Below, piece after piece: positions 1 through 64,000 of a stretch of 64,000 nt of DNA (position 1 is the first letter of the stretch; each line of letters starts with the position of its first letter). Origin of the DNA: Eledone cirrhosa (lineage: Eukaryota). A program made the position numbers and the translations under genes. Location of the stretch: assembly GCA_964016885.1 (NCBI GenBank), contig OZ024752.1, positions 43,400,001 through 43,464,000 on the forward strand. Direction: 5' to 3'. Below the pieces are notes generated by a model. The model was not told the origin of the DNA. It saw only the letters and a list, made by a program, of their open reading frames with translations, and did not search any database.

Positions 1-127
1 TTTACAAAGTGCTGTGATCAAAGTAGCTTTTAAGCAATTTCCTAACTAACAAACAACATCAACAAAATATATACAAATATCTTTGAATGTCAAGTCCACC
101 AAGAGAAAATAGTCATAATGTACTTAC

Positions 128-182
128 AGATACAATGCTAGGGACTCGCATCAATGAGTTTTAGTAGAAAATGACTGACTGA
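128..182 (-). other. Candidate exon C (55 nt) (every unit)
   Basis: Acceptor CTCTGTCCCTCAACAG, followed by further tandem CAGs, and donor TCT|GTAAGTA. Confidence 0.5.
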
Positions 183-441
183 CTGTTGAGGGACAGAGGT
201 GTGTTTTCAAATATTTATCAATTCACAACAAAGCCTCACAAAGCTACATCATAATGCAAACTCACAACACCCTTCTTATGCAACCTCACCAAGCAACCCC
301 ACAACACAACCTCACGTTCACAATTCACAACACTCAACAAGGCATTCGTTATCTAGGGTTTACAGTAAACATAGCGAGGTAAAACACACCCAGTACACTC
401 TGTAAAGTGGTCATTAGGTTAAGATTAAACTGAAATCATAC

Positions 442-519
442 CTCCATTGTCGTTGGCGTATATTTTCTCTAAAACTTAATTTCATTGCTTTCATTTCTAT
501 TCTTTTTCTTCTATTCCAT
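442..519 (-). other. Candidate exon B (78 nt, purine-rich) (every unit)
   Basis: Acceptor TTTTTTTCATATTTAG and donor GAG|GTATGA. One frame is open (WNRRKRIEMKAMKLSFRENIRQRQW). Confidence 0.55.
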
Positions 520-568
520 CTAAATATGAAAAAAATTATACAGGTCATTTCGTCTTATCAAGAGGTCC

Positions 569-602
<34 letters not shown>

Positions 603-613
603 CGAGATAATAC

Positions 614-688
614 CTTAAAATAATGGTAAAAAAAGTGTTTAATTACGAAAATCCTTTGAAATAACTTCCTCGCTCTTACTGGTCATAC
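614..688 (-). other. Candidate exon A (75 nt) of a spliced minus-strand cassette (every unit)
   Basis: Acceptor TGTTTTGTGTTTTGCAG and donor AAG|GTATTA. Stops occur in all three frames. Confidence 0.5.
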
Positions 689-723
689 CTGCAAAACACA
701 AAACACTAGGGTTACAGTGAAAA

Positions 724-756
724 GTGCAGTGCAGTGCAGTGCAGTGCAGTGCAGTG
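724..756. repeat. (GTGCA)n pentanucleotide microsatellite, copy number variable between units
   Basis: Read directly from the sequence; longer in units 5-8, shortest in unit 11. Confidence 0.95.
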
Positions 757-861
757 TAATTTAGTATGGTGCAGTTTAGTGGCACAGTACACTGTAAAAC
801 ATTTAGCCAATCTCTCAGACATTTACAAATCTTTCAAGATATATATATATATATATATATA

Positions 862-1350
862 TGGGAGAGAGAGAAATTACCCTCAGTAGATCAGACAGAG
901 GGACCAGCTATTGAGATTAACGAATATAGGGTCCAAGAGGCGATTAAGGAAATGAAAAATGGTGAGGCTGCTGGACCATCGGAGATAGTTGCTGAGATGC
1001 TGAAGGCCTCAGGGGACGTAGGCACTAAACTGGTTGCACACATCATCAATCAGGCTATATATGGCAGTGTCATACCCAAAGACTAGTGCAAAAGTAAAGG
1101 GGACGCTCTTGAGAGGAGAAATTATAGGGATATAAAACTGATGGATCAGGTTATGAAAGTGGCAGAAAGGATATTAGCACAACTAATTAGAGAAAGGGTC
1201 AAACTAGATGAGATGCAGTTTGGTTTTGTGCCTGGGAATAGTACAACAGATGCCCTCTTCTTGATGAGACAATTACAAGAGAGGTTCTTAGAGAAAAATA
1301 AGCCACTATACTTAGCCTTTGTTGACCTAGAGAAGGCCTTTGATAGGGGT
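862..1350 (+). mobile_element. RTE-clade LINE remnant, RT N-terminal part (present in every unit)
   Basis: Translates WEREKLPSVDQTEGPAI...AIKEMKNGEAAGPSEIVAEMLK...KGDALERRNYRGIKLMDQVMKV...QFGFVPGNSTTDA...LYLAFVDLEKAFDR. These are non-LTR RT motifs. There is a stop at 1084 with a deletion, and the match ends before YADD. Confidence 0.93.
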
Positions 1351-1527
1351 ACCCCGATCTGTCATCTTATTATTTAACCTATAAATGGGGCCCTAACAGG
1401 TACTACTACACCAGGCCAGAGCAGATCTGGGAGTTATGACAACTAAGGGGGTAACTCCACGTTCCCCACAGTTCCTCCTGAACTTGAGCCTTGCCACTGG
1501 ATGTAGTTTAATGTCATACCCAGGACA
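1351..1527 (+). mobile_element. SINE-like interspersed repeat fragment interrupting the RT (every unit)
   Basis: Non-RT sequence ccctaacaggtactac...gacctgggagt...gtttaatgtcatacccaggaca runs into (TA)n. A short related motif occurs at ~41620. Confidence 0.55.
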
Positions 1528-1599
1528 AATATATACATACATATATATATACATACACACATATATATATATATATATACATATATACAAATATATATA

Positions 1600-2069
1600 T
1601 GCGTACGAAAGTGTGGTTACATGATGCCTATGCGAGATGTGCGACCCTGCATGGTAGTGAGACATGGACAGCAACTGCAGAGGGTATGCGATGGCTGGAG
1701 AGAAATGAAGCAAGCACGCTCCGTTGGATGTGCAATGTCAATGTGCGGGAACGACCAAGCATAAACGAGTTGAGAGAGAAACTGTGTTTAAGAGGGATAA
1801 GTTGTGGTGTGCAAGAGGGGACTGAGATGGTATGGACATGTGATGCGCATGGAGGTTGAGCGCTGGGTAAAGAAGGGAGACGCAGTAGAGGAAGACCACG
1901 AAAAACATGGGTGGAGGTGGTGAGAGCCGACTTCAGATCGCTGAAACTCACCAAGGAGATGACGAAGGACCGTGACAAGTGAAGAGATGCTTTGCTCAAG
2001 AGGACCTGTCCCACCCTTTCAAGCAGGGAAAAGCGGACGTAAAATGATGAACAGACGATGATAATGATG
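1600..2069 (+). mobile_element. RTE-clade LINE C-terminus and 3' tail (every unit)
   Basis: LHGSETW...LERNEASTLRWMC...ELREKL...RGRPRKTWVEVVRADF, followed by a short 3' UTR ending in a (GAT)n-like tail typical of RTE elements. Confidence 0.88.
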
Positions 2070-2142
2070 CTCTCTATATATCTATCTCTCTATCAATCTA
2101 TCCAGATATCTGTGCATCAGTCTATCTATTTACCTATAAACA

Positions 2143-2393
2143 CCCTCCTCACTCCGTCTCAGGATCACCGAGACATCACCAACAACCAACCCACGCTGTG
2201 GGAAACAGTCCTCCCCGGGGCACACCCTGGTACTTCACACCATCTGTCTGTCTCGCTGCCTAACTACCGAGAAATCCGGCTTCTGTGCTTGCCTAATTTG
2301 TAGGTTATTAGGCAGTTGGCAGGTTTGCGGAAGTTGGTTTTGCAAATGGTTAAAACACTTGCATCACAAAATTCAAATAGCATCACTCCTTGT
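2143..2393 (-). mobile_element. Inverted RTE APE-endonuclease fragment (every unit)
   Basis: The reverse complement reads LFEFCDASVLTICKTNFRKPANCLITYKLGKH...RQRDRQMV...CPGEDCFPQRGLVVGDV. It is ~80% identical by hand alignment to 2664-2857. Confidence 0.9.
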
Positions 2394-2399
2394 TTTATC

Positions 2400-2518
2400 T
2401 TTCTCGTCTTTACCTAGGCCTGCATAAGTTAGTGTTACGGTTAGTGTTACTGTTAGCGTTACGGCTAGTTTTAGGGTTAATTGAGAGCAAGAAACTGCTG
2501 CTAGGTAAAGACAAGAAA
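2400..2518. mobile_element. Small inverted-repeat (MITE-like) element with degenerate TTAGGG-like hexamers (every unit)
   Basis: tttctcgtctttacctag (2400-2417) pairs with ctaggtaaagacaagaaa (2501-2518) at 17/18 positions. The interior reads TTAGTG TTACGG TTAGTG TTACTG TTAGCG TTACGG CTAGTT TTAGGG. Confidence 0.6.
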
Positions 2519-2559
2519 TTCTGCATTTACAAGCAATTTTTACAAACAGCCACAATGAC

Positions 2560-3345
2560 AGGACGGAGACATCGTTATGCTAGCAGGGGATTTCAATGGT
2601 CATGTTGGACAGCTCTACGATGGTTACACTGAGGTACATGTTGGGCACACTTACGGCTTAAGAAATGAAGCAGTGAAACTTCTTGAATTTTGCGATGCAA
2701 TTGCACTAACCATCTACAACACTAACTTACACAAATCTGCCAACCACCTAATAACCTACAAATCAGGCAAGCACATAAGCCAGATTGACTTCTTGCTAGT
2801 TAGGCAGCGGGACAGGCAGATGGTGTCAAATACAAAGGCATACCCCGGGGAAGAATGTACCCCAAGCAAGAGACTGAATGAGACATACAGGAAGGTGTGG
2901 AAAAAAGAAAGGTCTGGAAGCTAAAAGAGCTCTCACTAAAATACAAATTTAGGAAAGCCCTTCAATATGTGTATGATGAAAAAGAAGACGATTTAGAGTC
3001 GTACAACATAGATGATAACTGGAATTTCTTATGCGATACCTTACTGCAGGTTACTGATGAAACTTGTGGCTGGATCAGAGTTCCAACCAGACAGAGAGTG
3101 ACATGGTGGTGGGACAGCACGGTAGATCGGGCCATTGGAGACTAAAGACTAGCATGGAATGCTTGCAAAATTAGTGCGAGTAGAGAAGAATATACAGCCG
3201 CTAAGAGAGAAGCTAGACGTCAGGTGTACTTAGCATGCAAGGAGGCTGCTCGACGACGTGCGCTGTTCCGTACTGCAAGGCAGTGTGTCAGTGCAAATCG
3301 GGATTAAGTCTGTCCGCAATGATGCCGCTGTACTTTGTGTCACGA
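2560..3345 (+). mobile_element. RTE-clade LINE remnant, APE endonuclease and linker (every unit)
   Basis: MLAGDFNGHVG...LLEFC...ITYKSG...SQIDFLLVR, then RKVWKLK...TWWWDSTVDRAI...EYTAAKREARRQVYLA...VRNDAAVLCV. Frameshifts and stops are present. Confidence 0.93.
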
Positions 3346-3387
3346 ATGAGTGTTGATGAGTAGAAAAGAGGACAAAACTCTATTCCG

Positions 3388-3600
3388 TCAGGGAAATGGC
3401 CATGTTCGATATGCAGAAACGGAACTGGCATAAATTATATAAAACGTACGCAAAAGATCGAGTGCGATAGCAGGCACGTAGTGGGATAGCAGGCAAACTA
3501 ACAGCATATTTTGATTATAATAAAACAAATAATAATAGTAATAATAATAATAATCGTCATTGTTCTTTTCTTCTGTGCCTTTCTTTGCCTTCTCTGTCAT
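3388..3600 (-). other. Candidate exon D (3' end undefined; 3388 is the stop of its open frame)
   Basis: Strong acceptor TTCTTTTTTCTTTTTATTTTTGTTATTCAG|ATGACAGAG, 175 nt downstream of the exon C donor at 3775. Confidence 0.5.
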
Positions 3601-6600
3601 CTGAATAACAAAAATAAAAAGAAAAAAGAATCTTAAACATATGTTGCCTTTACAAAGTGCTGTGATCAAAGTAGCTTTTAAGCAATTTCCTAACTAACAA
3701 ACAACATCAACAAAATATATACAAATATCTTTGAATGTCAAGTCCACCAAGAGAAAATAGTCATAATGTACTTACAGATACAATGCTAGGGACTCGCATC
3801 AATGAGTTTTAGTAGAAAATGACTGACTGACTGTTGAGGGACAGAGGTGTGTTTTCAAATATTTATCAATTCACAACAAAGCCTCACAAAGCTACATCAT
3901 AATGCAAACTCACAACACCCTTCTTATGCAACCTCACCAAGCAACCCCACAACCCCACAACACAACCTCACGTTCACAATTCACAACACTCAACAAGGCA
4001 TTCGTTATCTAGGGTTTACAGTAAACATAGCGAGGTAAAACACACCCAGTACACTCTGTAAAGTGGTCATTAGGTTAAGATTAAACTGAAATCATACCTC
4101 CATTGTCGTTGGCGTATATTTTCTCTAAAACTTAATTTCATTGCTTTCATTTCTATTCTTTTTCTTCTATTCCATCTAAATATGAAAAAAATTATACAGG
4201 TCATTTCGTCTTATCAAGAGGTCCATTTAAAAAAAAAAAAAAAACCCGAGATAATACCTTAAAATAATGGTAAAAAAAGTGTTTAATTACGAAAATCCTT
4301 TGAAATAACTTCCTCGCTCTTACTGGTCATACCTGCAAAACACAAAACACTAGGGTTACAGTGAAAAGTGCAGTGCAGTGCAGTGCAGTGCAGTGCAGTG
4401 TAATTTAGTATGGTGCAGTTTAGTGGCACAGTACACTGTAAAACATTTAGCCAATCTCTCAGACATTTACAAATCTTTCAAGATATATATATATATATAT
4501 ATATATGGGAGAGAGAGAAATTACCCTCAGTAGATCAGACAGAGGGACCAGCTATTGAGATTAACGAATATAGGGTCCAAGAGGCGATTAAGGAAATGAA
4601 AAATGGTGAGGCTGCTGGACCATCGGAGATAGTTGCTGAGATGCTGAAGGCCTCAGGGGACGTAGGCACTAAACTGGTTGCACACATCATCAATCAGGCT
4701 ATATATGGCAGTGTCATACCCAAAGACTAGTGCAAAAGTAAAGGGGACGCTCTTGAGAGGAGAAATTATAGGGATATAAAACTGATGGATCAGGTTATGA
4801 AAGTGGCAGAAAGGATATTAGCACAACTAATTAGAGAAAGGGTCAAACTAGATGAGATGCAGTTTGGTTTTGTGCCTGGGAATAGTACAACAGATGCCCT
4901 CTTCTTGATGAGACAATTACAAGAGAGGTTCTTAGAGAAAAATAAGCCACTATACTTAGCCTTTGTTGACCTAGAGAAGGCCTTTGATAGGGGTACCCCG
5001 ATCTGTCATCTTATTATTTAACCTATAAATGGGGCCCTAACAGGTACTACTACACCAGGCCAGAGCAGATCTGGGAGTTATGACAACTAAGGGGGTAACT
5101 CCACGTTCCCCACAGTTCCTCCTGAACTTGAGCCTTGCCACTGGATGTAGTTTAATGTCATACCCAGGACAAATATATACATACATATATATATACATAC
5201 ACACATATATATATATATATATACATATATACAAATATATATATGCGTACGAAAGTGTGGTTACATGATGCCTATGCGAGATGTGCGACCCTGCATGGTA
5301 GTGAGACATGGACAGCAACTGCAGAGGGTATGCGATGGCTGGAGAGAAATGAAGCAAGCACGCTCCGTTGGATGTGCAATGTCAATGTGCGGGAACGACC
5401 AAGCATAAACGAGTTGAGAGAGAAACTGTGTTTAAGAGGGATAAGTTGTGGTGTGCAAGAGGGGACTGAGATGGTATGGACATGTGATGCGCATGGAGGT
5501 TGAGCGCTGGGTAAAGAAGGGAGACGCAGTAGAGGAAGACCACGAAAAACATGGGTGGAGGTGGTGAGAGCCGACTTCAGATCGCTGAAACTCACCAAGG
5601 AGATGACGAAGGACCGTGACAAGTGAAGAGATGCTTTGCTCAAGAGGACCTGTCCCACCCTTTCAAGCAGGGAAAAGCGGACGTAAAATGATGAACAGAC
5701 GATGATAATGATGCTCTCTATATATCTATCTCTCTATCAATCTATCCAGATATCTGTGCATCAGTCTATCTATTTACCTATAAACACCCTCCTCACTCCG
5801 TCTCAGGATCACCGAGACATCACCAACAACCAACCCACGCTGTGGGAAACAGTCCTCCCCGGGGCACACCCTGGTACTTCACACCATCTGTCTGTCTCGC
5901 TGCCTAACTACCGAGAAATCCGGCTTCTGTGCTTGCCTAATTTGTAGGTTATTAGGCAGTTGGCAGGTTTGCGGAAGTTGGTTTTGCAAATGGTTAAAAC
6001 ACTTGCATCACAAAATTCAAATAGCATCACTCCTTGTTTTATCTTTCTCGTCTTTACCTAGGCCTGCATAAGTTAGTGTTACGGTTAGTGTTACTGTTAG
6101 CGTTACGGCTAGTTTTAGGGTTAATTGAGAGCAAGAAACTGCTGCTAGGTAAAGACAAGAAATTCTGCATTTACAAGCAATTTTTACAAACAGCCACAAT
6201 GACAGGACGGAGACATCGTTATGCTAGCAGGGGATTTCAATGGTCATGTTGGACAGCTCTACGATGGTTACACTGAGGTACATGTTGGGCACACTTACGG
6301 CTTAAGAAATGAAGCAGTGAAACTTCTTGAATTTTGCGATGCAATTGCACTAACCATCTACAACACTAACTTACACAAATCTGCCAACCACCTAATAACC
6401 TACAAATCAGGCAAGCACATAAGCCAGATTGACTTCTTGCTAGTTAGGCAGCGGGACAGGCAGATGGTGTCAAATACAAAGGCATACCCCGGGGAAGAAT
6501 GTACCCCAAGCAAGAGACTGAATGAGACATACAGGAAGGTGTGGAAAAAAGAAAGGTCTGGAAGCTAAAAGAGCTCTCACTAAAATACAAATTTAGGAAA

Positions 6601-9600
6601 GCCCTTCAATATGTGTATGATGAAAAAGAAGACGATTTAGAGTCGTACAACATAGATGATAACTGGAATTTCTTATGCGATACCTTACTGCAGGTTACTG
6701 ATGAAACTTGTGGCTGGATCAGAGTTCCAACCAGACAGAGAGTGACATGGTGGTGGGACAGCACGGTAGATCGGGCCATTGGAGACTAAAGACTAGCATG
6801 GAATGCTTGCAAAATTAGTGCGAGTAGAGAAGAATATACAGCCGCTAAGAGAGAAGCTAGACGTCAGGTGTACTTAGCATGCAAGGAGGCTGCTCGACGA
6901 CGTGCGCTGTTCCGTACTGCAAGGCAGTGTGTCAGTGCAAATCGGGATTAAGTCTGTCCGCAATGATGCCGCTGTACTTTGTGTCACGAATGAGTGTTGA
7001 TGAGTAGAAAAGAGGACAAAACTCTATTCCGTCAGGGAAATGGCCATGTTCGATATGCAGAAACGGAACTGGCATAAATTATATAAAACGTACGCAAAAG
7101 ATCGAGTGCGATAGCAGGCACGTAGTGGGATAGCAGGCAAACTAACAGCATATTTTGATTATAATAAAACAAATAATAATAGTAATAATAATAATAATCG
7201 TCATTGTTCTTTTCTTCTGTGCCTTTCTTTGCCTTCTCTGTCATCTGAATAACAAAAATAAAAAGAAAAAAGAATCTTAAACATATGTTGCCTTTACAAA
7301 GTGCTGTGATCAAAGTAGCTTTTAAGCAATTTCCTAACTAACAAACAACATCAACAAAATATATACAAATATCTTTGAATGTCAAGTCCACCAAGAGAAA
7401 ATAGTCATAATGTACTTACAGATACAATGCTAGGGACTCGCATCAATGAGTTTTAGTAGAAAATGACTGACTGACTGTTGAGGGACAGAGGTGTGTTTTC
7501 AAATATTTATCAATTCACAACAAAGCCTCACAAAGCTACATCATAATGCAAACTCACAACACCCTTCTTATGCAACCTCACCAAGCAACCCCACAACACA
7601 ACCTCACGTTCACAATTCACAACACTCAACAAGGCATTCGTTATCTAGGGTTTACAGTAAACATAGCGAGGTAAAACACACCCAGTACACTCTGTAAAGT
7701 GGTCATTAGGTTAAGATTAAACTGAAATCATACCTCCATTGTCGTTGGCGTATATTTTCTCTAAAACTTAATTTCATTGCTTTCATTTCTATTCTTTTTC
7801 TTCTATTCCATCTAAATATGAAAAAAATTATACAGGTCATTTCGTCTTATCAAGAGGTCCATTTAAAAAAAAAAAAAAAACCCGAGATAATACCTTAAAA
7901 TAATGGTAAAAAAAGTGTTTAATTACGAAAATCCTTTGAAATAACTTCCTCGCTCTTACTGGTCATACCTGCAAAACACAAAACACTAGGGTTACAGTGA
8001 AAAGTGCAGTGCAGTGCAGTGCAGTGCAGTGCAGTGTAATTTAGTATGGTGCAGTTTAGTGGCACAGTACACTGTAAAACATTTAGCCAATCTCTCAGAC
8101 ATTTACAAATCTTTCAAGATATATATATATATATATATATATGGGAGAGAGAGAAATTACCCTCAGTAGATCAGACAGAGGGACCAGCTATTGAGATTAA
8201 CGAATATAGGGTCCAAGAGGCGATTAAGGAAATGAAAAATGGTGAGGCTGCTGGACCATCGGAGATAGTTGCTGAGATGCTGAAGGCCTCAGGGGACGTA
8301 GGCACTAAACTGGTTGCACACATCATCAATCAGGCTATATATGGCAGTGTCATACCCAAAGACTAGTGCAAAAGTAAAGGGGACGCTCTTGAGAGGAGAA
8401 ATTATAGGGATATAAAACTGATGGATCAGGTTATGAAAGTGGCAGAAAGGATATTAGCACAACTAATTAGAGAAAGGGTCAAACTAGATGAGATGCAGTT
8501 TGGTTTTGTGCCTGGGAATAGTACAACAGATGCCCTCTTCTTGATGAGACAATTACAAGAGAGGTTCTTAGAGAAAAATAAGCCACTATACTTAGCCTTT
8601 GTTGACCTAGAGAAGGCCTTTGATAGGGGTACCCCGATCTGTCATCTTATTATTTAACCTATAAATGGGGCCCTAACAGGTACTACTACACCAGGCCAGA
8701 GCAGATCTGGGAGTTATGACAACTAAGGGGGTAACTCCACGTTCCCCACAGTTCCTCCTGAACTTGAGCCTTGCCACTGGATGTAGTTTAATGTCATACC
8801 CAGGACAAATATATACATACATATATATATACATACACACATATATATATATATATATACATATATACAAATATATATATGCGTACGAAAGTGTGGTTAC
8901 ATGATGCCTATGCGAGATGTGCGACCCTGCATGGTAGTGAGACATGGACAGCAACTGCAGAGGGTATGCGATGGCTGGAGAGAAATGAAGCAAGCACGCT
9001 CCGTTGGATGTGCAATGTCAATGTGCGGGAACGACCAAGCATAAACGAGTTGAGAGAGAAACTGTGTTTAAGAGGGATAAGTTGTGGTGTGCAAGAGGGG
9101 ACTGAGATGGTATGGACATGTGATGCGCATGGAGGTTGAGCGCTGGGTAAAGAAGGGAGACGCAGTAGAGGAAGACCACGAAAAACATGGGTGGAGGTGG
9201 TGAGAGCCGACTTCAGATCGCTGAAACTCACCAAGGAGATGACGAAGGACCGTGACAAGTGAAGAGATGCTTTGCTCAAGAGGACCTGTCCCACCCTTTC
9301 AAGCAGGGAAAAGCGGACGTAAAATGATGAACAGACGATGATAATGATGCTCTCTATATATCTATCTCTCTATCAATCTATCCAGATATCTGTGCATCAG
9401 TCTATCTATTTACCTATAAACACCCTCCTCACTCCGTCTCAGGATCACCGAGACATCACCAACAACCAACCCACGCTGTGGGAAACAGTCCTCCCCGGGG
9501 CACACCCTGGTACTTCACACCATCTGTCTGTCTCGCTGCCTAACTACCGAGAAATCCGGCTTCTGTGCTTGCCTAATTTGTAGGTTATTAGGCAGTTGGC

Positions 9601-12600
9601 AGGTTTGCGGAAGTTGGTTTTGCAAATGGTTAAAACACTTGCATCACAAAATTCAAATAGCATCACTCCTTGTTTTATCTTTCTCGTCTTTACCTAGGCC
9701 TGCATAAGTTAGTGTTACGGTTAGTGTTACTGTTAGCGTTACGGCTAGTTTTAGGGTTAATTGAGAGCAAGAAACTGCTGCTAGGTAAAGACAAGAAATT
9801 CTGCATTTACAAGCAATTTTTACAAACAGCCACAATGACAGGACGGAGACATCGTTATGCTAGCAGGGGATTTCAATGGTCATGTTGGACAGCTCTACGA
9901 TGGTTACACTGAGGTACATGTTGGGCACACTTACGGCTTAAGAAATGAAGCAGTGAAACTTCTTGAATTTTGCGATGCAATTGCACTAACCATCTACAAC
10001 ACTAACTTACACAAATCTGCCAACCACCTAATAACCTACAAATCAGGCAAGCACATAAGCCAGATTGACTTCTTGCTAGTTAGGCAGCGGGACAGGCAGA
10101 TGGTGTCAAATACAAAGGCATACCCCGGGGAAGAATGTACCCCAAGCAAGAGACTGAATGAGACATACAGGAAGGTGTGGAAAAAAGAAAGGTCTGGAAG
10201 CTAAAAGAGCTCTCACTAAAATACAAATTTAGGAAAGCCCTTCAATATGTGTATGATGAAAAAGAAGACGATTTAGAGTCGTACAACATAGATGATAACT
10301 GGAATTTCTTATGCGATACCTTACTGCAGGTTACTGATGAAACTTGTGGCTGGATCAGAGTTCCAACCAGACAGAGAGTGACATGGTGGTGGGACAGCAC
10401 GGTAGATCGGGCCATTGGAGACTAAAGACTAGCATGGAATGCTTGCAAAATTAGTGCGAGTAGAGAAGAATATACAGCCGCTAAGAGAGAAGCTAGACGT
10501 CAGGTGTACTTAGCATGCAAGGAGGCTGCTCGACGACGTGCGCTGTTCCGTACTGCAAGGCAGTGTGTCAGTGCAAATCGGGATTAAGTCTGTCCGCAAT
10601 GATGCCGCTGTACTTTGTGTCACGAATGAGTGTTGATGAGTAGAAAAGAGGACAAAACTCTATTCCGTCAGGGAAATGGCCATGTTCGATATGCAGAAAC
10701 GGAACTGGCATAAATTATATAAAACGTACGCAAAAGATCGAGTGCGATAGCAGGCACGTAGTGGGATAGCAGGCAAACTAACAGCATATTTTGATTATAA
10801 TAAAACAAATAATAATAGTAATAATAATAATAATCGTCATTGTTCTTTTCTTCTGTGCCTTTCTTTGCCTTCTCTGTCATCTGAATAACAAAAATAAAAA
10901 GAAAAAAGAATCTTAAACATATGTTGCCTTTACAAAGTGCTGTGATCAAAGTAGCTTTTAAGCAATTTCCTAACTAACAAACAACATCAACAAAATATAT
11001 ACAAATATCTTTGAATGTCAAGTCCACCAAGAGAAAATAGTCATAATGTACTTACAGATACAATGCTAGGGACTCGCATCAATGAGTTTTAGTAGAAAAT
11101 GACTGACTGACTGTTGAGGGACAGAGGTGTGTTTTCAAATATTTATCAATTCACAACAAAGCCTCACAAAGCTACATCATAATGCAAACTCACAACACCC
11201 TTCTTATGCAACCTCACCAAGCAACCCCACAACACAACCTCACGTTCACAATTCACAACACTCAACAAGGCATTCGTTATCTAGGGTTTACAGTAAACAT
11301 AGCGAGGTAAAACACACCCAGTACACTCTGTAAAGTGGTCATTAGGTTAAGATTAAACTGAAATCATACCTCCATTGTCGTTGGCGTATATTTTCTCTAA
11401 AACTTAATTTCATTGCTTTCATTTCTATTCTTTTTCTTCTATTCCATCTAAATATGAAAAAAATTATACAGGTCATTTCGTCTTATCAAGAGGTCCATTT
11501 AAAAAAAAAAAAAAAACCCGAGATAATACCTTAAAATAATGGTAAAAAAAGTGTTTAATTACGAAAATCCTTTGAAATAACTTCCTCGCTCTTACTGGTC
11601 ATACCTGCAAAACACAAAACACTAGGGTTACAGTGAAAAGTGCAGTGCAGTGCAGTGCAGTGCAGTGCAGTGTAATTTAGTATGGTGCAGTTTAGTGGCA
11701 CAGTACACTGTAAAACATTTAGCCAATCTCTCAGACATTTACAAATCTTTCAAGATATATATATATATATATATATATGGGAGAGAGAGAAATTACCCTC
11801 AGTAGATCAGACAGAGGGACCAGCTATTGAGATTAACGAATATAGGGTCCAAGAGGCGATTAAGGAAATGAAAAATGGTGAGGCTGCTGGACCATCGGAG
11901 ATAGTTGCTGAGATGCTGAAGGCCTCAGGGGACGTAGGCACTAAACTGGTTGCACACATCATCAATCAGGCTATATATGGCAGTGTCATACCCAAAGACT
12001 AGTGCAAAAGTAAAGGGGACGCTCTTGAGAGGAGAAATTATAGGGATATAAAACTGATGGATCAGGTTATGAAAGTGGCAGAAAGGATATTAGCACAACT
12101 AATTAGAGAAAGGGTCAAACTAGATGAGATGCAGTTTGGTTTTGTGCCTGGGAATAGTACAACAGATGCCCTCTTCTTGATGAGACAATTACAAGAGAGG
12201 TTCTTAGAGAAAAATAAGCCACTATACTTAGCCTTTGTTGACCTAGAGAAGGCCTTTGATAGGGGTACCCCGATCTGTCATCTTATTATTTAACCTATAA
12301 ATGGGGCCCTAACAGGTACTACTACACCAGGCCAGAGCAGATCTGGGAGTTATGACAACTAAGGGGGTAACTCCACGTTCCCCACAGTTCCTCCTGAACT
12401 TGAGCCTTGCCACTGGATGTAGTTTAATGTCATACCCAGGACAAATATATACATACATATATATATACATACACACATATATATATATATATATACATAT
12501 ATACAAATATATATATGCGTACGAAAGTGTGGTTACATGATGCCTATGCGAGATGTGCGACCCTGCATGGTAGTGAGACATGGACAGCAACTGCAGAGGG

Positions 12601-15140
12601 TATGCGATGGCTGGAGAGAAATGAAGCAAGCACGCTCCGTTGGATGTGCAATGTCAATGTGCGGGAACGACCAAGCATAAACGAGTTGAGAGAGAAACTG
12701 TGTTTAAGAGGGATAAGTTGTGGTGTGCAAGAGGGGACTGAGATGGTATGGACATGTGATGCGCATGGAGGTTGAGCGCTGGGTAAAGAAGGGAGACGCA
12801 GTAGAGGAAGACCACGAAAAACATGGGTGGAGGTGGTGAGAGCCGACTTCAGATCGCTGAAACTCACCAAGGAGATGACGAAGGACCGTGACAAGTGAAG
12901 AGATGCTTTGCTCAAGAGGACCTGTCCCACCCTTTCAAGCAGGGAAAAGCGGACGTAAAATGATGAACAGACGATGATAATGATGCTCTCTATATATCTA
13001 TCTCTCTATCAATCTATCCAGATATCTGTGCATCAGTCTATCTATTTACCTATAAACACCCTCCTCACTCCGTCTCAGGATCACCGAGACATCACCAACA
13101 ACCAACCCACGCTGTGGGAAACAGTCCTCCCCGGGGCACACCCTGGTACTTCACACCATCTGTCTGTCTCGCTGCCTAACTACCGAGAAATCCGGCTTCT
13201 GTGCTTGCCTAATTTGTAGGTTATTAGGCAGTTGGCAGGTTTGCGGAAGTTGGTTTTGCAAATGGTTAAAACACTTGCATCACAAAATTCAAATAGCATC
13301 ACTCCTTGTTTTATCTTTCTCGTCTTTACCTAGGCCTGCATAAGTTAGTGTTACGGTTAGTGTTACTGTTAGCGTTACGGCTAGTTTTAGGGTTAATTGA
13401 GAGCAAGAAACTGCTGCTAGGTAAAGACAAGAAATTCTGCATTTACAAGCAATTTTTACAAACAGCCACAATGACAGGACGGAGACATCGTTATGCTAGC
13501 AGGGGATTTCAATGGTCATGTTGGACAGCTCTACGATGGTTACACTGAGGTACATGTTGGGCACACTTACGGCTTAAGAAATGAAGCAGTGAAACTTCTT
13601 GAATTTTGCGATGCAATTGCACTAACCATCTACAACACTAACTTACACAAATCTGCCAACCACCTAATAACCTACAAATCAGGCAAGCACATAAGCCAGA
13701 TTGACTTCTTGCTAGTTAGGCAGCGGGACAGGCAGATGGTGTCAAATACAAAGGCATACCCCGGGGAAGAATGTACCCCAAGCAAGAGACTGAATGAGAC
13801 ATACAGGAAGGTGTGGAAAAAAGAAAGGTCTGGAAGCTAAAAGAGCTCTCACTAAAATACAAATTTAGGAAAGCCCTTCAATATGTGTATGATGAAAAAG
13901 AAGACGATTTAGAGTCGTACAACATAGATGATAACTGGAATTTCTTATGCGATACCTTACTGCAGGTTACTGATGAAACTTGTGGCTGGATCAGAGTTCC
14001 AACCAGACAGAGAGTGACATGGTGGTGGGACAGCACGGTAGATCGGGCCATTGGAGACTAAAGACTAGCATGGAATGCTTGCAAAATTAGTGCGAGTAGA
14101 GAAGAATATACAGCCGCTAAGAGAGAAGCTAGACGTCAGGTGTACTTAGCATGCAAGGAGGCTGCTCGACGACGTGCGCTGTTCCGTACTGCAAGGCAGT
14201 GTGTCAGTGCAAATCGGGATTAAGTCTGTCCGCAATGATGCCGCTGTACTTTGTGTCACGAATGAGTGTTGATGAGTAGAAAAGAGGACAAAACTCTATT
14301 CCGTCAGGGAAATGGCCATGTTCGATATGCAGAAACGGAACTGGCATAAATTATATAAAACGTACGCAAAAGATCGAGTGCGATAGCAGGCACGTAGTGG
14401 GATAGCAGGCAAACTAACAGCATATTTTGATTATAATAAAACAAATAATAATAGTAATAATAATAATAATCGTCATTGTTCTTTTCTTCTGTGCCTTTCT
14501 TTGCCTTCTCTGTCATCTGAATAACAAAAATAAAAAGAAAAAAGAATCTTAAACATATGTTGCCTTTACAAAGTGCTGTGATCAAAGTAGCTTTTAAGCA
14601 ATTTCCTAACTAACAAACAACATCAACAAAATATATACAAATATCTTTGAATGTCAAGTCCACCAAGAGAAAATAGTCATAATGTACTTACAGATACAAT
14701 GCTAGGGACTCGCATCAATGAGTTTTAGTAGAAAATGACTGACTGACTGTTGAGGGACAGAGGTGTGTTTTCAAATATTTATCAATTCACAACAAAGCCT
14801 CACAAAGCTACATCATAATGCAAACTCACAACACCCTTCTTATGCAACCTCACCAAGCAACCCCACAACCCCACAACACAACCTCACGTTCACAATTCAC
14901 AACACTCAACAAGGCATTCGTTATCTAGGGTTTACAGTAAACATAGCGAGGTAAAACACACCCAGTACACTCTGTAAAGTGGTCATTAGGTTAAGATTAA
15001 ACTGAAATCATACCTCCATTGTCGTTGGCGTATATTTTCTCTAAAACTTAATTTCATTGCTTTCATTTCTATTCTTTTTCTTCTATTCCATCTAAATATG
15101 AAAAAAATTATACAGGTCATTTCGTCTTATCAAGAGGTCC

Positions 15141-15177
<37 letters not shown>

Positions 15178-18100
15178 CGAGATAATACCTTAAAATAATG
15201 GTAAAAAAAGTGTTTAATTACGAAAATCCTTTGAAATAACTTCCTCGCTCTTACTGGTCATACCTGCAAAACACAAAACACTAGCGTTACAGTGAAAAGT
15301 GCAGTGCAGTGCAGTGCAGTGCAGTGCAGTGCAGTGCAGTGTAATTTAGTATGGTGCAGTTTAGTGGCACAGTACACTGTAAAACATTTAGCCAATCTCT
15401 CAGACATTTACAAATCTTTCAAGATATATATATATATATATATATATGGGAGAGAGAGAAATTACCCTCAGTAGATCAGACAGAGGGACCAGCTATTGAG
15501 ATTAACGAATATAGGGTCCAAGAGGCGATTAAGGAAATGAAAAATGGTGAGGCTGCTGGACCATCGGAGATAGTTGCTGAGATGCTGAAGGCCTCAGGGG
15601 ACGTAGGCACTAAACTGGTTGCACACATCATCAATCAGGCTATATATGGCAGTGTCATACCCAAAGACTAGTGCAAAAGTAAAGGGGACGCTCTTGAGAG
15701 GAGAAATTATAGGGATATAAAACTGATGGATCAGGTTATGAAAGTGGCAGAAAGGATATTAGCACAACTAATTAGAGAAAGGGTCAAACTAGATGAGATG
15801 CAGTTTGGTTTTGTGCCTGGGAATAGTACAACAGATGCCCTCTTCTTGATGAGACAATTACAAGAGAGGTTCTTAGAGAAAAATAAGCCACTATACTTAG
15901 CCTTTGTTGACCTAGAGAAGGCCTTTGATAGGGGTACCCCGATCTGTCATCTTATTATTTAACCTATAAATGGGGCCCTAACAGGTACTACTACACCAGG
16001 CCAGAGCAGACCTGGGAGTTATGACAACTAAGGGGGTAACTCCACGTTCCCCACAGTTCCTCCTGAACTTGAGCCTTGCCACTGGATGTAGTTTAATGTC
16101 ATACCCAGGACAAATATATACATACATATATATATACATACACACATATATATATATATATATACATATATACAAATATATATATGCGTACGAAAGTGTG
16201 GTTACATGATGCCTATGCGAGATGTGCGACCCTGCATGGTAGTGAGACATGGACAGCAACTGCAGAGGGTATGCGATGGCTGGAGAGAAATGAAGCAAGC
16301 ACGCTCCGTTGGATGTGCAATGTCAATGTGCGGGAACGACCAAGCATAAACGAGTTGAGAGAGAAACTGTGTTTAAGAGGGATAAGTTGTGGTGTGCAAG
16401 AGGGGACTGAGATGGTATGGACATGTGATGCGCATGGAGGTTGAGCGCTGGGTAAAGAAGGGAGACGCAGTAGAGGAAGACCACGAAAAACATGGGTGGA
16501 GGTGGTGAGAGCCGACTTCAGATCGCTGAAACTCACCAAGGAGATGACGAAGGACCGTGACAAGTGAAGAGATGCTTTGCTCAAGAGGACCTGTCCCACC
16601 CTTTCAAGCAGGGAAAAGCGGACGTAAAATGATGAACAGACGATGATAATGATGCTCTCTATATATCTATCTCTCTATCAATCTATCCAGATATCTGTGC
16701 ATCAGTCTATCTATTTACCTATAAACACCCTCCTCACTCCGTCTCAGGATCACCGAGACATCACCAACAACCAACCCACGCTGTGGGAAACAGTCCTCCC
16801 CGGGGCACACCCTGGTACTTCACACCATCTGTCTGTCTCGCTGCCTAACTACCGAGAAATCCGGCTTCTGTGCTTGCCTAATTTGTAGGTTATTAGGCAG
16901 TTGGCAGGTTTGCGGAAGTTGGTTTTGCAAATGGTTAAAACACTTGCATCACAAAATTCAAATAGCATCACTCCTTGTTTTATCTTTCTCGTCTTTACCT
17001 AGGCCTGCATAAGTTAGTGTTACGGTTAGTGTTACTGTTAGCGTTACGGCTAGTTTTAGGGTTAATTGAGAGCAAGAAACTGCTGCTAGGTAAAGACAAG
17101 AAATTCTGCATTTACAAGCAATTTTTACAAACAGCCACAATGACAGGACGGAGACATCGTTATGCTAGCAGGGGATTTCAATGGTCATGTTGGACAGCTC
17201 TACGATGGTTACACTGAGGTACATGTTGGGCACACTTACGGCTTAAGAAATGAAGCAGTGAAACTTCTTGAATTTTGCGATGCAATTGCACTAACCATCT
17301 ACAACACTAACTTACACAAATCTGCCAACCACCTAATAACCTACAAATCAGGCAAGCACATAAGCCAGATTGACTTCTTGCTAGTTAGGCAGCGGGACAG
17401 GCAGATGGTGTCAAATACAAAGGCATACCCCGGGGAAGAATGTACCCCAAGCAAGAGACTGAATGAGACATACAGGAAGGTGTGGAAAAAAGAAAGGTCT
17501 GGAAGCTAAAAGAGCTCTCACTAAAATACAAATTTAGGAAAGCCCTTCAATATGTGTATGATGAAAAAGAAGACGATTTAGAGTCGTACAACATAGATGA
17601 TAACTGGAATTTCTTATGCGATACCTTACTGCAGGTTACTGATGAAACTTGTGGCTGGATCAGAGTTCCAACCAGACAGAGAGTGACATGGTGGTGGGAC
17701 AGCACGGTAGATCGGGCCATTGGAGACTAAAGACTAGCATGGAATGCTTGCAAAATTAGTGCGAGTAGAGAAGAATATACAGCCGCTAAGAGAGAAGCTA
17801 GACGTCAGGTGTACTTAGCATGCAAGGAGGCTGCTCGACGACGTGCGCTGTTCCGTACTGCAAGGCAGTGTGTCAGTGAAAATCGGGATTAAGTCTGTCC
17901 GCAATGATGCCGCTGTACTTTGTGTCACGAATGAGTGTTGATGAGTAGAAAAGAGGACAAAACTCTATTCCGTCAGGGAAATGGCCATGTTCGATATGCA
18001 GAAACGGAACTGGCATAAATTATATAAAACGTACGCAAAAGATCGAGTGCGATAGCAGGCACGTAGTGGGATAGCAGGCAAACTAACAGCATATTTTGAT

Positions 18101-18801
18101 TATAATAAAACAAATAATAATAGTAATAATAATAATAATCGTCATTGTTCTTTTCTTCTGTGCCTTTCTTTGCCTTCTCTGTCATCTGAATAACAAAAAT
18201 AAAAAGAAAAAAGAATCTTAAACATATGTTGCCTTTACAAAGTGCTGTGATCAAAGTAGCTTTTAAGCAATTTCCTAACTAACAAACAACATCAACAAAA
18301 TATATACAAATATCTTTGAATGTCAAGTCCACCAAGAGAAAATAGTCATAATGTACTTACAGATACAATGCTAGGGACTCGCATCAATGAGTTTTAGTAG
18401 AAAATGACTGACTGACTGTTGAGGGACAGAGGTGTGTTTTCAAATATTTATCAATTCACAACAAAGCCTCACAAAGCTACATCATAATGCAAACTCACAA
18501 CACCCTTCTTATGCAACCTCACCAAGCAACCCCACAACACAACCTCACGTTCACAATTCACAACACTCAACAAGGCATTCATTATCTAGGGTTTACAGTA
18601 AACATAGCGAGGTAAAACACACCCAGTACACTCTGTAAAGTGGTCATTAGGTTAAGATTAAACTGAAATCATACCTCCATTGTCGTTGGCGTATATTTTC
18701 TCTAAAACTTAATTTCATTGCTTTCATTTCTATTCTTTTTCTTCTATTCCATCTAAATATGAAAAAAATTATACAGGTCATTTCGTCTTATCAAGAGGTC
18801 C

Positions 18802-18839
<38 letters not shown>

Positions 18840-21800
18840 GAGATAATACCTTAAAATAATGGTAAAAAAAGTGTTTAATTACGAAAATCCTTTGAAATAA
18901 CTTCCTCGCTCTTACTGGTCATACCTGCAAAACACAAAACACTAGCGTTACAGTGAAAAGTGCAGTGCAGTGCAGTGCAGTGCAGTGCAGTGCAGTGTAA
19001 TTTAGTATGGTGCAGTTTAGTGGCACAGTACACTGTAAAACATTTAGCCAATCTCTCAGACATTTACAAATCTTTCAAGATATATATATATATATATATA
19101 TATGGGAGAGAGAGAAATTACCCTCAGTAGATCAGACAGAGGGACCAGCTATTGAGATTAACGAATATAGGGTCCAAGAGGCGATTAAGGAAATGAAAAA
19201 TGGTGAGGCTGCTGGACCATCGGAGATAGTTGCTGAGATGCTGAAGGCCTCAGGGGACGTAGGCACTAAACTGGTTGCACACATCATCAATCAGGCTATA
19301 TATGGCAGTGTCATACCCAAAGACTAGTGCAAAAGTAAAGGGGACGCTCTTGAGAGGAGAAATTATAGGGATATAAAACTGATGGATCAGGTTATGAAAG
19401 TGGCAGAAAGGATATTAGCACAACTAATTAGAGAAAGGGTCAAACTAGATGAGATGCAGTTTGGTTTTGTGCCTGGGAATAGTACAACAGATGCCCTCTT
19501 CTTGATGAGACAATTACAAGAGAGGTTCTTAGAGAAAAATAAGCCACTATACTTAGCCTTTGTTGACCTAGAGAAGGCCTTTGATAGGGGTACCCCGATC
19601 TGTCATCTTATTATTTAACCTATAAATGGGGCCCTAACAGGTACTACTACACCAGGCCAGAGCAGACCTGGGAGTTATGACAACTAAGGGGGTAACTCCA
19701 CGTTCCCCACAGTTCCTCCTGAACTTGAGCCTTGCCACTGGATGTAGTTTAATGTCATACCCAGGACAAATATATACATACATATATATATACATACACA
19801 CATATATATATATATATACATATATACAAATATATATATGCGTACGAAAGTGTGGTTACATGATGCCTATGCGAGATGTGCGACCCTGCATGGTAGTGAG
19901 ACATGGACAGCAACTGCAGAGGGTATGCGATGGCTGGAGAGAAATGAAGCAAGCACGCTCCGTTGGATGTGCAATGTCAATGTGCGGGAACGACCAAGCA
20001 TAAACGAGTTGAGAGAGAAACTGTGTTTAAGAGGGATAAGTTGTGGTGTGCAAGAGGGGACTGAGATGGTATGGACATGTGATGCGCATGGAGGTTGAGC
20101 GCTGGGTAAAGGGAGACGCAGTAGAGGAAGACCACGAAAAACATGGGTGGAGGTGGTGAGAGCCGACTTCAGATCGCTGAAACTCACCAAGGAGATGACG
20201 AAGGACCGTGACAAGTGAAGAGATGCTTTGCTCAAGAGGACCTGTCCCACCCTTTCAAGCAGGGAAAAGCGGACGTAAAATGATGAACAGACGATGATAA
20301 TGATGCTCTCTATATATCTATCTCTCTATCAATCTATCCAGATATCTGTGCATCAGTTTATCTATTTACCTATAAACACCCTCCTCACTCCGTCTCAGGA
20401 TCACCGAGACATCACCAACAACCAACCCACGCTGTGGGAAACAGTCCTCCCCGGGGCACACCCTGGTACTTCACACCATCTGTCTGTCTCGCTGCCTAAC
20501 TACCGAGAAATCCGGCTTCTGTGCTTGCCTAATTTGTAGGTTATTAGGCAGTTGGCAGGTTTGCGGAAGTTGGTTTTGCAAATGGTTAAAACACTTGCAT
20601 CACAAAATTCAAATAGCATCACTCCTTGTTTTATCTTTCTCGTCTTTACCTAGGCCTGCATAAGTTAGTGTTACGGTTAGTGTTACTGTTAGCGTTACGG
20701 CTAGTTTTAGGGTTAATTGAGAGCAAGAAACTGCTGCTAGGTAAAGACAAGAAATTCTGCATTTACAAGCAATTTTTACAAACAGCCACAATGACAGGAC
20801 GGAGACATCGTTATGCTAGCAGGGGATTTCAATGGTCATGTTGGACAGCTCTACGATGGTTACACTGAGGTACATGTTGGGCACACTTACGGCTTAAGAA
20901 ATGAAGCAGTGAAACTTCTTGAATTTTGCGATGCAATTGCACTAACCATCTACAACACTAACTTACACAAATCTGCCAACCACCTAATAACCTACAAATC
21001 AGGCAAGCACATAAGCCAGATTGACTTCTTGCTAGTTAGGCAGCGGGACAGGCAGATGGTGTCAAATACAAAGGCATACCCCGGGGAAGAATGTACCCCA
21101 AGCAAGAGACTGAATGAGACATACAGGAAGGTGTGGAAAAAAGAAAGGTCTGGAAGCTAAAAGAGCTCTCACTAAAATACAAATTTAGGAAAGCCCTTCA
21201 ATATGTGTATGATGAAAAAGAAGACGATTTAGAGTCGTACAACATAGATGATAACTGGAATTTCTTATGCGATACCTTACTGCAGGTTACTGATGAAACT
21301 TGTGGCTGGATCAGAGTTCCAACCAGACAGAGAGTGACATGGTGGTGGGACAGCACGGTAGATCGGGCCATTGGAGACTAAAGACTAGCATGGAATGCTT
21401 GCAAAATTAGTGCGAGTAGAGAAGAATATACAGCCGCTAAGAGAGAAGCTAGACGTCAGGTGTACTTAGCATGCAAGGAGGCTGCTCGACGACGTGCGCT
21501 GTTCCGTACTGCAAGGCAGTGTGTCAGTGAAAATCGGGATTAAGTCTGTCCGCAATGATGCCGCTGTACTTTGTGTCACGAATGAGTGTTGATGAGTAGA
21601 AAAGAGGACAAAACTCTATTCCGTCAGGGAAATGGCCATGTTCGATATGCAGAAACGGAACTGGCATAAATTATATAAAACGTACGCAAAAGATCGAGTG
21701 CGATAGCAGGCACGTAGTGGGATAGCAGGCAAACTAACAGCATATTTTGATTATAATAAAACAAATAATAATAGTAATAATAATAATAATCGTCATTGTT

Positions 21801-24800
21801 CTTTTCTTCTGTGCCTTTCTTTGCCTTCTCTGTCATCTGAATAACAAAAATAAAAAGAAAAAAGAATCTTAAACATATGTTGCCTTTACAAAGTGCTGTG
21901 ATCAAAGTAGCTTTTAAGCAATTTCCTAACTAACAAACAACATCAACAAAATATATACAAATATCTTTGAATGTCAAGTCCACCAAGAGAAAATAGTCAT
22001 AATGTACTTACAGATACAATGCTAGGGACTCGCATCAATGAGTTTTAGTAGAAAATGACTGACTGACTGTTGAGGGACAGAGGTGTGTTTTCAAATATTT
22101 ATCAATTCACAACAAAGCCTCACAAAGCTACATCATAATGCAAACTCACAACACCCTTCTTATGCAACCTCACCAAGCAACCCCACAACCCCACAACACA
22201 ACCTCACGTTCACAATTCACAACACTCAACAAGGCATTCGTTATCTAGGGTTTACAGTAAACATAGCGAGGTAAAACACACCCAGTACACTCTGTAAAGT
22301 GGTCATTAGGTTAAGATTAAACTGAAATCATACCTCCATTGTCGTTGGCGTATATTTTCTCTAAAACTTAATTTCATTGCTTTCATTTCTATTCTTTTTC
22401 TTCTATTCCATCTAAATATGAAAAAAATTATACAGGTCATTTCGTCTTATCAAGAGGTCCATTTAAAAAAAAAAAAAAAACCCGAGATAATACCTTAAAA
22501 TAATGGTAAAAAAAGTGTTTAATTACGAAAATCCTTTGAAATAACTTCCTCGCTCTTACTGGTCATACCTGCAAAACACAAAACACTAGCGTTACAGTGA
22601 AAAGTGCAGTGCAGTGCAGTGCAGTGCAGTGCAGTGCAGTGTAATTTAGTATGGTGCAGTTTAGTGGCACAGTACACTGTAAAACATTTAGCCAATCTCT
22701 CAGACATTTACAAATCTTTCAAGATATATATATATATATATATATATGGGAGAGAGAGAAATTACCCTCAGTAGATCAGACAGAGGGACCAGCTATTGAG
22801 ATTAACGAATATAGGGTCCAAGAGGCGATTAAGGAAATGAAAAATGGTGAGGCTGCTGGACCATCGGAGATAGTTGCTGAGATGCTGAAGGCCTCAGGGG
22901 ACGTAGGCACTAAACTGGTTGCACACATCATCAATCAGGCTATATATGGCAGTGTCATACCCAAAGACTAGTGCAAAAGTAAAGGGGACGCTCTTGAGAG
23001 GAGAAATTATAGGGATATAAAACTGATGGATCAGGTTATGAAAGTGGCAGAAAGGATATTAGCACAACTAATTAGAGAAAGGGTCAAACTAGATGAGATG
23101 CAGTTTGGTTTTGTGCCTGGGAATAGTACAACAGATGCCCTCTTCTTGATGAGACAATTACAAGAGAGGTTCTTAGAGAAAAATAAGCCACTATACTTAG
23201 CCTTTGTTGACCTAGAGAAGGCCTTTGATAGGGGTACCCCGATCTGTCATCTTATTATTTAACCTATAAATGGGGCCCTAACAGGTACTACTACACCAGG
23301 CCAGAGCAGACCTGGGAGTTATGACAACTAAGGGGGTAACTCCACGTTCCCCACAGTTCCTCCTGAACTTGAGCCTTGCCACTGGATGTAGTTTAATGTC
23401 ATACCCAGGACAAATATATACATACATATATATATACATACACACATATATATATATATATATACATATATACAAATATATATATGCGTACGAAAGTGTG
23501 GTTACATGATGCCTATGCGAGATGTGCGACCCTGCATGGTAGTGAGACATGGACAGCAACTGCAGAGGGTATGCGATGGCTGGAGAGAAATGAAGCAAGC
23601 ACGCTCCGTTGGATGTGCAATGTCAATGTGCGGGAACGACCAAGCATAAACGAGTTGAGAGAGAAACTGTGTTTAAGAGGGATAAGTTGTGGTGTGCAAG
23701 AGGGGACTGAGATGGTATGGACATGTGATGCGCATGGAGGTTGAGCGCTGGGTAAAGGGAGACGCAGTAGAGGAAGACCACGAAAAACATGGGTGGAGGT
23801 GGTGAGAGCCGACTTCAGATCGCTGAAACTCACCAAGGAGATGACGAAGGACCGTGACAAGTGAAGAGATGCTTTGCTCAAGAGGACCTGTCCCACCCTT
23901 TCAAGCAGGGAAAAGCGGACGTAAAATGATGAACAGACGATGATAATGATGCTCTCTATATATCTATCTCTCTATCAATCTATCCAGATATCTGTGCATC
24001 AGTTTATCTATTTACCTATAAACACCCTCCTCACTCCGTCTCAGGATCACCGAGACATCACCAACAACCAACCCACGCTGTGGGAAACAGTCCTCCCCGG
24101 GGCACACCCTGGTACTTCACACCATCTGTCTGTCTCGCTGCCTAACTACCGAGAAATCCGGCTTCTGTGCTTGCCTAATTTGTAGGTTATTAGGCAGTTG
24201 GCAGGTTTGCGGAAGTTGGTTTTGCAAATGGTTAAAACACTTGCATCACAAAATTCAAATAGCATCACTCCTTGTTTTATCTTTCTCGTCTTTACCTAGG
24301 CCTGCATAAGTTAGTGTTACGGTTAGTGTTACTGTTAGCGTTACGGCTAGTTTTAGGGTTAATTGAGAGCAAGAAACTGCTGCTAGGTAAAGACAAGAAA
24401 TTCTGCATTTACAAGCAATTTTTACAAACAGCCACAATGACAGGACGGAGACATCGTTATGCTAGCAGGGGATTTCAATGGTCATGTTGGACAGCTCTAC
24501 GATGGTTACACTGAGGTACATGTTGGGCACACTTACGGCTTAAGAAATGAAGCAGTGAAACTTCTTGAATTTTGCGATGCAATTGCACTAACCATCTACA
24601 ACACTAACTTACACAAATCTGCCAACCACCTAATAACCTACAAATCAGGCAAGCACATAAGCCAGATTGACTTCTTGCTAGTTAGGCAGCGGGACAGGCA
24701 GATGGTGTCAAATACAAAGGCATACCCCGGGGAAGAATGTACCCCAAGCAAGAGACTGAATGAGACATACAGGAAGGTGTGGAAAAAAGAAAGGTCTGGA

Positions 24801-27800
24801 AGCTAAAAGAGCTCTCACTAAAATACAAATTTAGGAAAGCCCTTCAATATGTGTATGATGAAAAAGAAGACGATTTAGAGTCGTACAACATAGATGATAA
24901 CTGGAATTTCTTATGCGATACCTTACTGCAGGTTACTGATGAAACTTGTGGCTGGATCAGAGTTCCAACCAGACAGAGAGTGACATGGTGGTGGGACAGC
25001 ACGGTAGATCGGGCCATTGGAGACTAAAGACTAGCATGGAATGCTTGCAAAATTAGTGCGAGTAGAGAAGAATATACAGCCGCTAAGAGAGAAGCTAGAC
25101 GTCAGGTGTACTTAGCATGCAAGGAGGCTGCTCGACGACGTGCGCTGTTCCGTACTGCAAGGCAGTGTGTCAGTGCAAATCGGGATTAAGTCTGTCCGCA
25201 ATGATGCCGCTGTACTTTGTGTCACGAATGAGTGTTGATGAGTAGAAAAGAGGACAAAACTCTATTCCGTCAGGGAAATGGCCATGTTCGATATGCAGAA
25301 ACGGAACTGGCATAAATTATATAAAACGTACGCAAAAGATCGAGTGCGATAGCAGGCACGTAGTGGGATAGCAGGCAAACTAACAGCATATTTTGATTAT
25401 AATAAAACAAATAATAATAGTAATAATAATCGTCATTGTTCTTTTCTTCTGTGCCTTTCTTTGCCTTCTCTGTCATCTGAATAACAAAAATAAAAAGAAA
25501 AAAGAATCTTAAACATATGTTGCCTTTACAAAGTGCTGTGATCAAAGTAGCTTTTAAGCAATTTCCTAACTAACAAACAACATCAACAAAATATATACAA
25601 ATATCTTTGAATGTCAAGTCCACCAAGAGAAAATAGTCATAATGTACTTACAGATACAATGCTAGGGACTCGCATCAATGAGTTTTAGTAGAAAATGACT
25701 GACTGACTGTTGAGGGACAGAGGTGTGTTTTCAAATATTTATCAATTCACAACAAAGCCTCACAAAGCTACATCATAATGCAAACTCACAACACCCTTCT
25801 TATGCAACCTCACCAAGCAACCCCACAACCCCACAACACAACCTCACGTTCACAATTCACAACACTCAACAAGGCATTCGTTATCTAGGGTTTACAGTAA
25901 ACATAGCGAGGTAAAACACACCCAGTACACTCTGTAAAGTGGTCATTAGGTTAAGATTAAACTGAAATCATACCTCCATTGTCGTTGGCGTATATTTTCT
26001 CTAAAACTTAATTTCATTGCTTTCATTTCTATTCTTTTTCTTCTATTCCATCTAAATATGAAAAAAATTATACAGGTCATTTCGTCTTATCAAGAGGTCC
26101 ATTTAAAAAAAAAAAAAAAACCCGAGATAATACCTTAAAATAATGGTAAAAAAAGTGTTTAATTACGAAAATCCTTTGAAATAACTTCCTCGCTCTTACT
26201 GGTCATACCTGCAAAACACAAAACACTAGCGTTACAGTGAAAAGTGCAGTGCAGTGCAGTGCAGTGCAGTGCAGTGCAGTGCAGTGTAATTTAGTATGGT
26301 GCAGTTTAGTGGCACAGTACACTGTAAAACATTTAGCCAATCTCTCAGACATTTACAAATCTTTCAAGATATATATATATATATATATATATATGGGAGA
26401 GAGAGAAATTACCCTCAGTAGATCAGACAGAGGGACCAGCTATTGAGATTAACGAATATAGGGTCCAAGAGGCGATTAAGGAAATGAAAAATGGTGAGGC
26501 TGCTGGACCATCGGAGATAGTTGCTGAGATGCTGAAGGCCTCAGGGGACGTAGGCACTAAACTGGTTGCACACATCATCAATCAGGCTATATATGGCAGT
26601 GTCATACCCAAAGACTAGTGCAAAAGTAAAGGGGACGCTCTTGAGAGGAGAAATTATAGGGATATAAAACTGATGGATCAGGTTATGAAAGTGGCAGAAA
26701 GGATATTAGCACAACTAATTAGAGAAAGGGTCAAACTAGATGAGATGCAGTTTGGTTTTGTGCCTGGGAATAGTACAACAGATGCCCTCTTCTTGATGAG
26801 ACAATTACAAGAGAGGTTCTTAGAGAAAAATAAGCCACTATACTTAGCCTTTGTTGACCTAGAGAAGGCCTTTGATAGGGGTACCCCGATCTGTCATCTT
26901 ATTATTTAACCTATAAATGGGGCCCTAACAGGTACTACTACACCAGGCCAGAGCAGACCTGGGAGTTATGACAACTAAGGGGGTAACTCCACGTTCCCCA
27001 CAGTTCCTCCTGAACTTGAGCCTTGCCACTGGATGTAGTTTAATGTCATACCCAGGACAAATATATACATACATATATATATACATACACACATATATAT
27101 ATATATATATACATATATACAAATATATATATGCGTACGAAAGTGTGGTTACATGATGCCTATGCGAGATGTGCGACCCTGCATGGTAGTGAGACATGGA
27201 CAGCAACTGCAGAGGGTATGCGATGGCTGGAGAGAAATGAAGCAAGCACGCTCCGTTGGATGTGCAATGTCAATGTGCGGGAACGACCAAGCATAAACGA
27301 GTTGAGAGAGAAACTGTGTTTAAGAGGGATAAGTTGTGGTGTGCAAGAGGGGACTGAGATGGTATGGACATGTGATGCGCATGGAGGTTGAGCGCTGGGT
27401 AAAGAAGGGAGACGCAGTAGAGGAAGACCACGAAAAACATGGGTGGAGGTGGTGAGAGCCGACTTCAGATCGCTGAAACTCACCAAGGAGATGACGAAGG
27501 ACCGTGACAAGTGAAGAGATGCTTTGCTCAAGAGGACCTGTCCCACCCTTTCAAGCAGGGAAAAGCGGACGTAAAATGATGAACAGACGATGATAATGAT
27601 GCTCTCTATATATCTATCTCTCTATCAATCTATCCAGATATCTGTGCATCAGTCTATCTATTTACCTATAAACACCCTCCTCACTCCGTCTCAGGATCAC
27701 CGAGACATCACCAACAACCAACCCACGCTGTGGGAAACAGTCCTCCCCGGGGCACACCCTGGTACTTCACACCATCTGTCTGTCTCGCTGCCTAACTACC

Positions 27801-29750
27801 GAGAAATCCGGCTTCTGTGCTTGCCTAATTTGTAGGTTATTAGGCAGTTGGCAGGTTTGCGGAAGTTGGTTTTGCAAATGGTTAAAACACTTGCATCACA
27901 AAATTCAAATAGCATCACTCCTTGTTTTATCTTTCTCGTCTTTACCTAGGCCTGCATAAGTTAGTGTTACGGTTAGTGTTACTGTTAGCGTTACGGCTAG
28001 TTTTAGGGTTAATTGAGAGCAAGAAACTGCTGCTAGGTAAAGACAAGAAATTCTGCATTTACAAGCAATTTTTACAAACAGCCACAATGACAGGACGGAG
28101 ACATCGTTATGCTAGCAGGGGATTTCAATGGTCATGTTGGACAGCTCTACGATGGTTACACTGAGGTACATGTTGGGCACACTTACGGCTTAAGAAATGA
28201 AGCAGTGAAACTTCTTGAATTTTGCGATGCAATTGCACTAACCATCTACAACACTAACTTACACAAATCTGCCAACCACCTAATAACCTACAAATCAGGC
28301 AAGCACATAAGCCAGATTGACTTCTTGCTAGTTAGGCAGCGGGACAGGCAGATGGTGTCAAATACAAAGGCATACCCCGGGGAAGAATGTACCCCAAGCA
28401 AGAGACTGAATGAGACATACAGGAAGGTGTGGAAAAAAGAAAGGTCTGGAAGCTAAAAGAGCTCTCACTAAAATACAAATTTAGGAAAGCCCTTCAATAT
28501 GTGTATGATGAAAAAGAAGACGATTTAGAGTCGTACAACATAGATGATAACTGGAATTTCTTATGCGATACCTTACTGCAGGTTACTGATGAAACTTGTG
28601 GCTGGATCAGAGTTCCAACCAGACAGAGAGTGACATGGTGGTGGGACAGCACGGTAGATCGGGCCATTGGAGACTAAAGACTAGCATGGAATGCTTGCAA
28701 AATTAGTGCGAGTAGAGAAGAATATACAGCCGCTAAGAGAGAAGCTAGACGTCAGGTGTACTTAGCACGCAAGGAGGCTGCTCGACGACGTGCGCTGTTC
28801 CGTACTGCGAGGCAGTGTGTCAGTGCAAATCGGGATTAAGTCTGTCCGCAATGATGCCGCTGTACTTTGTGTCACGAATGAGTGTTGATGAGTAGAAAAG
28901 AGGACAAAACTCTATTCCGTCAGGGAAATGGCCATGTTCGATATGCAGAAATGGAACTGGCATAAATTATATAAAACGTACGCAAAAGATCGAGTGCGAT
29001 AGCAGGCACGTAGTGGGATAGCAGGCAAACTAACAGCATATTTTGATTATAATAAAACAAATAATAATAGTAATAATAATAATAATAATCGTCATTGTTC
29101 TTTTCTTCTGTGCCTTTCTTTGCCTTCTCTGTCATCTGAATAACAAAAATAAAAGAAAAAAGAATCTTAAACATATGTTGCCTTTACAAAGTGCTGTGAT
29201 CAAAGTAGCTTTTAAGCAATTTCCTAACTAACAAACAACATCAACAAAATATATACAAATATCTTTGAATGTCAAGTCCACCAAGAGAAAATAGTCATAA
29301 TGTACTTACAGATACAATGCTAGGGACTCGCATCAATGAGTTTTAGTAGAAAATGACTGACTGACTGTTGAGGGACAGAGGTGTGTTTTCAAATATTTAT
29401 CAATTCACAACAAAGCCTCACAAAGCTACATCATAATGCAAACTCACAACACCCTTCTTATGCAACCTCACCAAGCAACCCCACAACACAACCTCACGTT
29501 CACAATTCACAACACTCAACAAGGCATTCGTTATCTAGGGTTTACAGTAAACATAGCGAGGTAAAACACACCCAGTACACTCTGTAAAGTGGTCATTAGG
29601 TTAAGATTAAACTGAAATCATACCTCCATTGTCGTTGGCGTATATTTTCTCTAAAACTTAATTTCATTGCTTTCATTTCTATTCTTTTTCTTCTATTCCA
29701 TCTAAATATGAAAAAAATTATACAGGTCATTTCGTCTTATCAAGAGGTCC

Positions 29751-29788
<38 letters not shown>

Positions 29789-32700
29789 CGAGATAATACC
29801 TTAAAATAATGGTAAAAAAAGTGTTTAATTACGAAAATCCTTTGAAATAACTTCCTCGCTCTTACTGGTCATACCTGCAAAACACAAAACACTAGGGTTA
29901 CAGTGAAAAGTGCAGTGCAGTGCAGTGCAGTGCAGTGCAGTGTAATTTAGTATGGTGCAGTTTAGTGGCACAGTACACTGTAAAACATTTAGCCAATCTC
30001 TCAGACATTTACAAATCTTTCAAGATATATATATATATATATATATATGGGAGAGAGAGAAATTACCCTCAGTAGATCAGACAGAGGGACCAGCTATTGA
30101 GATTAACGAATATAGGGTCCAAGAGGCGATTAAGGAAATGAAAAATGGTGAGGCTGCTGGACCATCGGAGATAGTTGCTGAGATGCTGAAGGCCTCAGGG
30201 GACGTAGGCACTAAACTGGTTGCACACATCATCAATCAGGCTATATATGGCAGTGTCATACCCAAAGACTAGTGCAAAAGTAAAGGGGACGCTCTTGAGA
30301 GGAGAAATTATAGGGATATAAAACTGATGGATCAGGTTATGAAAGTGGCAGAAAGGATATTAGCACAACTAATTAGAGAAAGGGTCAAACTAGATGAGAT
30401 GCAGTTTGGTTTTGTGCCTGGGAATAGTACAACAGATGCCCTCTTCTTGATGAGACAATTACAAGAGAGGTTCTTAGAGAAAAATAAGCCACTATACTTA
30501 GCCTTTGTTGACCTAGAGAAGGCCTTTGATAGGGGTACCCCGATCTGTCATCTTATTATTTAACCTATAAATGGGGCCCTAACAGGTACTACTACACCAG
30601 GCCAGAGCAGACCTGGGAGTTATGACAACTAAGGGGGTAACTCCACGTTCCCCACAGTTCCTCCTGAACTTGAGCCTTGCCACTGGATGTAGTTTAATGT
30701 CATACCCAGGACAAATATATACATACATATATATATACATACACACATATATATATATATATACATATATACAAATATATATATGCGTACGAAAGTGTGG
30801 TTACATGATGCCTATGCGAGATGTGCGACCCTGCATGGTAGTGAGACATGGACAGCAACTGCAGAGGGTATGCGATGGCTGGAGAGAAATGAAGCAAGCA
30901 CGCTCCGTTGGATGTGCAATGTCAATGTGCGGGAACGACCAAGCATAAACGAGTTGAGAGAGAAACTGTGTTTAAGAGGGATAAGTTGTGGTGTGCAAGA
31001 GGGGACTGAGATGGTATGGACATGTGATGCGCATGGAGGTTGAGCGCTGGGTAAAGGGAGACGCAGTAGAGGAAGACCACGAAAAACATGGGTGGAGGTG
31101 GTGAGAGCCGACTTCAGATCGCTGAAACTCACCAAGGAGATGACGAAGGACCGTGACAAGTGAAGAGATGCTTTGCTCAAGAGGACCTGTCCCACCCTTT
31201 CAAGCAGGGAAAAGCGGACGTAAAATGATGAACAGACGATGATAATGATGCTCTCTATATATCTATCTCTCTATCAATCTATCCAGATATCTGTGCATCA
31301 GTCTATCTATTTACCTATAAACACCCTCCTCACTCCGTCTCAGGATCACCGAGACATCACCAACAACCAACCCACGCTGTGGGAAACAGTCCTCCCCGGG
31401 GCACACCCTGGTACTTCACACCATCTGTCTGTCTCGCTGCCTAACTACCGAGAAATCCGGCTTCTGTGCTTGCCTAATTTGTAGGTTATTAGGCAGTTGG
31501 CAGGTTTGCGGAAGTTGGTTTTGCAAATGGTTAAAACACTTGCATCACAAAATTCAAATAGCATCACTCCTTGTTTTATCTTTCTCGTCTTTACCTAGGC
31601 CTGCATAAGTTAGTGTTACGGTTAGTGTTACTGTTAGCGTTACGGCTAGTTTTAGGGTTAATTGAGAGCAAGAAACTGCTGCTAGGTAAAGACAAGAAAT
31701 TCTGCATTTACAAGCAATTTTTACAAACAGCCACAATGACAGGACGGAGACATCGTTATGCTAGCAGGGGATTTCAATGGTCATGTTGGACAGCTCTACG
31801 ATGGTTACACTGAGGTACATGTTGGGCACACTTACGGCTTAAGAAATGAAGCAGTGAAACTTCTTGAATTTTGCGATGCAATTGCACTAACCATCTACAA
31901 CACTAACTTACACAAATCTGCCAACCACCTAATAACCTACAAATCAGGCAAGCACATAAGCCAGATTGACTTCTTGCTAGTTAGGCAGCGGGACAGGCAG
32001 ATGGTGTCAAATACAAAGGCATACCCCGGGGAAGAATGTACCCCAAGCAAGAGACTGAATGAGACATACAGGAAGGTGTGGAAAAAAGAAAGGTCTGGAA
32101 GCTAAAAGAGCTCTCACTAAAATACAAATTTAGGAAAGCCCTTCAATATGTGTATGATGAAAAAGAAGACGATTTAGAGTCGTACAACATAGATGATAAC
32201 TGGAATTTCTTATGCGATACCTTACTGCAGGTTACTGATGAAACTTGTGGCTGGATCAGAGTTCCAACCAGACAGAGAGTGACATGGTGGTGGGACAGCA
32301 CGGTAGATCGGGCCATTGGAGACTAAAGACTAGCATGGAATGCTTGCAAAATTAGTGCGAGTAGAGAAGAATATACAGCCGCTAAGAGAGAAGCTAGACG
32401 TCAGGTGTACTTAGCATGCAAGGAGGCTGCTCGACGACGTGCGCTGTTCCGTACTGCAAGGCAGTGTGTCAGTGCAAATCGGGATTAAGTCTGTCCGCAA
32501 TGATGCCGCTGTACTTTGTGTCACGAATGAGTGTTGATGAGTAGAAAAGAGGACAAAACTCTATTCCGTCAGGGAAATGGCCATGTTCGATATGCAGAAA
32601 CGGAACTGGCATAAATTATATAAAACGTACACAAAAGATCGAGTGCGATAGCAGGCACGTAGTGGGATAGCAGGCAAACTAACAGCATATTTTGATTATA

Positions 32701-35700
32701 ATAAAACAAATAATAATAGTAATAATAATAATAATAATCGTCATTGTTCTTTTCTTCTGTGCCTTTCTTTGCCTTCTCTGTCATCTGAATAACAAAAATA
32801 AAAGAAAAAAGAATCTTAAACATATGTTGCCTTTACAAAGTGCTGTGATCAAAGTAGCTTTTAAGCAATTTCCTAACTAACAAACAACATCAACAAAATA
32901 TATACAAATATCTTTGAATGTCAAGTCCACCAAGAGAAAATAGTCATAATGTACTTACAGATACAATGCTAGGGACTCGCATCAATGAGTTTTAGTAGAA
33001 AATGACTGACTGACTGTTGAGGGACAGAGGTGTGTTTTCAAATATTTATCAATTCACAACAAAGCCTCACAAAGCTACATCATAATGCAAACTCACAACA
33101 CCCTTCTTATGCAACCTCACCAAGCAACCCCACAACCCCACAACACAACCTCACGTTCACAATTCACAACACTCAACAAGGCATTCGTTATCTAGGGTTT
33201 ACAGTAAACATAGCGAGGTAAAACACACCCAGTACACTCTGTAAAGTGGTCATTAGGTTAAGATTAAACTGAAATCATACCTCCATTGTCGTTGGCGTAT
33301 ATTTTCTCTAAAACTTAATTTCATTGCTTTCATTTCTATTCTTTTTCTTCTATTCCATCTAAATATGAAAAAAATTATACAGGTCATTTCGTCTTATCAA
33401 GAGGTCCATTTAAAAAAAAAAAAAAAACCCGAGATAATACCTTAAAATAATGGTAAAAAAAGTGTTTAATTACGAAAATCCTTTGAAATAACTTCCTCGC
33501 TCTTACTGGTCATACCTGCAAAACACAAAACACTAGGGTTACAGTGAAAAGTGCAGTGCAGTGCAGTGCAGTGCAGTGCAGTGTAATTTAGTATGGTGCA
33601 GTTTAGTGGCACAGTACACTGTAAAACATTTAGCCAATCTCTCAGACATTTACAAATCTTTCAAGATATATATATATATATATATATATGGGAGAGAGAG
33701 AAATTACCCTCAGTAGATCAGACAGAGGGACCAGCTATTGAGATTAACGAATATAGGGTCCAAGAGGCGATTAAGGAAATGAAAAATGGTGAGGCTGCTG
33801 GACCATCGGAGATAGTTGCTGAGATGCTGAAGGCCTCAGGGGACGTAGGCACTAAACTGGTTGCACACATCATCAATCAGGCTATATATGGCAGTGTCAT
33901 ACCCAAAGACTAGTGCAAAAGTAAAGGGGACGCTCTTGAGAGGAGAAATTATAGGGATATAAAACTGATGGATCAGGTTATGAAAGTGGCAGAAAGGATA
34001 TTAGCACAACTAATTAGAGAAAGGGTCAAACTAGATGAGATGCAGTTTGGTTTTGTGCCTGGGAATAGTACAACAGATGCCCTCTTCTTGATGAGACAAT
34101 TACAAGAGAGGTTCTTAGAGAAAAATAAGCCACTATACTTAGCCTTTGTTGACCTAGAGAAGGCCTTTGATAGGGGTACCCCGATCTGTCATCTTATTAT
34201 TTAACCTATAAATGGGGCCCTAACAGGTACTACTACACCAGGCCAGAGCAGACCTGGGAGTTATGACAACTAAGGGGGTAACTCCACGTTCCCCACAGTT
34301 CCTCCTGAACTTGAGCCTTGCCACTGGATGTAGTTTAATGTCATACCCAGGACAAATATATACATACATATATATATACATACACACATATATATATATA
34401 TATACATATATACAAATATATATATGCGTACGAAAGTGTGGTTACATGATGCCTATGCGAGATGTGCGACCCTGCATGGTAGTGAGACATGGACAGCAAC
34501 TGCAGAGGGTATGCGATGGCTGGAGAGAAATGAAGCAAGCACGCTCCGTTGGATGTGCAATGTCAATGTGCGGGAACGACCAAGCATAAACGAGTTGAGA
34601 GAGAAACTGTGTTTAAGAGGGATAAGTTGTGGTGTGCAAGAGGGGACTGAGATGGTATGGACATGTGATGCGCATGGAGGTTGAGCGCTGGGTAAAGGGA
34701 GACGCAGTAGAGGAAGACCACGAAAAACATGGGTGGAGGTGGTGAGAGCCGACTTCAGATCGCTGAAACTCACCAAGGAGATGACGAAGGACCGTGACAA
34801 GTGAAGAGATGCTTTGCTCAAGAGGACCTGTCCCACCCTTTCAAGCAGGGAAAAGCGGACGTAAAATGATGAACAGACGATGATAATGATGCTCTCTATA
34901 TATCTATCTCTCTATCAATCTATCCAGATATCTGTGCATCAGTCTATCTATTTACCTATAAACACCCTCCTCACTCCGTCTCAGGATCACCGAGACATCA
35001 CCAACAACCAACCCACGCTGTGGGAAACAGTCCTCCCCGGGGCACACCCTGGTACTTCACACCATCTGTCTGTCTCGCTGCCTAACTACCGAGAAATCCG
35101 GCTTCTGTGCTTGCCTAATTTGTAGGTTATTAGGCAGTTGGCAGGTTTGCGGAAGTTGGTTTTGCAAATGGTTAAAACACTTGCATCACAAAATTCAAAT
35201 AGCATCACTCCTTGTTTTATCTTTCTCGTCTTTACCTAGGCCTGCATAAGTTAGTGTTACGGTTAGTGTTACTGTTAGCGTTACGGCTAGTTTTAGGGTT
35301 AATTGAGAGCAAGAAACTGCTGCTAGGTAAAGACAAGAAATTCTGCATTTACAAGCAATTTTTACAAACAGCCACAATGACAGGACGGAGACATCGTTAT
35401 GCTAGCAGGGGATTTCAATGGTCATGTTGGACAGCTCTACGATGGTTACACTGAGGTACATGTTGGGCACACTTACGGCTTAAGAAATGAAGCAGTGAAA
35501 CTTCTTGAATTTTGCGATGCAATTGCACTAACCATCTACAACACTAACTTACACAAATCTGCCAACCACCTAATAACCTACAAATCAGGCAAGCACATAA
35601 GCCAGATTGACTTCTTGCTAGTTAGGCAGCGGGACAGGCAGATGGTGTCAAATACAAAGGCATACCCCGGGGAAGAATGTACCCCAAGCAAGAGACTGAA

Positions 35701-38700
35701 TGAGACATACAGGAAGGTGTGGAAAAAAGAAAGGTCTGGAAGCTAAAAGAGCTCTCACTAAAATACAAATTTAGGAAAGCCCTTCAATATGTGTATGATG
35801 AAAAAGAAGACGATTTAGAGTCGTACAACATAGATGATAACTGGAATTTCTTATGCGATACCTTACTGCAGGTTACTGATGAAACTTGTGGCTGGATCAG
35901 AGTTCCAACCAGACAGAGAGTGACATGGTGGTGGGACAGCACGGTAGATCGGGCCATTGGAGACTAAAGACTAGCATGGAATGCTTGCAAAATTAGTGCG
36001 AGTAGAGAAGAATATACAGCCGCTAAGAGAGAAGCTAGACGTCAGGTGTACTTAGCATGCAAGGAGGCTGCTCGACGACGTGCGCTGTTCCGTACTGCAA
36101 GGCAGTGTGTCAGTGCAAATCGGGATTAAGTCTGTCCGCAATGATGCCGCTGTACTTTGTGTCACGAATGAGTGTTGATGAGTAGAAAAGAGGACAAAAC
36201 TCTATTCCGTCAGGGAAATGGCCATGTTCGATATGCAGAAACGGAACTGGCATAAATTATATAAAACGTACACAAAAGATCGAGTGCGATAGCAGGCACG
36301 TAGTGGGATAGCAGGCAAACTAACAGCATATTTTGATTATAATAAAACAAATAATAATAGTAATAATAATAATAATAATCGTCATTGTTCTTTTCTTCTG
36401 TGCCTTTCTTTGCCTTCTCTGTCATCTGAATAACAAAAATAAAAGAAAAAAGAATCTTAAACATATGTTGCCTTTACAAAGTGCTGTGATCAAAGTAGCT
36501 TTTAAGCAATTTCCTAACTAACAAACAACATCAACAAAATATATACAAATATCTTTGAATGTCAAGTCCACCAAGAGAAAATAGTCATAATGTACTTACA
36601 GATACAATGCTAGGGACTCGCATCAATGAGTTTTAGTAGAAAATGACTGACTGACTGTTGAGGGACAGAGGTGTGTTTTCAAATATTTATCAATTCACAA
36701 CAAAGCCTCACAAAGCTACATCATAATGCAAACTCACAACACCCTTCTTATGCAACCTCACCAAGCAACCCCACAACCCCACAACACAACCTCACGTTCA
36801 CAATTCACAACACTCAACAAGGCATTCGTTATCTAGGGTTTACAGTAAACATAGCGAGGTAAAACACACCCAGTACACTCTGTAAAGTGGTCATTAGGTT
36901 AAGATTAAACTGAAATCATACCTCCATTGTCGTTGGCGTATATTTTCTCTAAAACTTAATTTCATTGCTTTCATTTCTATTCTTTTTCTTCTATTCCATC
37001 TAAATATGAAAAAAATTATACAGGTCATTTCGTCTTATCAAGAGGTCCATTTAAAAAAAAAAAAAAAACCCGAGATAATACCTTAAAATAATGGTAAAAA
37101 AAGTGTTTAATTACGAAAATCCTTTGAAATAACTTCCTCGCTCTTACTGGTCATACCTGCAAAACACAAAACACTAGGGTTACAGTGAAAAGTGCAGTGC
37201 AGTGCAGTGCAGTGCAGTGTAATTTAGTATGGTGCAGTTTAGTGGCACAGTACACTGTAAAACATTTAGCCAATCTCTCAGACATTTACAAATCTTTCAA
37301 GATATATATATATATATATATATATGGGAGAGAGAGAAATTACCCTCAGTAGATCAGACAGAGGGACCAGCTATTGAGATTAACGAATATAGGGTCCAAG
37401 AGGCGATTAAGGAAATGAAAAATGGTGAGGCTGCTGGACCATCGGAGATAGTTGCTGAGATGCTGAAGGCCTCAGGGGACGTAGGCACTAAACTGGTTGC
37501 ACACATCATCAATCAGGCTATATATGGCAGTGTCATACCCAAAGACTAGTGCAAAAGTAAAGGGGACGCTCTTGAGAGGAGAAATTATAGGGATATAAAA
37601 CTGATGGATCAGGTTATGAAAGTGGCAGAAAGGATATTAGCACAACTAATTAGAGAAAGGGTCAAACTAGATGAGATGCAGTTTGGTTTTGTGCCTGGGA
37701 ATAGTACAACAGATGCCCTCTTCTTGATGAGACAATTACAAGAGAGGTTCTTAGAGAAAAATAAGCCACTATACTTAGCCTTTGTTGACCTAGAGAAGGC
37801 CTTTGATAGGGGTACCCCGATCTGTCATCTTATTATTTAACCTATAAATGGGGCCCTAACAGGTACTACTACACCAGGCCAGAGCAGACCTGGGAGTTAT
37901 GACAACTAAGGGGGTAACTCCACGTTCCCCACAGTTCCTCCTGAACTTGAGCCTTGCCACTGGATGTAGTTTAATGTCATACCCAGGACAAATATATACA
38001 TACATATATATATACATACACACATATATATATATATATACATATATACAAATATATATATGCGTACGAAAGTGTGGTTACATGATGCCTATGCGAGATG
38101 TGCGACCCTGCATGGTAGTGAGACATGGACAGCAACTGCAGAGGGTATGCGATGGCTGGAGAGAAATGAAGCAAGCACGCTCCGTTGGATGTGCAATGTC
38201 AATGTGCGGGAACGACCAAGCATAAACGAGTTGAGAGAGAAACTGTGTTTAAGAGGGATAAGTTGTGGTGTGCAAGAGGGGACTGAGATGGTATGGACAT
38301 GTGATGCGCATGGAGGTTGAGCGCTGGGTAAAGAAGGGAGACGCAGTAGAGGAAGACCACGAAAAACATGGGTGGAGGTGGTGAGAGCCGACTTCAGATC
38401 GCTGAAACTCACCAAGGAGATGACGAAGGACCGTGACAAGTGAAGAGATGCTTTGCTCAAGAGGACCTGTCCCACCCTTTCAAGCAGGGAAAAGCGGACG
38501 TAAAATGATGAACAGACGATGATAATGATGCTCTCTATATATCTATCTCTCTATCAATCTATCCAGATATCTGTGCATCAGTCTATCTATTTACCTATAA
38601 ACACCCTCCTCACTCCGTCTCAGGATCACCGAGACATCACCAACAACCAACCCACGCTGTGGGAAACAGTCCTCCCCGGGGCACACCCTGGTACTTCACA

Positions 38701-39784
38701 CCATCTGTCTGTCTCGCTGCCTAACTACCGAGAAATCCGGCTTCTGTGCTTGCCTAATTTGTAGGTTATTAGGCAGTTGGCAGGTTTGCGGAAGTTGGTT
38801 TTGCAAATGGTTAAAACACTTGCATCACAAAATTCAAATAGCATCACTCCTTGTTTTATCTTTCTCGTCTTTACCTAGGCCTGCATAAGTTAGTGTTACG
38901 GTTAGTGTTACTGTTAGCGTTACGGCTAGTTTTAGGGTTAATTGAGAACAAGAAACTGCTGCTAGGTAAAGACAAGAAATTCTGCATTTACAAGCAATTT
39001 TTACAAACAGCCACAATGACAGGACGGAGACATCGTTATGCTAGCAGGGGATTTCAATGGTCATGTTGGACAGCTCTACGATGGTTACACTGAGGTACAT
39101 GTTGGGCACACTTACGGCTTAAGAAATGAAGCAGTGAAACTTCTTGAATTTTGCGATGCAATTGCACTAACCATCTACAACACTAACTTACACAAATCTG
39201 CCAACCACCTAATAACCTACAAATCAGGCAAGCACATAAGCCAGATTGACTTCTTGCTAGTTAGGCAGCGGGACAGGCAGATGGTGTCAAATACAAAGGC
39301 ATACCCCGGGGAAGAATGTACCCCAAGCAAGAGACTGAATGAGACATACAGGAAGGTGTGGAAAAAAGAAAGGTCTGGAAGCTAAAAGAGCTCTCACTAA
39401 AATACAAATTTAGGAAAGCCCTTCAATATGTGTATGATGAAAAAGAAGACGATTTAGAGTCGTACAACATAGATGATAACTGGAATTTCTTATGCGATAC
39501 CTTACTGCAGGTTACTGATGAAACTTGTGGCTGGATCAGAGTTCCAACCAGACAGAGAGTGACATGGTGGTGGGACAGCACGGTAGATCGGGCCATTGGA
39601 GACTAAAGACTAGCATGGAATGCTTGCAAAATTAGTGCGAGTAGAGAAGAATATACAGCCGCTAAGAGAGAAGCTAGACGTCAGGTGTACTTAGCACGCA
39701 AGGAGGCTGCTCGACGACGTGCGCTGTTCCGTACTGCGAGGCAGTGTGTCAGTGCAAATCGGGATTAAGTCTGTCCGCAATGAT

Positions 39785-40247
39785 TAAGTCTGTCCGCAAT
39801 GATTTTGTACTCAAAGACTGCTGCAGCAATATTCTCGTAAATTGCTACAAAGGTAAAGGAGATGCTCTGGACATGAGCAATTATAGAGGAATAAAGCTGA
39901 TGGATCAGGTTGTGAAAGTGGCAGAAAGGATATTAGCGCAACTAATTATAGAAAGGGTCCAACTAGATGCGATGCAGTTTGGTTATGTGCCTGGGAAAAG
40001 TGCAACAGATACCCTCTTAGCGAGACAACTACCAGAGAGGTTATTAGAAGCCACTATACTTAGCTTTTGTTGAAATAACTTCCTTTCTCTTACTGATCAT
40101 AACTGCAAAATAGAAAACAGTAGCGTTAGCGTGAACAGTACAGTGCAGTGTAGTGTAGTGTAGTGTGATTTAGTATGGTGCAGTTTAGTGGCACAGTACA
40201 CTGTAAAACATTTAGCCAATCTCTCAGACATTTACAAATATTTCAAG

Positions 40248-40284
<37 letters not shown>

Positions 40285-40980
40285 ATATATATGGGAGAGA
40301 GAGAAATTACCCTCAGTAGATCAGACAGAAGAACCAGCTATTGAGATTGACGAATATAGGGTCCAAGAGGCGATTAAGGAAATGAAAAATGGTGAGGCTG
40401 CTGGACCATCGGAGATAGTTGTTGAGATGCTGAAGGCCTCAGGGGACGTAGGCACTAAACTGGTTGCACACATCAATCAGGCTATATATGGCAGTGTCAT
40501 ACCCAAAGACTAGTGCAAAAGTAAAGGGGATGCTCTTGAGAGGAGAAATTATAGGGGTATAAAACTGATGGATCAGGTTATGAAAGTGGCAGAAAGGATA
40601 TTAGCACAACTAATTAGAGAAAGGGTCAAACTAGATGAGATGCAGTTTGGTTTTGTGCCTGGGAATAGTACAACAGATGCCCTCTTCTTGATGAGACAAT
40701 TACAAGAGAGGTTCTTAGAGAAAAATAAGCCACTATACTTAGCCTTTGTTGACCTAGAGAAGGCCTTTGATAGGGGTACCCCGATCTGTCATCTTATTAT
40801 TTAACCTATAAATGGGGCCCTAACAGGTACTACTACACCAGGCCAGAGCAGACCTGGGAGTTATGACAACTAAGGGGGTAACTCCACGTTCCCCACAGTT
40901 CCTCCTGAACTTGAGCCTTGCCACTGGATGTAGTTTAATGTCATACCCAGGACAAATATATACACACACATATATATATA
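39785..40980 (+). repeat. Diverged array-edge segment: second RTE RT fragment joined to a partial paralogue of unit positions ~657-1560
   Basis: 39744-40073 translates VLKDCCSNILVNCYKGKGDALDMSNYRGIKLMDQ... From ~40070 the sequence matches the unit, with many substitutions at first and few later. Confidence 0.9.
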
Positions 40981-40984
40981 TATC

Positions 40985-41140
40985 AAAATTGATGGAAGTT
41001 ACGGAGTAGGCAGACCCAGAAAAACCTGGGACGATCTGATAAATTCCGACCTTACATACATCTCTCCAAGACAATGTCACTGGACAGAGATCTTTGGCAC
41101 TACGCAGTAATACAGAAGACCTGATTTGTCTATGTACAAC
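40985..41140 (+). mobile_element. RTE-like LINE C-terminal fragment of a different subfamily
   Basis: Translates GVGRPRKTWDDLINSDL. Confidence 0.6.
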
Positions 41141-41281
41141 GCGAAACCTCGTCAGTAGGCACCTCTTAACCAAAAATACACCCGCATCCCACTACCCTCT
41201 CCTCCAACCTCTTTCTCTGTAAAGTTATGTTGGTACCACAACATCCAGCCCTAAATAAATGAGGTCGTGTAGATGTCACGA

Positions 41282-41319
<38 letters not shown>

Positions 41320-41322
<3 letters not shown>

Positions 41323-41528
41323 CCACGCTGTAATGTGCCCGTGTAGGTAACACGGTAAAAACCTCCCAGTCCACACTAAACGTGGTTGGTGTTAGGAAGG
41401 GCACCCAACCGTAGAAAACCTGCCAGACAGTCCTATACGAGCGAGAAAAACCAATCTTGCCTCAAGTGGGACATCTCCCGTCTAAACCCATGCTAGCGTG
41501 GAAGATAGACTTTAAACGATGATGATGA
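41320..41528 (+). mobile_element. RTE-dependent SINE or non-autonomous element
   Basis: Carries the ggttggtgttaggaagggcacccaaccgtagaaa motif and the 3' end acccatgctagcgtggaa...aaacgatgatgatga. A shorter piece lies at ~365-420 of each unit. Confidence 0.65.
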
Positions 41529-41692
41529 TATATACACATGGGATAACAAGTTATCGTTTTAGGTAATCCAGTGAGAGGTTTCCTTACTTAGGTAGCGAGT
41601 TTGCAATAATTCCCATGCAGGTCGATCTTGGAGTAATAGTAGTGAAAGAATGAAGAGTAAGATGGTCGGCTGTATAAAAAGGGTTTTATTTA

Positions 41693-41792
41693 CAGTACTA
41701 ACAATTGTTTCATTGAACAGGTGAGTCTAAAAGTCGCTAATCACTCGACCTTAAATACAGTGTGTGGCTCTGATAAAATCATCGGAATACTG
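41693..41792 (-). ncRNA. Degenerate type I hammerhead-ribozyme-like motif (Penelope pLTR-type)
   Basis: Minus strand: CAGTATT-CCGATGA-long stem II-GAAAC AATT GTT-AGTACTG. Stem I pairs 7/7 with one G-U, and stem III is palindromic. The core deviates from CUGAUGA. Confidence 0.5.
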
Positions 41793-42199
41793 GAGGGTGT
41801 AACACATGGCATTAGCATTTATAGATACATCAGAGAATCGAGTGAATGAAAACGAAAACATCAATAATAAAAGATAAACAATAATAAAAGTATAAAGAAG
41901 AAAGAATGACGATATAAAAAATAAGTACAAAATACGGTTTCTGATAATAGTAGAAGTTATAGTGTAAGTGGATGTGTAAAATAGTGATGACAATGATAAC
42001 AATAACATGAAAAGGAATACGATATATGTTTCAGCAAAATAAAAAGGCAAGTTGTATAATAAAATATCAAAGGATTAAATAAATAATAAAAAGTAAGAGA
42101 TAGAGAGATAAGGAATAGGAGACAGGGACTGAGAATATGGATTCGAGGATGAGACAAAGGGTAGGAATAAGGAGAGGGACTAAAAGTTATGTTTTTCTT

Positions 42200-42990
42200 A
42201 ACGATGATAATACAAAATTAGAGGAATCAAAAGAGAATTACAGTACTATTCACATGTAGTGCAACTGGTGAAAAGTTTAAACCCCTTTTTACTGAAAAAA
42301 GCCTTAAACCTCGTTGTTTCAAGAATATTGACATTTCTAAACAGGAATTTTATTATAAAAAGAACATTACGGATGGATGACAGACAATATATTTTCATTT
42401 TACCTAAAAGAAATCAATTACGAATTTTTTAAACAATAGAGAAAAGTATTATTGCTCCTTGATAATGCAGCATGCCACAAACAAAGCTTTTAAAATATAA
42501 AACTTTTTTTTTTTCTACCCTCGAACACAACTACAAAATTACAACCTTTAGACCAAGGAATAATTTGGTCATTCAAAAGCAACTACAATACGATTTTTAT
42601 TAATAAAGTTGGTTAATAAAGATGTGAAAGTGTCAATTTAAAAGGAACGTCATGAGTTACGCCCCTTTATTTTCCGAGTTCAACTTGGCCTTTCATCCTT
42701 ATAGGGTCGATAAATAAAGTACCAGTGATGCACTGGAATAATTGCTGGCAAAAGTAAAAACAGTTATTGCATGGTATTTTTGGTCAGTCCAGGCATGGGA
42801 TTCGGTTGTAAAAGAGACAATTGTAAATTGCTGGGAAAAGTCAGGTCTACGAATACAGAATTCAATGAGTGAAGATTCGGTTGCAAAAGCATTGTGTTTA
42901 GAAAATGGGGAATACGAGCTGAAATACGCACTTAAGGAACTCAAGGAGCTAAAATATGATAATGTTACTTTTACAATTAAAACTTAAATT
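42200..42990 (+). mobile_element. pogo/Tigger (CENP-B-like DDE_1) transposase pseudogene, interrupted by a SINE at ~42645-42755
   Basis: ITVLFTCSATGEK, KPRCFKNID, RKVLLLLDNAACH, FLPSNTTTKLQPLDQGIIWSFK and AWDSVVKETIVNCWEKSG occur across frameshifts. Confidence 0.9.
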
Positions 42991-43739
42991 TAAATTTTTA
43001 TGTCTTGTTTTTAGTTTGGGGAGGGGGGGATGTCAAAATAACCAACTTTTCTTTTAAAATGTTAATTAAGGTAAACATGACAACTTAAATTCAAGTTTTT
43101 TGTCAAAAAAAAAAAAAAAAAGGTCATTATTGACATTTTTACACACACATATATATACATACATACATACACTAGCTACACTCTACGCTATATATATATA
43201 TACTACGAGTGGTTTTCTGCTAGCATGTGTAGTGTGTATATTGATATTATACGCAAGTATATATACATGTAGATATGATACGTCAAATAAAATCGCAATT
43301 GACAATATACACATTAGTTGAACGAAGACTGTGTTACACTGTCTTATGTGATAAATGATACATTTATAGATAAGGATGAGGGGCTAAATATTATCTATAT
43401 GATTTTACATTGTTGTTATAGGTCTTCGAAGGATATTAGTTATAAGTGATATAATTGAAATACCTTAATCGAAGAGTTGGTAGCTTCTTATCGGTAGTAA
43501 ATGCTGCTGACTTCCAGGATATAAATAAATAGCTCTTCAATGCTCACTCCTCTATAAATATAATTTTATTTGTCGAAAAGGATTGTAGGAGTCATTTTAC
43601 AATAAATTTTCGCGCGATGTATCATCTGCAAGTCAGTTCGGTCTGTCATACGCAACTTCCCATTGGTCAGTTTGATGTATGTTGAAAGTAAAGGAGTGTT
43701 TGAATGTGATTGTGGTGTTTGCGGTGGTGCTTGTATTGA

Positions 43740-44050
43740 CACATTGTAGCAGAGGGGAGTATGAGGCTCTGATGTGAGAGCATCTGTGTAGGCCCGCTTT
43801 AGTCTGTCAATAGAGTGTGTCTTTATGTCCATTAAAGTCAAAGGTGAAATGTTTATCTCTACGTGCAAGTACACGATAGGGTCCAGAATAAGGTGGAGTG
43901 AGAGGTCTTCTCACCGTCATTTCTGACAAAAACATGGGTCCACGAGGAAAGTCCCTCGGAACAGAATATTTAAAGGTTTGTTGCCTAGTTTTCATGCAAG
44001 TCGTGAAGGCGTAGTAGTGGTCGAATTGCCGGAGTACTCCAAAATGTTAT
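43740..44050 (-). mobile_element. Ty3/Gypsy integrase C-terminal (GPY/F) fragment
   Basis: VRRPLTPPYSGPYRVLARRDKHFTFDFNGHKDT, then after a frameshift SIDRLKRAY. Confidence 0.85.
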
Positions 44051-44659
44051 CAGCGTAAGAGCTGTGTAGGTGTATAGTCGCCAAGGTGTTCATCAAAGAC
44101 GTTCGTAAACTTTAACAAAATAGTTGCGAACAAAACATTTAAAAATAATCTTTTGAAGTCCGTAGTATCCTTGAAACAGTAAAGAGTGCGCTTATGTTGG
44201 CCAAAGTAAAAGCGCGGGAATAAGTGATGAAGAAATAGGAGGTGAGTCGCCACATTGGACAAAAATGCCATGTGCAAACAAAATATTGTGTTATTGTAAA
44301 CTCGACATTTTTTTTTTATGTGTGTGAAGGATGTATTCTTTACAGCCAGGTCACCATTTTTTATAGATACATCTTCACGCGTCAACTGTGTCGGTCTGTC
44401 TGGTACGCGTCAACTGTGTCGGGTTTTTAACAAGAGAGTGAGACTGCCCATGTATTCATACGCAACCTCCCATTGGTCAGTTTGACATTATTGCGTATGC
44501 AAATGTTTGTTTTAATGCGTAGTGGAACTACGTCGCACTTCACAATACCAACATTTGCATAGACGATATTATATATAAACTGCATTAGAACAACTACATT
44601 TTTTTCGAAACATTTACCTTCACCAGTTGGATACGTGACATTGCCACTGAAACTCCCTT

Positions 44660-44900
44660 AAATACGACTGAAATATTGGTCGGCTGGTACACCCCTCAAT
44701 ATTTTGCGTGTGTGTACTTGATATGGGATCAACGAAATGCTTTGAACGATTGACAGTGAGATGTGTATAACGACCAGGCATACCCGCCACTCATCTGTAT
44801 GGATCATAGATCCATTTGCACAGTGCCTTTCAATGAGAGGCAGCAGTCTCGGCAGAATCAAGACCACCGAGTATCGCCGGATTTTGCTCAACCCATTCAC
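44660..44900 (-). mobile_element. Merlin / ISXO2 (IS1595-like) transposase fragment
   Basis: LLPLIERHCANGSMIHTDEWR, then in a shifted frame HLTVNRSKHFVDPISSTHTQNIEG. Confidence 0.85.
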
Positions 44901-44964
44901 TACATACATCACGCATAAAATTGCACCGGTAAAAAAAATTTACTGTATATCGCAACAATATAGT

Positions 44965-45220
44965 GTTTAAAGAATTTTTTTTCTGTTAAAAACTGTAAAT
45001 CTGTTAAAAAAAAAAAATGTATTTCGCAGCAATATTTTTTCTGTTAAAAACTGTAAATAAATATTCATGTAAAAATGAAGCATAGTTTTTCTGTGAAAAA
45101 CTGTAAATAAATATTTATTTTGTTAAAAAATTAAATCAAAAATCTAATTTTCTCTGTTAATATTTTAATAAATATTTATTCTAAAAATTCAATGTTTTTT
45201 CGTGTAAAATTAACATGTAA
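44965..45220. repeat. AT-rich degenerate tandem repeat (tttctgttaaaaactgtaaat-like)
   Basis: The motif is repeated about five times. Confidence 0.6.
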
Positions 45221-45439
45221 AAATCAAGCAGCAGCAGCTGATGACGTGTCGTGTAGTGCGTGGAGCTAATAACTGAATGTCGATGATAATTTAAGACACT
45301 AAAACCAAGTATTGCCCCAACCCTAACCGTAAATATATTACATTTGTTTTAATCTTTAGTCACTTTACGGATATAAACGACGGGTGTAACTTTGGTTGGG
45401 GTTCACCGGGTGAAATTAATTCTGCACTCCTCTCAGGCA

Positions 45440-45506
45440 CGCGCTAGCTCGTATCTAAAAAAAAAACTCGTATGTCGGTTCACTCGTATCTCAAGGTATC
45501 ACTGTA
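45440..45506. mobile_element. Tigger/pogo-type transposon end
   Basis: ctcgtatctcaaggtatcactg|TA, i.e. a TIR beginning CAGTGATACCT next to a TA target site. Confidence 0.6.
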
Positions 45507-45879
45507 TTTAAAACATATTTGTTATTCTACTGTAAATTTATTTATATGCTCTGTTTATATTTTCATTCTGAAAGAATTGCAAACGATTTCTAATGTTATT
45601 TATACAACTGTGAATAAAAGAAATTTGATAGTTTGTTATCAACTAAATACATTTGGAACAATTATTTACATCTTACAATTTGAAATGTTATTATATATTA
45701 AATAAAGTACCAGTAATACACTGAATATTTGCCGGCCTTGTGCCAAAAGTAGAAACAATTATTATATATTAAATAACGTTACAAATGGGAGTGAAAATAT
45801 AAACACATATGATATATACAAAGCATATAAATAAATTTACAGTAGAATAACATAAATATGTTTTAAATATATACATAAC

Positions 45880-46130
45880 ACTACAAATGCTTAAGTAACA
45901 GTATAAATTGAAGGGGTGCAAAACGGAGCCAACACCAGAGCAAAAGACAGCAGCCAAGGGTACTGGGCAACCTCTCTAAAAAAATTTGAGGCAAGCCAGC
46001 ACACTGGCAGTGTTAGCTCGAGTGATGGCGAGGCTGAGGTGCTGGAAGAAACAAGCGCCCTCGCCAGTTACCTCTATTAGGCGAGCCGCCAGTGAAGAGA
46101 GGAACCTCGCAGTCAGCGGCCCGACTCTGT
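45880..46130 (-). mobile_element. CRE-like (RLE-type) non-LTR retrotransposon 3' fragment
   Basis: FFQHLSLAITRANTASVLAC; the following 3' sequence is homologous to 50030-50230. Confidence 0.75.
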
Positions 46131-46269
46131 GGAGATGGTGACACCACATCTTGTGACACGTTCTCCGCCAGCCTCAAAAAAAAAAAAAAAAAATAACGGA
46201 AAATAAACAAATACGAGGGAAGGTCACCACCGCCGACACCTCACTCGTACTTCGACCCCGTACAGCCGA

Positions 46270-46340
46270 GCTCCAAAACAACGTCGGAACGTTGTTGGCT
46301 GGCTGTTGCAGCGGGTGTCGCTGGCCATTGTCCGAGAGGC
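46270..46340 (+). mobile_element. Short CRE-like RLE C-terminal fragment in the opposite orientation
   Basis: Translates WLLQRVSLAIVR. Confidence 0.45.
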
Positions 46341-47164
46341 ACGGCTCTTAGGCCTTTACGCCCGAAGCCCCATCATCCTCTCCCTTCACCTCTACCCTCT
46401 CTTTTGCGACACTAGTTTTTCCTACCACCCTCCTCTTCCCGTTTCTTAATTTTTGCAGTTGTAGTATGTATGTGAGTGTGTGTAACATCACCACCATACC
46501 ATCAACATAAACACCACCACCACCAAAACTACCATCATGGTGGTGTTGTTGTTGTTGTTGAAAATTGCCGATGGTGTCGGAAAATATATGCATCTGTGTA
46601 CACGTCTTACCACGGTTGTGTATTTTCTTTCGTATCGTTTATTTATTTCATCAAGGCTAAGTCATGTCGGCTTGAGTAAATGGAGGGTGGGTGCAGGTTC
46701 GTTTCAAAAAGTCTCAGTTAAACAGTAATAACAATGATAAAACATTTCTGACCTGCCTGACCTTAAAAACAACTTAAATTGGCGCCATAAGGCTAGAGGG
46801 TTGAAAATTAAAATGTAGGATCGAACCTAATGCTAATCAGATAGGAAACTATTGCAAAACATGTTATAGGTTTAGGTTATCTAGGTAAGAGAATATGTAT
46901 TATATATACATCATACCACGTGGACCATACCGCACCGGAGTACTCGATATTTACGGTCGTATAGAGGGTCATAAGGAACAGAGTCAAGACCCCGACGGCT
47001 GAGCTCCGGCTGTTTAGACACCTACAACCGAACGGAGCAACGTGTGACACAAACAACCCTGGCCAGACGACCCGTCCAACCCATGCAAGCATAGTGTAGA
47101 AACAGGTCATAATTACATGTTAAATGTTTCATATGTTTATCTTTTCAGGTATAGAAATGGCATT

Positions 47165-47550
47165 CACTCAAAGTGATGAGGCCACATTTCATAGGAATGG
47201 CAAGTCACCGGCCATGTTTATCTGCAAATGCTTCAGAACTGGCTAATGGATCAGCTCATTGCAAATGAACATGAAGACTTCATTTTTCAACAGGACGTGG
47301 CTCCACCTCACTGGAAGCTCACTGTGCAGGCTTATCTCAATGACAATCTGCGAGGGATATGGATCGGGCATGCTGGTGATGAAGACAATGTGCTGTTGAA
47401 ATGGCCGCCATGCTCACCTCACCTGACACCTTGCGATTTTTTTCTATGGGGCTGTGTGAAAGGCCTGGTCTATGTCCTCCCTCTTCCTGCAAACGGGAGA
47501 TGGAGCTCAAACAGAGAATCAATACCGCACTGGAGACTGTTACCCAATAC
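47165..47550 (+). mobile_element. Tc1/mariner-superfamily transposase pseudogene fragment
   Basis: SDEATFH, FIFQQDVAPPHW and WPPCSPHLTPCDFFLWGCVKGLVY, a decayed WPPRSPDLTPCDFFLWG motif. Confidence 0.9.
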
Positions 47551-47900
47551 ATAGAAAGCTTACCAAAGAAGGTGTTTGAGGACCCTTCAGTTGTGTTAAG
47601 GATATGACAACCTCCATAGTCTTAGGATCTACATAAATGCTCCTAGTGTATGATGTTAAGTTGTTGGTGATAGGAAGGGAACCCAGCCACAGAAAATTTG
47701 CCAAACAAAAAGATGGGAGGACCGTTCAGTTGTGTTGAAGACATGACAACATCTGAAGTAATGGTGCCACAATACAATACACTCAGGAGAATGTGGGACA
47801 GTATGTAAACGAGATGTGGACCCTGACTCCACTCTGGTTTGTGAAGACCTGACCAATCCTTGCTAGCAGGGAAAGTGGGTGTTAAATGATGATGATGAGC
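47550..47900 (+). mobile_element. RTE-like 3' fragment
   Basis: Ends tgctagcagggaaagtgggtgttaaatgatgatgatga, like the tail at 2020-2069. Confidence 0.55.
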
Positions 47901-48189
47901 TGTGACGTTACTGGTAACAAGCTGTTTCAGACTTTACATTGCACGATGTATATAGTGTGTGTATATAGATATATATATGGCGGGTAAAATTCTTGAGATC
48001 CATATATATATACAAATATATATATATATACAAACAATGAATCAAAACATCAAATATGTTTAGGATTTTGTGTTTCTCAATAAGGAAGCTCAATAGACAA
48101 TATCTAGAGCCATAATAACCAAATGAAGAAGATATATATATATAGAGACACATTTATCTGTATATATATAACATTATGTGTGTGTGTGT

Positions 48190-48716
48190 GTATTACCTAT
48201 AGGGGCCTACATCTTACGACCGATTTTCGTGAAACTTTACAGGCTCATAGATTAGTCATCGGGGAGTGTTTTCTATATTTCAGCGTATCGTTTTTTTTTT
48301 CATTCCGGGGTCATTCTGCAGATAAAAATCTATAGGGGGGGGGGGGGTCACCTTTTTTTTAGGTATCGAAAAATACGATTTTTGGCTCTAACTCCCACAT
48401 TTTGCCACCGATTTCGTTCAAATTTTAAAGCAAAATAGAATTTATCATTGCACATCCTGTAATGGCTTTATATTTTGCATTTGTTGTTCAGGGACGGCGT
48501 GTCAGCCGCTTAAATATTAAAATATACCACTTTTAGACTCAAATTTCCACTTTTTCGGCTCTAGCTACCACATTAATCAACCTACTTTGTTCAAATTTTA
48601 CACTACGCTAGATCTGATTATTTCACGTCTTAAAGTGGCTTTACATTTTGGATATTTTCTTCGGGAACGGCGTGGCAGCCGCTTAAATATTCGAAAATAC
48701 CACCTTTTCGCCTCAG
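48190..48716. mobile_element. Non-autonomous element with a ~174-bp internal tandem duplication
   Basis: 48380-48540 and 48554-48716 are diverged direct copies (ggctcta...gttcaaatttta...cggcgtg.cagccgcttaaatatt). Confidence 0.55.
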
Positions 48717-48880
48717 GAGGTTAGCCGAAGATGACCTGGTGGAACACATTCCAAAATGACCCACAAACTGTCAACATCAGCTGGCATGGATGTCAACAAG
48801 CTGTCACGAAATGAAATCACTGGTCATATATTCCGGATGAAACAATCTGCACTAAGAACTAAAGAGCAATACATACCATG

Positions 48881-48951
<71 letters not shown>

Positions 48952-49302
48952 GTACACAGAATATATATAGACTATATGTTGTTGTCCAAAGGAAAGTCAA
49001 AGGCCGATATAACTTGGAACAAGAGTTGTCACAACTAATTTTTTTTTACAGCTGATTGGACTGAAGCAACATGAAATATATTGTCTTATTGTACAACACA
49101 TGCTGACAGCCCAGGAATTGAACTCACAAATCTATCATTGAGTCCAAGATCCTAACCAATACTCTATTACCTTTTACTCATGACTTCAAGGGACCCTGTG
49201 AAAACAAAGGCAATAATACACCACTGAAATGATCAACTGGTCAATCTATCAAATAAAATGACCATCATCATCACCATTTACTGTCCACTATCACTAAAAC
49301 GT

Positions 49303-49530
49303 AGGAAGACATGTAGCTTAGTGGTAAGAGAGTTGGATTGACAACCATGAGGTTCTGAGTTCAATTCCTAGACTAGGTGATGTGTTAAGTCCTTCAGCAA
49401 AACACTTTATTTCACCTTGCTCTATCTGCCAGGAGTTACAACTGGTAGATTATATCATCAATTGGAAAGACCAATGGAAACATTGTTTCTTTGGTCCAAT
49501 CTGATGAGTTCCACTCCGCTTGGTAAGTAA
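49303..49530 (+). mobile_element. tRNA-derived SINE (CORE-like central domain)
   Basis: A box tagcttagtgg, B box gagttcaattcc, then gtccttcagcaaaacactttatttcac. Related minus-strand fragments lie at ~49050-49160, 53350-53465 and 61190-61280. Confidence 0.75.
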
Positions 49531-49859
49531 GGTCTGAGATGTTGAGATTTGTTACAAAAAAAAAAAAATCACTAAAATCAAGATTCTGGTTTGTATGTGT
49601 TGTGATGTGTCAAGATGTGTGTCTGTTGTGTGGGATGGGGTTGTGAAGTGTATAGAGGAAATGTACACCACAATAGGACCTACAAGGGGTGTGTGAGGAG
49701 TCTACCCTCTACAACCCTCTCAGAAATAAATGGGTGAAGAAAAAGAAAAGAAAGTTGTAAAGTATTTTCAAATGTGAACTGTCATGAAAATACCATCCAA
49801 CAAATATTAAAGTTATAAAATTGTTTTTTTGTTCAGTGAATTAAAAATGAGAGGGTAAA

Positions 49860-50500
49860 ACAAGTATAACGTTTTATTTATTAACACAGTTTAACTCATT
49901 TGTATAATTAGAAGGAAAACACAAACAAATATAATATATACGAAGGAAAAGAAAGAGAAAAATACACAAGCAGGTAATACCCACATCTTAGATCATAGAA
50001 CAATATGCAGACGAAAGAATGGAAAACGTGCCGCTACCAGAGCAAAAGATAGCGAGGAGCACTGGGAAGCCTCTCTAATAATATTTTTGGCAGGCCAGCA
50101 CGCTCGCAGCGTTACCTGGAGTAATGGCGAGGCTGAGGTGCTGGAATAACCAAGTGCCCTCGCGAGAATCACCAGTTACCTCTGTTTGGTGAGCCACCAG
50201 TGAAGATAAGAAGCTCGCTGTCAGTAGCCCGACTCCCCCAGGCTGGATATTGTAGTTAGCTGACAGAACACGGTATTTTAGGATTTTGTTCCATTCAGCT
50301 GCGGATGCTGTAGCTCTCGCCCTTACCGCTGCATCCAGAATGTGGGAAGAAGCAAAAGAATCACTAACTATGACGTCCCAGGTAAGGCACCTGCCTCTTG
50401 ACCAGGAGCACAGAGTAAGACCGTGAAGTATTTTCCCATCAATTCTGGACAACCCAGACGGTTTCAAAATTGAGGGGATGTATGCCCGGGCCAAAGCTCA
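49860..50500 (-). mobile_element. CRE-like non-LTR retrotransposon, restriction-like endonuclease C-terminus and 3' UTR
   Basis: ORF 50075-50494: GLSRIDGK..GLTLCSWSRGRCLTWDV...AEWNKILKY...WLFQHLSLAITPGNAASVL. It is followed by an AATAAA-containing 3' end. Confidence 0.85.
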
Positions 50501-50849
50501 TGAGTGGTAATAGGACAGTGTGTGTGTGTATGTGAACGTGCGAGTTTGTCGGCGTTCTTAAATTAGAGACACGTGTGTGTGTGTGTGTCACTGTTTTTAA
50601 GTTAGACATATGTGTGTATCCCTTTCCTTCCTTTTACACACACATACACATTGTGTGATGGACGGGTGGACAGAAGTCCCTCAAATTTATATACATGTGA
50701 ATGAAGTTCTCTTGGAGCTATGTTCATGAGTGATGGAATGCAGGATGCTAAATTAAGTGCAAGAACTGCAAAAGCTGATGCAGTAATGCACCAGCCTCAG
50801 CAATCAGAAGAAAGGGGGTAGGTGTAAAAGCCAAACTCGATGTTTTCCT

Positions 50850-51310
50850 GGTACTCCTGCCAACTCTTACCGAGGATCATGAATCTGGAGTAATGACCAA
50901 AAGAATACAATTGCAAACAAATGTGGCAGAAATGGGATTCCTCCCAAGGTTCTTTGGAGTAACGTTACTCGATAAAGTGCATAACCCAGAGAACAGAGTC
51001 ACTCCTGGTAGAGCTACTAATTCTCTGAATTGAGAGATCCCAACTCTGATATTATGAGTATGTGGTTAGAATGTCTCAGTAAAGAATCGCTGGACACATT
51101 TTTACAGGCAAAACCAACCGTCAAGAGACTCAGAGGTAGACCCTGAGCAAGATAGTTGGATAACATCCATGAGCTTAGCTGGTCACGCTTTGGGATCCAG
51201 CTGCATCAGTTAGAGAGGTTTGCTACTGACAGACTCGCTGGAAGAGTGTTTGAGAAGGACTCTGCCCCCACGACCGTATCAGAAATAAGTGGGCGAAGAA
51301 AAAGATATTG
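50850..51310 (+). mobile_element. Highly decayed LINE 3' fragment (RTE-like)
   Basis: Residual gaggtagaccc (RGRP) and WSRFGI motifs; many stops. Confidence 0.45.
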
Positions 51311-52161
51311 TCAATTTACTTTTCAATTTACATATATATATATTTGCTTATATATATTTACATATATATATATATTTGCACACTACACATGCTAGCAGAT
51401 ATATCGATATATAAAAAACAGAAACAATAACAAATATATATACTCTTAAAAATAAAATTAAATTACTTAATTAGCTTTCTATATCCTGTTACGACAAACA
51501 CGTGTCTCGTCGGAAATATCTAAGAGACCTAAAATAAATCCCGTAAACGAGAAAATTGAAAAATAATCACGTCTAAATATATGTAGTTACCTTTTACAGG
51601 TGTTGTTGATGAAGGTAATGAGTTAACTCCGGTAAAAATCCAAGATTTGTGTCGATTAGAATTTCACTTTGGCAGAGAGAAAGGAATGCAGTCTGTGTAT
51701 CTAAGCAATACATATATTTATGTCTCTCTCTCTCTCACTCTCTCTCTCTCATATATATGAGAGATACCCTAACCCTACTCACGTAAATAACTACAAATGA
51801 AAATTCTAGTAAAAAAAAATTATAATTCCAAGGGAAATAACTATATTTTACCATTTGGTTCTCTCCCTTTGTGAGTGTGTTTTATTTACGTATTCAGACA
51901 GCCAGCCATACAGACACATAATATGATAAAATAGATACGTTGTATCTATTTATCTATCTAATTACTTGTCAGTTAAAACATTGCCTTTCTTTTCATATAT
52001 TAGAGAGAGCCGCAATGTTGAATTTCTTTACCTTATGTAAGTGTATGGGAGAGAGAGAGAGAGAAGAGATGTATGGAAGAGAGAGACAGAGACTGAAAGA
52101 GGCAGAGAGAGAATGGTTGCTGTTATATATATACATTTCTGTCTATCTTTATATATATAAA

Positions 52162-52548
52162 GAATAATTGTTTCTACTTTTGGCACAAGGCCAGCAATTA
52201 TCCCAGTGTATTGTACTTTATTTTATCGATCCTGTAAGGATGAAAAGCAAAGTGAACCTCGGCGGCATTTGAACTCAGATCATAAAGGGAGGTAACTCTA
52301 TGCTTCAAATCATGGCGTCCGACCCTCTAACGATACTGCCAATCCACCGTTCATATATATAAAGAATAATTGTTTCTACTTTAGGAACAAGGCCAGCAAT
52401 TACCCAGTGCATTACTGGTACTTTATTTTATCGACCCCGTAAGGATGAAAGGCAAAGTCAACCTCGGCGGGATTTGAACTCAGATCGTAAAGGGACGTAA
52501 CTATGCTGGAAAGCATGGTGTCTGACCCTCTACCGATACTGCCAATCC
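52162..52548 (-). mobile_element. Two tandem copies of a tRNA-derived SINE
   Basis: 52162-52350 and 52363-52548 each carry a B box (gagttcaaat) and the domain tttcatccttac.gg.tcgataaaataaagtac. The same family occurs at 42645-42755(+), 55350-55410(+), 58085-58265(+), 59805-59990(-), 60795-60975(-) and 61420-61590(+). Confidence 0.85.
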
Positions 52549-53596
52549 ATATATAAAGAATTTCAACCGACAGCGATTCATCCCGAGGGTGTGGGGGCTC
52601 TAGAATCAGGAATCTTACAATTTTCTGAAGAAGAGTCTTTATGGAAGGTTCCATTACGATTTTTTATTTCATCAGTAATAGGCTCAAAATTGGTCTCATT
52701 AACATCGAATATCAACTGTACCAACACTCACACACAGTCCGCCCAGAAGTGACCAACACCTCTGAATAGAATAAACAACAAACAAAATATATTTTCTTTT
52801 TGGGGTTTATTATTATTATTTCCATAGAAAGTGATAAAAAGTTTTATTACATCAATGCACGGTGGTGGTGGGGTGATATAGGTAAGAGACTATCTCCCTC
52901 ACCATATAACTGGTACTAAAATATATTTCAAGCAGGGTCTTGGTTGGGAGACGTGAAACCTTTTTTTTTTTTTATTACCAATTACCTCTGCTAGATTATA
53001 TTGTCAATTACAATCAACCCCACCACCCCATACAATACTAATTATCGTTTATCGATCACAGACGAATGGAAGGCAATTTTCATCGTAAAATTTAATCATT
53101 GTAAAAAATTATTTTTTTTAAATGTTTTTTTTTTTTAATTATAAAAAAAATTAAAATAATTGCTGAAAAACAAAAAGTTTATTTGACAAAATAGGATAAA
53201 TAATACATAATTAACACAGACTCCAGTGTATTACTGGATTAGTTACACTATAAAGATGGTATGTTAGTTCTGGTAGGGTTTGAACTGGTGATATCAGTGG
53301 ATTGGACCAAGGAAACAATGTTTCCATTGTTGATACTATCTACCAGTCGCAACTCCTGGCAAATGGAGCAATGTGAAATAAAGTGTCTTGCTCAAGGGCA
53401 CAACACATCACCCAGTCCGAGAATAGAACTCGCAACTCTCTCACCACTAAGCAACCTCCTTCATATCAACAACACCACCACACCGTACGTATATGGATGC
53501 GTGTATGTATATATTTAATTTCAATTACCTCTGTATTTTATTTACTTTATTCTTAACTCTGAAGCCGAGAATCATTCCATTTCCTAAATAGAATTT

Positions 53597-53865
53597 TAGA
53601 CTACGACTTCAGTTATACCATTTACGTGGTTTTGTCTTTGCGTGTAATTGTTCTCACCGCTCCACATAATGACGTATTATCTTCGTTTTTTTCGTTCATT
53701 GCCAGAAAACGTCTCCATGAACCACCTCATAGAATATTAGTCTATGACTTCATTTATACCATAAATGTGGTTTTGTCTTTGCGTGTAATTGTTTTCACCG
53801 CACCAAATAATGACGTATTATCTTCGTTTTTTTTCGTTCTTTGCCAGAGAACGTTTCCACGAACC
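53597..53865. repeat. 141-bp direct tandem duplication
   Basis: gtggttttgtctttgcgtgtaattg...aatgacgtattatcttcgtttttttcgttc occurs at 53626 and again at 53767. Confidence 0.85.
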
Positions 53866-54039
53866 AAAGTGTCGTCTTCCTGTCTTCCTTCGGTTGCAAC
53901 GTTTTTTGAAATATTTACTTCTGCGTTCACAGATTGACTTTTTTAGTTTCAGAAGATCCCGTTAAGGGTAAAAGCAGCAATTCTTTGCTTAAACTTTAAT
54001 CTGTTATTTTAATAAATATTTGCTCTACGGTTCTTATAT

Positions 54040-54200
54040 TCTCACTTAGTTCATGTATATTACTATTACACATCAGCGGAGCATGCATGCTTCGTTCCTC
54101 TCCAGTCTGAGCAGATTCTATGCACACAATGCCCATGTCTCACTGTCATGTAACAAAGCTGTTCATATGCAGGCATCATCTGCCTTTCATTTTTAGAGAG
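54040..54200 (-). mobile_element. RTE C-terminal fragment
   Basis: LLHDSETWALC..LRLERNEACMLR, homologous to ~1640-1730. Confidence 0.75.
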
Positions 54201-54231
54201 AAACCTTTAGTGGCCAATAGTGGTATAAGCT

Positions 54232-54275
<44 letters not shown>

Positions 54276-54426
54276 TCTGTTAGAACACGAAAAGTGTGAA
54301 ACAACAGAATGTTCACTTTTCGTGTTCTAACATATATGCCTAACTTCTTCATAAATTTTCCCGGGATAGCCGTGGTGGTGGTGATCGTATGTCATTGGCT
54401 AATTTTCAACCAATCAGAGTAAGTGT

Positions 54427-54429
<3 letters not shown>

Positions 54430-54466
<37 letters not shown>

Positions 54467-54790
54467 TATTCCTCCTCTCTCTATATATATCTTACACTTT
54501 CGCTTTACACTCCTCCCCTTCAATAACACATTTCCCCCTCTCTATATATCTCTTCCACTGTTACTTACGCCTGTTTCTCTCTATCTGTTCCGTCTCTATA
54601 TATATCTCTCTTACTCTTTCGCTTTGCACTCCTCCCCTTCAATACCATCTCTCCCCCTCTCTATATATTTGTTACTCTATCGCTGCACGCTCCTCTCCTT
54701 CAATATATCAATTACACACGCTTTACACTCCTTTATCCCCAGCGCCCCTATATATACACCCCACCTCCCGCATCTATATTTTAATGTTCC
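54430..54790. repeat. (TA)n followed by a degenerate CT-rich minisatellite
   Basis: Repeated cctctctatatat...tcgcttt.cactcctccc..tcaata motifs. Confidence 0.7.
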
Positions 54791-55805
54791 GTTGCACCGT
54801 GAATATATGTGTCTATATATATATATACATATATATTGTATATACACATTCATGTATGTGTATACACACTGGTTTTATGTGTGTATTGTAAATTTGTACT
54901 GTTAAAACACGAAACTAACATTCGATTGACACTTTGATTACCTGTACAGGCAATAGTTATTAGAATGCTGTTGAAGTGTGTATATATTTTTGGGGGACAT
55001 CCTGTATATACACACATTATATATAATACAATAAACAGATAAATACACACATATATATATGAGCTTATTTAATTATAAATATTGTGAATTTTTAACTCAG
55101 GTCAATTATATATATAAATGGCTTCTACAGGACTAGAACTGTTTCATTCGAAAGAAATCATCATAATATTGAGAGGGGGGACTAAATAAAATATTTCAAA
55201 TCAAATGTGTATAAGTTATAAGTTAAAATGTATAAATAGAGACGATAGTGGAGGTATATCTGTTTAGTGGAACAGTAGACGATAGAATTAAATACAGACG
55301 AGAATCTCCCTTTAATGAAACAGCAGACGATAGAATTAAGGCAATTTAAATTTTAAGCATTTGCATTTCATCGTTACGGGGTCGATAAAATAAAGTACCA
55401 GTAATACACTGTCACTATAAGTAGACGACTTTCAAATTGAATTGTTGGTTCCATTTCTTTAGTATTTTCAATTGTAGTTATCTACTTAAAAAGCGTTACA
55501 CGGTTAGAGACATAATTGGTAAGTTATATCTTCCCTATTAAACCATTGCATTATTTCGCCTACAATAGAACAAAAATGAAATGTTCTTTAAAGAAACAGG
55601 AATATAACTTTATAAAAAAATAAGTTGCATCCGCTTCTTTTATCATTGATAATTTTTTCGTTTTAATATTAATTGTTTTTTGTAGTTCTTTATATTAAAA
55701 ATCTTACTGTAATATTTACTTAAACGAAGGCAGACATCTAAACTTATAGATTAATCTTGAGCGAAGGACTAGATAAATCTCTCTCTCTCTCTCTCTCATT
55801 TTATC

Positions 55806-56017
55806 AACGAAGAATGATAACATTTCAAGCAAAGAGTTTAATTAGGTAATGACTTACAAATTTGTTTCAGTATATATTTAATATAATATTAATATATTTT
55901 GTAATATTATTAACTAATTATTATAATTAGCGCTTCAGGCTTTGTCTATATACTGAAACAAATTTGTAAGTCATTACCTAATTAAACTCTTTGCTTGAAA
56001 TTTTATCACTCTTCGTT
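55806..56017. repeat. Inverted repeat, 71-bp arms with a 70-bp spacer
   Basis: 55806-55876 is the reverse complement of 55947-56017 with 2 mismatches. Confidence 0.92.
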
Positions 56018-56106
56018 TTGAATTTCTCCTAAGTATTCAATACTCTGTTGAGAAATACATTTTACATAAACAGTCTTTGTACCATTTATACGGTATTAAT
56101 TACTTA

Positions 56107-56138
<32 letters not shown>

Positions 56139-56219
56139 GCGTATGATTAGAACTGTGTTTATTATTAATATTTTAATGGATTTAATGAAAAATTTTAGGT
56201 GTTCATATATATATTCTAA

Positions 56220-56279
56220 AAATGCGCGAAATCGTGAATCCGCGATAGTTGAACCGCCAAGTAGCGAGGTATCACTGTA
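56220..56279. mobile_element. Tigger/pogo-type transposon end
   Basis: gaaccgccaagtagcgaggtatcactg|TA; shares the terminal ggtatcactg|TA with the end at 45495-45506. Confidence 0.6.
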
Positions 56280-56305
56280 TATATGTTTAAATATATAGTG
56301 TAGCT

Positions 56306-56770
56306 GTGATGTATCTCGCGAGTGAATCGAGACCTGTCACTGATTTTGGTGTCCCCACTGCCGATGTGAATGAGCAACGCTGCACTTGTGAATTGGGTCT
56401 TGATGTTGCAGGCAGTTCATATACTTACAATGATGCGGTCCCACAAGCTTGTTCACATTCCTGTGCTAATAATCTAGATGGGCGTATTAAATTGGATGTG
56501 AAAGCAGCTTACCGGATGCGGAATCGGGAGAAGTTGAGACAAAAACAGGCCGATTATAGAGCTGTGAATTTTGCTAAATTAACACAAAAACAGGCCAAGT
56601 ATAGATGTTCAAAACGGTATGAGTTGGCAAACAAGCAGGCCAAGTATAGATCTGCAAATTCAGCTATTATATCTCAAAAGCAAGCCGAGCGTAGAGCTTC
56701 TAAACGTACCGAGTTGGCTAAAGAGCAGACTAAGTACAGATCTGCAAATATCTTATTGCACAAACAATAA
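56306..56770 (+). other. Open frame with a 15-aa basic periodic repeat; probably a mobile-element or viral remnant
   Basis: KQADYR, KQAKYR, KQAKYR, KQAERR and EQTKYR recur every 15 aa. Confidence 0.4.
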
Positions 56771-56974
56771 TTCTGCACAAATGTTGCTCCATTATTAGAT
56801 CTAATGTTGCAACGATACAGTTAAATGTTGTCTGTGTATTTTAAAAAAGATTTGCTTATAATCTTTTCAAATTTCATTACGCCAATGATTCAAGCTCAAA
56901 TTGACATTATCTAAAAAATTGTACAAACAGCGGTGGATTAGCAGTAGTGAACAGATAAATCAGTCAATTTATTA

Positions 56975-57626
56975 AGATTGACTTGGCATCAATCAGCAAG
57001 ACCTTCATTAGCTGCTCTCCAGCCATCTATTTAAAGCTGTATACATCTATGGTACGAATACACTTGGAGTTCGCGTCATCAGTCTGGAACCTCTATCTTG
57101 CTCAGAACATTGACCTCCTGGAAACTGTTCAGAGACATGCAACCAAGCGCATACCCTCCATCAGACACCTACCATACCCTGAATATTTTGCTTCCCTCTG
57201 GCAATGGACTTGGTAAACACCCACAAAGTTATTAACCATCCGACCAACAACAACCCCGAACACCTTTTTGATCTCCATGTGTCTAACACGTGGACATGCC
57301 TACAAAGTCAGAAAACAACACAGCTCCCATGACTTTAGGAAATATTTCTTCATGCTCAGAGTTGCTGAAGGATGGAACAAACTTCCTGCATCAGTTGTTA
57401 GCTGATGACACACTGCATCCTTTAAAACCATCATACATTCCGAAATACACCAAAACACCTGATGTCCCCCTTCCATACACATGCACATATGTGTATATCA
57501 TCACTCAAGCACTGTTCTTTTTTCATGACGTTTTTATATTACCCTATGTATTATATATGCACTTTTGATGAGTTGTAGTGCACCTCAGCATTGTACACAA
57601 TATTTTCATTATTATTATCATTATTA
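56975..57626 (+). mobile_element. CR1-group LINE 3' fragment
   Basis: LYTSMVRIHLEFASSVWN..LETVQRHATKRIP, then TRGHAYKV..FF.LRVAEGWNKLPASVV, with an (ATT)n tail. Confidence 0.9.
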
Positions 57627-58814
57627 CACTCATTGATCCATTTTGCACTAACTCTGCATCAAGCACCCTCACCTAAATATTAACCAATCAAGGATCCAAT
57701 ACAGCTATCTGTTGGATGAGTATTGTATAGTGCCAAAAACGAAACCAATCAGTTTAGCAGAAAGTTTCCAGACAAGAAACACGCATATTTTGCTATCCTC
57801 AAACACGTTTACACATGGCATGAAATATAACTAATCCGAGATGGCTAGGTTTCATCTTCTAACTGGATATACGAAATCCATTATGTCTTGACAACAACAT
57901 GAGGTAACATTATGTTATTCACAGACACACTTTGTACACTGTTCCATATCAGAATGTATTTCCTTCATCACATTCACAAACAGTATTGAAAATATGTTCT
58001 TCGGTAAATAAAAATGTTTTGTTCATAATATTTCAACTAGCGATTGCTCTACTCCACGCACGACCACCATAACTTAATGACCAGCTCAACACAAGTATTG
58101 GTAGAGCGTCAGACACCATGCTTTGCAGTATTGTTATGGTCCTTTGCATTCTAAGTTCAAATCCTGCCGAGGTTAACTTCGACTTTCATACTTACTAATT
58201 CGATAAAATAAAGTACCAGTAATGGACTGCCGTAATGGATCTGTGCCGAAAAATAGAAACACTATTAATGTGCAATAAGAGCAAAATATAACGACATTGC
58301 TCAATTATTTTATCTAATGTTGTAATAACACAAGGAAATGTTGTTTGTGTATTTTTTTTTATATTTGCTCATAGGCTTTTACAATTTCGCTCAGCCAACA
58401 ACTATTAAAAAGTGAGTTGCTTAAGATAACAATTTAATCACAAATTGTTGCTATCTTTTAATACACTCCAAGTCATCAAATTATGTACAATAAAAACAAA
58501 TCTTATTAATTTGCTCAGGGAATATAAAGAAAATGTATATACACTGATAATTGCAATTGTATGTAAATATTTTGTTTTTGTATTGTTTATTTTATGTTTT
58601 CTATTATGTATAATATATTGATTTAATATTGATTGTTTTTTGTAGTTGTTTATATTAAAAGTCTGAAAATATTTTTATACATCTTACACTAATATTTATA
58701 AGATAATTTATAATAACAATTACATAATCTAATTACATTACAACGATAATTTATTATTAATATATATCCTGTTTAACTAGAGTTATTACAAGCGTTGCCT
58801 TAAAAAAATATTAA

Positions 58815-59766
58815 ACTAGACATGAAAAATGCGCAAGCTCAAAAGTGCCACAGAATGTTATAATAAACCTTCAAAAGTGTGGGACTAGAGTTGTTGCTAA
58901 AAAATATTGTAATCATTATATATCGTACATTCTGTGGCATCCTTTATAAAAATAGCTTAAACCAACGAAGCCTTTATTTTTACGCTATTTCACTTAGTTA
59001 ATTCTTAGAGTGTAACATATAAAAATAAATACATCTATGTTTAATGTAATAACAGCTATAAATAATTACGTAATATTATTATCATATACTCATAGTAACA
59101 AAATAATTGTGTTGAAAATTAATATGATGCTTATATGAACGATCAAATCTATAATAATTTCTTAAATATATTAATATTAAAATAATTTAGTTATCTATTG
59201 TTACATTTTCATAGAACTATAATATTAACAATCGTATTGCATTATCAAATTTTTATCACTACAAACTTTCATATTGGAATTACCGTAAGCCACTTATTAT
59301 TACTTCGCTTTCGTACTTTTACAGCTGTAGATATTGCGCTGTATCTTATATCTAATATCAATATCTCATGGTAATTTGCATGCAGTGTAAAATAGGTTTA
59401 TTAATAACTTTAATATGAAATGTATTATACAGGGCTGCGGAGTCGGCCAAAAATTGACTGGCTCCAACTCAGGATCCGATACTCCATTATTTCCTAAATT
59501 TCAGCTCCGCAGCTCTGTTATTATATTAATTAATTTATTTTATAGTTGTAAATCATATTTTTATGTTACACTCTAAGAATTAACTAAGTGAAATAGCGTA
59601 AAAATAAAGGCTTCGTTGGTTTAAGCTATTTTTATAAAGGATGCCACAGAATGTACGATATATAATGATTACAATATTTTTTAGCAACAACTCTAGTCCC
59701 ACACTTTTGAAGGTTTATTATAACATTCTGTGGCACTTTTGAGCTTGCGCATTTTTCATGTCTAGT
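58815..59766. mobile_element. Foldback-type structure with 205-bp inverted arms
   Basis: 58815-59019 is the reverse complement of 59562-59766; I saw no mismatch. No clear TSD. Confidence 0.85.
59430..59517. mobile_element. 88-bp hAT-type MITE
   Basis: TIRs CAGGGCTGCGGAG / CTCCGCAGCTCTG (12/13). The 8-bp flanks are gtattata / ttattata (7/8), fitting a hAT TSD. Confidence 0.8.
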
Positions 59767-60099
59767 ATATGATGGCTGCAAATTCTGCCAAATATTCATT
59801 AAAAATAATTGTTTCTACTTTAGGCACAAGGCCAGCAATTACCCAGTACATTACTGGTACTTTATTTTTATCGACCTCGTAAGGATGAAAGGCAAAGTTA
59901 ACCTCCGCGGGATTTGAACTCAGATTGTAAAGGGACGTAACTATGCTAGACAGCATGGCGTCCAACCCTCTACTGATACTGCCAATTCACTGCCATTCAT
60001 TAAAAATAATGAAGGATGTTCTCCCTATGGTGTTGTGGAGATGTTGTGGTGTAGTAGTATTGTGTGGAGTGTGGTGATTGTGTGCCAAGCTAAATTGAC

Positions 60100-60300
60100 C
60101 ATTGCCTTTCCCTTGGACAACATATTGAGGGGACATGTTTCTGTTCCATAGAGGAGAACGGATAGGATTAATGCATTGTAGATAAGGAGCTTCATCTTCT
60201 GGGAGAAATTCATGTTGCCACGTGGAATGTCCTGTCATTCCTTCACCCTGGAGCAGCCACTCTCGTAAGAGCCCTCACAACATCACACTAACCCCCATTA
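60100..60300 (-). mobile_element. LINE (RTE-like) post-RT fragment
   Basis: KMKLLIYNALILSVLLYGTETCPL. Confidence 0.75.
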
Positions 60301-61779
60301 CATTGCAGCACTAGAAACATCAACAAATCAGAAAATATACGTAAGACCAACAAAAGCAAAAACATGAAGGTTTCAATTTCAACTTTTATTTTTGTCCTTG
60401 GTAAATTCTAGTTTGCAGCTGTTGACAGACCATTCAATATTTGGTCCACAAATGATGTGAAACATTTACAATCTGTTGAATATCTTTCACAGCGCAACAC
60501 TAAGCATTAAAATAGAACAAAATTACCCAAAATGCTTGGGGAAAATAAAAGCAAATACAAATTTATTTTTTTATGTGCAAGAACTGGACAGTGTCCAGTG
60601 ATCATCTCAACACAGCTTTAACAGCAAGCTCTCTTTTGGTCCAAGCCCTAATATAGAGGTCAGTTAATTTTTAAAAACTAAAACAATAATAAATGGCCTT
60701 CTAGAATGAAGGTGAGAAGAATTGTCAAAGACAAAAGAATCCATCAAATCTGACGATATTGGTGGGTAGGTTTAACCAACACATACATTAATAATGATTT
60801 CTAATTGAGGCACAAGGCCAGCAAAATTTGGGGAAGTTGATTAAATTGACCCCAGTATTTGACTGGTACTTTATTTATTGTCCTCAGGGGAGTGAAAGGC
60901 AAAGTTGATTTCAGCAGGATTTGAAATCAAGATTCCAAAGTCATTAACTGCCATGAAGCATTTTGTCCAATGTCCTAAAAATTCTTAAATACAATAACAA
61001 CATTGCATGTTTGTAGGTAAGTTTAACCATCAGATGCAATAACTATGTTGTTACAGCTCATAGGTTTCTTGGGTGCATCTCATAGGTTTCGTGGGTGTTT
61101 TAATGACAAAGGCCTGTCTCTCCTCTAGACCAGGACACCAGTCTGGTGCAGGGGTCAATCCCCAGCTGCTAGTGGTACTCATTTTTTTTTTTAAATGAGT
61201 CAACTAGAGCAACATGAACCAGGAATTGAAACCATAACCTTATGATTGTGAGTCCAACAACCTAACCAATAGGCCACACACCATCATGCTCCACAGCAAG
61301 TAGTTAGGCAATGGGGTGGAAATATAAACACAGTAAGCCTAAATCAATTTATAATCTTAATATGTATTTGTCTTGGATTTAGAAACATGTAAAACTTGTA
61401 CATATAATTATAGATGATAGATTGGCAGAGGGGTTTAAGGTGTTAAATTAAATGCCTTGCTAGCTGTCTGGACTCACTGCACTGAATGCCTTCGTAGTTC
61501 TGGTTCATTGCACTTAAATCTCACCAAGACCAAACTTGCCTTTCATACTTTTATGGTCAGTAAATAAAGTACCAGTCAAACACTGGGAGATTAACAGATT
61601 TACAAAGAAAATGTTGAATAGGATGTGTTGCGATATCTGATCCAATGCTTTGTTTTCTTAATTCAAATCCCACTTCCTTCTGTCAAGAGTTGCGACTGAC
61701 AGTATCAGCAATGGAGAAAAACAATGGTGGCATTGTTTTCATGATTCTACCTGCTGATCGGCTCCTTTCCTTTATACGT

Positions 61780-61880
61780 TTAAATTATACACTGAGTGCC
61801 TTTACCATAATACCAGATGAAGAAATAATTGATATTATGCTTGTTCAGTTGCAATTGACTGAGGCTTGAAGAAATTATAT
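61780..61880 (-). CDS. Possible terminal coding exon of an unidentified host gene
   Basis: Acceptor ACTTTCCTAG. A phase-1 frame (D)IISSSLSQLQLNK... runs to TAA. No homology recognised. Confidence 0.2.
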
Positions 61881-62460
61881 CTAGGAAAGTCACTCAAAGC
61901 ATGTGTGAATTCTTAAGAGTTACAAAATAAAAAGATTAAAAAAAAAAAAAAATGTTCTCTCGAACAAGATATAGTATTAAGATTGTTTTTGCTAAGCTAC
62001 ACTTTAAATGGTAACAATGTCAAAAACATTAAGTTATGTTCCAAAAGGAAATTTAATTATATTACTAAATTCCTGTCTCAAATAATTGATTTTCAAAATT
62101 ATTTAAAACAATAAACAATGGCTTTTCATTAAAAATAGGGTAAATATTTATGTAAGAACCTTTGTTGAGTTATATTCTATATACTAATTAATTTAATGAA
62201 TCCCTTTAAGTTCTTCTTCATTTTAAAAATGATTTGAACATCAGGGTCTTTGAATAGAAATAAGCTAACAAAAGGTTCAAATATTTTCCCAAGATCTTTT
62301 ACCTTTAAGTTAGACCACATTGAAAAAGTAACATTATTAAATCCTCCAAATTCTTGATTATTTTCAAATAATCTTTCCATTAAAAATATGAGAAAAGATA
62401 ACTAATATGCAGATATTTTCATTGTTTAAGTAGTAAGGAAATAAGTTTATGAAAACAAAC

Positions 62461-62515
62461 CTTCACTATAGAATCCATAAATTTGAACAACTTCTGTTCG
62501 TCTTTCCATCATGAA
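62461..62515 (-). CDS. Possible internal coding exon (55 nt) of an unidentified host gene
   Basis: Acceptor CCTTCCTCCGTTAATTCTAG and donor AAG|GTTTGT. The open frame reads FMMERRTEVVQIYGFYSE. Confidence 0.27.
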
Positions 62516-62526
62516 CTAGAATTAAC

Positions 62527-63012
62527 GGAGGAAGGAAGGGGTGATGACATCACAAACTATAGATGACGTTACACACTAGAGATGACTGAGGAAGGAAGGA
62601 GTGATGACGTTACACACTAGAGATGACTGAGGAAAGGGGTGATGACGCCACACACTAGAGATGACTGAGGAAGGAAGGGGTGATGACGTCACACACTAGA
62701 GATGACTGAGGAAGGAAGGGGTGATGACGTTACTTGAGATGACTGAGGAAGGAAGGGGTGATGACGTTACACACTAGAGATGACTGAGGAAGGAAGGGGT
62801 GATGACGTTACACACTAGAGATGACTGAGGAAGGAAGGGGTGATGACGTTACACACTAGAGATGACTGAGGAAAGAAGGGGTGATGACGTTACACACTAG
62901 AGATGACTGAGGAAAGAAGGGGTGATGACGTCACACACTAGAGATGACTGAGGAAGGGAGGGGTGATGACGTCACACACTACAGACGACTGAGGAAAGGA
63001 AGGGGTGATGAC
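62527..63012. repeat. 41-bp minisatellite, ~12 copies
   Basis: Unit GAGGAAGGAAGGGGTGATGACGT(T/C)ACACACTAGAGATGACT. Confidence 0.97.
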
Positions 63013-64000
63013 AAACTATAAAAAACAGCGTCTAACATTCACTACATTTGCGTGTATTTCTGCATGTTTATAATAATATACTCATACATGCCTCAGAATT
63101 TTGAATAAAAATATTCTAGTTAATAAAATAATAGTTCTTAATCTGTTGGTGTGAGGAAGTCTCTATTTCATATTTGAAATTATAATTTATTAGAAAAGTT
63201 CCAAGACAAGCTTGGTGAATTGATTAACTGAAACGCATCTTCTGAGGAATACATGGGCGAAAAAGAATGTTTAACTCTTTACTGACAGAAAAAGCAAAGA
63301 GATCTTAATTCTTATGATACCAAAGCTGCTTATTTTAAACCTGTAAGAATTTAGCAGAAAATAATCTAAAAAAATATATTAATTCAAATATCTATAGTAT
63401 CTTCACTAGTTGATGGATCGTTGTGGAAACCTGCAGCATTCTAAAGTAAAGATTTTTATTTTTAATGTGATGCAGTCATAGTGCTGTTTTGTAATTTTAA
63501 AGACTCACTTGCTAATGCAGTTTCATGTGGTATAGAAATTTGAATTAAATTTTTTGTAATTTATCTTAAAACCTTCCACCATTATTTTATGTAAGAAACT
63601 TTTAAGCTATGCTCAAAAGACCAACTTGATAATGAGAAATATATTTCATTTAAATTCCTTCAAATTCTTGATTATTTTCAAAATTTATTGAAAATAACAC
63701 AGTTTTTCATTACAAATATGGTAACAACATTTTATCATTCAAATGGACAATGAAGGACAATTATATTTCGTCTATCATTCTGCGATTCTCTAATTGTAGA
63801 ATACCTTATTTTTTCAAAACATATGATCACCTAGAACCAATTTGCAAACAACCTACTTAATCCACTTGATACCAAACTGCCTGAACCCAACCCTGGTTCG
63901 ACAATTAAAAAAAAAATTATTCACATTTCAGTTAACCCCTATCACCATAATTTTATGTAAAACTTTGATAAACCATGTTCCAAACATTAGCTTGATTCCA

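What the first reader, a model, noticed from the sequence alone, without database searches (positions are those of the whole stretch)
1..39784. Homogeneous 3.64-kb macrosatellite built from a dead RTE LINE, an exon cassette and a fold-back module
Seen: at least 11 head-to-tail units are almost identical, yet their LINE parts are heavily decayed (stops, frameshifts, no YADD). Amplification or homogenisation therefore came long after the element died and happened at the DNA level. Inference: arrays this uniform often carry something dosage-relevant, or act as heterochromatin, centromere or small-RNA source loci. I recognise no standard cargo (rDNA, snRNA, histone, tRNA), so the exon cassette and hairpin are the candidate cargo.
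Basis: partly seen in the sequence, partly recalled or inferred. Interest (0 to 1): 0.75.

Follow-up and report, generated by a model that had tools for sequence, protein, structure and literature searches.

The report
Chromosome-end array of transposon scraps
This is a real tandem repeat patched together from dead jumping-gene fragments that sits a few tens of kilobases inside a telomere tract at 19 or more places in this genome, always facing the same way; it was likely spread by swapping between chromosome ends, carries no recognisable gene, and likely gives a spliced non-coding RNA whose use, if any, is untested.

Summary
The array is real: 11 cassette-bearing units of 3,636-3,669 bp, 0.09% mean substitution difference, starting only 2 kb before the window. 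It is part of a subtelomeric block: a telomere tract lies 38.5 kb upstream, behind a scaffold gap. About 168 units sit in 22 short arrays, and 19 of the 21 arrays checked lie 33-49 kb from a telomere tract with one polarity. Between ends the flanks are as alike as the units (0-1.4%), so uniformity belongs to the whole block and is no sign of selected cargo. The unit is debris: LINE pieces (no YADD), two opposed endonuclease fragments (the fold-back), and a relic of exons carried by a giant 8-bp-TSD Merlin transposon family. Ends with zero, one old, or many cassettes coexist. One public contig set, probably RNA, joins the cassette at an exact GT-AG intron absent from a DNA run, pointing toward the telomere; no conserved reading frame was found. 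Best reading: a D4Z4-like subtelomeric macrosatellite without a gene, spread by exchange between ends, probably neutral, with passenger splicing.

The parts
1..39784 (.). Tandem array, 11 cassette-bearing units of about 3.64 kb; true start 2,017 bp before the window (G000:C12:43,397,984); telomere tract ends 38.5 kb upstream of that, next to a 200-N gap
7148..7985 (-). Cassette X (one example unit): internally deleted relic of the exon-intron cargo of a giant Merlin-type DNA transposon family; about 320 bp of intron (7383-7700) is not in the Merlin copies
   Evidence: collinear alignment, 484 of 579 aligned columns identical; blast hits in 3 of 3 full elements
7245..7733 (-). Intron 1, GT-AG on the minus strand, 489 nt
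   Evidence: joint 7244->7734 in run X4 (depth 262.5), 0 in run X1
7734..7811 (-). Exon b, 78 nt; no frame is open through the neighbouring exons
7812..7948 (-). Second skipped stretch: canonical AG acceptor, donor read as GA (unresolved); the ancestral GT donor lies at 7926/7927
   Evidence: joint 7811->7949 in X4 (depth 490), 0 in X1; no GT variant at that donor in the assembly
7927..7968 (-). Exon a homologue; deleted in the 3.34-kb short variant at other ends; use of its acceptor not seen
7035..7244 (-). 70-aa chimeric open frame (Merlin-cargo half plus antisense LINE half); no Pfam match; truncated in the two old copies
8141..8647 (+). LINE reverse-transcriptase N-terminal piece, 90% to a near-intact dispersed copy, stops before YADD
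   Evidence: RVT_1 E=8e-9 on the unit-2 equivalent
8880..9343 (+). LINE C-terminal piece and 3' tail, 81% to the same reference
9479..9671 (-). Fold-back arm 1: antisense LINE endonuclease fragment from another copy
9948..10144 (+). Fold-back arm 2: sense LINE endonuclease fragment, 79% to arm 1; the spacer holds a small inverted repeat (z about -3)
   Evidence: (Exo_endo_phos_2 E=0.01, below cut-off)
6605..7148 (+). LINE linker (77.5%) and a short RT piece (85%) that abut the cassette
39785..40069 (+). Array end: short duplication plus another LINE RT fragment (segment y), present at the proximal end of most blocks
40070..40982 (+). Segment B: 93-94% paralogue of unit positions 652-1551; the template state seen alone at zero-cassette ends
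40983..50000 (.). Centromere-side flank shared with other ends (with C9 to 46,127; with C15 to about 50,000)

Best explanation
The array is a tandem repeat of transposon debris inside a duplicated block that lies next to telomere tracts at many places in this genome, and it was likely spread and kept uniform by exchange between chromosome ends and by unequal crossing-over, probably without a selected cargo. Shown: block order telomere, 33-49 kb of shared sequence, array, shared flank; same breakpoints and polarity; 0, 1 or 3 to about 16 cassettes per block. Inferred history: a block with LINE segments A-y-B took in cassette X by ectopic recombination at the shared exon-a/B homology, giving A-X-B'-A-y-B (old single-cassette copies, 93-96% alike); the direct repeat of A then let unit number grow; the block was copied between ends very recently (0-1.4% divergence). 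The relic splice sites are likely still used when the arrays are transcribed toward the telomere, giving a non-coding RNA with a built-in 195-bp imperfect hairpin. The internal position on C12 is likely a scaffolding placement of a chromosome-end contig.
For: Telomere tract of 695 units after a 200-N gap, 38.5 kb upstream. The same block starts C9 and C10 right after their terminal telomeres. Two independent unit markers each give 168 exact hits. Telomere tracts found distal to 19 of 21 multi-unit arrays checked; the 2 misses end at a scaffold start or gap. All 5 internal tracts whose far end was fetched abut a 200-N gap. Flank substitutions against C12 are 0-0.65% (7 ends, telomere side) and 0-1.4% (10 ends, proximal side); unit substitutions are 0.05-1.4% (11 ends). 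Within-locus divergence is below between-locus divergence in all 6 segments tested, and variants are shared in patchwork among ends. Zero-cassette blocks at 4 loci; old single-cassette blocks at C3 and C1; an X-B block without A at C15. Cassette donor family: paired inverted ends mostly 22-60 kb apart, GG termini, 8-bp target duplications in 6 of 7 assessable elements, DDE_Tnp_IS1595 hits 0.4-0.8 kb inside such ends (9 hits, read across). GT-AG joint in X4, absent in X1.
Against: Neutrality is argued from lack of constraint, and divergence is too low (about 0.3% in the cassette) for a strong test. The block has reached many ends recently, which drift and exchange can explain but selection could too. 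Splice sites are unchanged in all copies read (48-49 each), as expected by chance at this divergence but also under selection. Two zero-cassette blocks (C1 at 438.0 Mb, C3 at 5.25 Mb) had no telomere tract in the stretches fetched. X4 has no library type on record and is one sample; its contigs match variants of the C7/C14 type rather than the C12 haplotype, so transcription of this very array is not shown. The cassette may share a host source with the Merlin cargo rather than descend from it: no end of that family was found in the block.
Confidence: 0.72

Rival explanations
1. The array is a functional subtelomeric chromatin module: its telomere-directed spliced RNA, with the 195-bp hairpin as a source of double-stranded or small RNA, helps silence or cluster chromosome ends, in proportion to unit number.
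For: Fixed polarity toward the telomere; exact splice joint in X4; very stable fold-back in every unit; D4Z4 and yeast subTERRA give precedent (PMC3002039 and PMC7374410, passages).
Against: Polarity follows from copying a whole block; ends without the cassette exist and 2 of them carry telomeres; unit number runs from 0 to about 16; X4 shows the same spectrum of differences as the DNA run (A>G 31 vs 28, T>C 19 vs 16), so no sign of editing.
Confidence: 0.15
2. The internal copies, this one included, are real interstitial sites (end-to-end fusions or insertions of a telomere-capped block) and not scaffolding placements.
For: 13 of 22 telomere-bearing blocks lie inside scaffolds; C1499 starts with opposed telomere tracts.
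Against: 5 of 5 internal tracts whose far end was fetched abut a 200-N gap; the tracts are multi-kb and nearly pure like the terminal ones.
Confidence: 0.06
3. The units carry a dosage-relevant micro-protein (the 70-72-aa frame that begins at the spliced acceptor).
For: The frame is open in 62 of 64 copies read.
Against: The copies are under 1% apart; the two remaining copies, one of them the old C1 cassette, are cut to 32 and 36 aa; the frame is a chimera with a microsatellite Tyr run; no Pfam match.
Confidence: 0.04
4. Centromeric satellite, or an assembly artefact of one or two real copies.
For: Very high unit identity.
Against: Units carry shared diagnostic variants, and each end has its own haplotypes; the window has no gap; array-specific contigs in X1 have depth 2,770-3,130 against 751 for a marker with 78 assembled copies, a ratio of about 3.7 against 2.2 in the assembly (rough, the tool warns depth is no copy number). 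Arrays are only about 10-60 kb and sit at both ends of C13.
Confidence: 0.03

Closest known systems
Human D4Z4 macrosatellite at 4q35/10q26 (PMC3002039, passages)
   Same: Multi-kb unit (3.3 kb there, 3.34-3.7 kb here), subtelomeric, variable unit number, shared between non-homologous ends at about 98% or more, homology reaching tens of kb on both sides.
   Different: D4Z4 holds the DUX4 double-homeobox frame and has two main arrays of 11-150 units; here no gene, about 41% GC, and 22 arrays of 3 to about 16 units.
Human subtelomeric pseudo-homolog regions under concerted evolution (bioRxiv 10.64898/2026.07.10.737660, abstract and outline)
   Same: Blocks shared by many chromosome ends, mosaic sharing of variants, ectopic exchange as the likely cause.
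   Different: Here one block type with one inner macrosatellite covers the ends examined, and zero-, one- and many-cassette states coexist in one assembly; exchange itself was not observed.
Subtelomeric lncRNAs transcribed toward the telomere, such as yeast subTERRA-XUT; TERRA (PMC7374410, passages)
   Same: Non-coding, from repeated subtelomeric DNA, telomere-directed.
   Different: The source lies 33-49 kb from the telomere and is spliced; no evidence that it reaches the telomeric repeats, so it is not shown to be TERRA.
Merlin DNA transposons (PMC8101967, passages)
   Same: The cassette's donor family has GG termini, 8-bp target duplications, an IS1595-type transposase and internal tandem repeats.
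   Different: Donor elements are mostly 22-60 kb and full of nested retroelements and decayed exons; the array itself holds only an end-less relic.

Membership tests
Subtelomeric segmental duplication with macrosatellite | Near a telomere tract | tested here: met
   19 of 21 multi-unit arrays checked, 33-49 kb
Subtelomeric segmental duplication with macrosatellite | Shared at high identity by non-homologous ends, flanks included | tested here: met
   0-1.4% substitutions in flanks and units; shared breakpoints
Subtelomeric segmental duplication with macrosatellite | Multi-kb head-to-tail units with variable number | tested here: met
Subtelomeric segmental duplication with macrosatellite | Physical location at chromosome ends | tested here: inconclusive
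   9 blocks are terminal in their scaffolds; 13 lie inside, 5 of 5 checked behind a gap; no FISH or long reads
D4Z4/DUX4 | Conserved coding frame (homeobox) in each unit | tested here: not met
   only LINE domains in Pfam; stops in all three frames across the joints
TERRA | Transcript runs into telomeric repeats from a promoter close to the telomere | not testable with these tools
   only contigs available; array is 33-49 kb away
Merlin (donor family of the cassette) | Inverted ends beginning GG | tested here: met
   both ends in 7 of 8 pairs, left end only in the eighth
Merlin (donor family of the cassette) | 8-9-bp target duplication | tested here: met
   8 bp in 6 of 7 assessable (one in an AT run), 7 bp in one
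Merlin (donor family of the cassette) | DDE_Tnp_IS1595 transposase | tested here: met
   9 hits 0.4-0.8 kb inside listed ends; not seen as an open frame in the 3 full elements read
Merlin (the array unit itself) | Inverted ends and transposase in the unit or block | tested here: not met
   no end within 4 mismatches of 22 in block, unit or flank
RTE-clade LINE | Endonuclease plus reverse transcriptase in one frame with YADD | tested here: not met
   pieces only, YADD region absent
RTE-clade LINE | Clade placement by RT phylogeny | not tested
Centromeric satellite | CENP-A binding, one large array per chromosome | not testable with these tools
   array sizes and two-ended C13 argue against

The most novel reading that the evidence does not exclude
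A transposon-born splice cassette has been turned into a subtelomeric RNA system in an octopus-like genome: some twenty chromosome ends carry an expandable array that makes a telomere-directed spliced RNA with a built-in long hairpin (and possibly a GA-AG intron), tuning end chromatin by unit number, a D4Z4 analogue without a protein, caught with its zero-, one- and many-copy stages in one genome.
Probability: 0.12. Interest if true: 0.72.

Novelty: new member of a known kind. Interest (0 to 1): 0.42.

Why it matters
It gives a concrete map of a probably cephalopod subtelomere; two searches (listings only) turned up no such description. It shows step by step how a macrosatellite can be born from transposon debris and spread over many ends. 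It offers a marker for chromosome ends that flags 13 telomere-bearing contigs placed inside scaffolds. If the RNA proved functional it would be a protein-free counterpart of D4Z4. The giant Merlin family found on the way may deserve its own study.

Tried and rejected
No RNA holder was listed for the unit; X4's kind is my inference. X5 (organism B) held one 567-nt near-identical piece at depth 2; it may be carry-over and was not used. Rfam: 11 weak matches, all below gathering scores, mostly AT microsatellite. The homeodomain-like word in exon b gave no Pfam match. A putative exon between b and d is skipped by the joint. An intact GT donor variant for the second joint was sought and not found. 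The donor family was first read as an LTR (pairs 7-8 kb apart) and then as Helentron/HINE-like (hairpins, telomere-like repeats; listing); both were dropped once inverted ends and 8-bp duplications appeared. No long open frame was found in the Merlin cargo's low-complexity exon; the longest was 354 aa, and most copies share a stop in exon b. No protein-atlas result exists for the 70-aa frame. Earlier notes of the scan: none near, none by sequence, none on the Merlin family. A search for giant Merlin cargo elements listed nothing relevant. Supplements of the papers were not opened and could hold repeat libraries naming these families.

Full report
Observation. The window opens with a head-to-tail array ending at 39,784. 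Ten full units of 3,636-3,669 bp and a partial one differ at 11 substitution columns and 8 indel sites; mean pairwise substitution is 0.09%. Units share variants in groups (1-4 identical in substitutions, 9-10 likewise), which fits real copies. The window has no N. The array begins 2,017 bp before the window.

Context. The window is G000:C12:43,400,001-43,464,000 of a 3.0-Gb assembly. Upstream lie 38.5 kb of sequence, then about 695 CCCTAA units, then a 200-N gap. The same 38-kb block follows the terminal telomeres of C9 and C10 at roughly 87-99.8% identity, lowest near the telomere. Two unit markers each have 168 exact hits (only the first 100 are listed). Junction markers list the loci (22 hits; 24 exact hits). 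I count 22 multi-unit arrays. For 21 I fetched the distal side: 19 have a telomere tract 33-49 kb away, and C8 and one C21 block end at a scaffold start or gap. C1499 was not resolved. Polarity is constant: plus at left ends, minus at right ends. Counting three zero- or single-cassette blocks too, 22 blocks carry telomeres; 9 are terminal and 13 internal, and all 5 internal tracts whose far end I fetched abut a gap. Six further blocks had no tract in the stretches fetched (C1 twice, C3 at 5.25 Mb, C8, C15, one C21 block). Unit numbers are 3-13 in the listed hits and about 16 on C19, estimated from marker spacing. The taxon (an octopus) comes from two earlier notes and my recall of its repeats; I did not test it.

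Is the uniformity special? No. Against C12, a 2-kb piece of the telomere-side flank differs by 0-0.65% (7 ends), the proximal flank by 0-1.4% (10 ends) and a 1.9-kb piece of the unit by 0.05-1.4% (11 ends). In six segments (60-75 copies from 20-26 loci) within-locus divergence is lower than between-locus divergence, and variants are shared among ends in a patchwork (some segments include the flank paralogues). This is what recent copying of a whole block plus local expansion gives. Read depth in a DNA run suggests the assembly under-counts units rather than inflating them (2,770-3,130 against 751 for a 78-copy marker), but the tool warns that depth is no copy number.

Anatomy. Against a near-intact dispersed LINE frame of 807 aa with YADD at 483, the unit holds aa 45-193, 232-401, 527-556 and 653-807 as separate pieces, 77-90% identical in DNA; Pfam finds RVT_1 and, weakly, the endonuclease. 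The fold-back is an antisense endonuclease fragment facing a sense one, 79% alike, folding far better than shuffles (z about -20). The cassette led, through a variant joint, to a dispersed family (78 hits). Its copies share ends that occur as inverted pairs mostly 22-60 kb apart, begin with GG and are flanked by 8-bp duplications in 6 of 7 assessable cases. IS1595-type transposase hits lie 0.4-0.8 kb inside such ends (9 cases read by eye across). These are the Merlin features stated in PMC8101967 (passages). The cassette aligns collinearly with three exons and two introns of this family's cargo, 84% over 579 aligned columns, with large deletions. No end of the family is in the block, so descent from the transposon is inferred; a shared host source is possible.

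History. Four loci have A-y-B and no cassette. C3 at 361.6 Mb and C1 at 1.2 Mb have one cassette at 93-96% with an insertion. C15 has cassette-B without A. A 3.34-kb variant lacking exon a occurs at C5, C6, C11, C18, C19, C24 and C58. The simplest order is capture of the cassette at the exon-a/B homology, which leaves A as a direct repeat, then expansion by unequal exchange and copying between ends. The order is inferred from structure and divergence; no tree was built.

RNA. In run X4 (87.8 million letters of contigs against 1,381 million for X1; kind not on record) two joints appear that are absent from X1: 7244->7734, an exact minus-strand GT-AG intron (depth 262.5), and 7811->7949, which uses the predicted acceptor but a donor read as GA (depth 490). 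A contig holding intron 1 unspliced has depth 75, and array-matching contigs elsewhere in the unit, the head-to-tail junction included, have 260-390. Exon b's donor side differs from the Merlin copies, so the first joint is array-type. The splice polarity points to the telomere. Limits: one sample, contigs only, and the haplotypes fit C7/C14-type arrays better than C12. The second joint did not reappear among the rows shown, where an unspliced contig crosses that donor, and no GT variant exists in the assembly; it stays unresolved. Model transcripts have stops in all frames across the joints; the 70-72-aa frame after the acceptor is chimeric, has no Pfam match and is cut short in 2 of 64 copies, the old C1 cassette among them.

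Comparison. The layout resembles D4Z4 (PMC3002039, passages) and the shared human ends described in bioRxiv 10.64898/2026.07.10.737660 (abstract and outline). It fails D4Z4's coding feature. It is not shown to be TERRA (PMC7374410, passages). A recent Octopus vulgaris repeat annotation lists recent Merlin and RTE families and has no occurrence of 'telomer' or 'satellite' in its main text (PMC13282606, passages). Searches for octopus or cephalopod subtelomeric repeats listed no description of such a block (listings only); supplements were not seen.

Verdict. A real subtelomeric macrosatellite of transposon debris, a new member of a known kind, probably neutral (0.72), with a functional-RNA reading at about 0.15. 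Interest 0.42, for the breadth across ends, the preserved stages of origin, the spliced telomere-directed RNA and the giant Merlin donor.

Noticed in passing
G000, e.g. C1:5,550,636-5,578,734; C1:72,240,579-72,267,247; C2:282,117,300-282,141,347: Giant Merlin-type DNA transposons, mostly 22-60 kb, 291 exact end hits, 8-bp target duplications, carrying a decayed multi-exon low-complexity cargo (acidic exons; Asn/Ala/Asp/Thr exon) that is often tandemly repeated inside the element, plus nested retroelements.
   Followed up: partly
G000:C12:43,355,158 and 12 other internal sites: Multi-kb telomere tracts inside scaffolds, next to 200-N gaps where checked: probably chromosome-end contigs placed internally.
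   Followed up: partly
G000:C12:43,361,761-43,376,956: A second, older tandem array of about 5.3 kb (85-98% identity) in the same subtelomeric block, with unit number varying between ends.
   Followed up: no
L011:3700-5600 (G000:C12:43,393,700-43,395,600): Decayed Helitron-like remnant with a PIF1 match (E=7e-8) on the telomere side of the array.
   Followed up: partly
window 7811->7949: High-depth joint whose donor reads GA, 22 nt from the ancestral GT donor, whose +5 base differs from the Merlin copies; possible non-canonical intron or tool artefact.
   Followed up: partly
G000:C15:1-8,800: Block with cassette joined directly to the flank, cut on the distal side by a different retroelement-like sequence.
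   Followed up: partly
G000:C1499:1-10,000: TTAGGG tract followed by CCCTAA tract at a scaffold start, with an array about 90 kb on: fusion signature or misjoin.
   Followed up: no
window-equivalent 9063-10476: Contigs of a second homogeneous high-copy LINE-derived variant (X1 depth about 3,700-3,800), perhaps another macrosatellite.
   Followed up: no
window 44,575-44,925: Weak Merlin-type transposase remnant (E about 3e-4) in the proximal flank.
   Followed up: partly
window 58,812-59,769; 55,806-56,017; 62,515-63,012: A 228-bp 97% inverted repeat, a 212-bp palindrome and a roughly 40-bp minisatellite.
   Followed up: no

What the first reader, a model, noticed from the sequence alone, without database searches (positions are those of the whole stretch)
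3346..4505. Four-exon minus-strand cassette in every unit, not visible in the ORF track
Seen: within ~750 bp there are four polypyrimidine-AG acceptors and three GT donors, all on the minus strand and in alternating order. In unit-1 coordinates the exons are A 688-614, B 519-442 and C 182-128; D starts at 3600 and follows the unit-2 copies of A-C. Introns are short (~80-260 nt). The variable poly(A) run, the 5-bp duplication and the 1-bp deletion all fall in predicted introns. A+B+C has no long frame. Inference: this is a tandemly amplified spliced lncRNA, micropeptide gene or captured gene fragment, antisense to the surrounding LINE.
Basis: partly seen in the sequence, partly recalled or inferred. 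Interest (0 to 1): 0.72.

Follow-up and report, generated by a model that had tools for sequence, protein, structure and literature searches.

The report
Spliced gene relic in subtelomeric repeat
A broken piece of an old multi-copy, gene-like sequence sits inside a 3.6-kb tandem repeat that lies near telomere sequence at many places in this animal genome; sister copies are spliced in one sequencing run that is likely RNA, and the product is likely a non-coding by-product rather than a working gene.

Summary
The seven splice-like sites lie where described, in all 11 units, but only four are seen in use. C is not an exon: its donor is GT in 0 of 12 older homologues. The RNA carries an allele that this array lacks, so expression from this locus is not shown. 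The unit is LINE debris plus exons of an older dispersed, intron-bearing family whose D/E/K-rich frame is broken. The array belongs to a subtelomeric block: 17 of 20 loci checked lie about 30-55 kb from a (TTAGGG)n tract, with the cassette pointing at it. There is no sign of selection: exon A is deleted in 8 of 61 copies and exons diverge like introns. Best reading: a subtelomeric macrosatellite yielding spliced, telomere-ward, non-coding read-through RNA.

The parts
1..39784 (.). Tandem array of ~3.64-kb units (11 cassette copies; the array starts 2,017 bp left of the window at C12:43,397,984)
   Evidence: self-BLAST 99.1-99.6%; unit lengths 3636-3669; start
3310..6953 (.). One repeat unit (reference unit 2)
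4258..4332 (-). Exon A (75 nt): donor used; acceptor read through in X1, so it is the 3' end of a longer exon there
   Evidence: joint 2268>2343 CT..AC, X1 depth 131.6, X3 0 (mapped); X1 contigs run on upstream of 4332
4313..4332 (-). 20-nt A' segment: has a GTAAGT donor in the C28 megasatellite copies, which splice it to B; that donor is broken in this window (GAG|GAAGTT)
4176..4257 (-). Intron A-B (82 nt here, with the variable poly(A) run; 74 nt in the C3 copy)
4098..4175 (-). Exon B (78 nt), both sites used; decayed phase-1 D/E/K-rich exon; the window's allele at 4155 occurs only on C9 and C12
3601..4097 (-). Intron B-D (497 nt), removed whole in X1; contains a very high-copy dispersed repeat at about 4009-4086
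   Evidence: joint 3600>4098 CT..AC, X1 depth 262.5, X2 0; the same joint in X1, not X3
3776..3830 (-). 'Exon C': intronic pseudo-exon, not seen spliced
   Evidence: unbranched 485-nt X1 contig 3573-4065; donor GT in 0 of 12 older homologues
3346..3600 (-). Exon D (acceptor used; 3' end unknown): relic terminal exon with (ATT)n, running into a very high-copy repeat (about 3346-3460); holds a 70-aa off-frame ORF (3600-3388)
4367..4505 (.). (AGTGC)n and (AT)n microsatellites upstream of exon A
4506..5009 (+). LINE reverse-transcriptase fragment (one stop)
   Evidence: PF00078 E 7.4e-9 on 4731-5009; translation
5282..5710 (+). LINE 3' end fragment (high-copy; label from recalled motif resemblance, no Pfam hit)
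5843..6035 (-). Inverted second endonuclease-like LINE fragment (79% to 6312-6508)
6203..6900 (+). LINE endonuclease and linker fragment
   Evidence: PF14529 E 0.0099, below curated cut-off; translation
39848..40982 (.). Post-array relic: RT fragment plus a 94% copy of unit positions 4300-5199 holding the first 33 nt of exon A; likely one recombination partner that built the unit
   Evidence: same relic beside sister arrays

Best explanation
The finding is a broken three-exon relic (A, B, D) of an older multi-copy, gene-like sequence, carried inside a 3.6-kb macrosatellite of a subtelomeric duplication block; sister copies are spliced A>B and B>D in one run that is likely RNA, and the product is likely a non-coding by-product of read-through transcription towards the telomere. 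Shown: the sites; the two joints; their absence from two DNA-like runs and, for B-D, from the assembly; the older family; the broken frames; the telomere-adjacent placement; loss of exon A in some arrays. Inferred: that X1 is RNA; that one family copy landed beside decayed LINE pieces; that ectopic recombination between shared fragments made the 3.3-3.7-kb unit; that unequal exchange gave 3-14 units per array and exchange between chromosome ends spread the block; that the spliceosome simply reuses inherited sites; that the RNA has no selected function. The promoter and the 3' end are unknown.
For: Joints with exact GT..AG ends in X1 only: B>D depth 262.5 and A>B 131.6. X2 and X3 show neither, although X3 does show a family-level DNA joint (2425>2484, depth 4121) as a positive control. 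No joined B-D form in the assembly (0 matches). Older relatives at 66-88% share acceptor, exon start and donor, and B and D are homologous modules; at least 158 D-like matches among 150 scored of 3,120 candidates. Only 1 of 23 older B-type exons is frame-symmetric and stop-free (counted); the ancestral frame of A+B+D has 6 stops before the poly-Leu stretch. Exons are no better kept than introns against the C2a copy: A 4/75, B 8/78, introns 8/74, 10/267, 10/170. Exon A is deleted in 8 of 61 copies scored. 237 exact copies of the B-acceptor 21-mer. Telomere tract found beyond 17 of 20 loci, 7 of 9 of them predicted before fetching.
Against: All junction evidence is one run of one study, whose kind is not on record. 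Each joint rests on one contig with 28-30 letters on the short side, below the tool's 31-letter bridging rule, at 85% likeness. X1 is a different sample from the DNA-like controls. Contigs give no strand, so the minus-strand direction is read from the GT..AG ends. All X1 contigs over 4155 carry the allele that this array lacks (window allele in 17 copies only), though contigs drop minor variants. Absence of sequence constraint does not exclude a function of transcription itself or of copy number. No intact parent gene was found (a weak search), so the coding ancestry rests on reading frames alone. In one search, 81 joints were not displayed, so rare use of C is not excluded.
Confidence: 0.62

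Rival explanations
1. A functional subtelomeric lncRNA system: the arrays supply a spliced, telomere-directed RNA, in proportion to copy number, that helps set chromatin at chromosome ends, as D4Z4-derived RNAs or TERRA do in humans.
For: Arrays at 17 of 20 loci face a telomere tract on the strand that would read UUAGGG; splicing is readily seen; the cassette was amplified twice, in the 3.6-kb arrays and in a 44-copy megasatellite on C28, and both types are spliced. Human D4Z4/DBE-T RNAs are chromatin-bound and depend on array size (10.1101/2024.03.18.585486, passages).
Against: The shared orientation is one inherited block, not 17 events. The tract is 30-55 kb away. Exon A is deleted in whole arrays, and exons are unconstrained. 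No promoter, strand or tissue data.
Confidence: 0.15
2. The cassette is an internal piece of a large intron-bearing mobile element (Helitron-like or other non-autonomous DNA element), and the splicing belongs to that element's transcript.
For: Older copies are dispersed over C1-C8, C11 and C21, keep their introns, and are 88-98% alike in blocks on different chromosomes; two copies end at the same point in (TA)n.
Against: No shared transposase, helicase or RT frame among the 7 loci examined; homology is patchy and runs past the 30-40 kb fetched; no TIR or TSD was defined. This fits composite segmental duplications equally well. No transposon library was available.
Confidence: 0.13
3. The B>D RNA makes a 70-72-aa micropeptide with a basic N-terminus, a poly-Tyr run and a hydrophobic tail.
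For: A 68-72-aa ORF from the first ATG of D is intact in 59 of 75 D copies scored; B>D adds an in-frame upstream Met.
Against: The ORF is off the ancestral frame, runs into a high-copy repeat, and is truncated in the C1, C2, C14 and all 12 C18/C28 copies; no Pfam hit. The intact copies are 97-99% identical, so their agreement carries little weight.
Confidence: 0.05
4. The joints are not splicing: X1 is low-coverage DNA of another individual carrying deleted or retroposed variants, or the joints are repeat artefacts.
For: Kind of X1 is not on record; sides are 28-30 letters; different sample from the controls.
Against: Three different joints fall exactly on splice sites (two GT..AG in the reference, the third GT..AG in the C28 copy whose diagnostic bases it carries); none in X2 or X3, and no joined B-D form in the assembly.
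Confidence: 0.05

Closest known systems
Human D4Z4 macrosatellite at 4q35 with DBE-T and D4Z4-derived RNAs (10.1101/2024.03.18.585486, passages read; the 3.3-kb unit and its DUX4 content are recalled)
   Same: Kilobase-sized, near-identical tandem units in a subtelomere, variable in number, giving RNA.
   Different: No sequence relation and no homeobox or other intact conserved ORF; found beside at least 17 telomere tracts rather than two ends; the unit is LINE debris plus intron-bearing exons; no function shown.
Human subtelomeric segmental duplications carrying WASH copies (PMC2151093, passages read)
   Same: A block copied between many chromosome ends, holding truncated or frameshifted multi-exon gene copies, some giving spliced transcripts.
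   Different: WASH has intact, conserved, functional copies and ends within 5 kb of the telomere; here no intact parent is known, the piece is itself tandemly amplified, and it lies 30-55 kb in.
TERRA (recalled; only search listings seen)
   Same: Transcription from the subtelomere towards the chromosome end, on the strand that would read UUAGGG.
   Different: Nothing shows that this RNA reaches the telomere repeats; the distance is tens of kb.
Transcribed unprocessed (duplicated) pseudogene fragments (established knowledge)
   Same: Introns kept, frames broken, inherited splice sites still used, no constraint.
   Different: Embedded in and multiplied by a macrosatellite; parent unidentified.

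Membership tests
Subtelomeric macrosatellite (kind) | Head-to-tail kilobase units, highly homogeneous | tested here: met
   11 units of 3636-3669 bp, 99%+ identical
Subtelomeric macrosatellite (kind) | Lies in a duplication block just inside telomere repeats | tested here: met
   C12 tract at 43,355,358-43,359,700, 38 kb from the array; block 96-99% shared with the C9 end; 17 of 20 loci
Subtelomeric macrosatellite (kind) | Copy number varies | tested here: met
   3-14 units per array among loci in the first 100 of 237 places listed; variation between individuals not testable
D4Z4 family (membership) | Unit encodes a DUX-type double homeobox ORF | tested here: not met
   Only RT and endonuclease fragments among the 5 window frames scanned; six-frame reads of four unit segments show LINE debris
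WASH-type subtelomeric gene family | At least one intact, conserved protein-coding copy | tested here: inconclusive
   None found: 1 of 23 B-type exons intact; no protein hit among 7,458 candidates (weak for a low-complexity query)
TERRA | Runs towards the telomere on the UUAGGG strand | tested here: met
   Geometry only: splice-site strand versus tract orientation
TERRA | Transcript contains telomeric repeats | not testable with these tools
   Only short contigs available; tract 38 kb away
Spliced lncRNA gene | Canonical junctions in RNA | tested here: met
   A>B and B>D in X1 only; one run, kind inferred
Spliced lncRNA gene | Defined promoter and 3' end | not testable with these tools
   Contigs show no starts or ends; acceptor A read through
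Spliced lncRNA gene | Exons or splice sites under constraint | tested here: not met
   A donor GT in 2 of 6 older homologues, GC in 3
Processed pseudogene or retrocopy | Introns absent in DNA | tested here: not met
   Introns present in the copies examined; no joined B-D form
Known transposon family (whole insert) | Match to a curated consensus | not testable with these tools
   No Dfam or Repbase library
Known transposon family (whole insert) | Defined termini, TIRs/TSDs or a shared transposition gene | tested here: inconclusive
   Ends not reached and no shared ORF in 7 loci
Known structured RNA family | Rfam match at gathering score | tested here: not met
   10 sub-threshold hits in the unit, none in 3346-4505

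The most novel reading that the evidence does not exclude
An invertebrate counterpart of D4Z4/TERRA biology: a captured spliced cassette, amplified at most chromosome ends and in a 1.7-Mb megasatellite, makes a telomere-directed lncRNA whose dose follows array length and controls subtelomeric chromatin or telomere upkeep.
Probability: 0.15. Interest if true: 0.7.

Novelty: new member of a known kind. Interest (0 to 1): 0.4.

Why it matters
It shows that a real spliced transcript can hide in what looks like LINE debris in a satellite, and it defines a shared subtelomeric block for this genome. The block is a practical marker. Nine internal copies end in a telomere tract at a 200-N scaffold gap, so they may be true chromosome ends joined inside scaffolds, which affects chromosome counts and fusion claims. 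If the RNA proved functional, it would give a non-vertebrate model of array-length-dependent telomere-proximal regulation. As it stands, it is most likely a neutral passenger.

Tried and rejected
No RNA holder listed. X5 and X6 (other organism labels) hold only short repeat matches and depth 2-4 near-identical scraps: not used as evidence of conservation. Four-exon model with C: rejected. Splice strength from sequence alone: modest. Variation avoiding exons: not significant. C28 array as rDNA, histone cluster or coding gene cluster: no rRNA in 80 kb, only two histone 3' stem-loop hits, and no histone-like ORF in the one unit read. Processed copies: none. Parent protein: no hit for the D-type peptide among longer proteins (1 of 3 searches used, 'near' and 'shorter' not tried), no Pfam hit. 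Ends of the older family: not reached. No telomere tract in the DNA examined beyond C8 (first 10 kb), C1 (20 kb, a gap instead) and C2 (20 kb). Joint 833>1058 is a repeat-length variant, not a splice. Contig depths were not used to rank expression. Literature: seven full-text searches listed no paper on this repeat; only listings and abstract starts were seen, apart from passages of two papers; most subscription papers are not searched and no supplements were opened. Earlier-finding look-ups by sequence, relatives and words were blank.

Full report
Setting. The window is C12:43,400,001-43,464,000 of a 3.0-Gb assembly. Positions 1-39,784 are a head-to-tail array of units of 3636-3669 bp, 99% or more identical, starting 2 kb left of the window.

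The observation. All seven sites lie at the stated coordinates in 11 of 11 units. With a generic splice matrix (recalled frequencies), acceptors A and D and donor B are in the top 0.4-1.5% of background sites, acceptor C is at 3%, and donor A, acceptor B and donor C are ordinary (8-14%). The whole chain is matched by 9 of 80 background windows and 18 of 300 shuffles. Among the units, 0 of 19 variable events fall in A, B or C, which is unremarkable (P about 0.33 by hand), and 3 fall in D. Sequence alone is suggestive, not decisive.

Junction evidence. On the window stretch, run X1 (88 M letters of contigs) shows a joint 3600>4098 that skips 497 nt with CT..AC ends, i.e. GT..AG on the minus strand: exon B joined to D, skipping C (depth 262.5). 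X2 (1,394 M letters, DNA-like) lacks it. A poly(A) mask hid the A-B intron, so I laid X1 and X3 on a C3 copy without the run (mapped). That third contig carries the diagnostic bases of copies on C28, where a GTAAGT donor follows A'; the donor is broken in this window. X3 shows none of the three but does show a DNA-level difference of the same family, a positive control. The assembly holds no joined B-D form. No joint touches C among all 8 joints or the 15 displayed of 96, and an unbranched 485-nt contig runs through it. Contigs of both types run unspliced through acceptor A. Caveats: one run, one study, kind not on record (RNA is my inference); one contig per joint with 28-30 letters on the short side, under the tool's 31-letter rule (about what a k=31 junction contig would give, an inference); a sample different from the controls. 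All X1 contigs over 4155 carry C, whereas the window's A occurs in just 17 copies, on C9 and C12. The RNA seen is therefore from sister arrays, and this array is not shown to be expressed.

What the unit is. On the plus strand it holds a reverse-transcriptase fragment (PF00078, E 7e-9), a weak endonuclease fragment and a probable LINE 3' end, with a second endonuclease-like piece inverted. The cassette is antisense to the plus-strand pieces. An RTE-clade label is recalled and untested. Two very high-copy repeats lie inside the finding, at about 3346-3460 and 4009-4086. C1 and C3 carry a longer, unamplified arrangement with all the pieces, and a relic holding the start of exon A flanks the arrays, so the unit likely arose by recombination between shared fragments (inference).

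Where the family lies. The B-acceptor 21-mer has 237 exact matches (first 100 listed), in arrays of 3-14 units. C9, C10 and C13 begin with telomere repeats, and C5, C6 and C13 end with them, 32-55 kb from an array. The window's array is 38 kb from a 4.3-kb (CCCTAA)n tract, within a block 96-99% identical to the C9 end that extends to window 45,224. Predicting a tract beyond nine further loci, I found it at seven. In all, 17 of 20 loci have a tract about 30-55 kb away, always on the side the cassette points to; C8, C1 and C2 had none in the DNA examined. The common orientation reflects one inherited block, not independent events. At 9 of 9 internal tracts whose far end was in view, a 200-N gap adjoins or lies within 1.4 kb, so these may be true ends joined inside scaffolds. 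A second amplification is a 1.7-Mb array on C28 with 44 marker hits, mostly 28-53 kb apart, built of nested satellites and LINE pieces.

Where the exons came from. A more ancestral C2 copy led to dispersed relatives of the older family at 66-88% identity; a module search gave 889 candidates (40 scored), and a D-type peptide gave 158 matches from 150 scored of 3,120 candidates. In these copies B and D begin alike after a homologous intron end and read, in phase 1, as D/E/K-rich repeats, D ending in poly-Leu and a stop; the (ATT)n of the window's D is that poly-Leu stretch. The family is decayed: 1 of 23 B-type exons is symmetric and stop-free. The position of donor C is GT in 0 of 12 older homologues; acceptor A is AG in 23 of 25; donor A is GT in 2, GC in 3 and lost in 1 of 6. 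No parent protein was found (weak). The family's ends were not reached, and seven loci share no mobility gene, so transposon versus duplicon is open.

Selection. Exons differ from the C2 copy as much as introns do. A 3.35-kb variant on C5, C6 and C11 deletes 4233-4553, all of exon A (8 of 61 copies scored). The 68-72-aa ORF in D is intact in 59 of 75 copies but only in the young ones, is off the ancestral frame and has no family hit.

Mechanism and comparison. Most likely (0.62), read-through transcription towards the telomere crosses inherited splice sites and gives a spliced non-coding by-product. Rivals: functional subtelomeric lncRNA (0.15), piece of an intron-bearing mobile element (0.13), micropeptide (0.05), non-splicing artefact (0.05). 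It works like human subtelomeric duplications with broken, transcribed gene copies (WASH, PMC2151093, passages) and resembles D4Z4 in layout (10.1101/2024.03.18.585486, passages). It is not a member of the D4Z4 family and is not shown to be a WASH-type gene family or TERRA. Seven paper searches listed nothing on this repeat. Verdict: real, partly as described, a new member of a known kind; interest 0.40.

Noticed in passing
G000 C12:43,355,158-43,359,700; C7:65,644,305; C11:32,858,908 and 35,217,493; C14:1,286,478; C21:13,867,966; C4:1,884,437; C5:9,721,172; C3:361,552,421: Multi-kb telomere tracts inside scaffolds, each at or within 1.4 kb of a 200-N gap: possible true chromosome ends mis-joined by scaffolding, or interstitial telomeres where contigs break.
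   Followed up: partly
G000 C28:124.7-126.45 Mb (L035-L056); also C178, C1185, C18: 1.7-Mb megasatellite of ~30-45-kb composite units (44 marker hits) with nested palindromic 1.6-kb and ~320-bp repeats, CpG-rich subrepeats, a 957-codon LINE frame and its own spliced version of the cassette. C28 is large yet numbered after the smallest chromosomes, which may mark a sex chromosome (guess).
   Followed up: partly
L047:483-527 and L049:8564-8608: Histone 3' UTR stem-loop matches above Rfam's gathering score with no histone ORF seen upstream.
   Followed up: partly
L052 (C28:124,786,629 onward): Short frame resembling the restriction-like endonuclease end of a non-LTR element, inserted in the (ATT)n of a D copy; resemblance to (TAA)n-targeting R4/Dong elements is recalled, untested.
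   Followed up: no
L164:6600-10000 and relatives (older family): Kilobases of hexamer-periodic sequence downstream of D that read as (T/A/V)-(N/D) repeats: either degenerate telomere-like satellite or a decayed low-complexity protein exon.
   Followed up: partly
L191 (C3:252.90 Mb) and L201 (C1:326.11 Mb): C2H2 zinc-finger-like frames lie 14-16 kb from 2 of 7 older-family loci examined, on the opposite strand; identified by eye, not by Pfam.
   Followed up: no
L150 (C3:370.867-370.872 Mb): The 58-bp intronic repeat around 'exon C' has expanded into a minisatellite of more than 4.5 kb.
   Followed up: no
window 4332: Acceptor A is an AG|GTATGA site, acceptor and strong donor at once (recursive-splicing-like), kept as AG in 23 of 25 older homologues; no use seen.
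   Followed up: partly
window 39763-39804: 19-bp tandem duplication at the exact right end of the array.
   Followed up: no
window 45224: Identity to the C9 chromosome end stops here: the inner edge of the block shared with C9.
   Followed up: partly
window 58812-59769, 62562-63012, 53588-53866, 52148-52549: A 228-bp inverted repeat pair at 97% (MITE-like), a 41-bp minisatellite of 11 copies, and 141-bp and 202-bp duplications.
   Followed up: no
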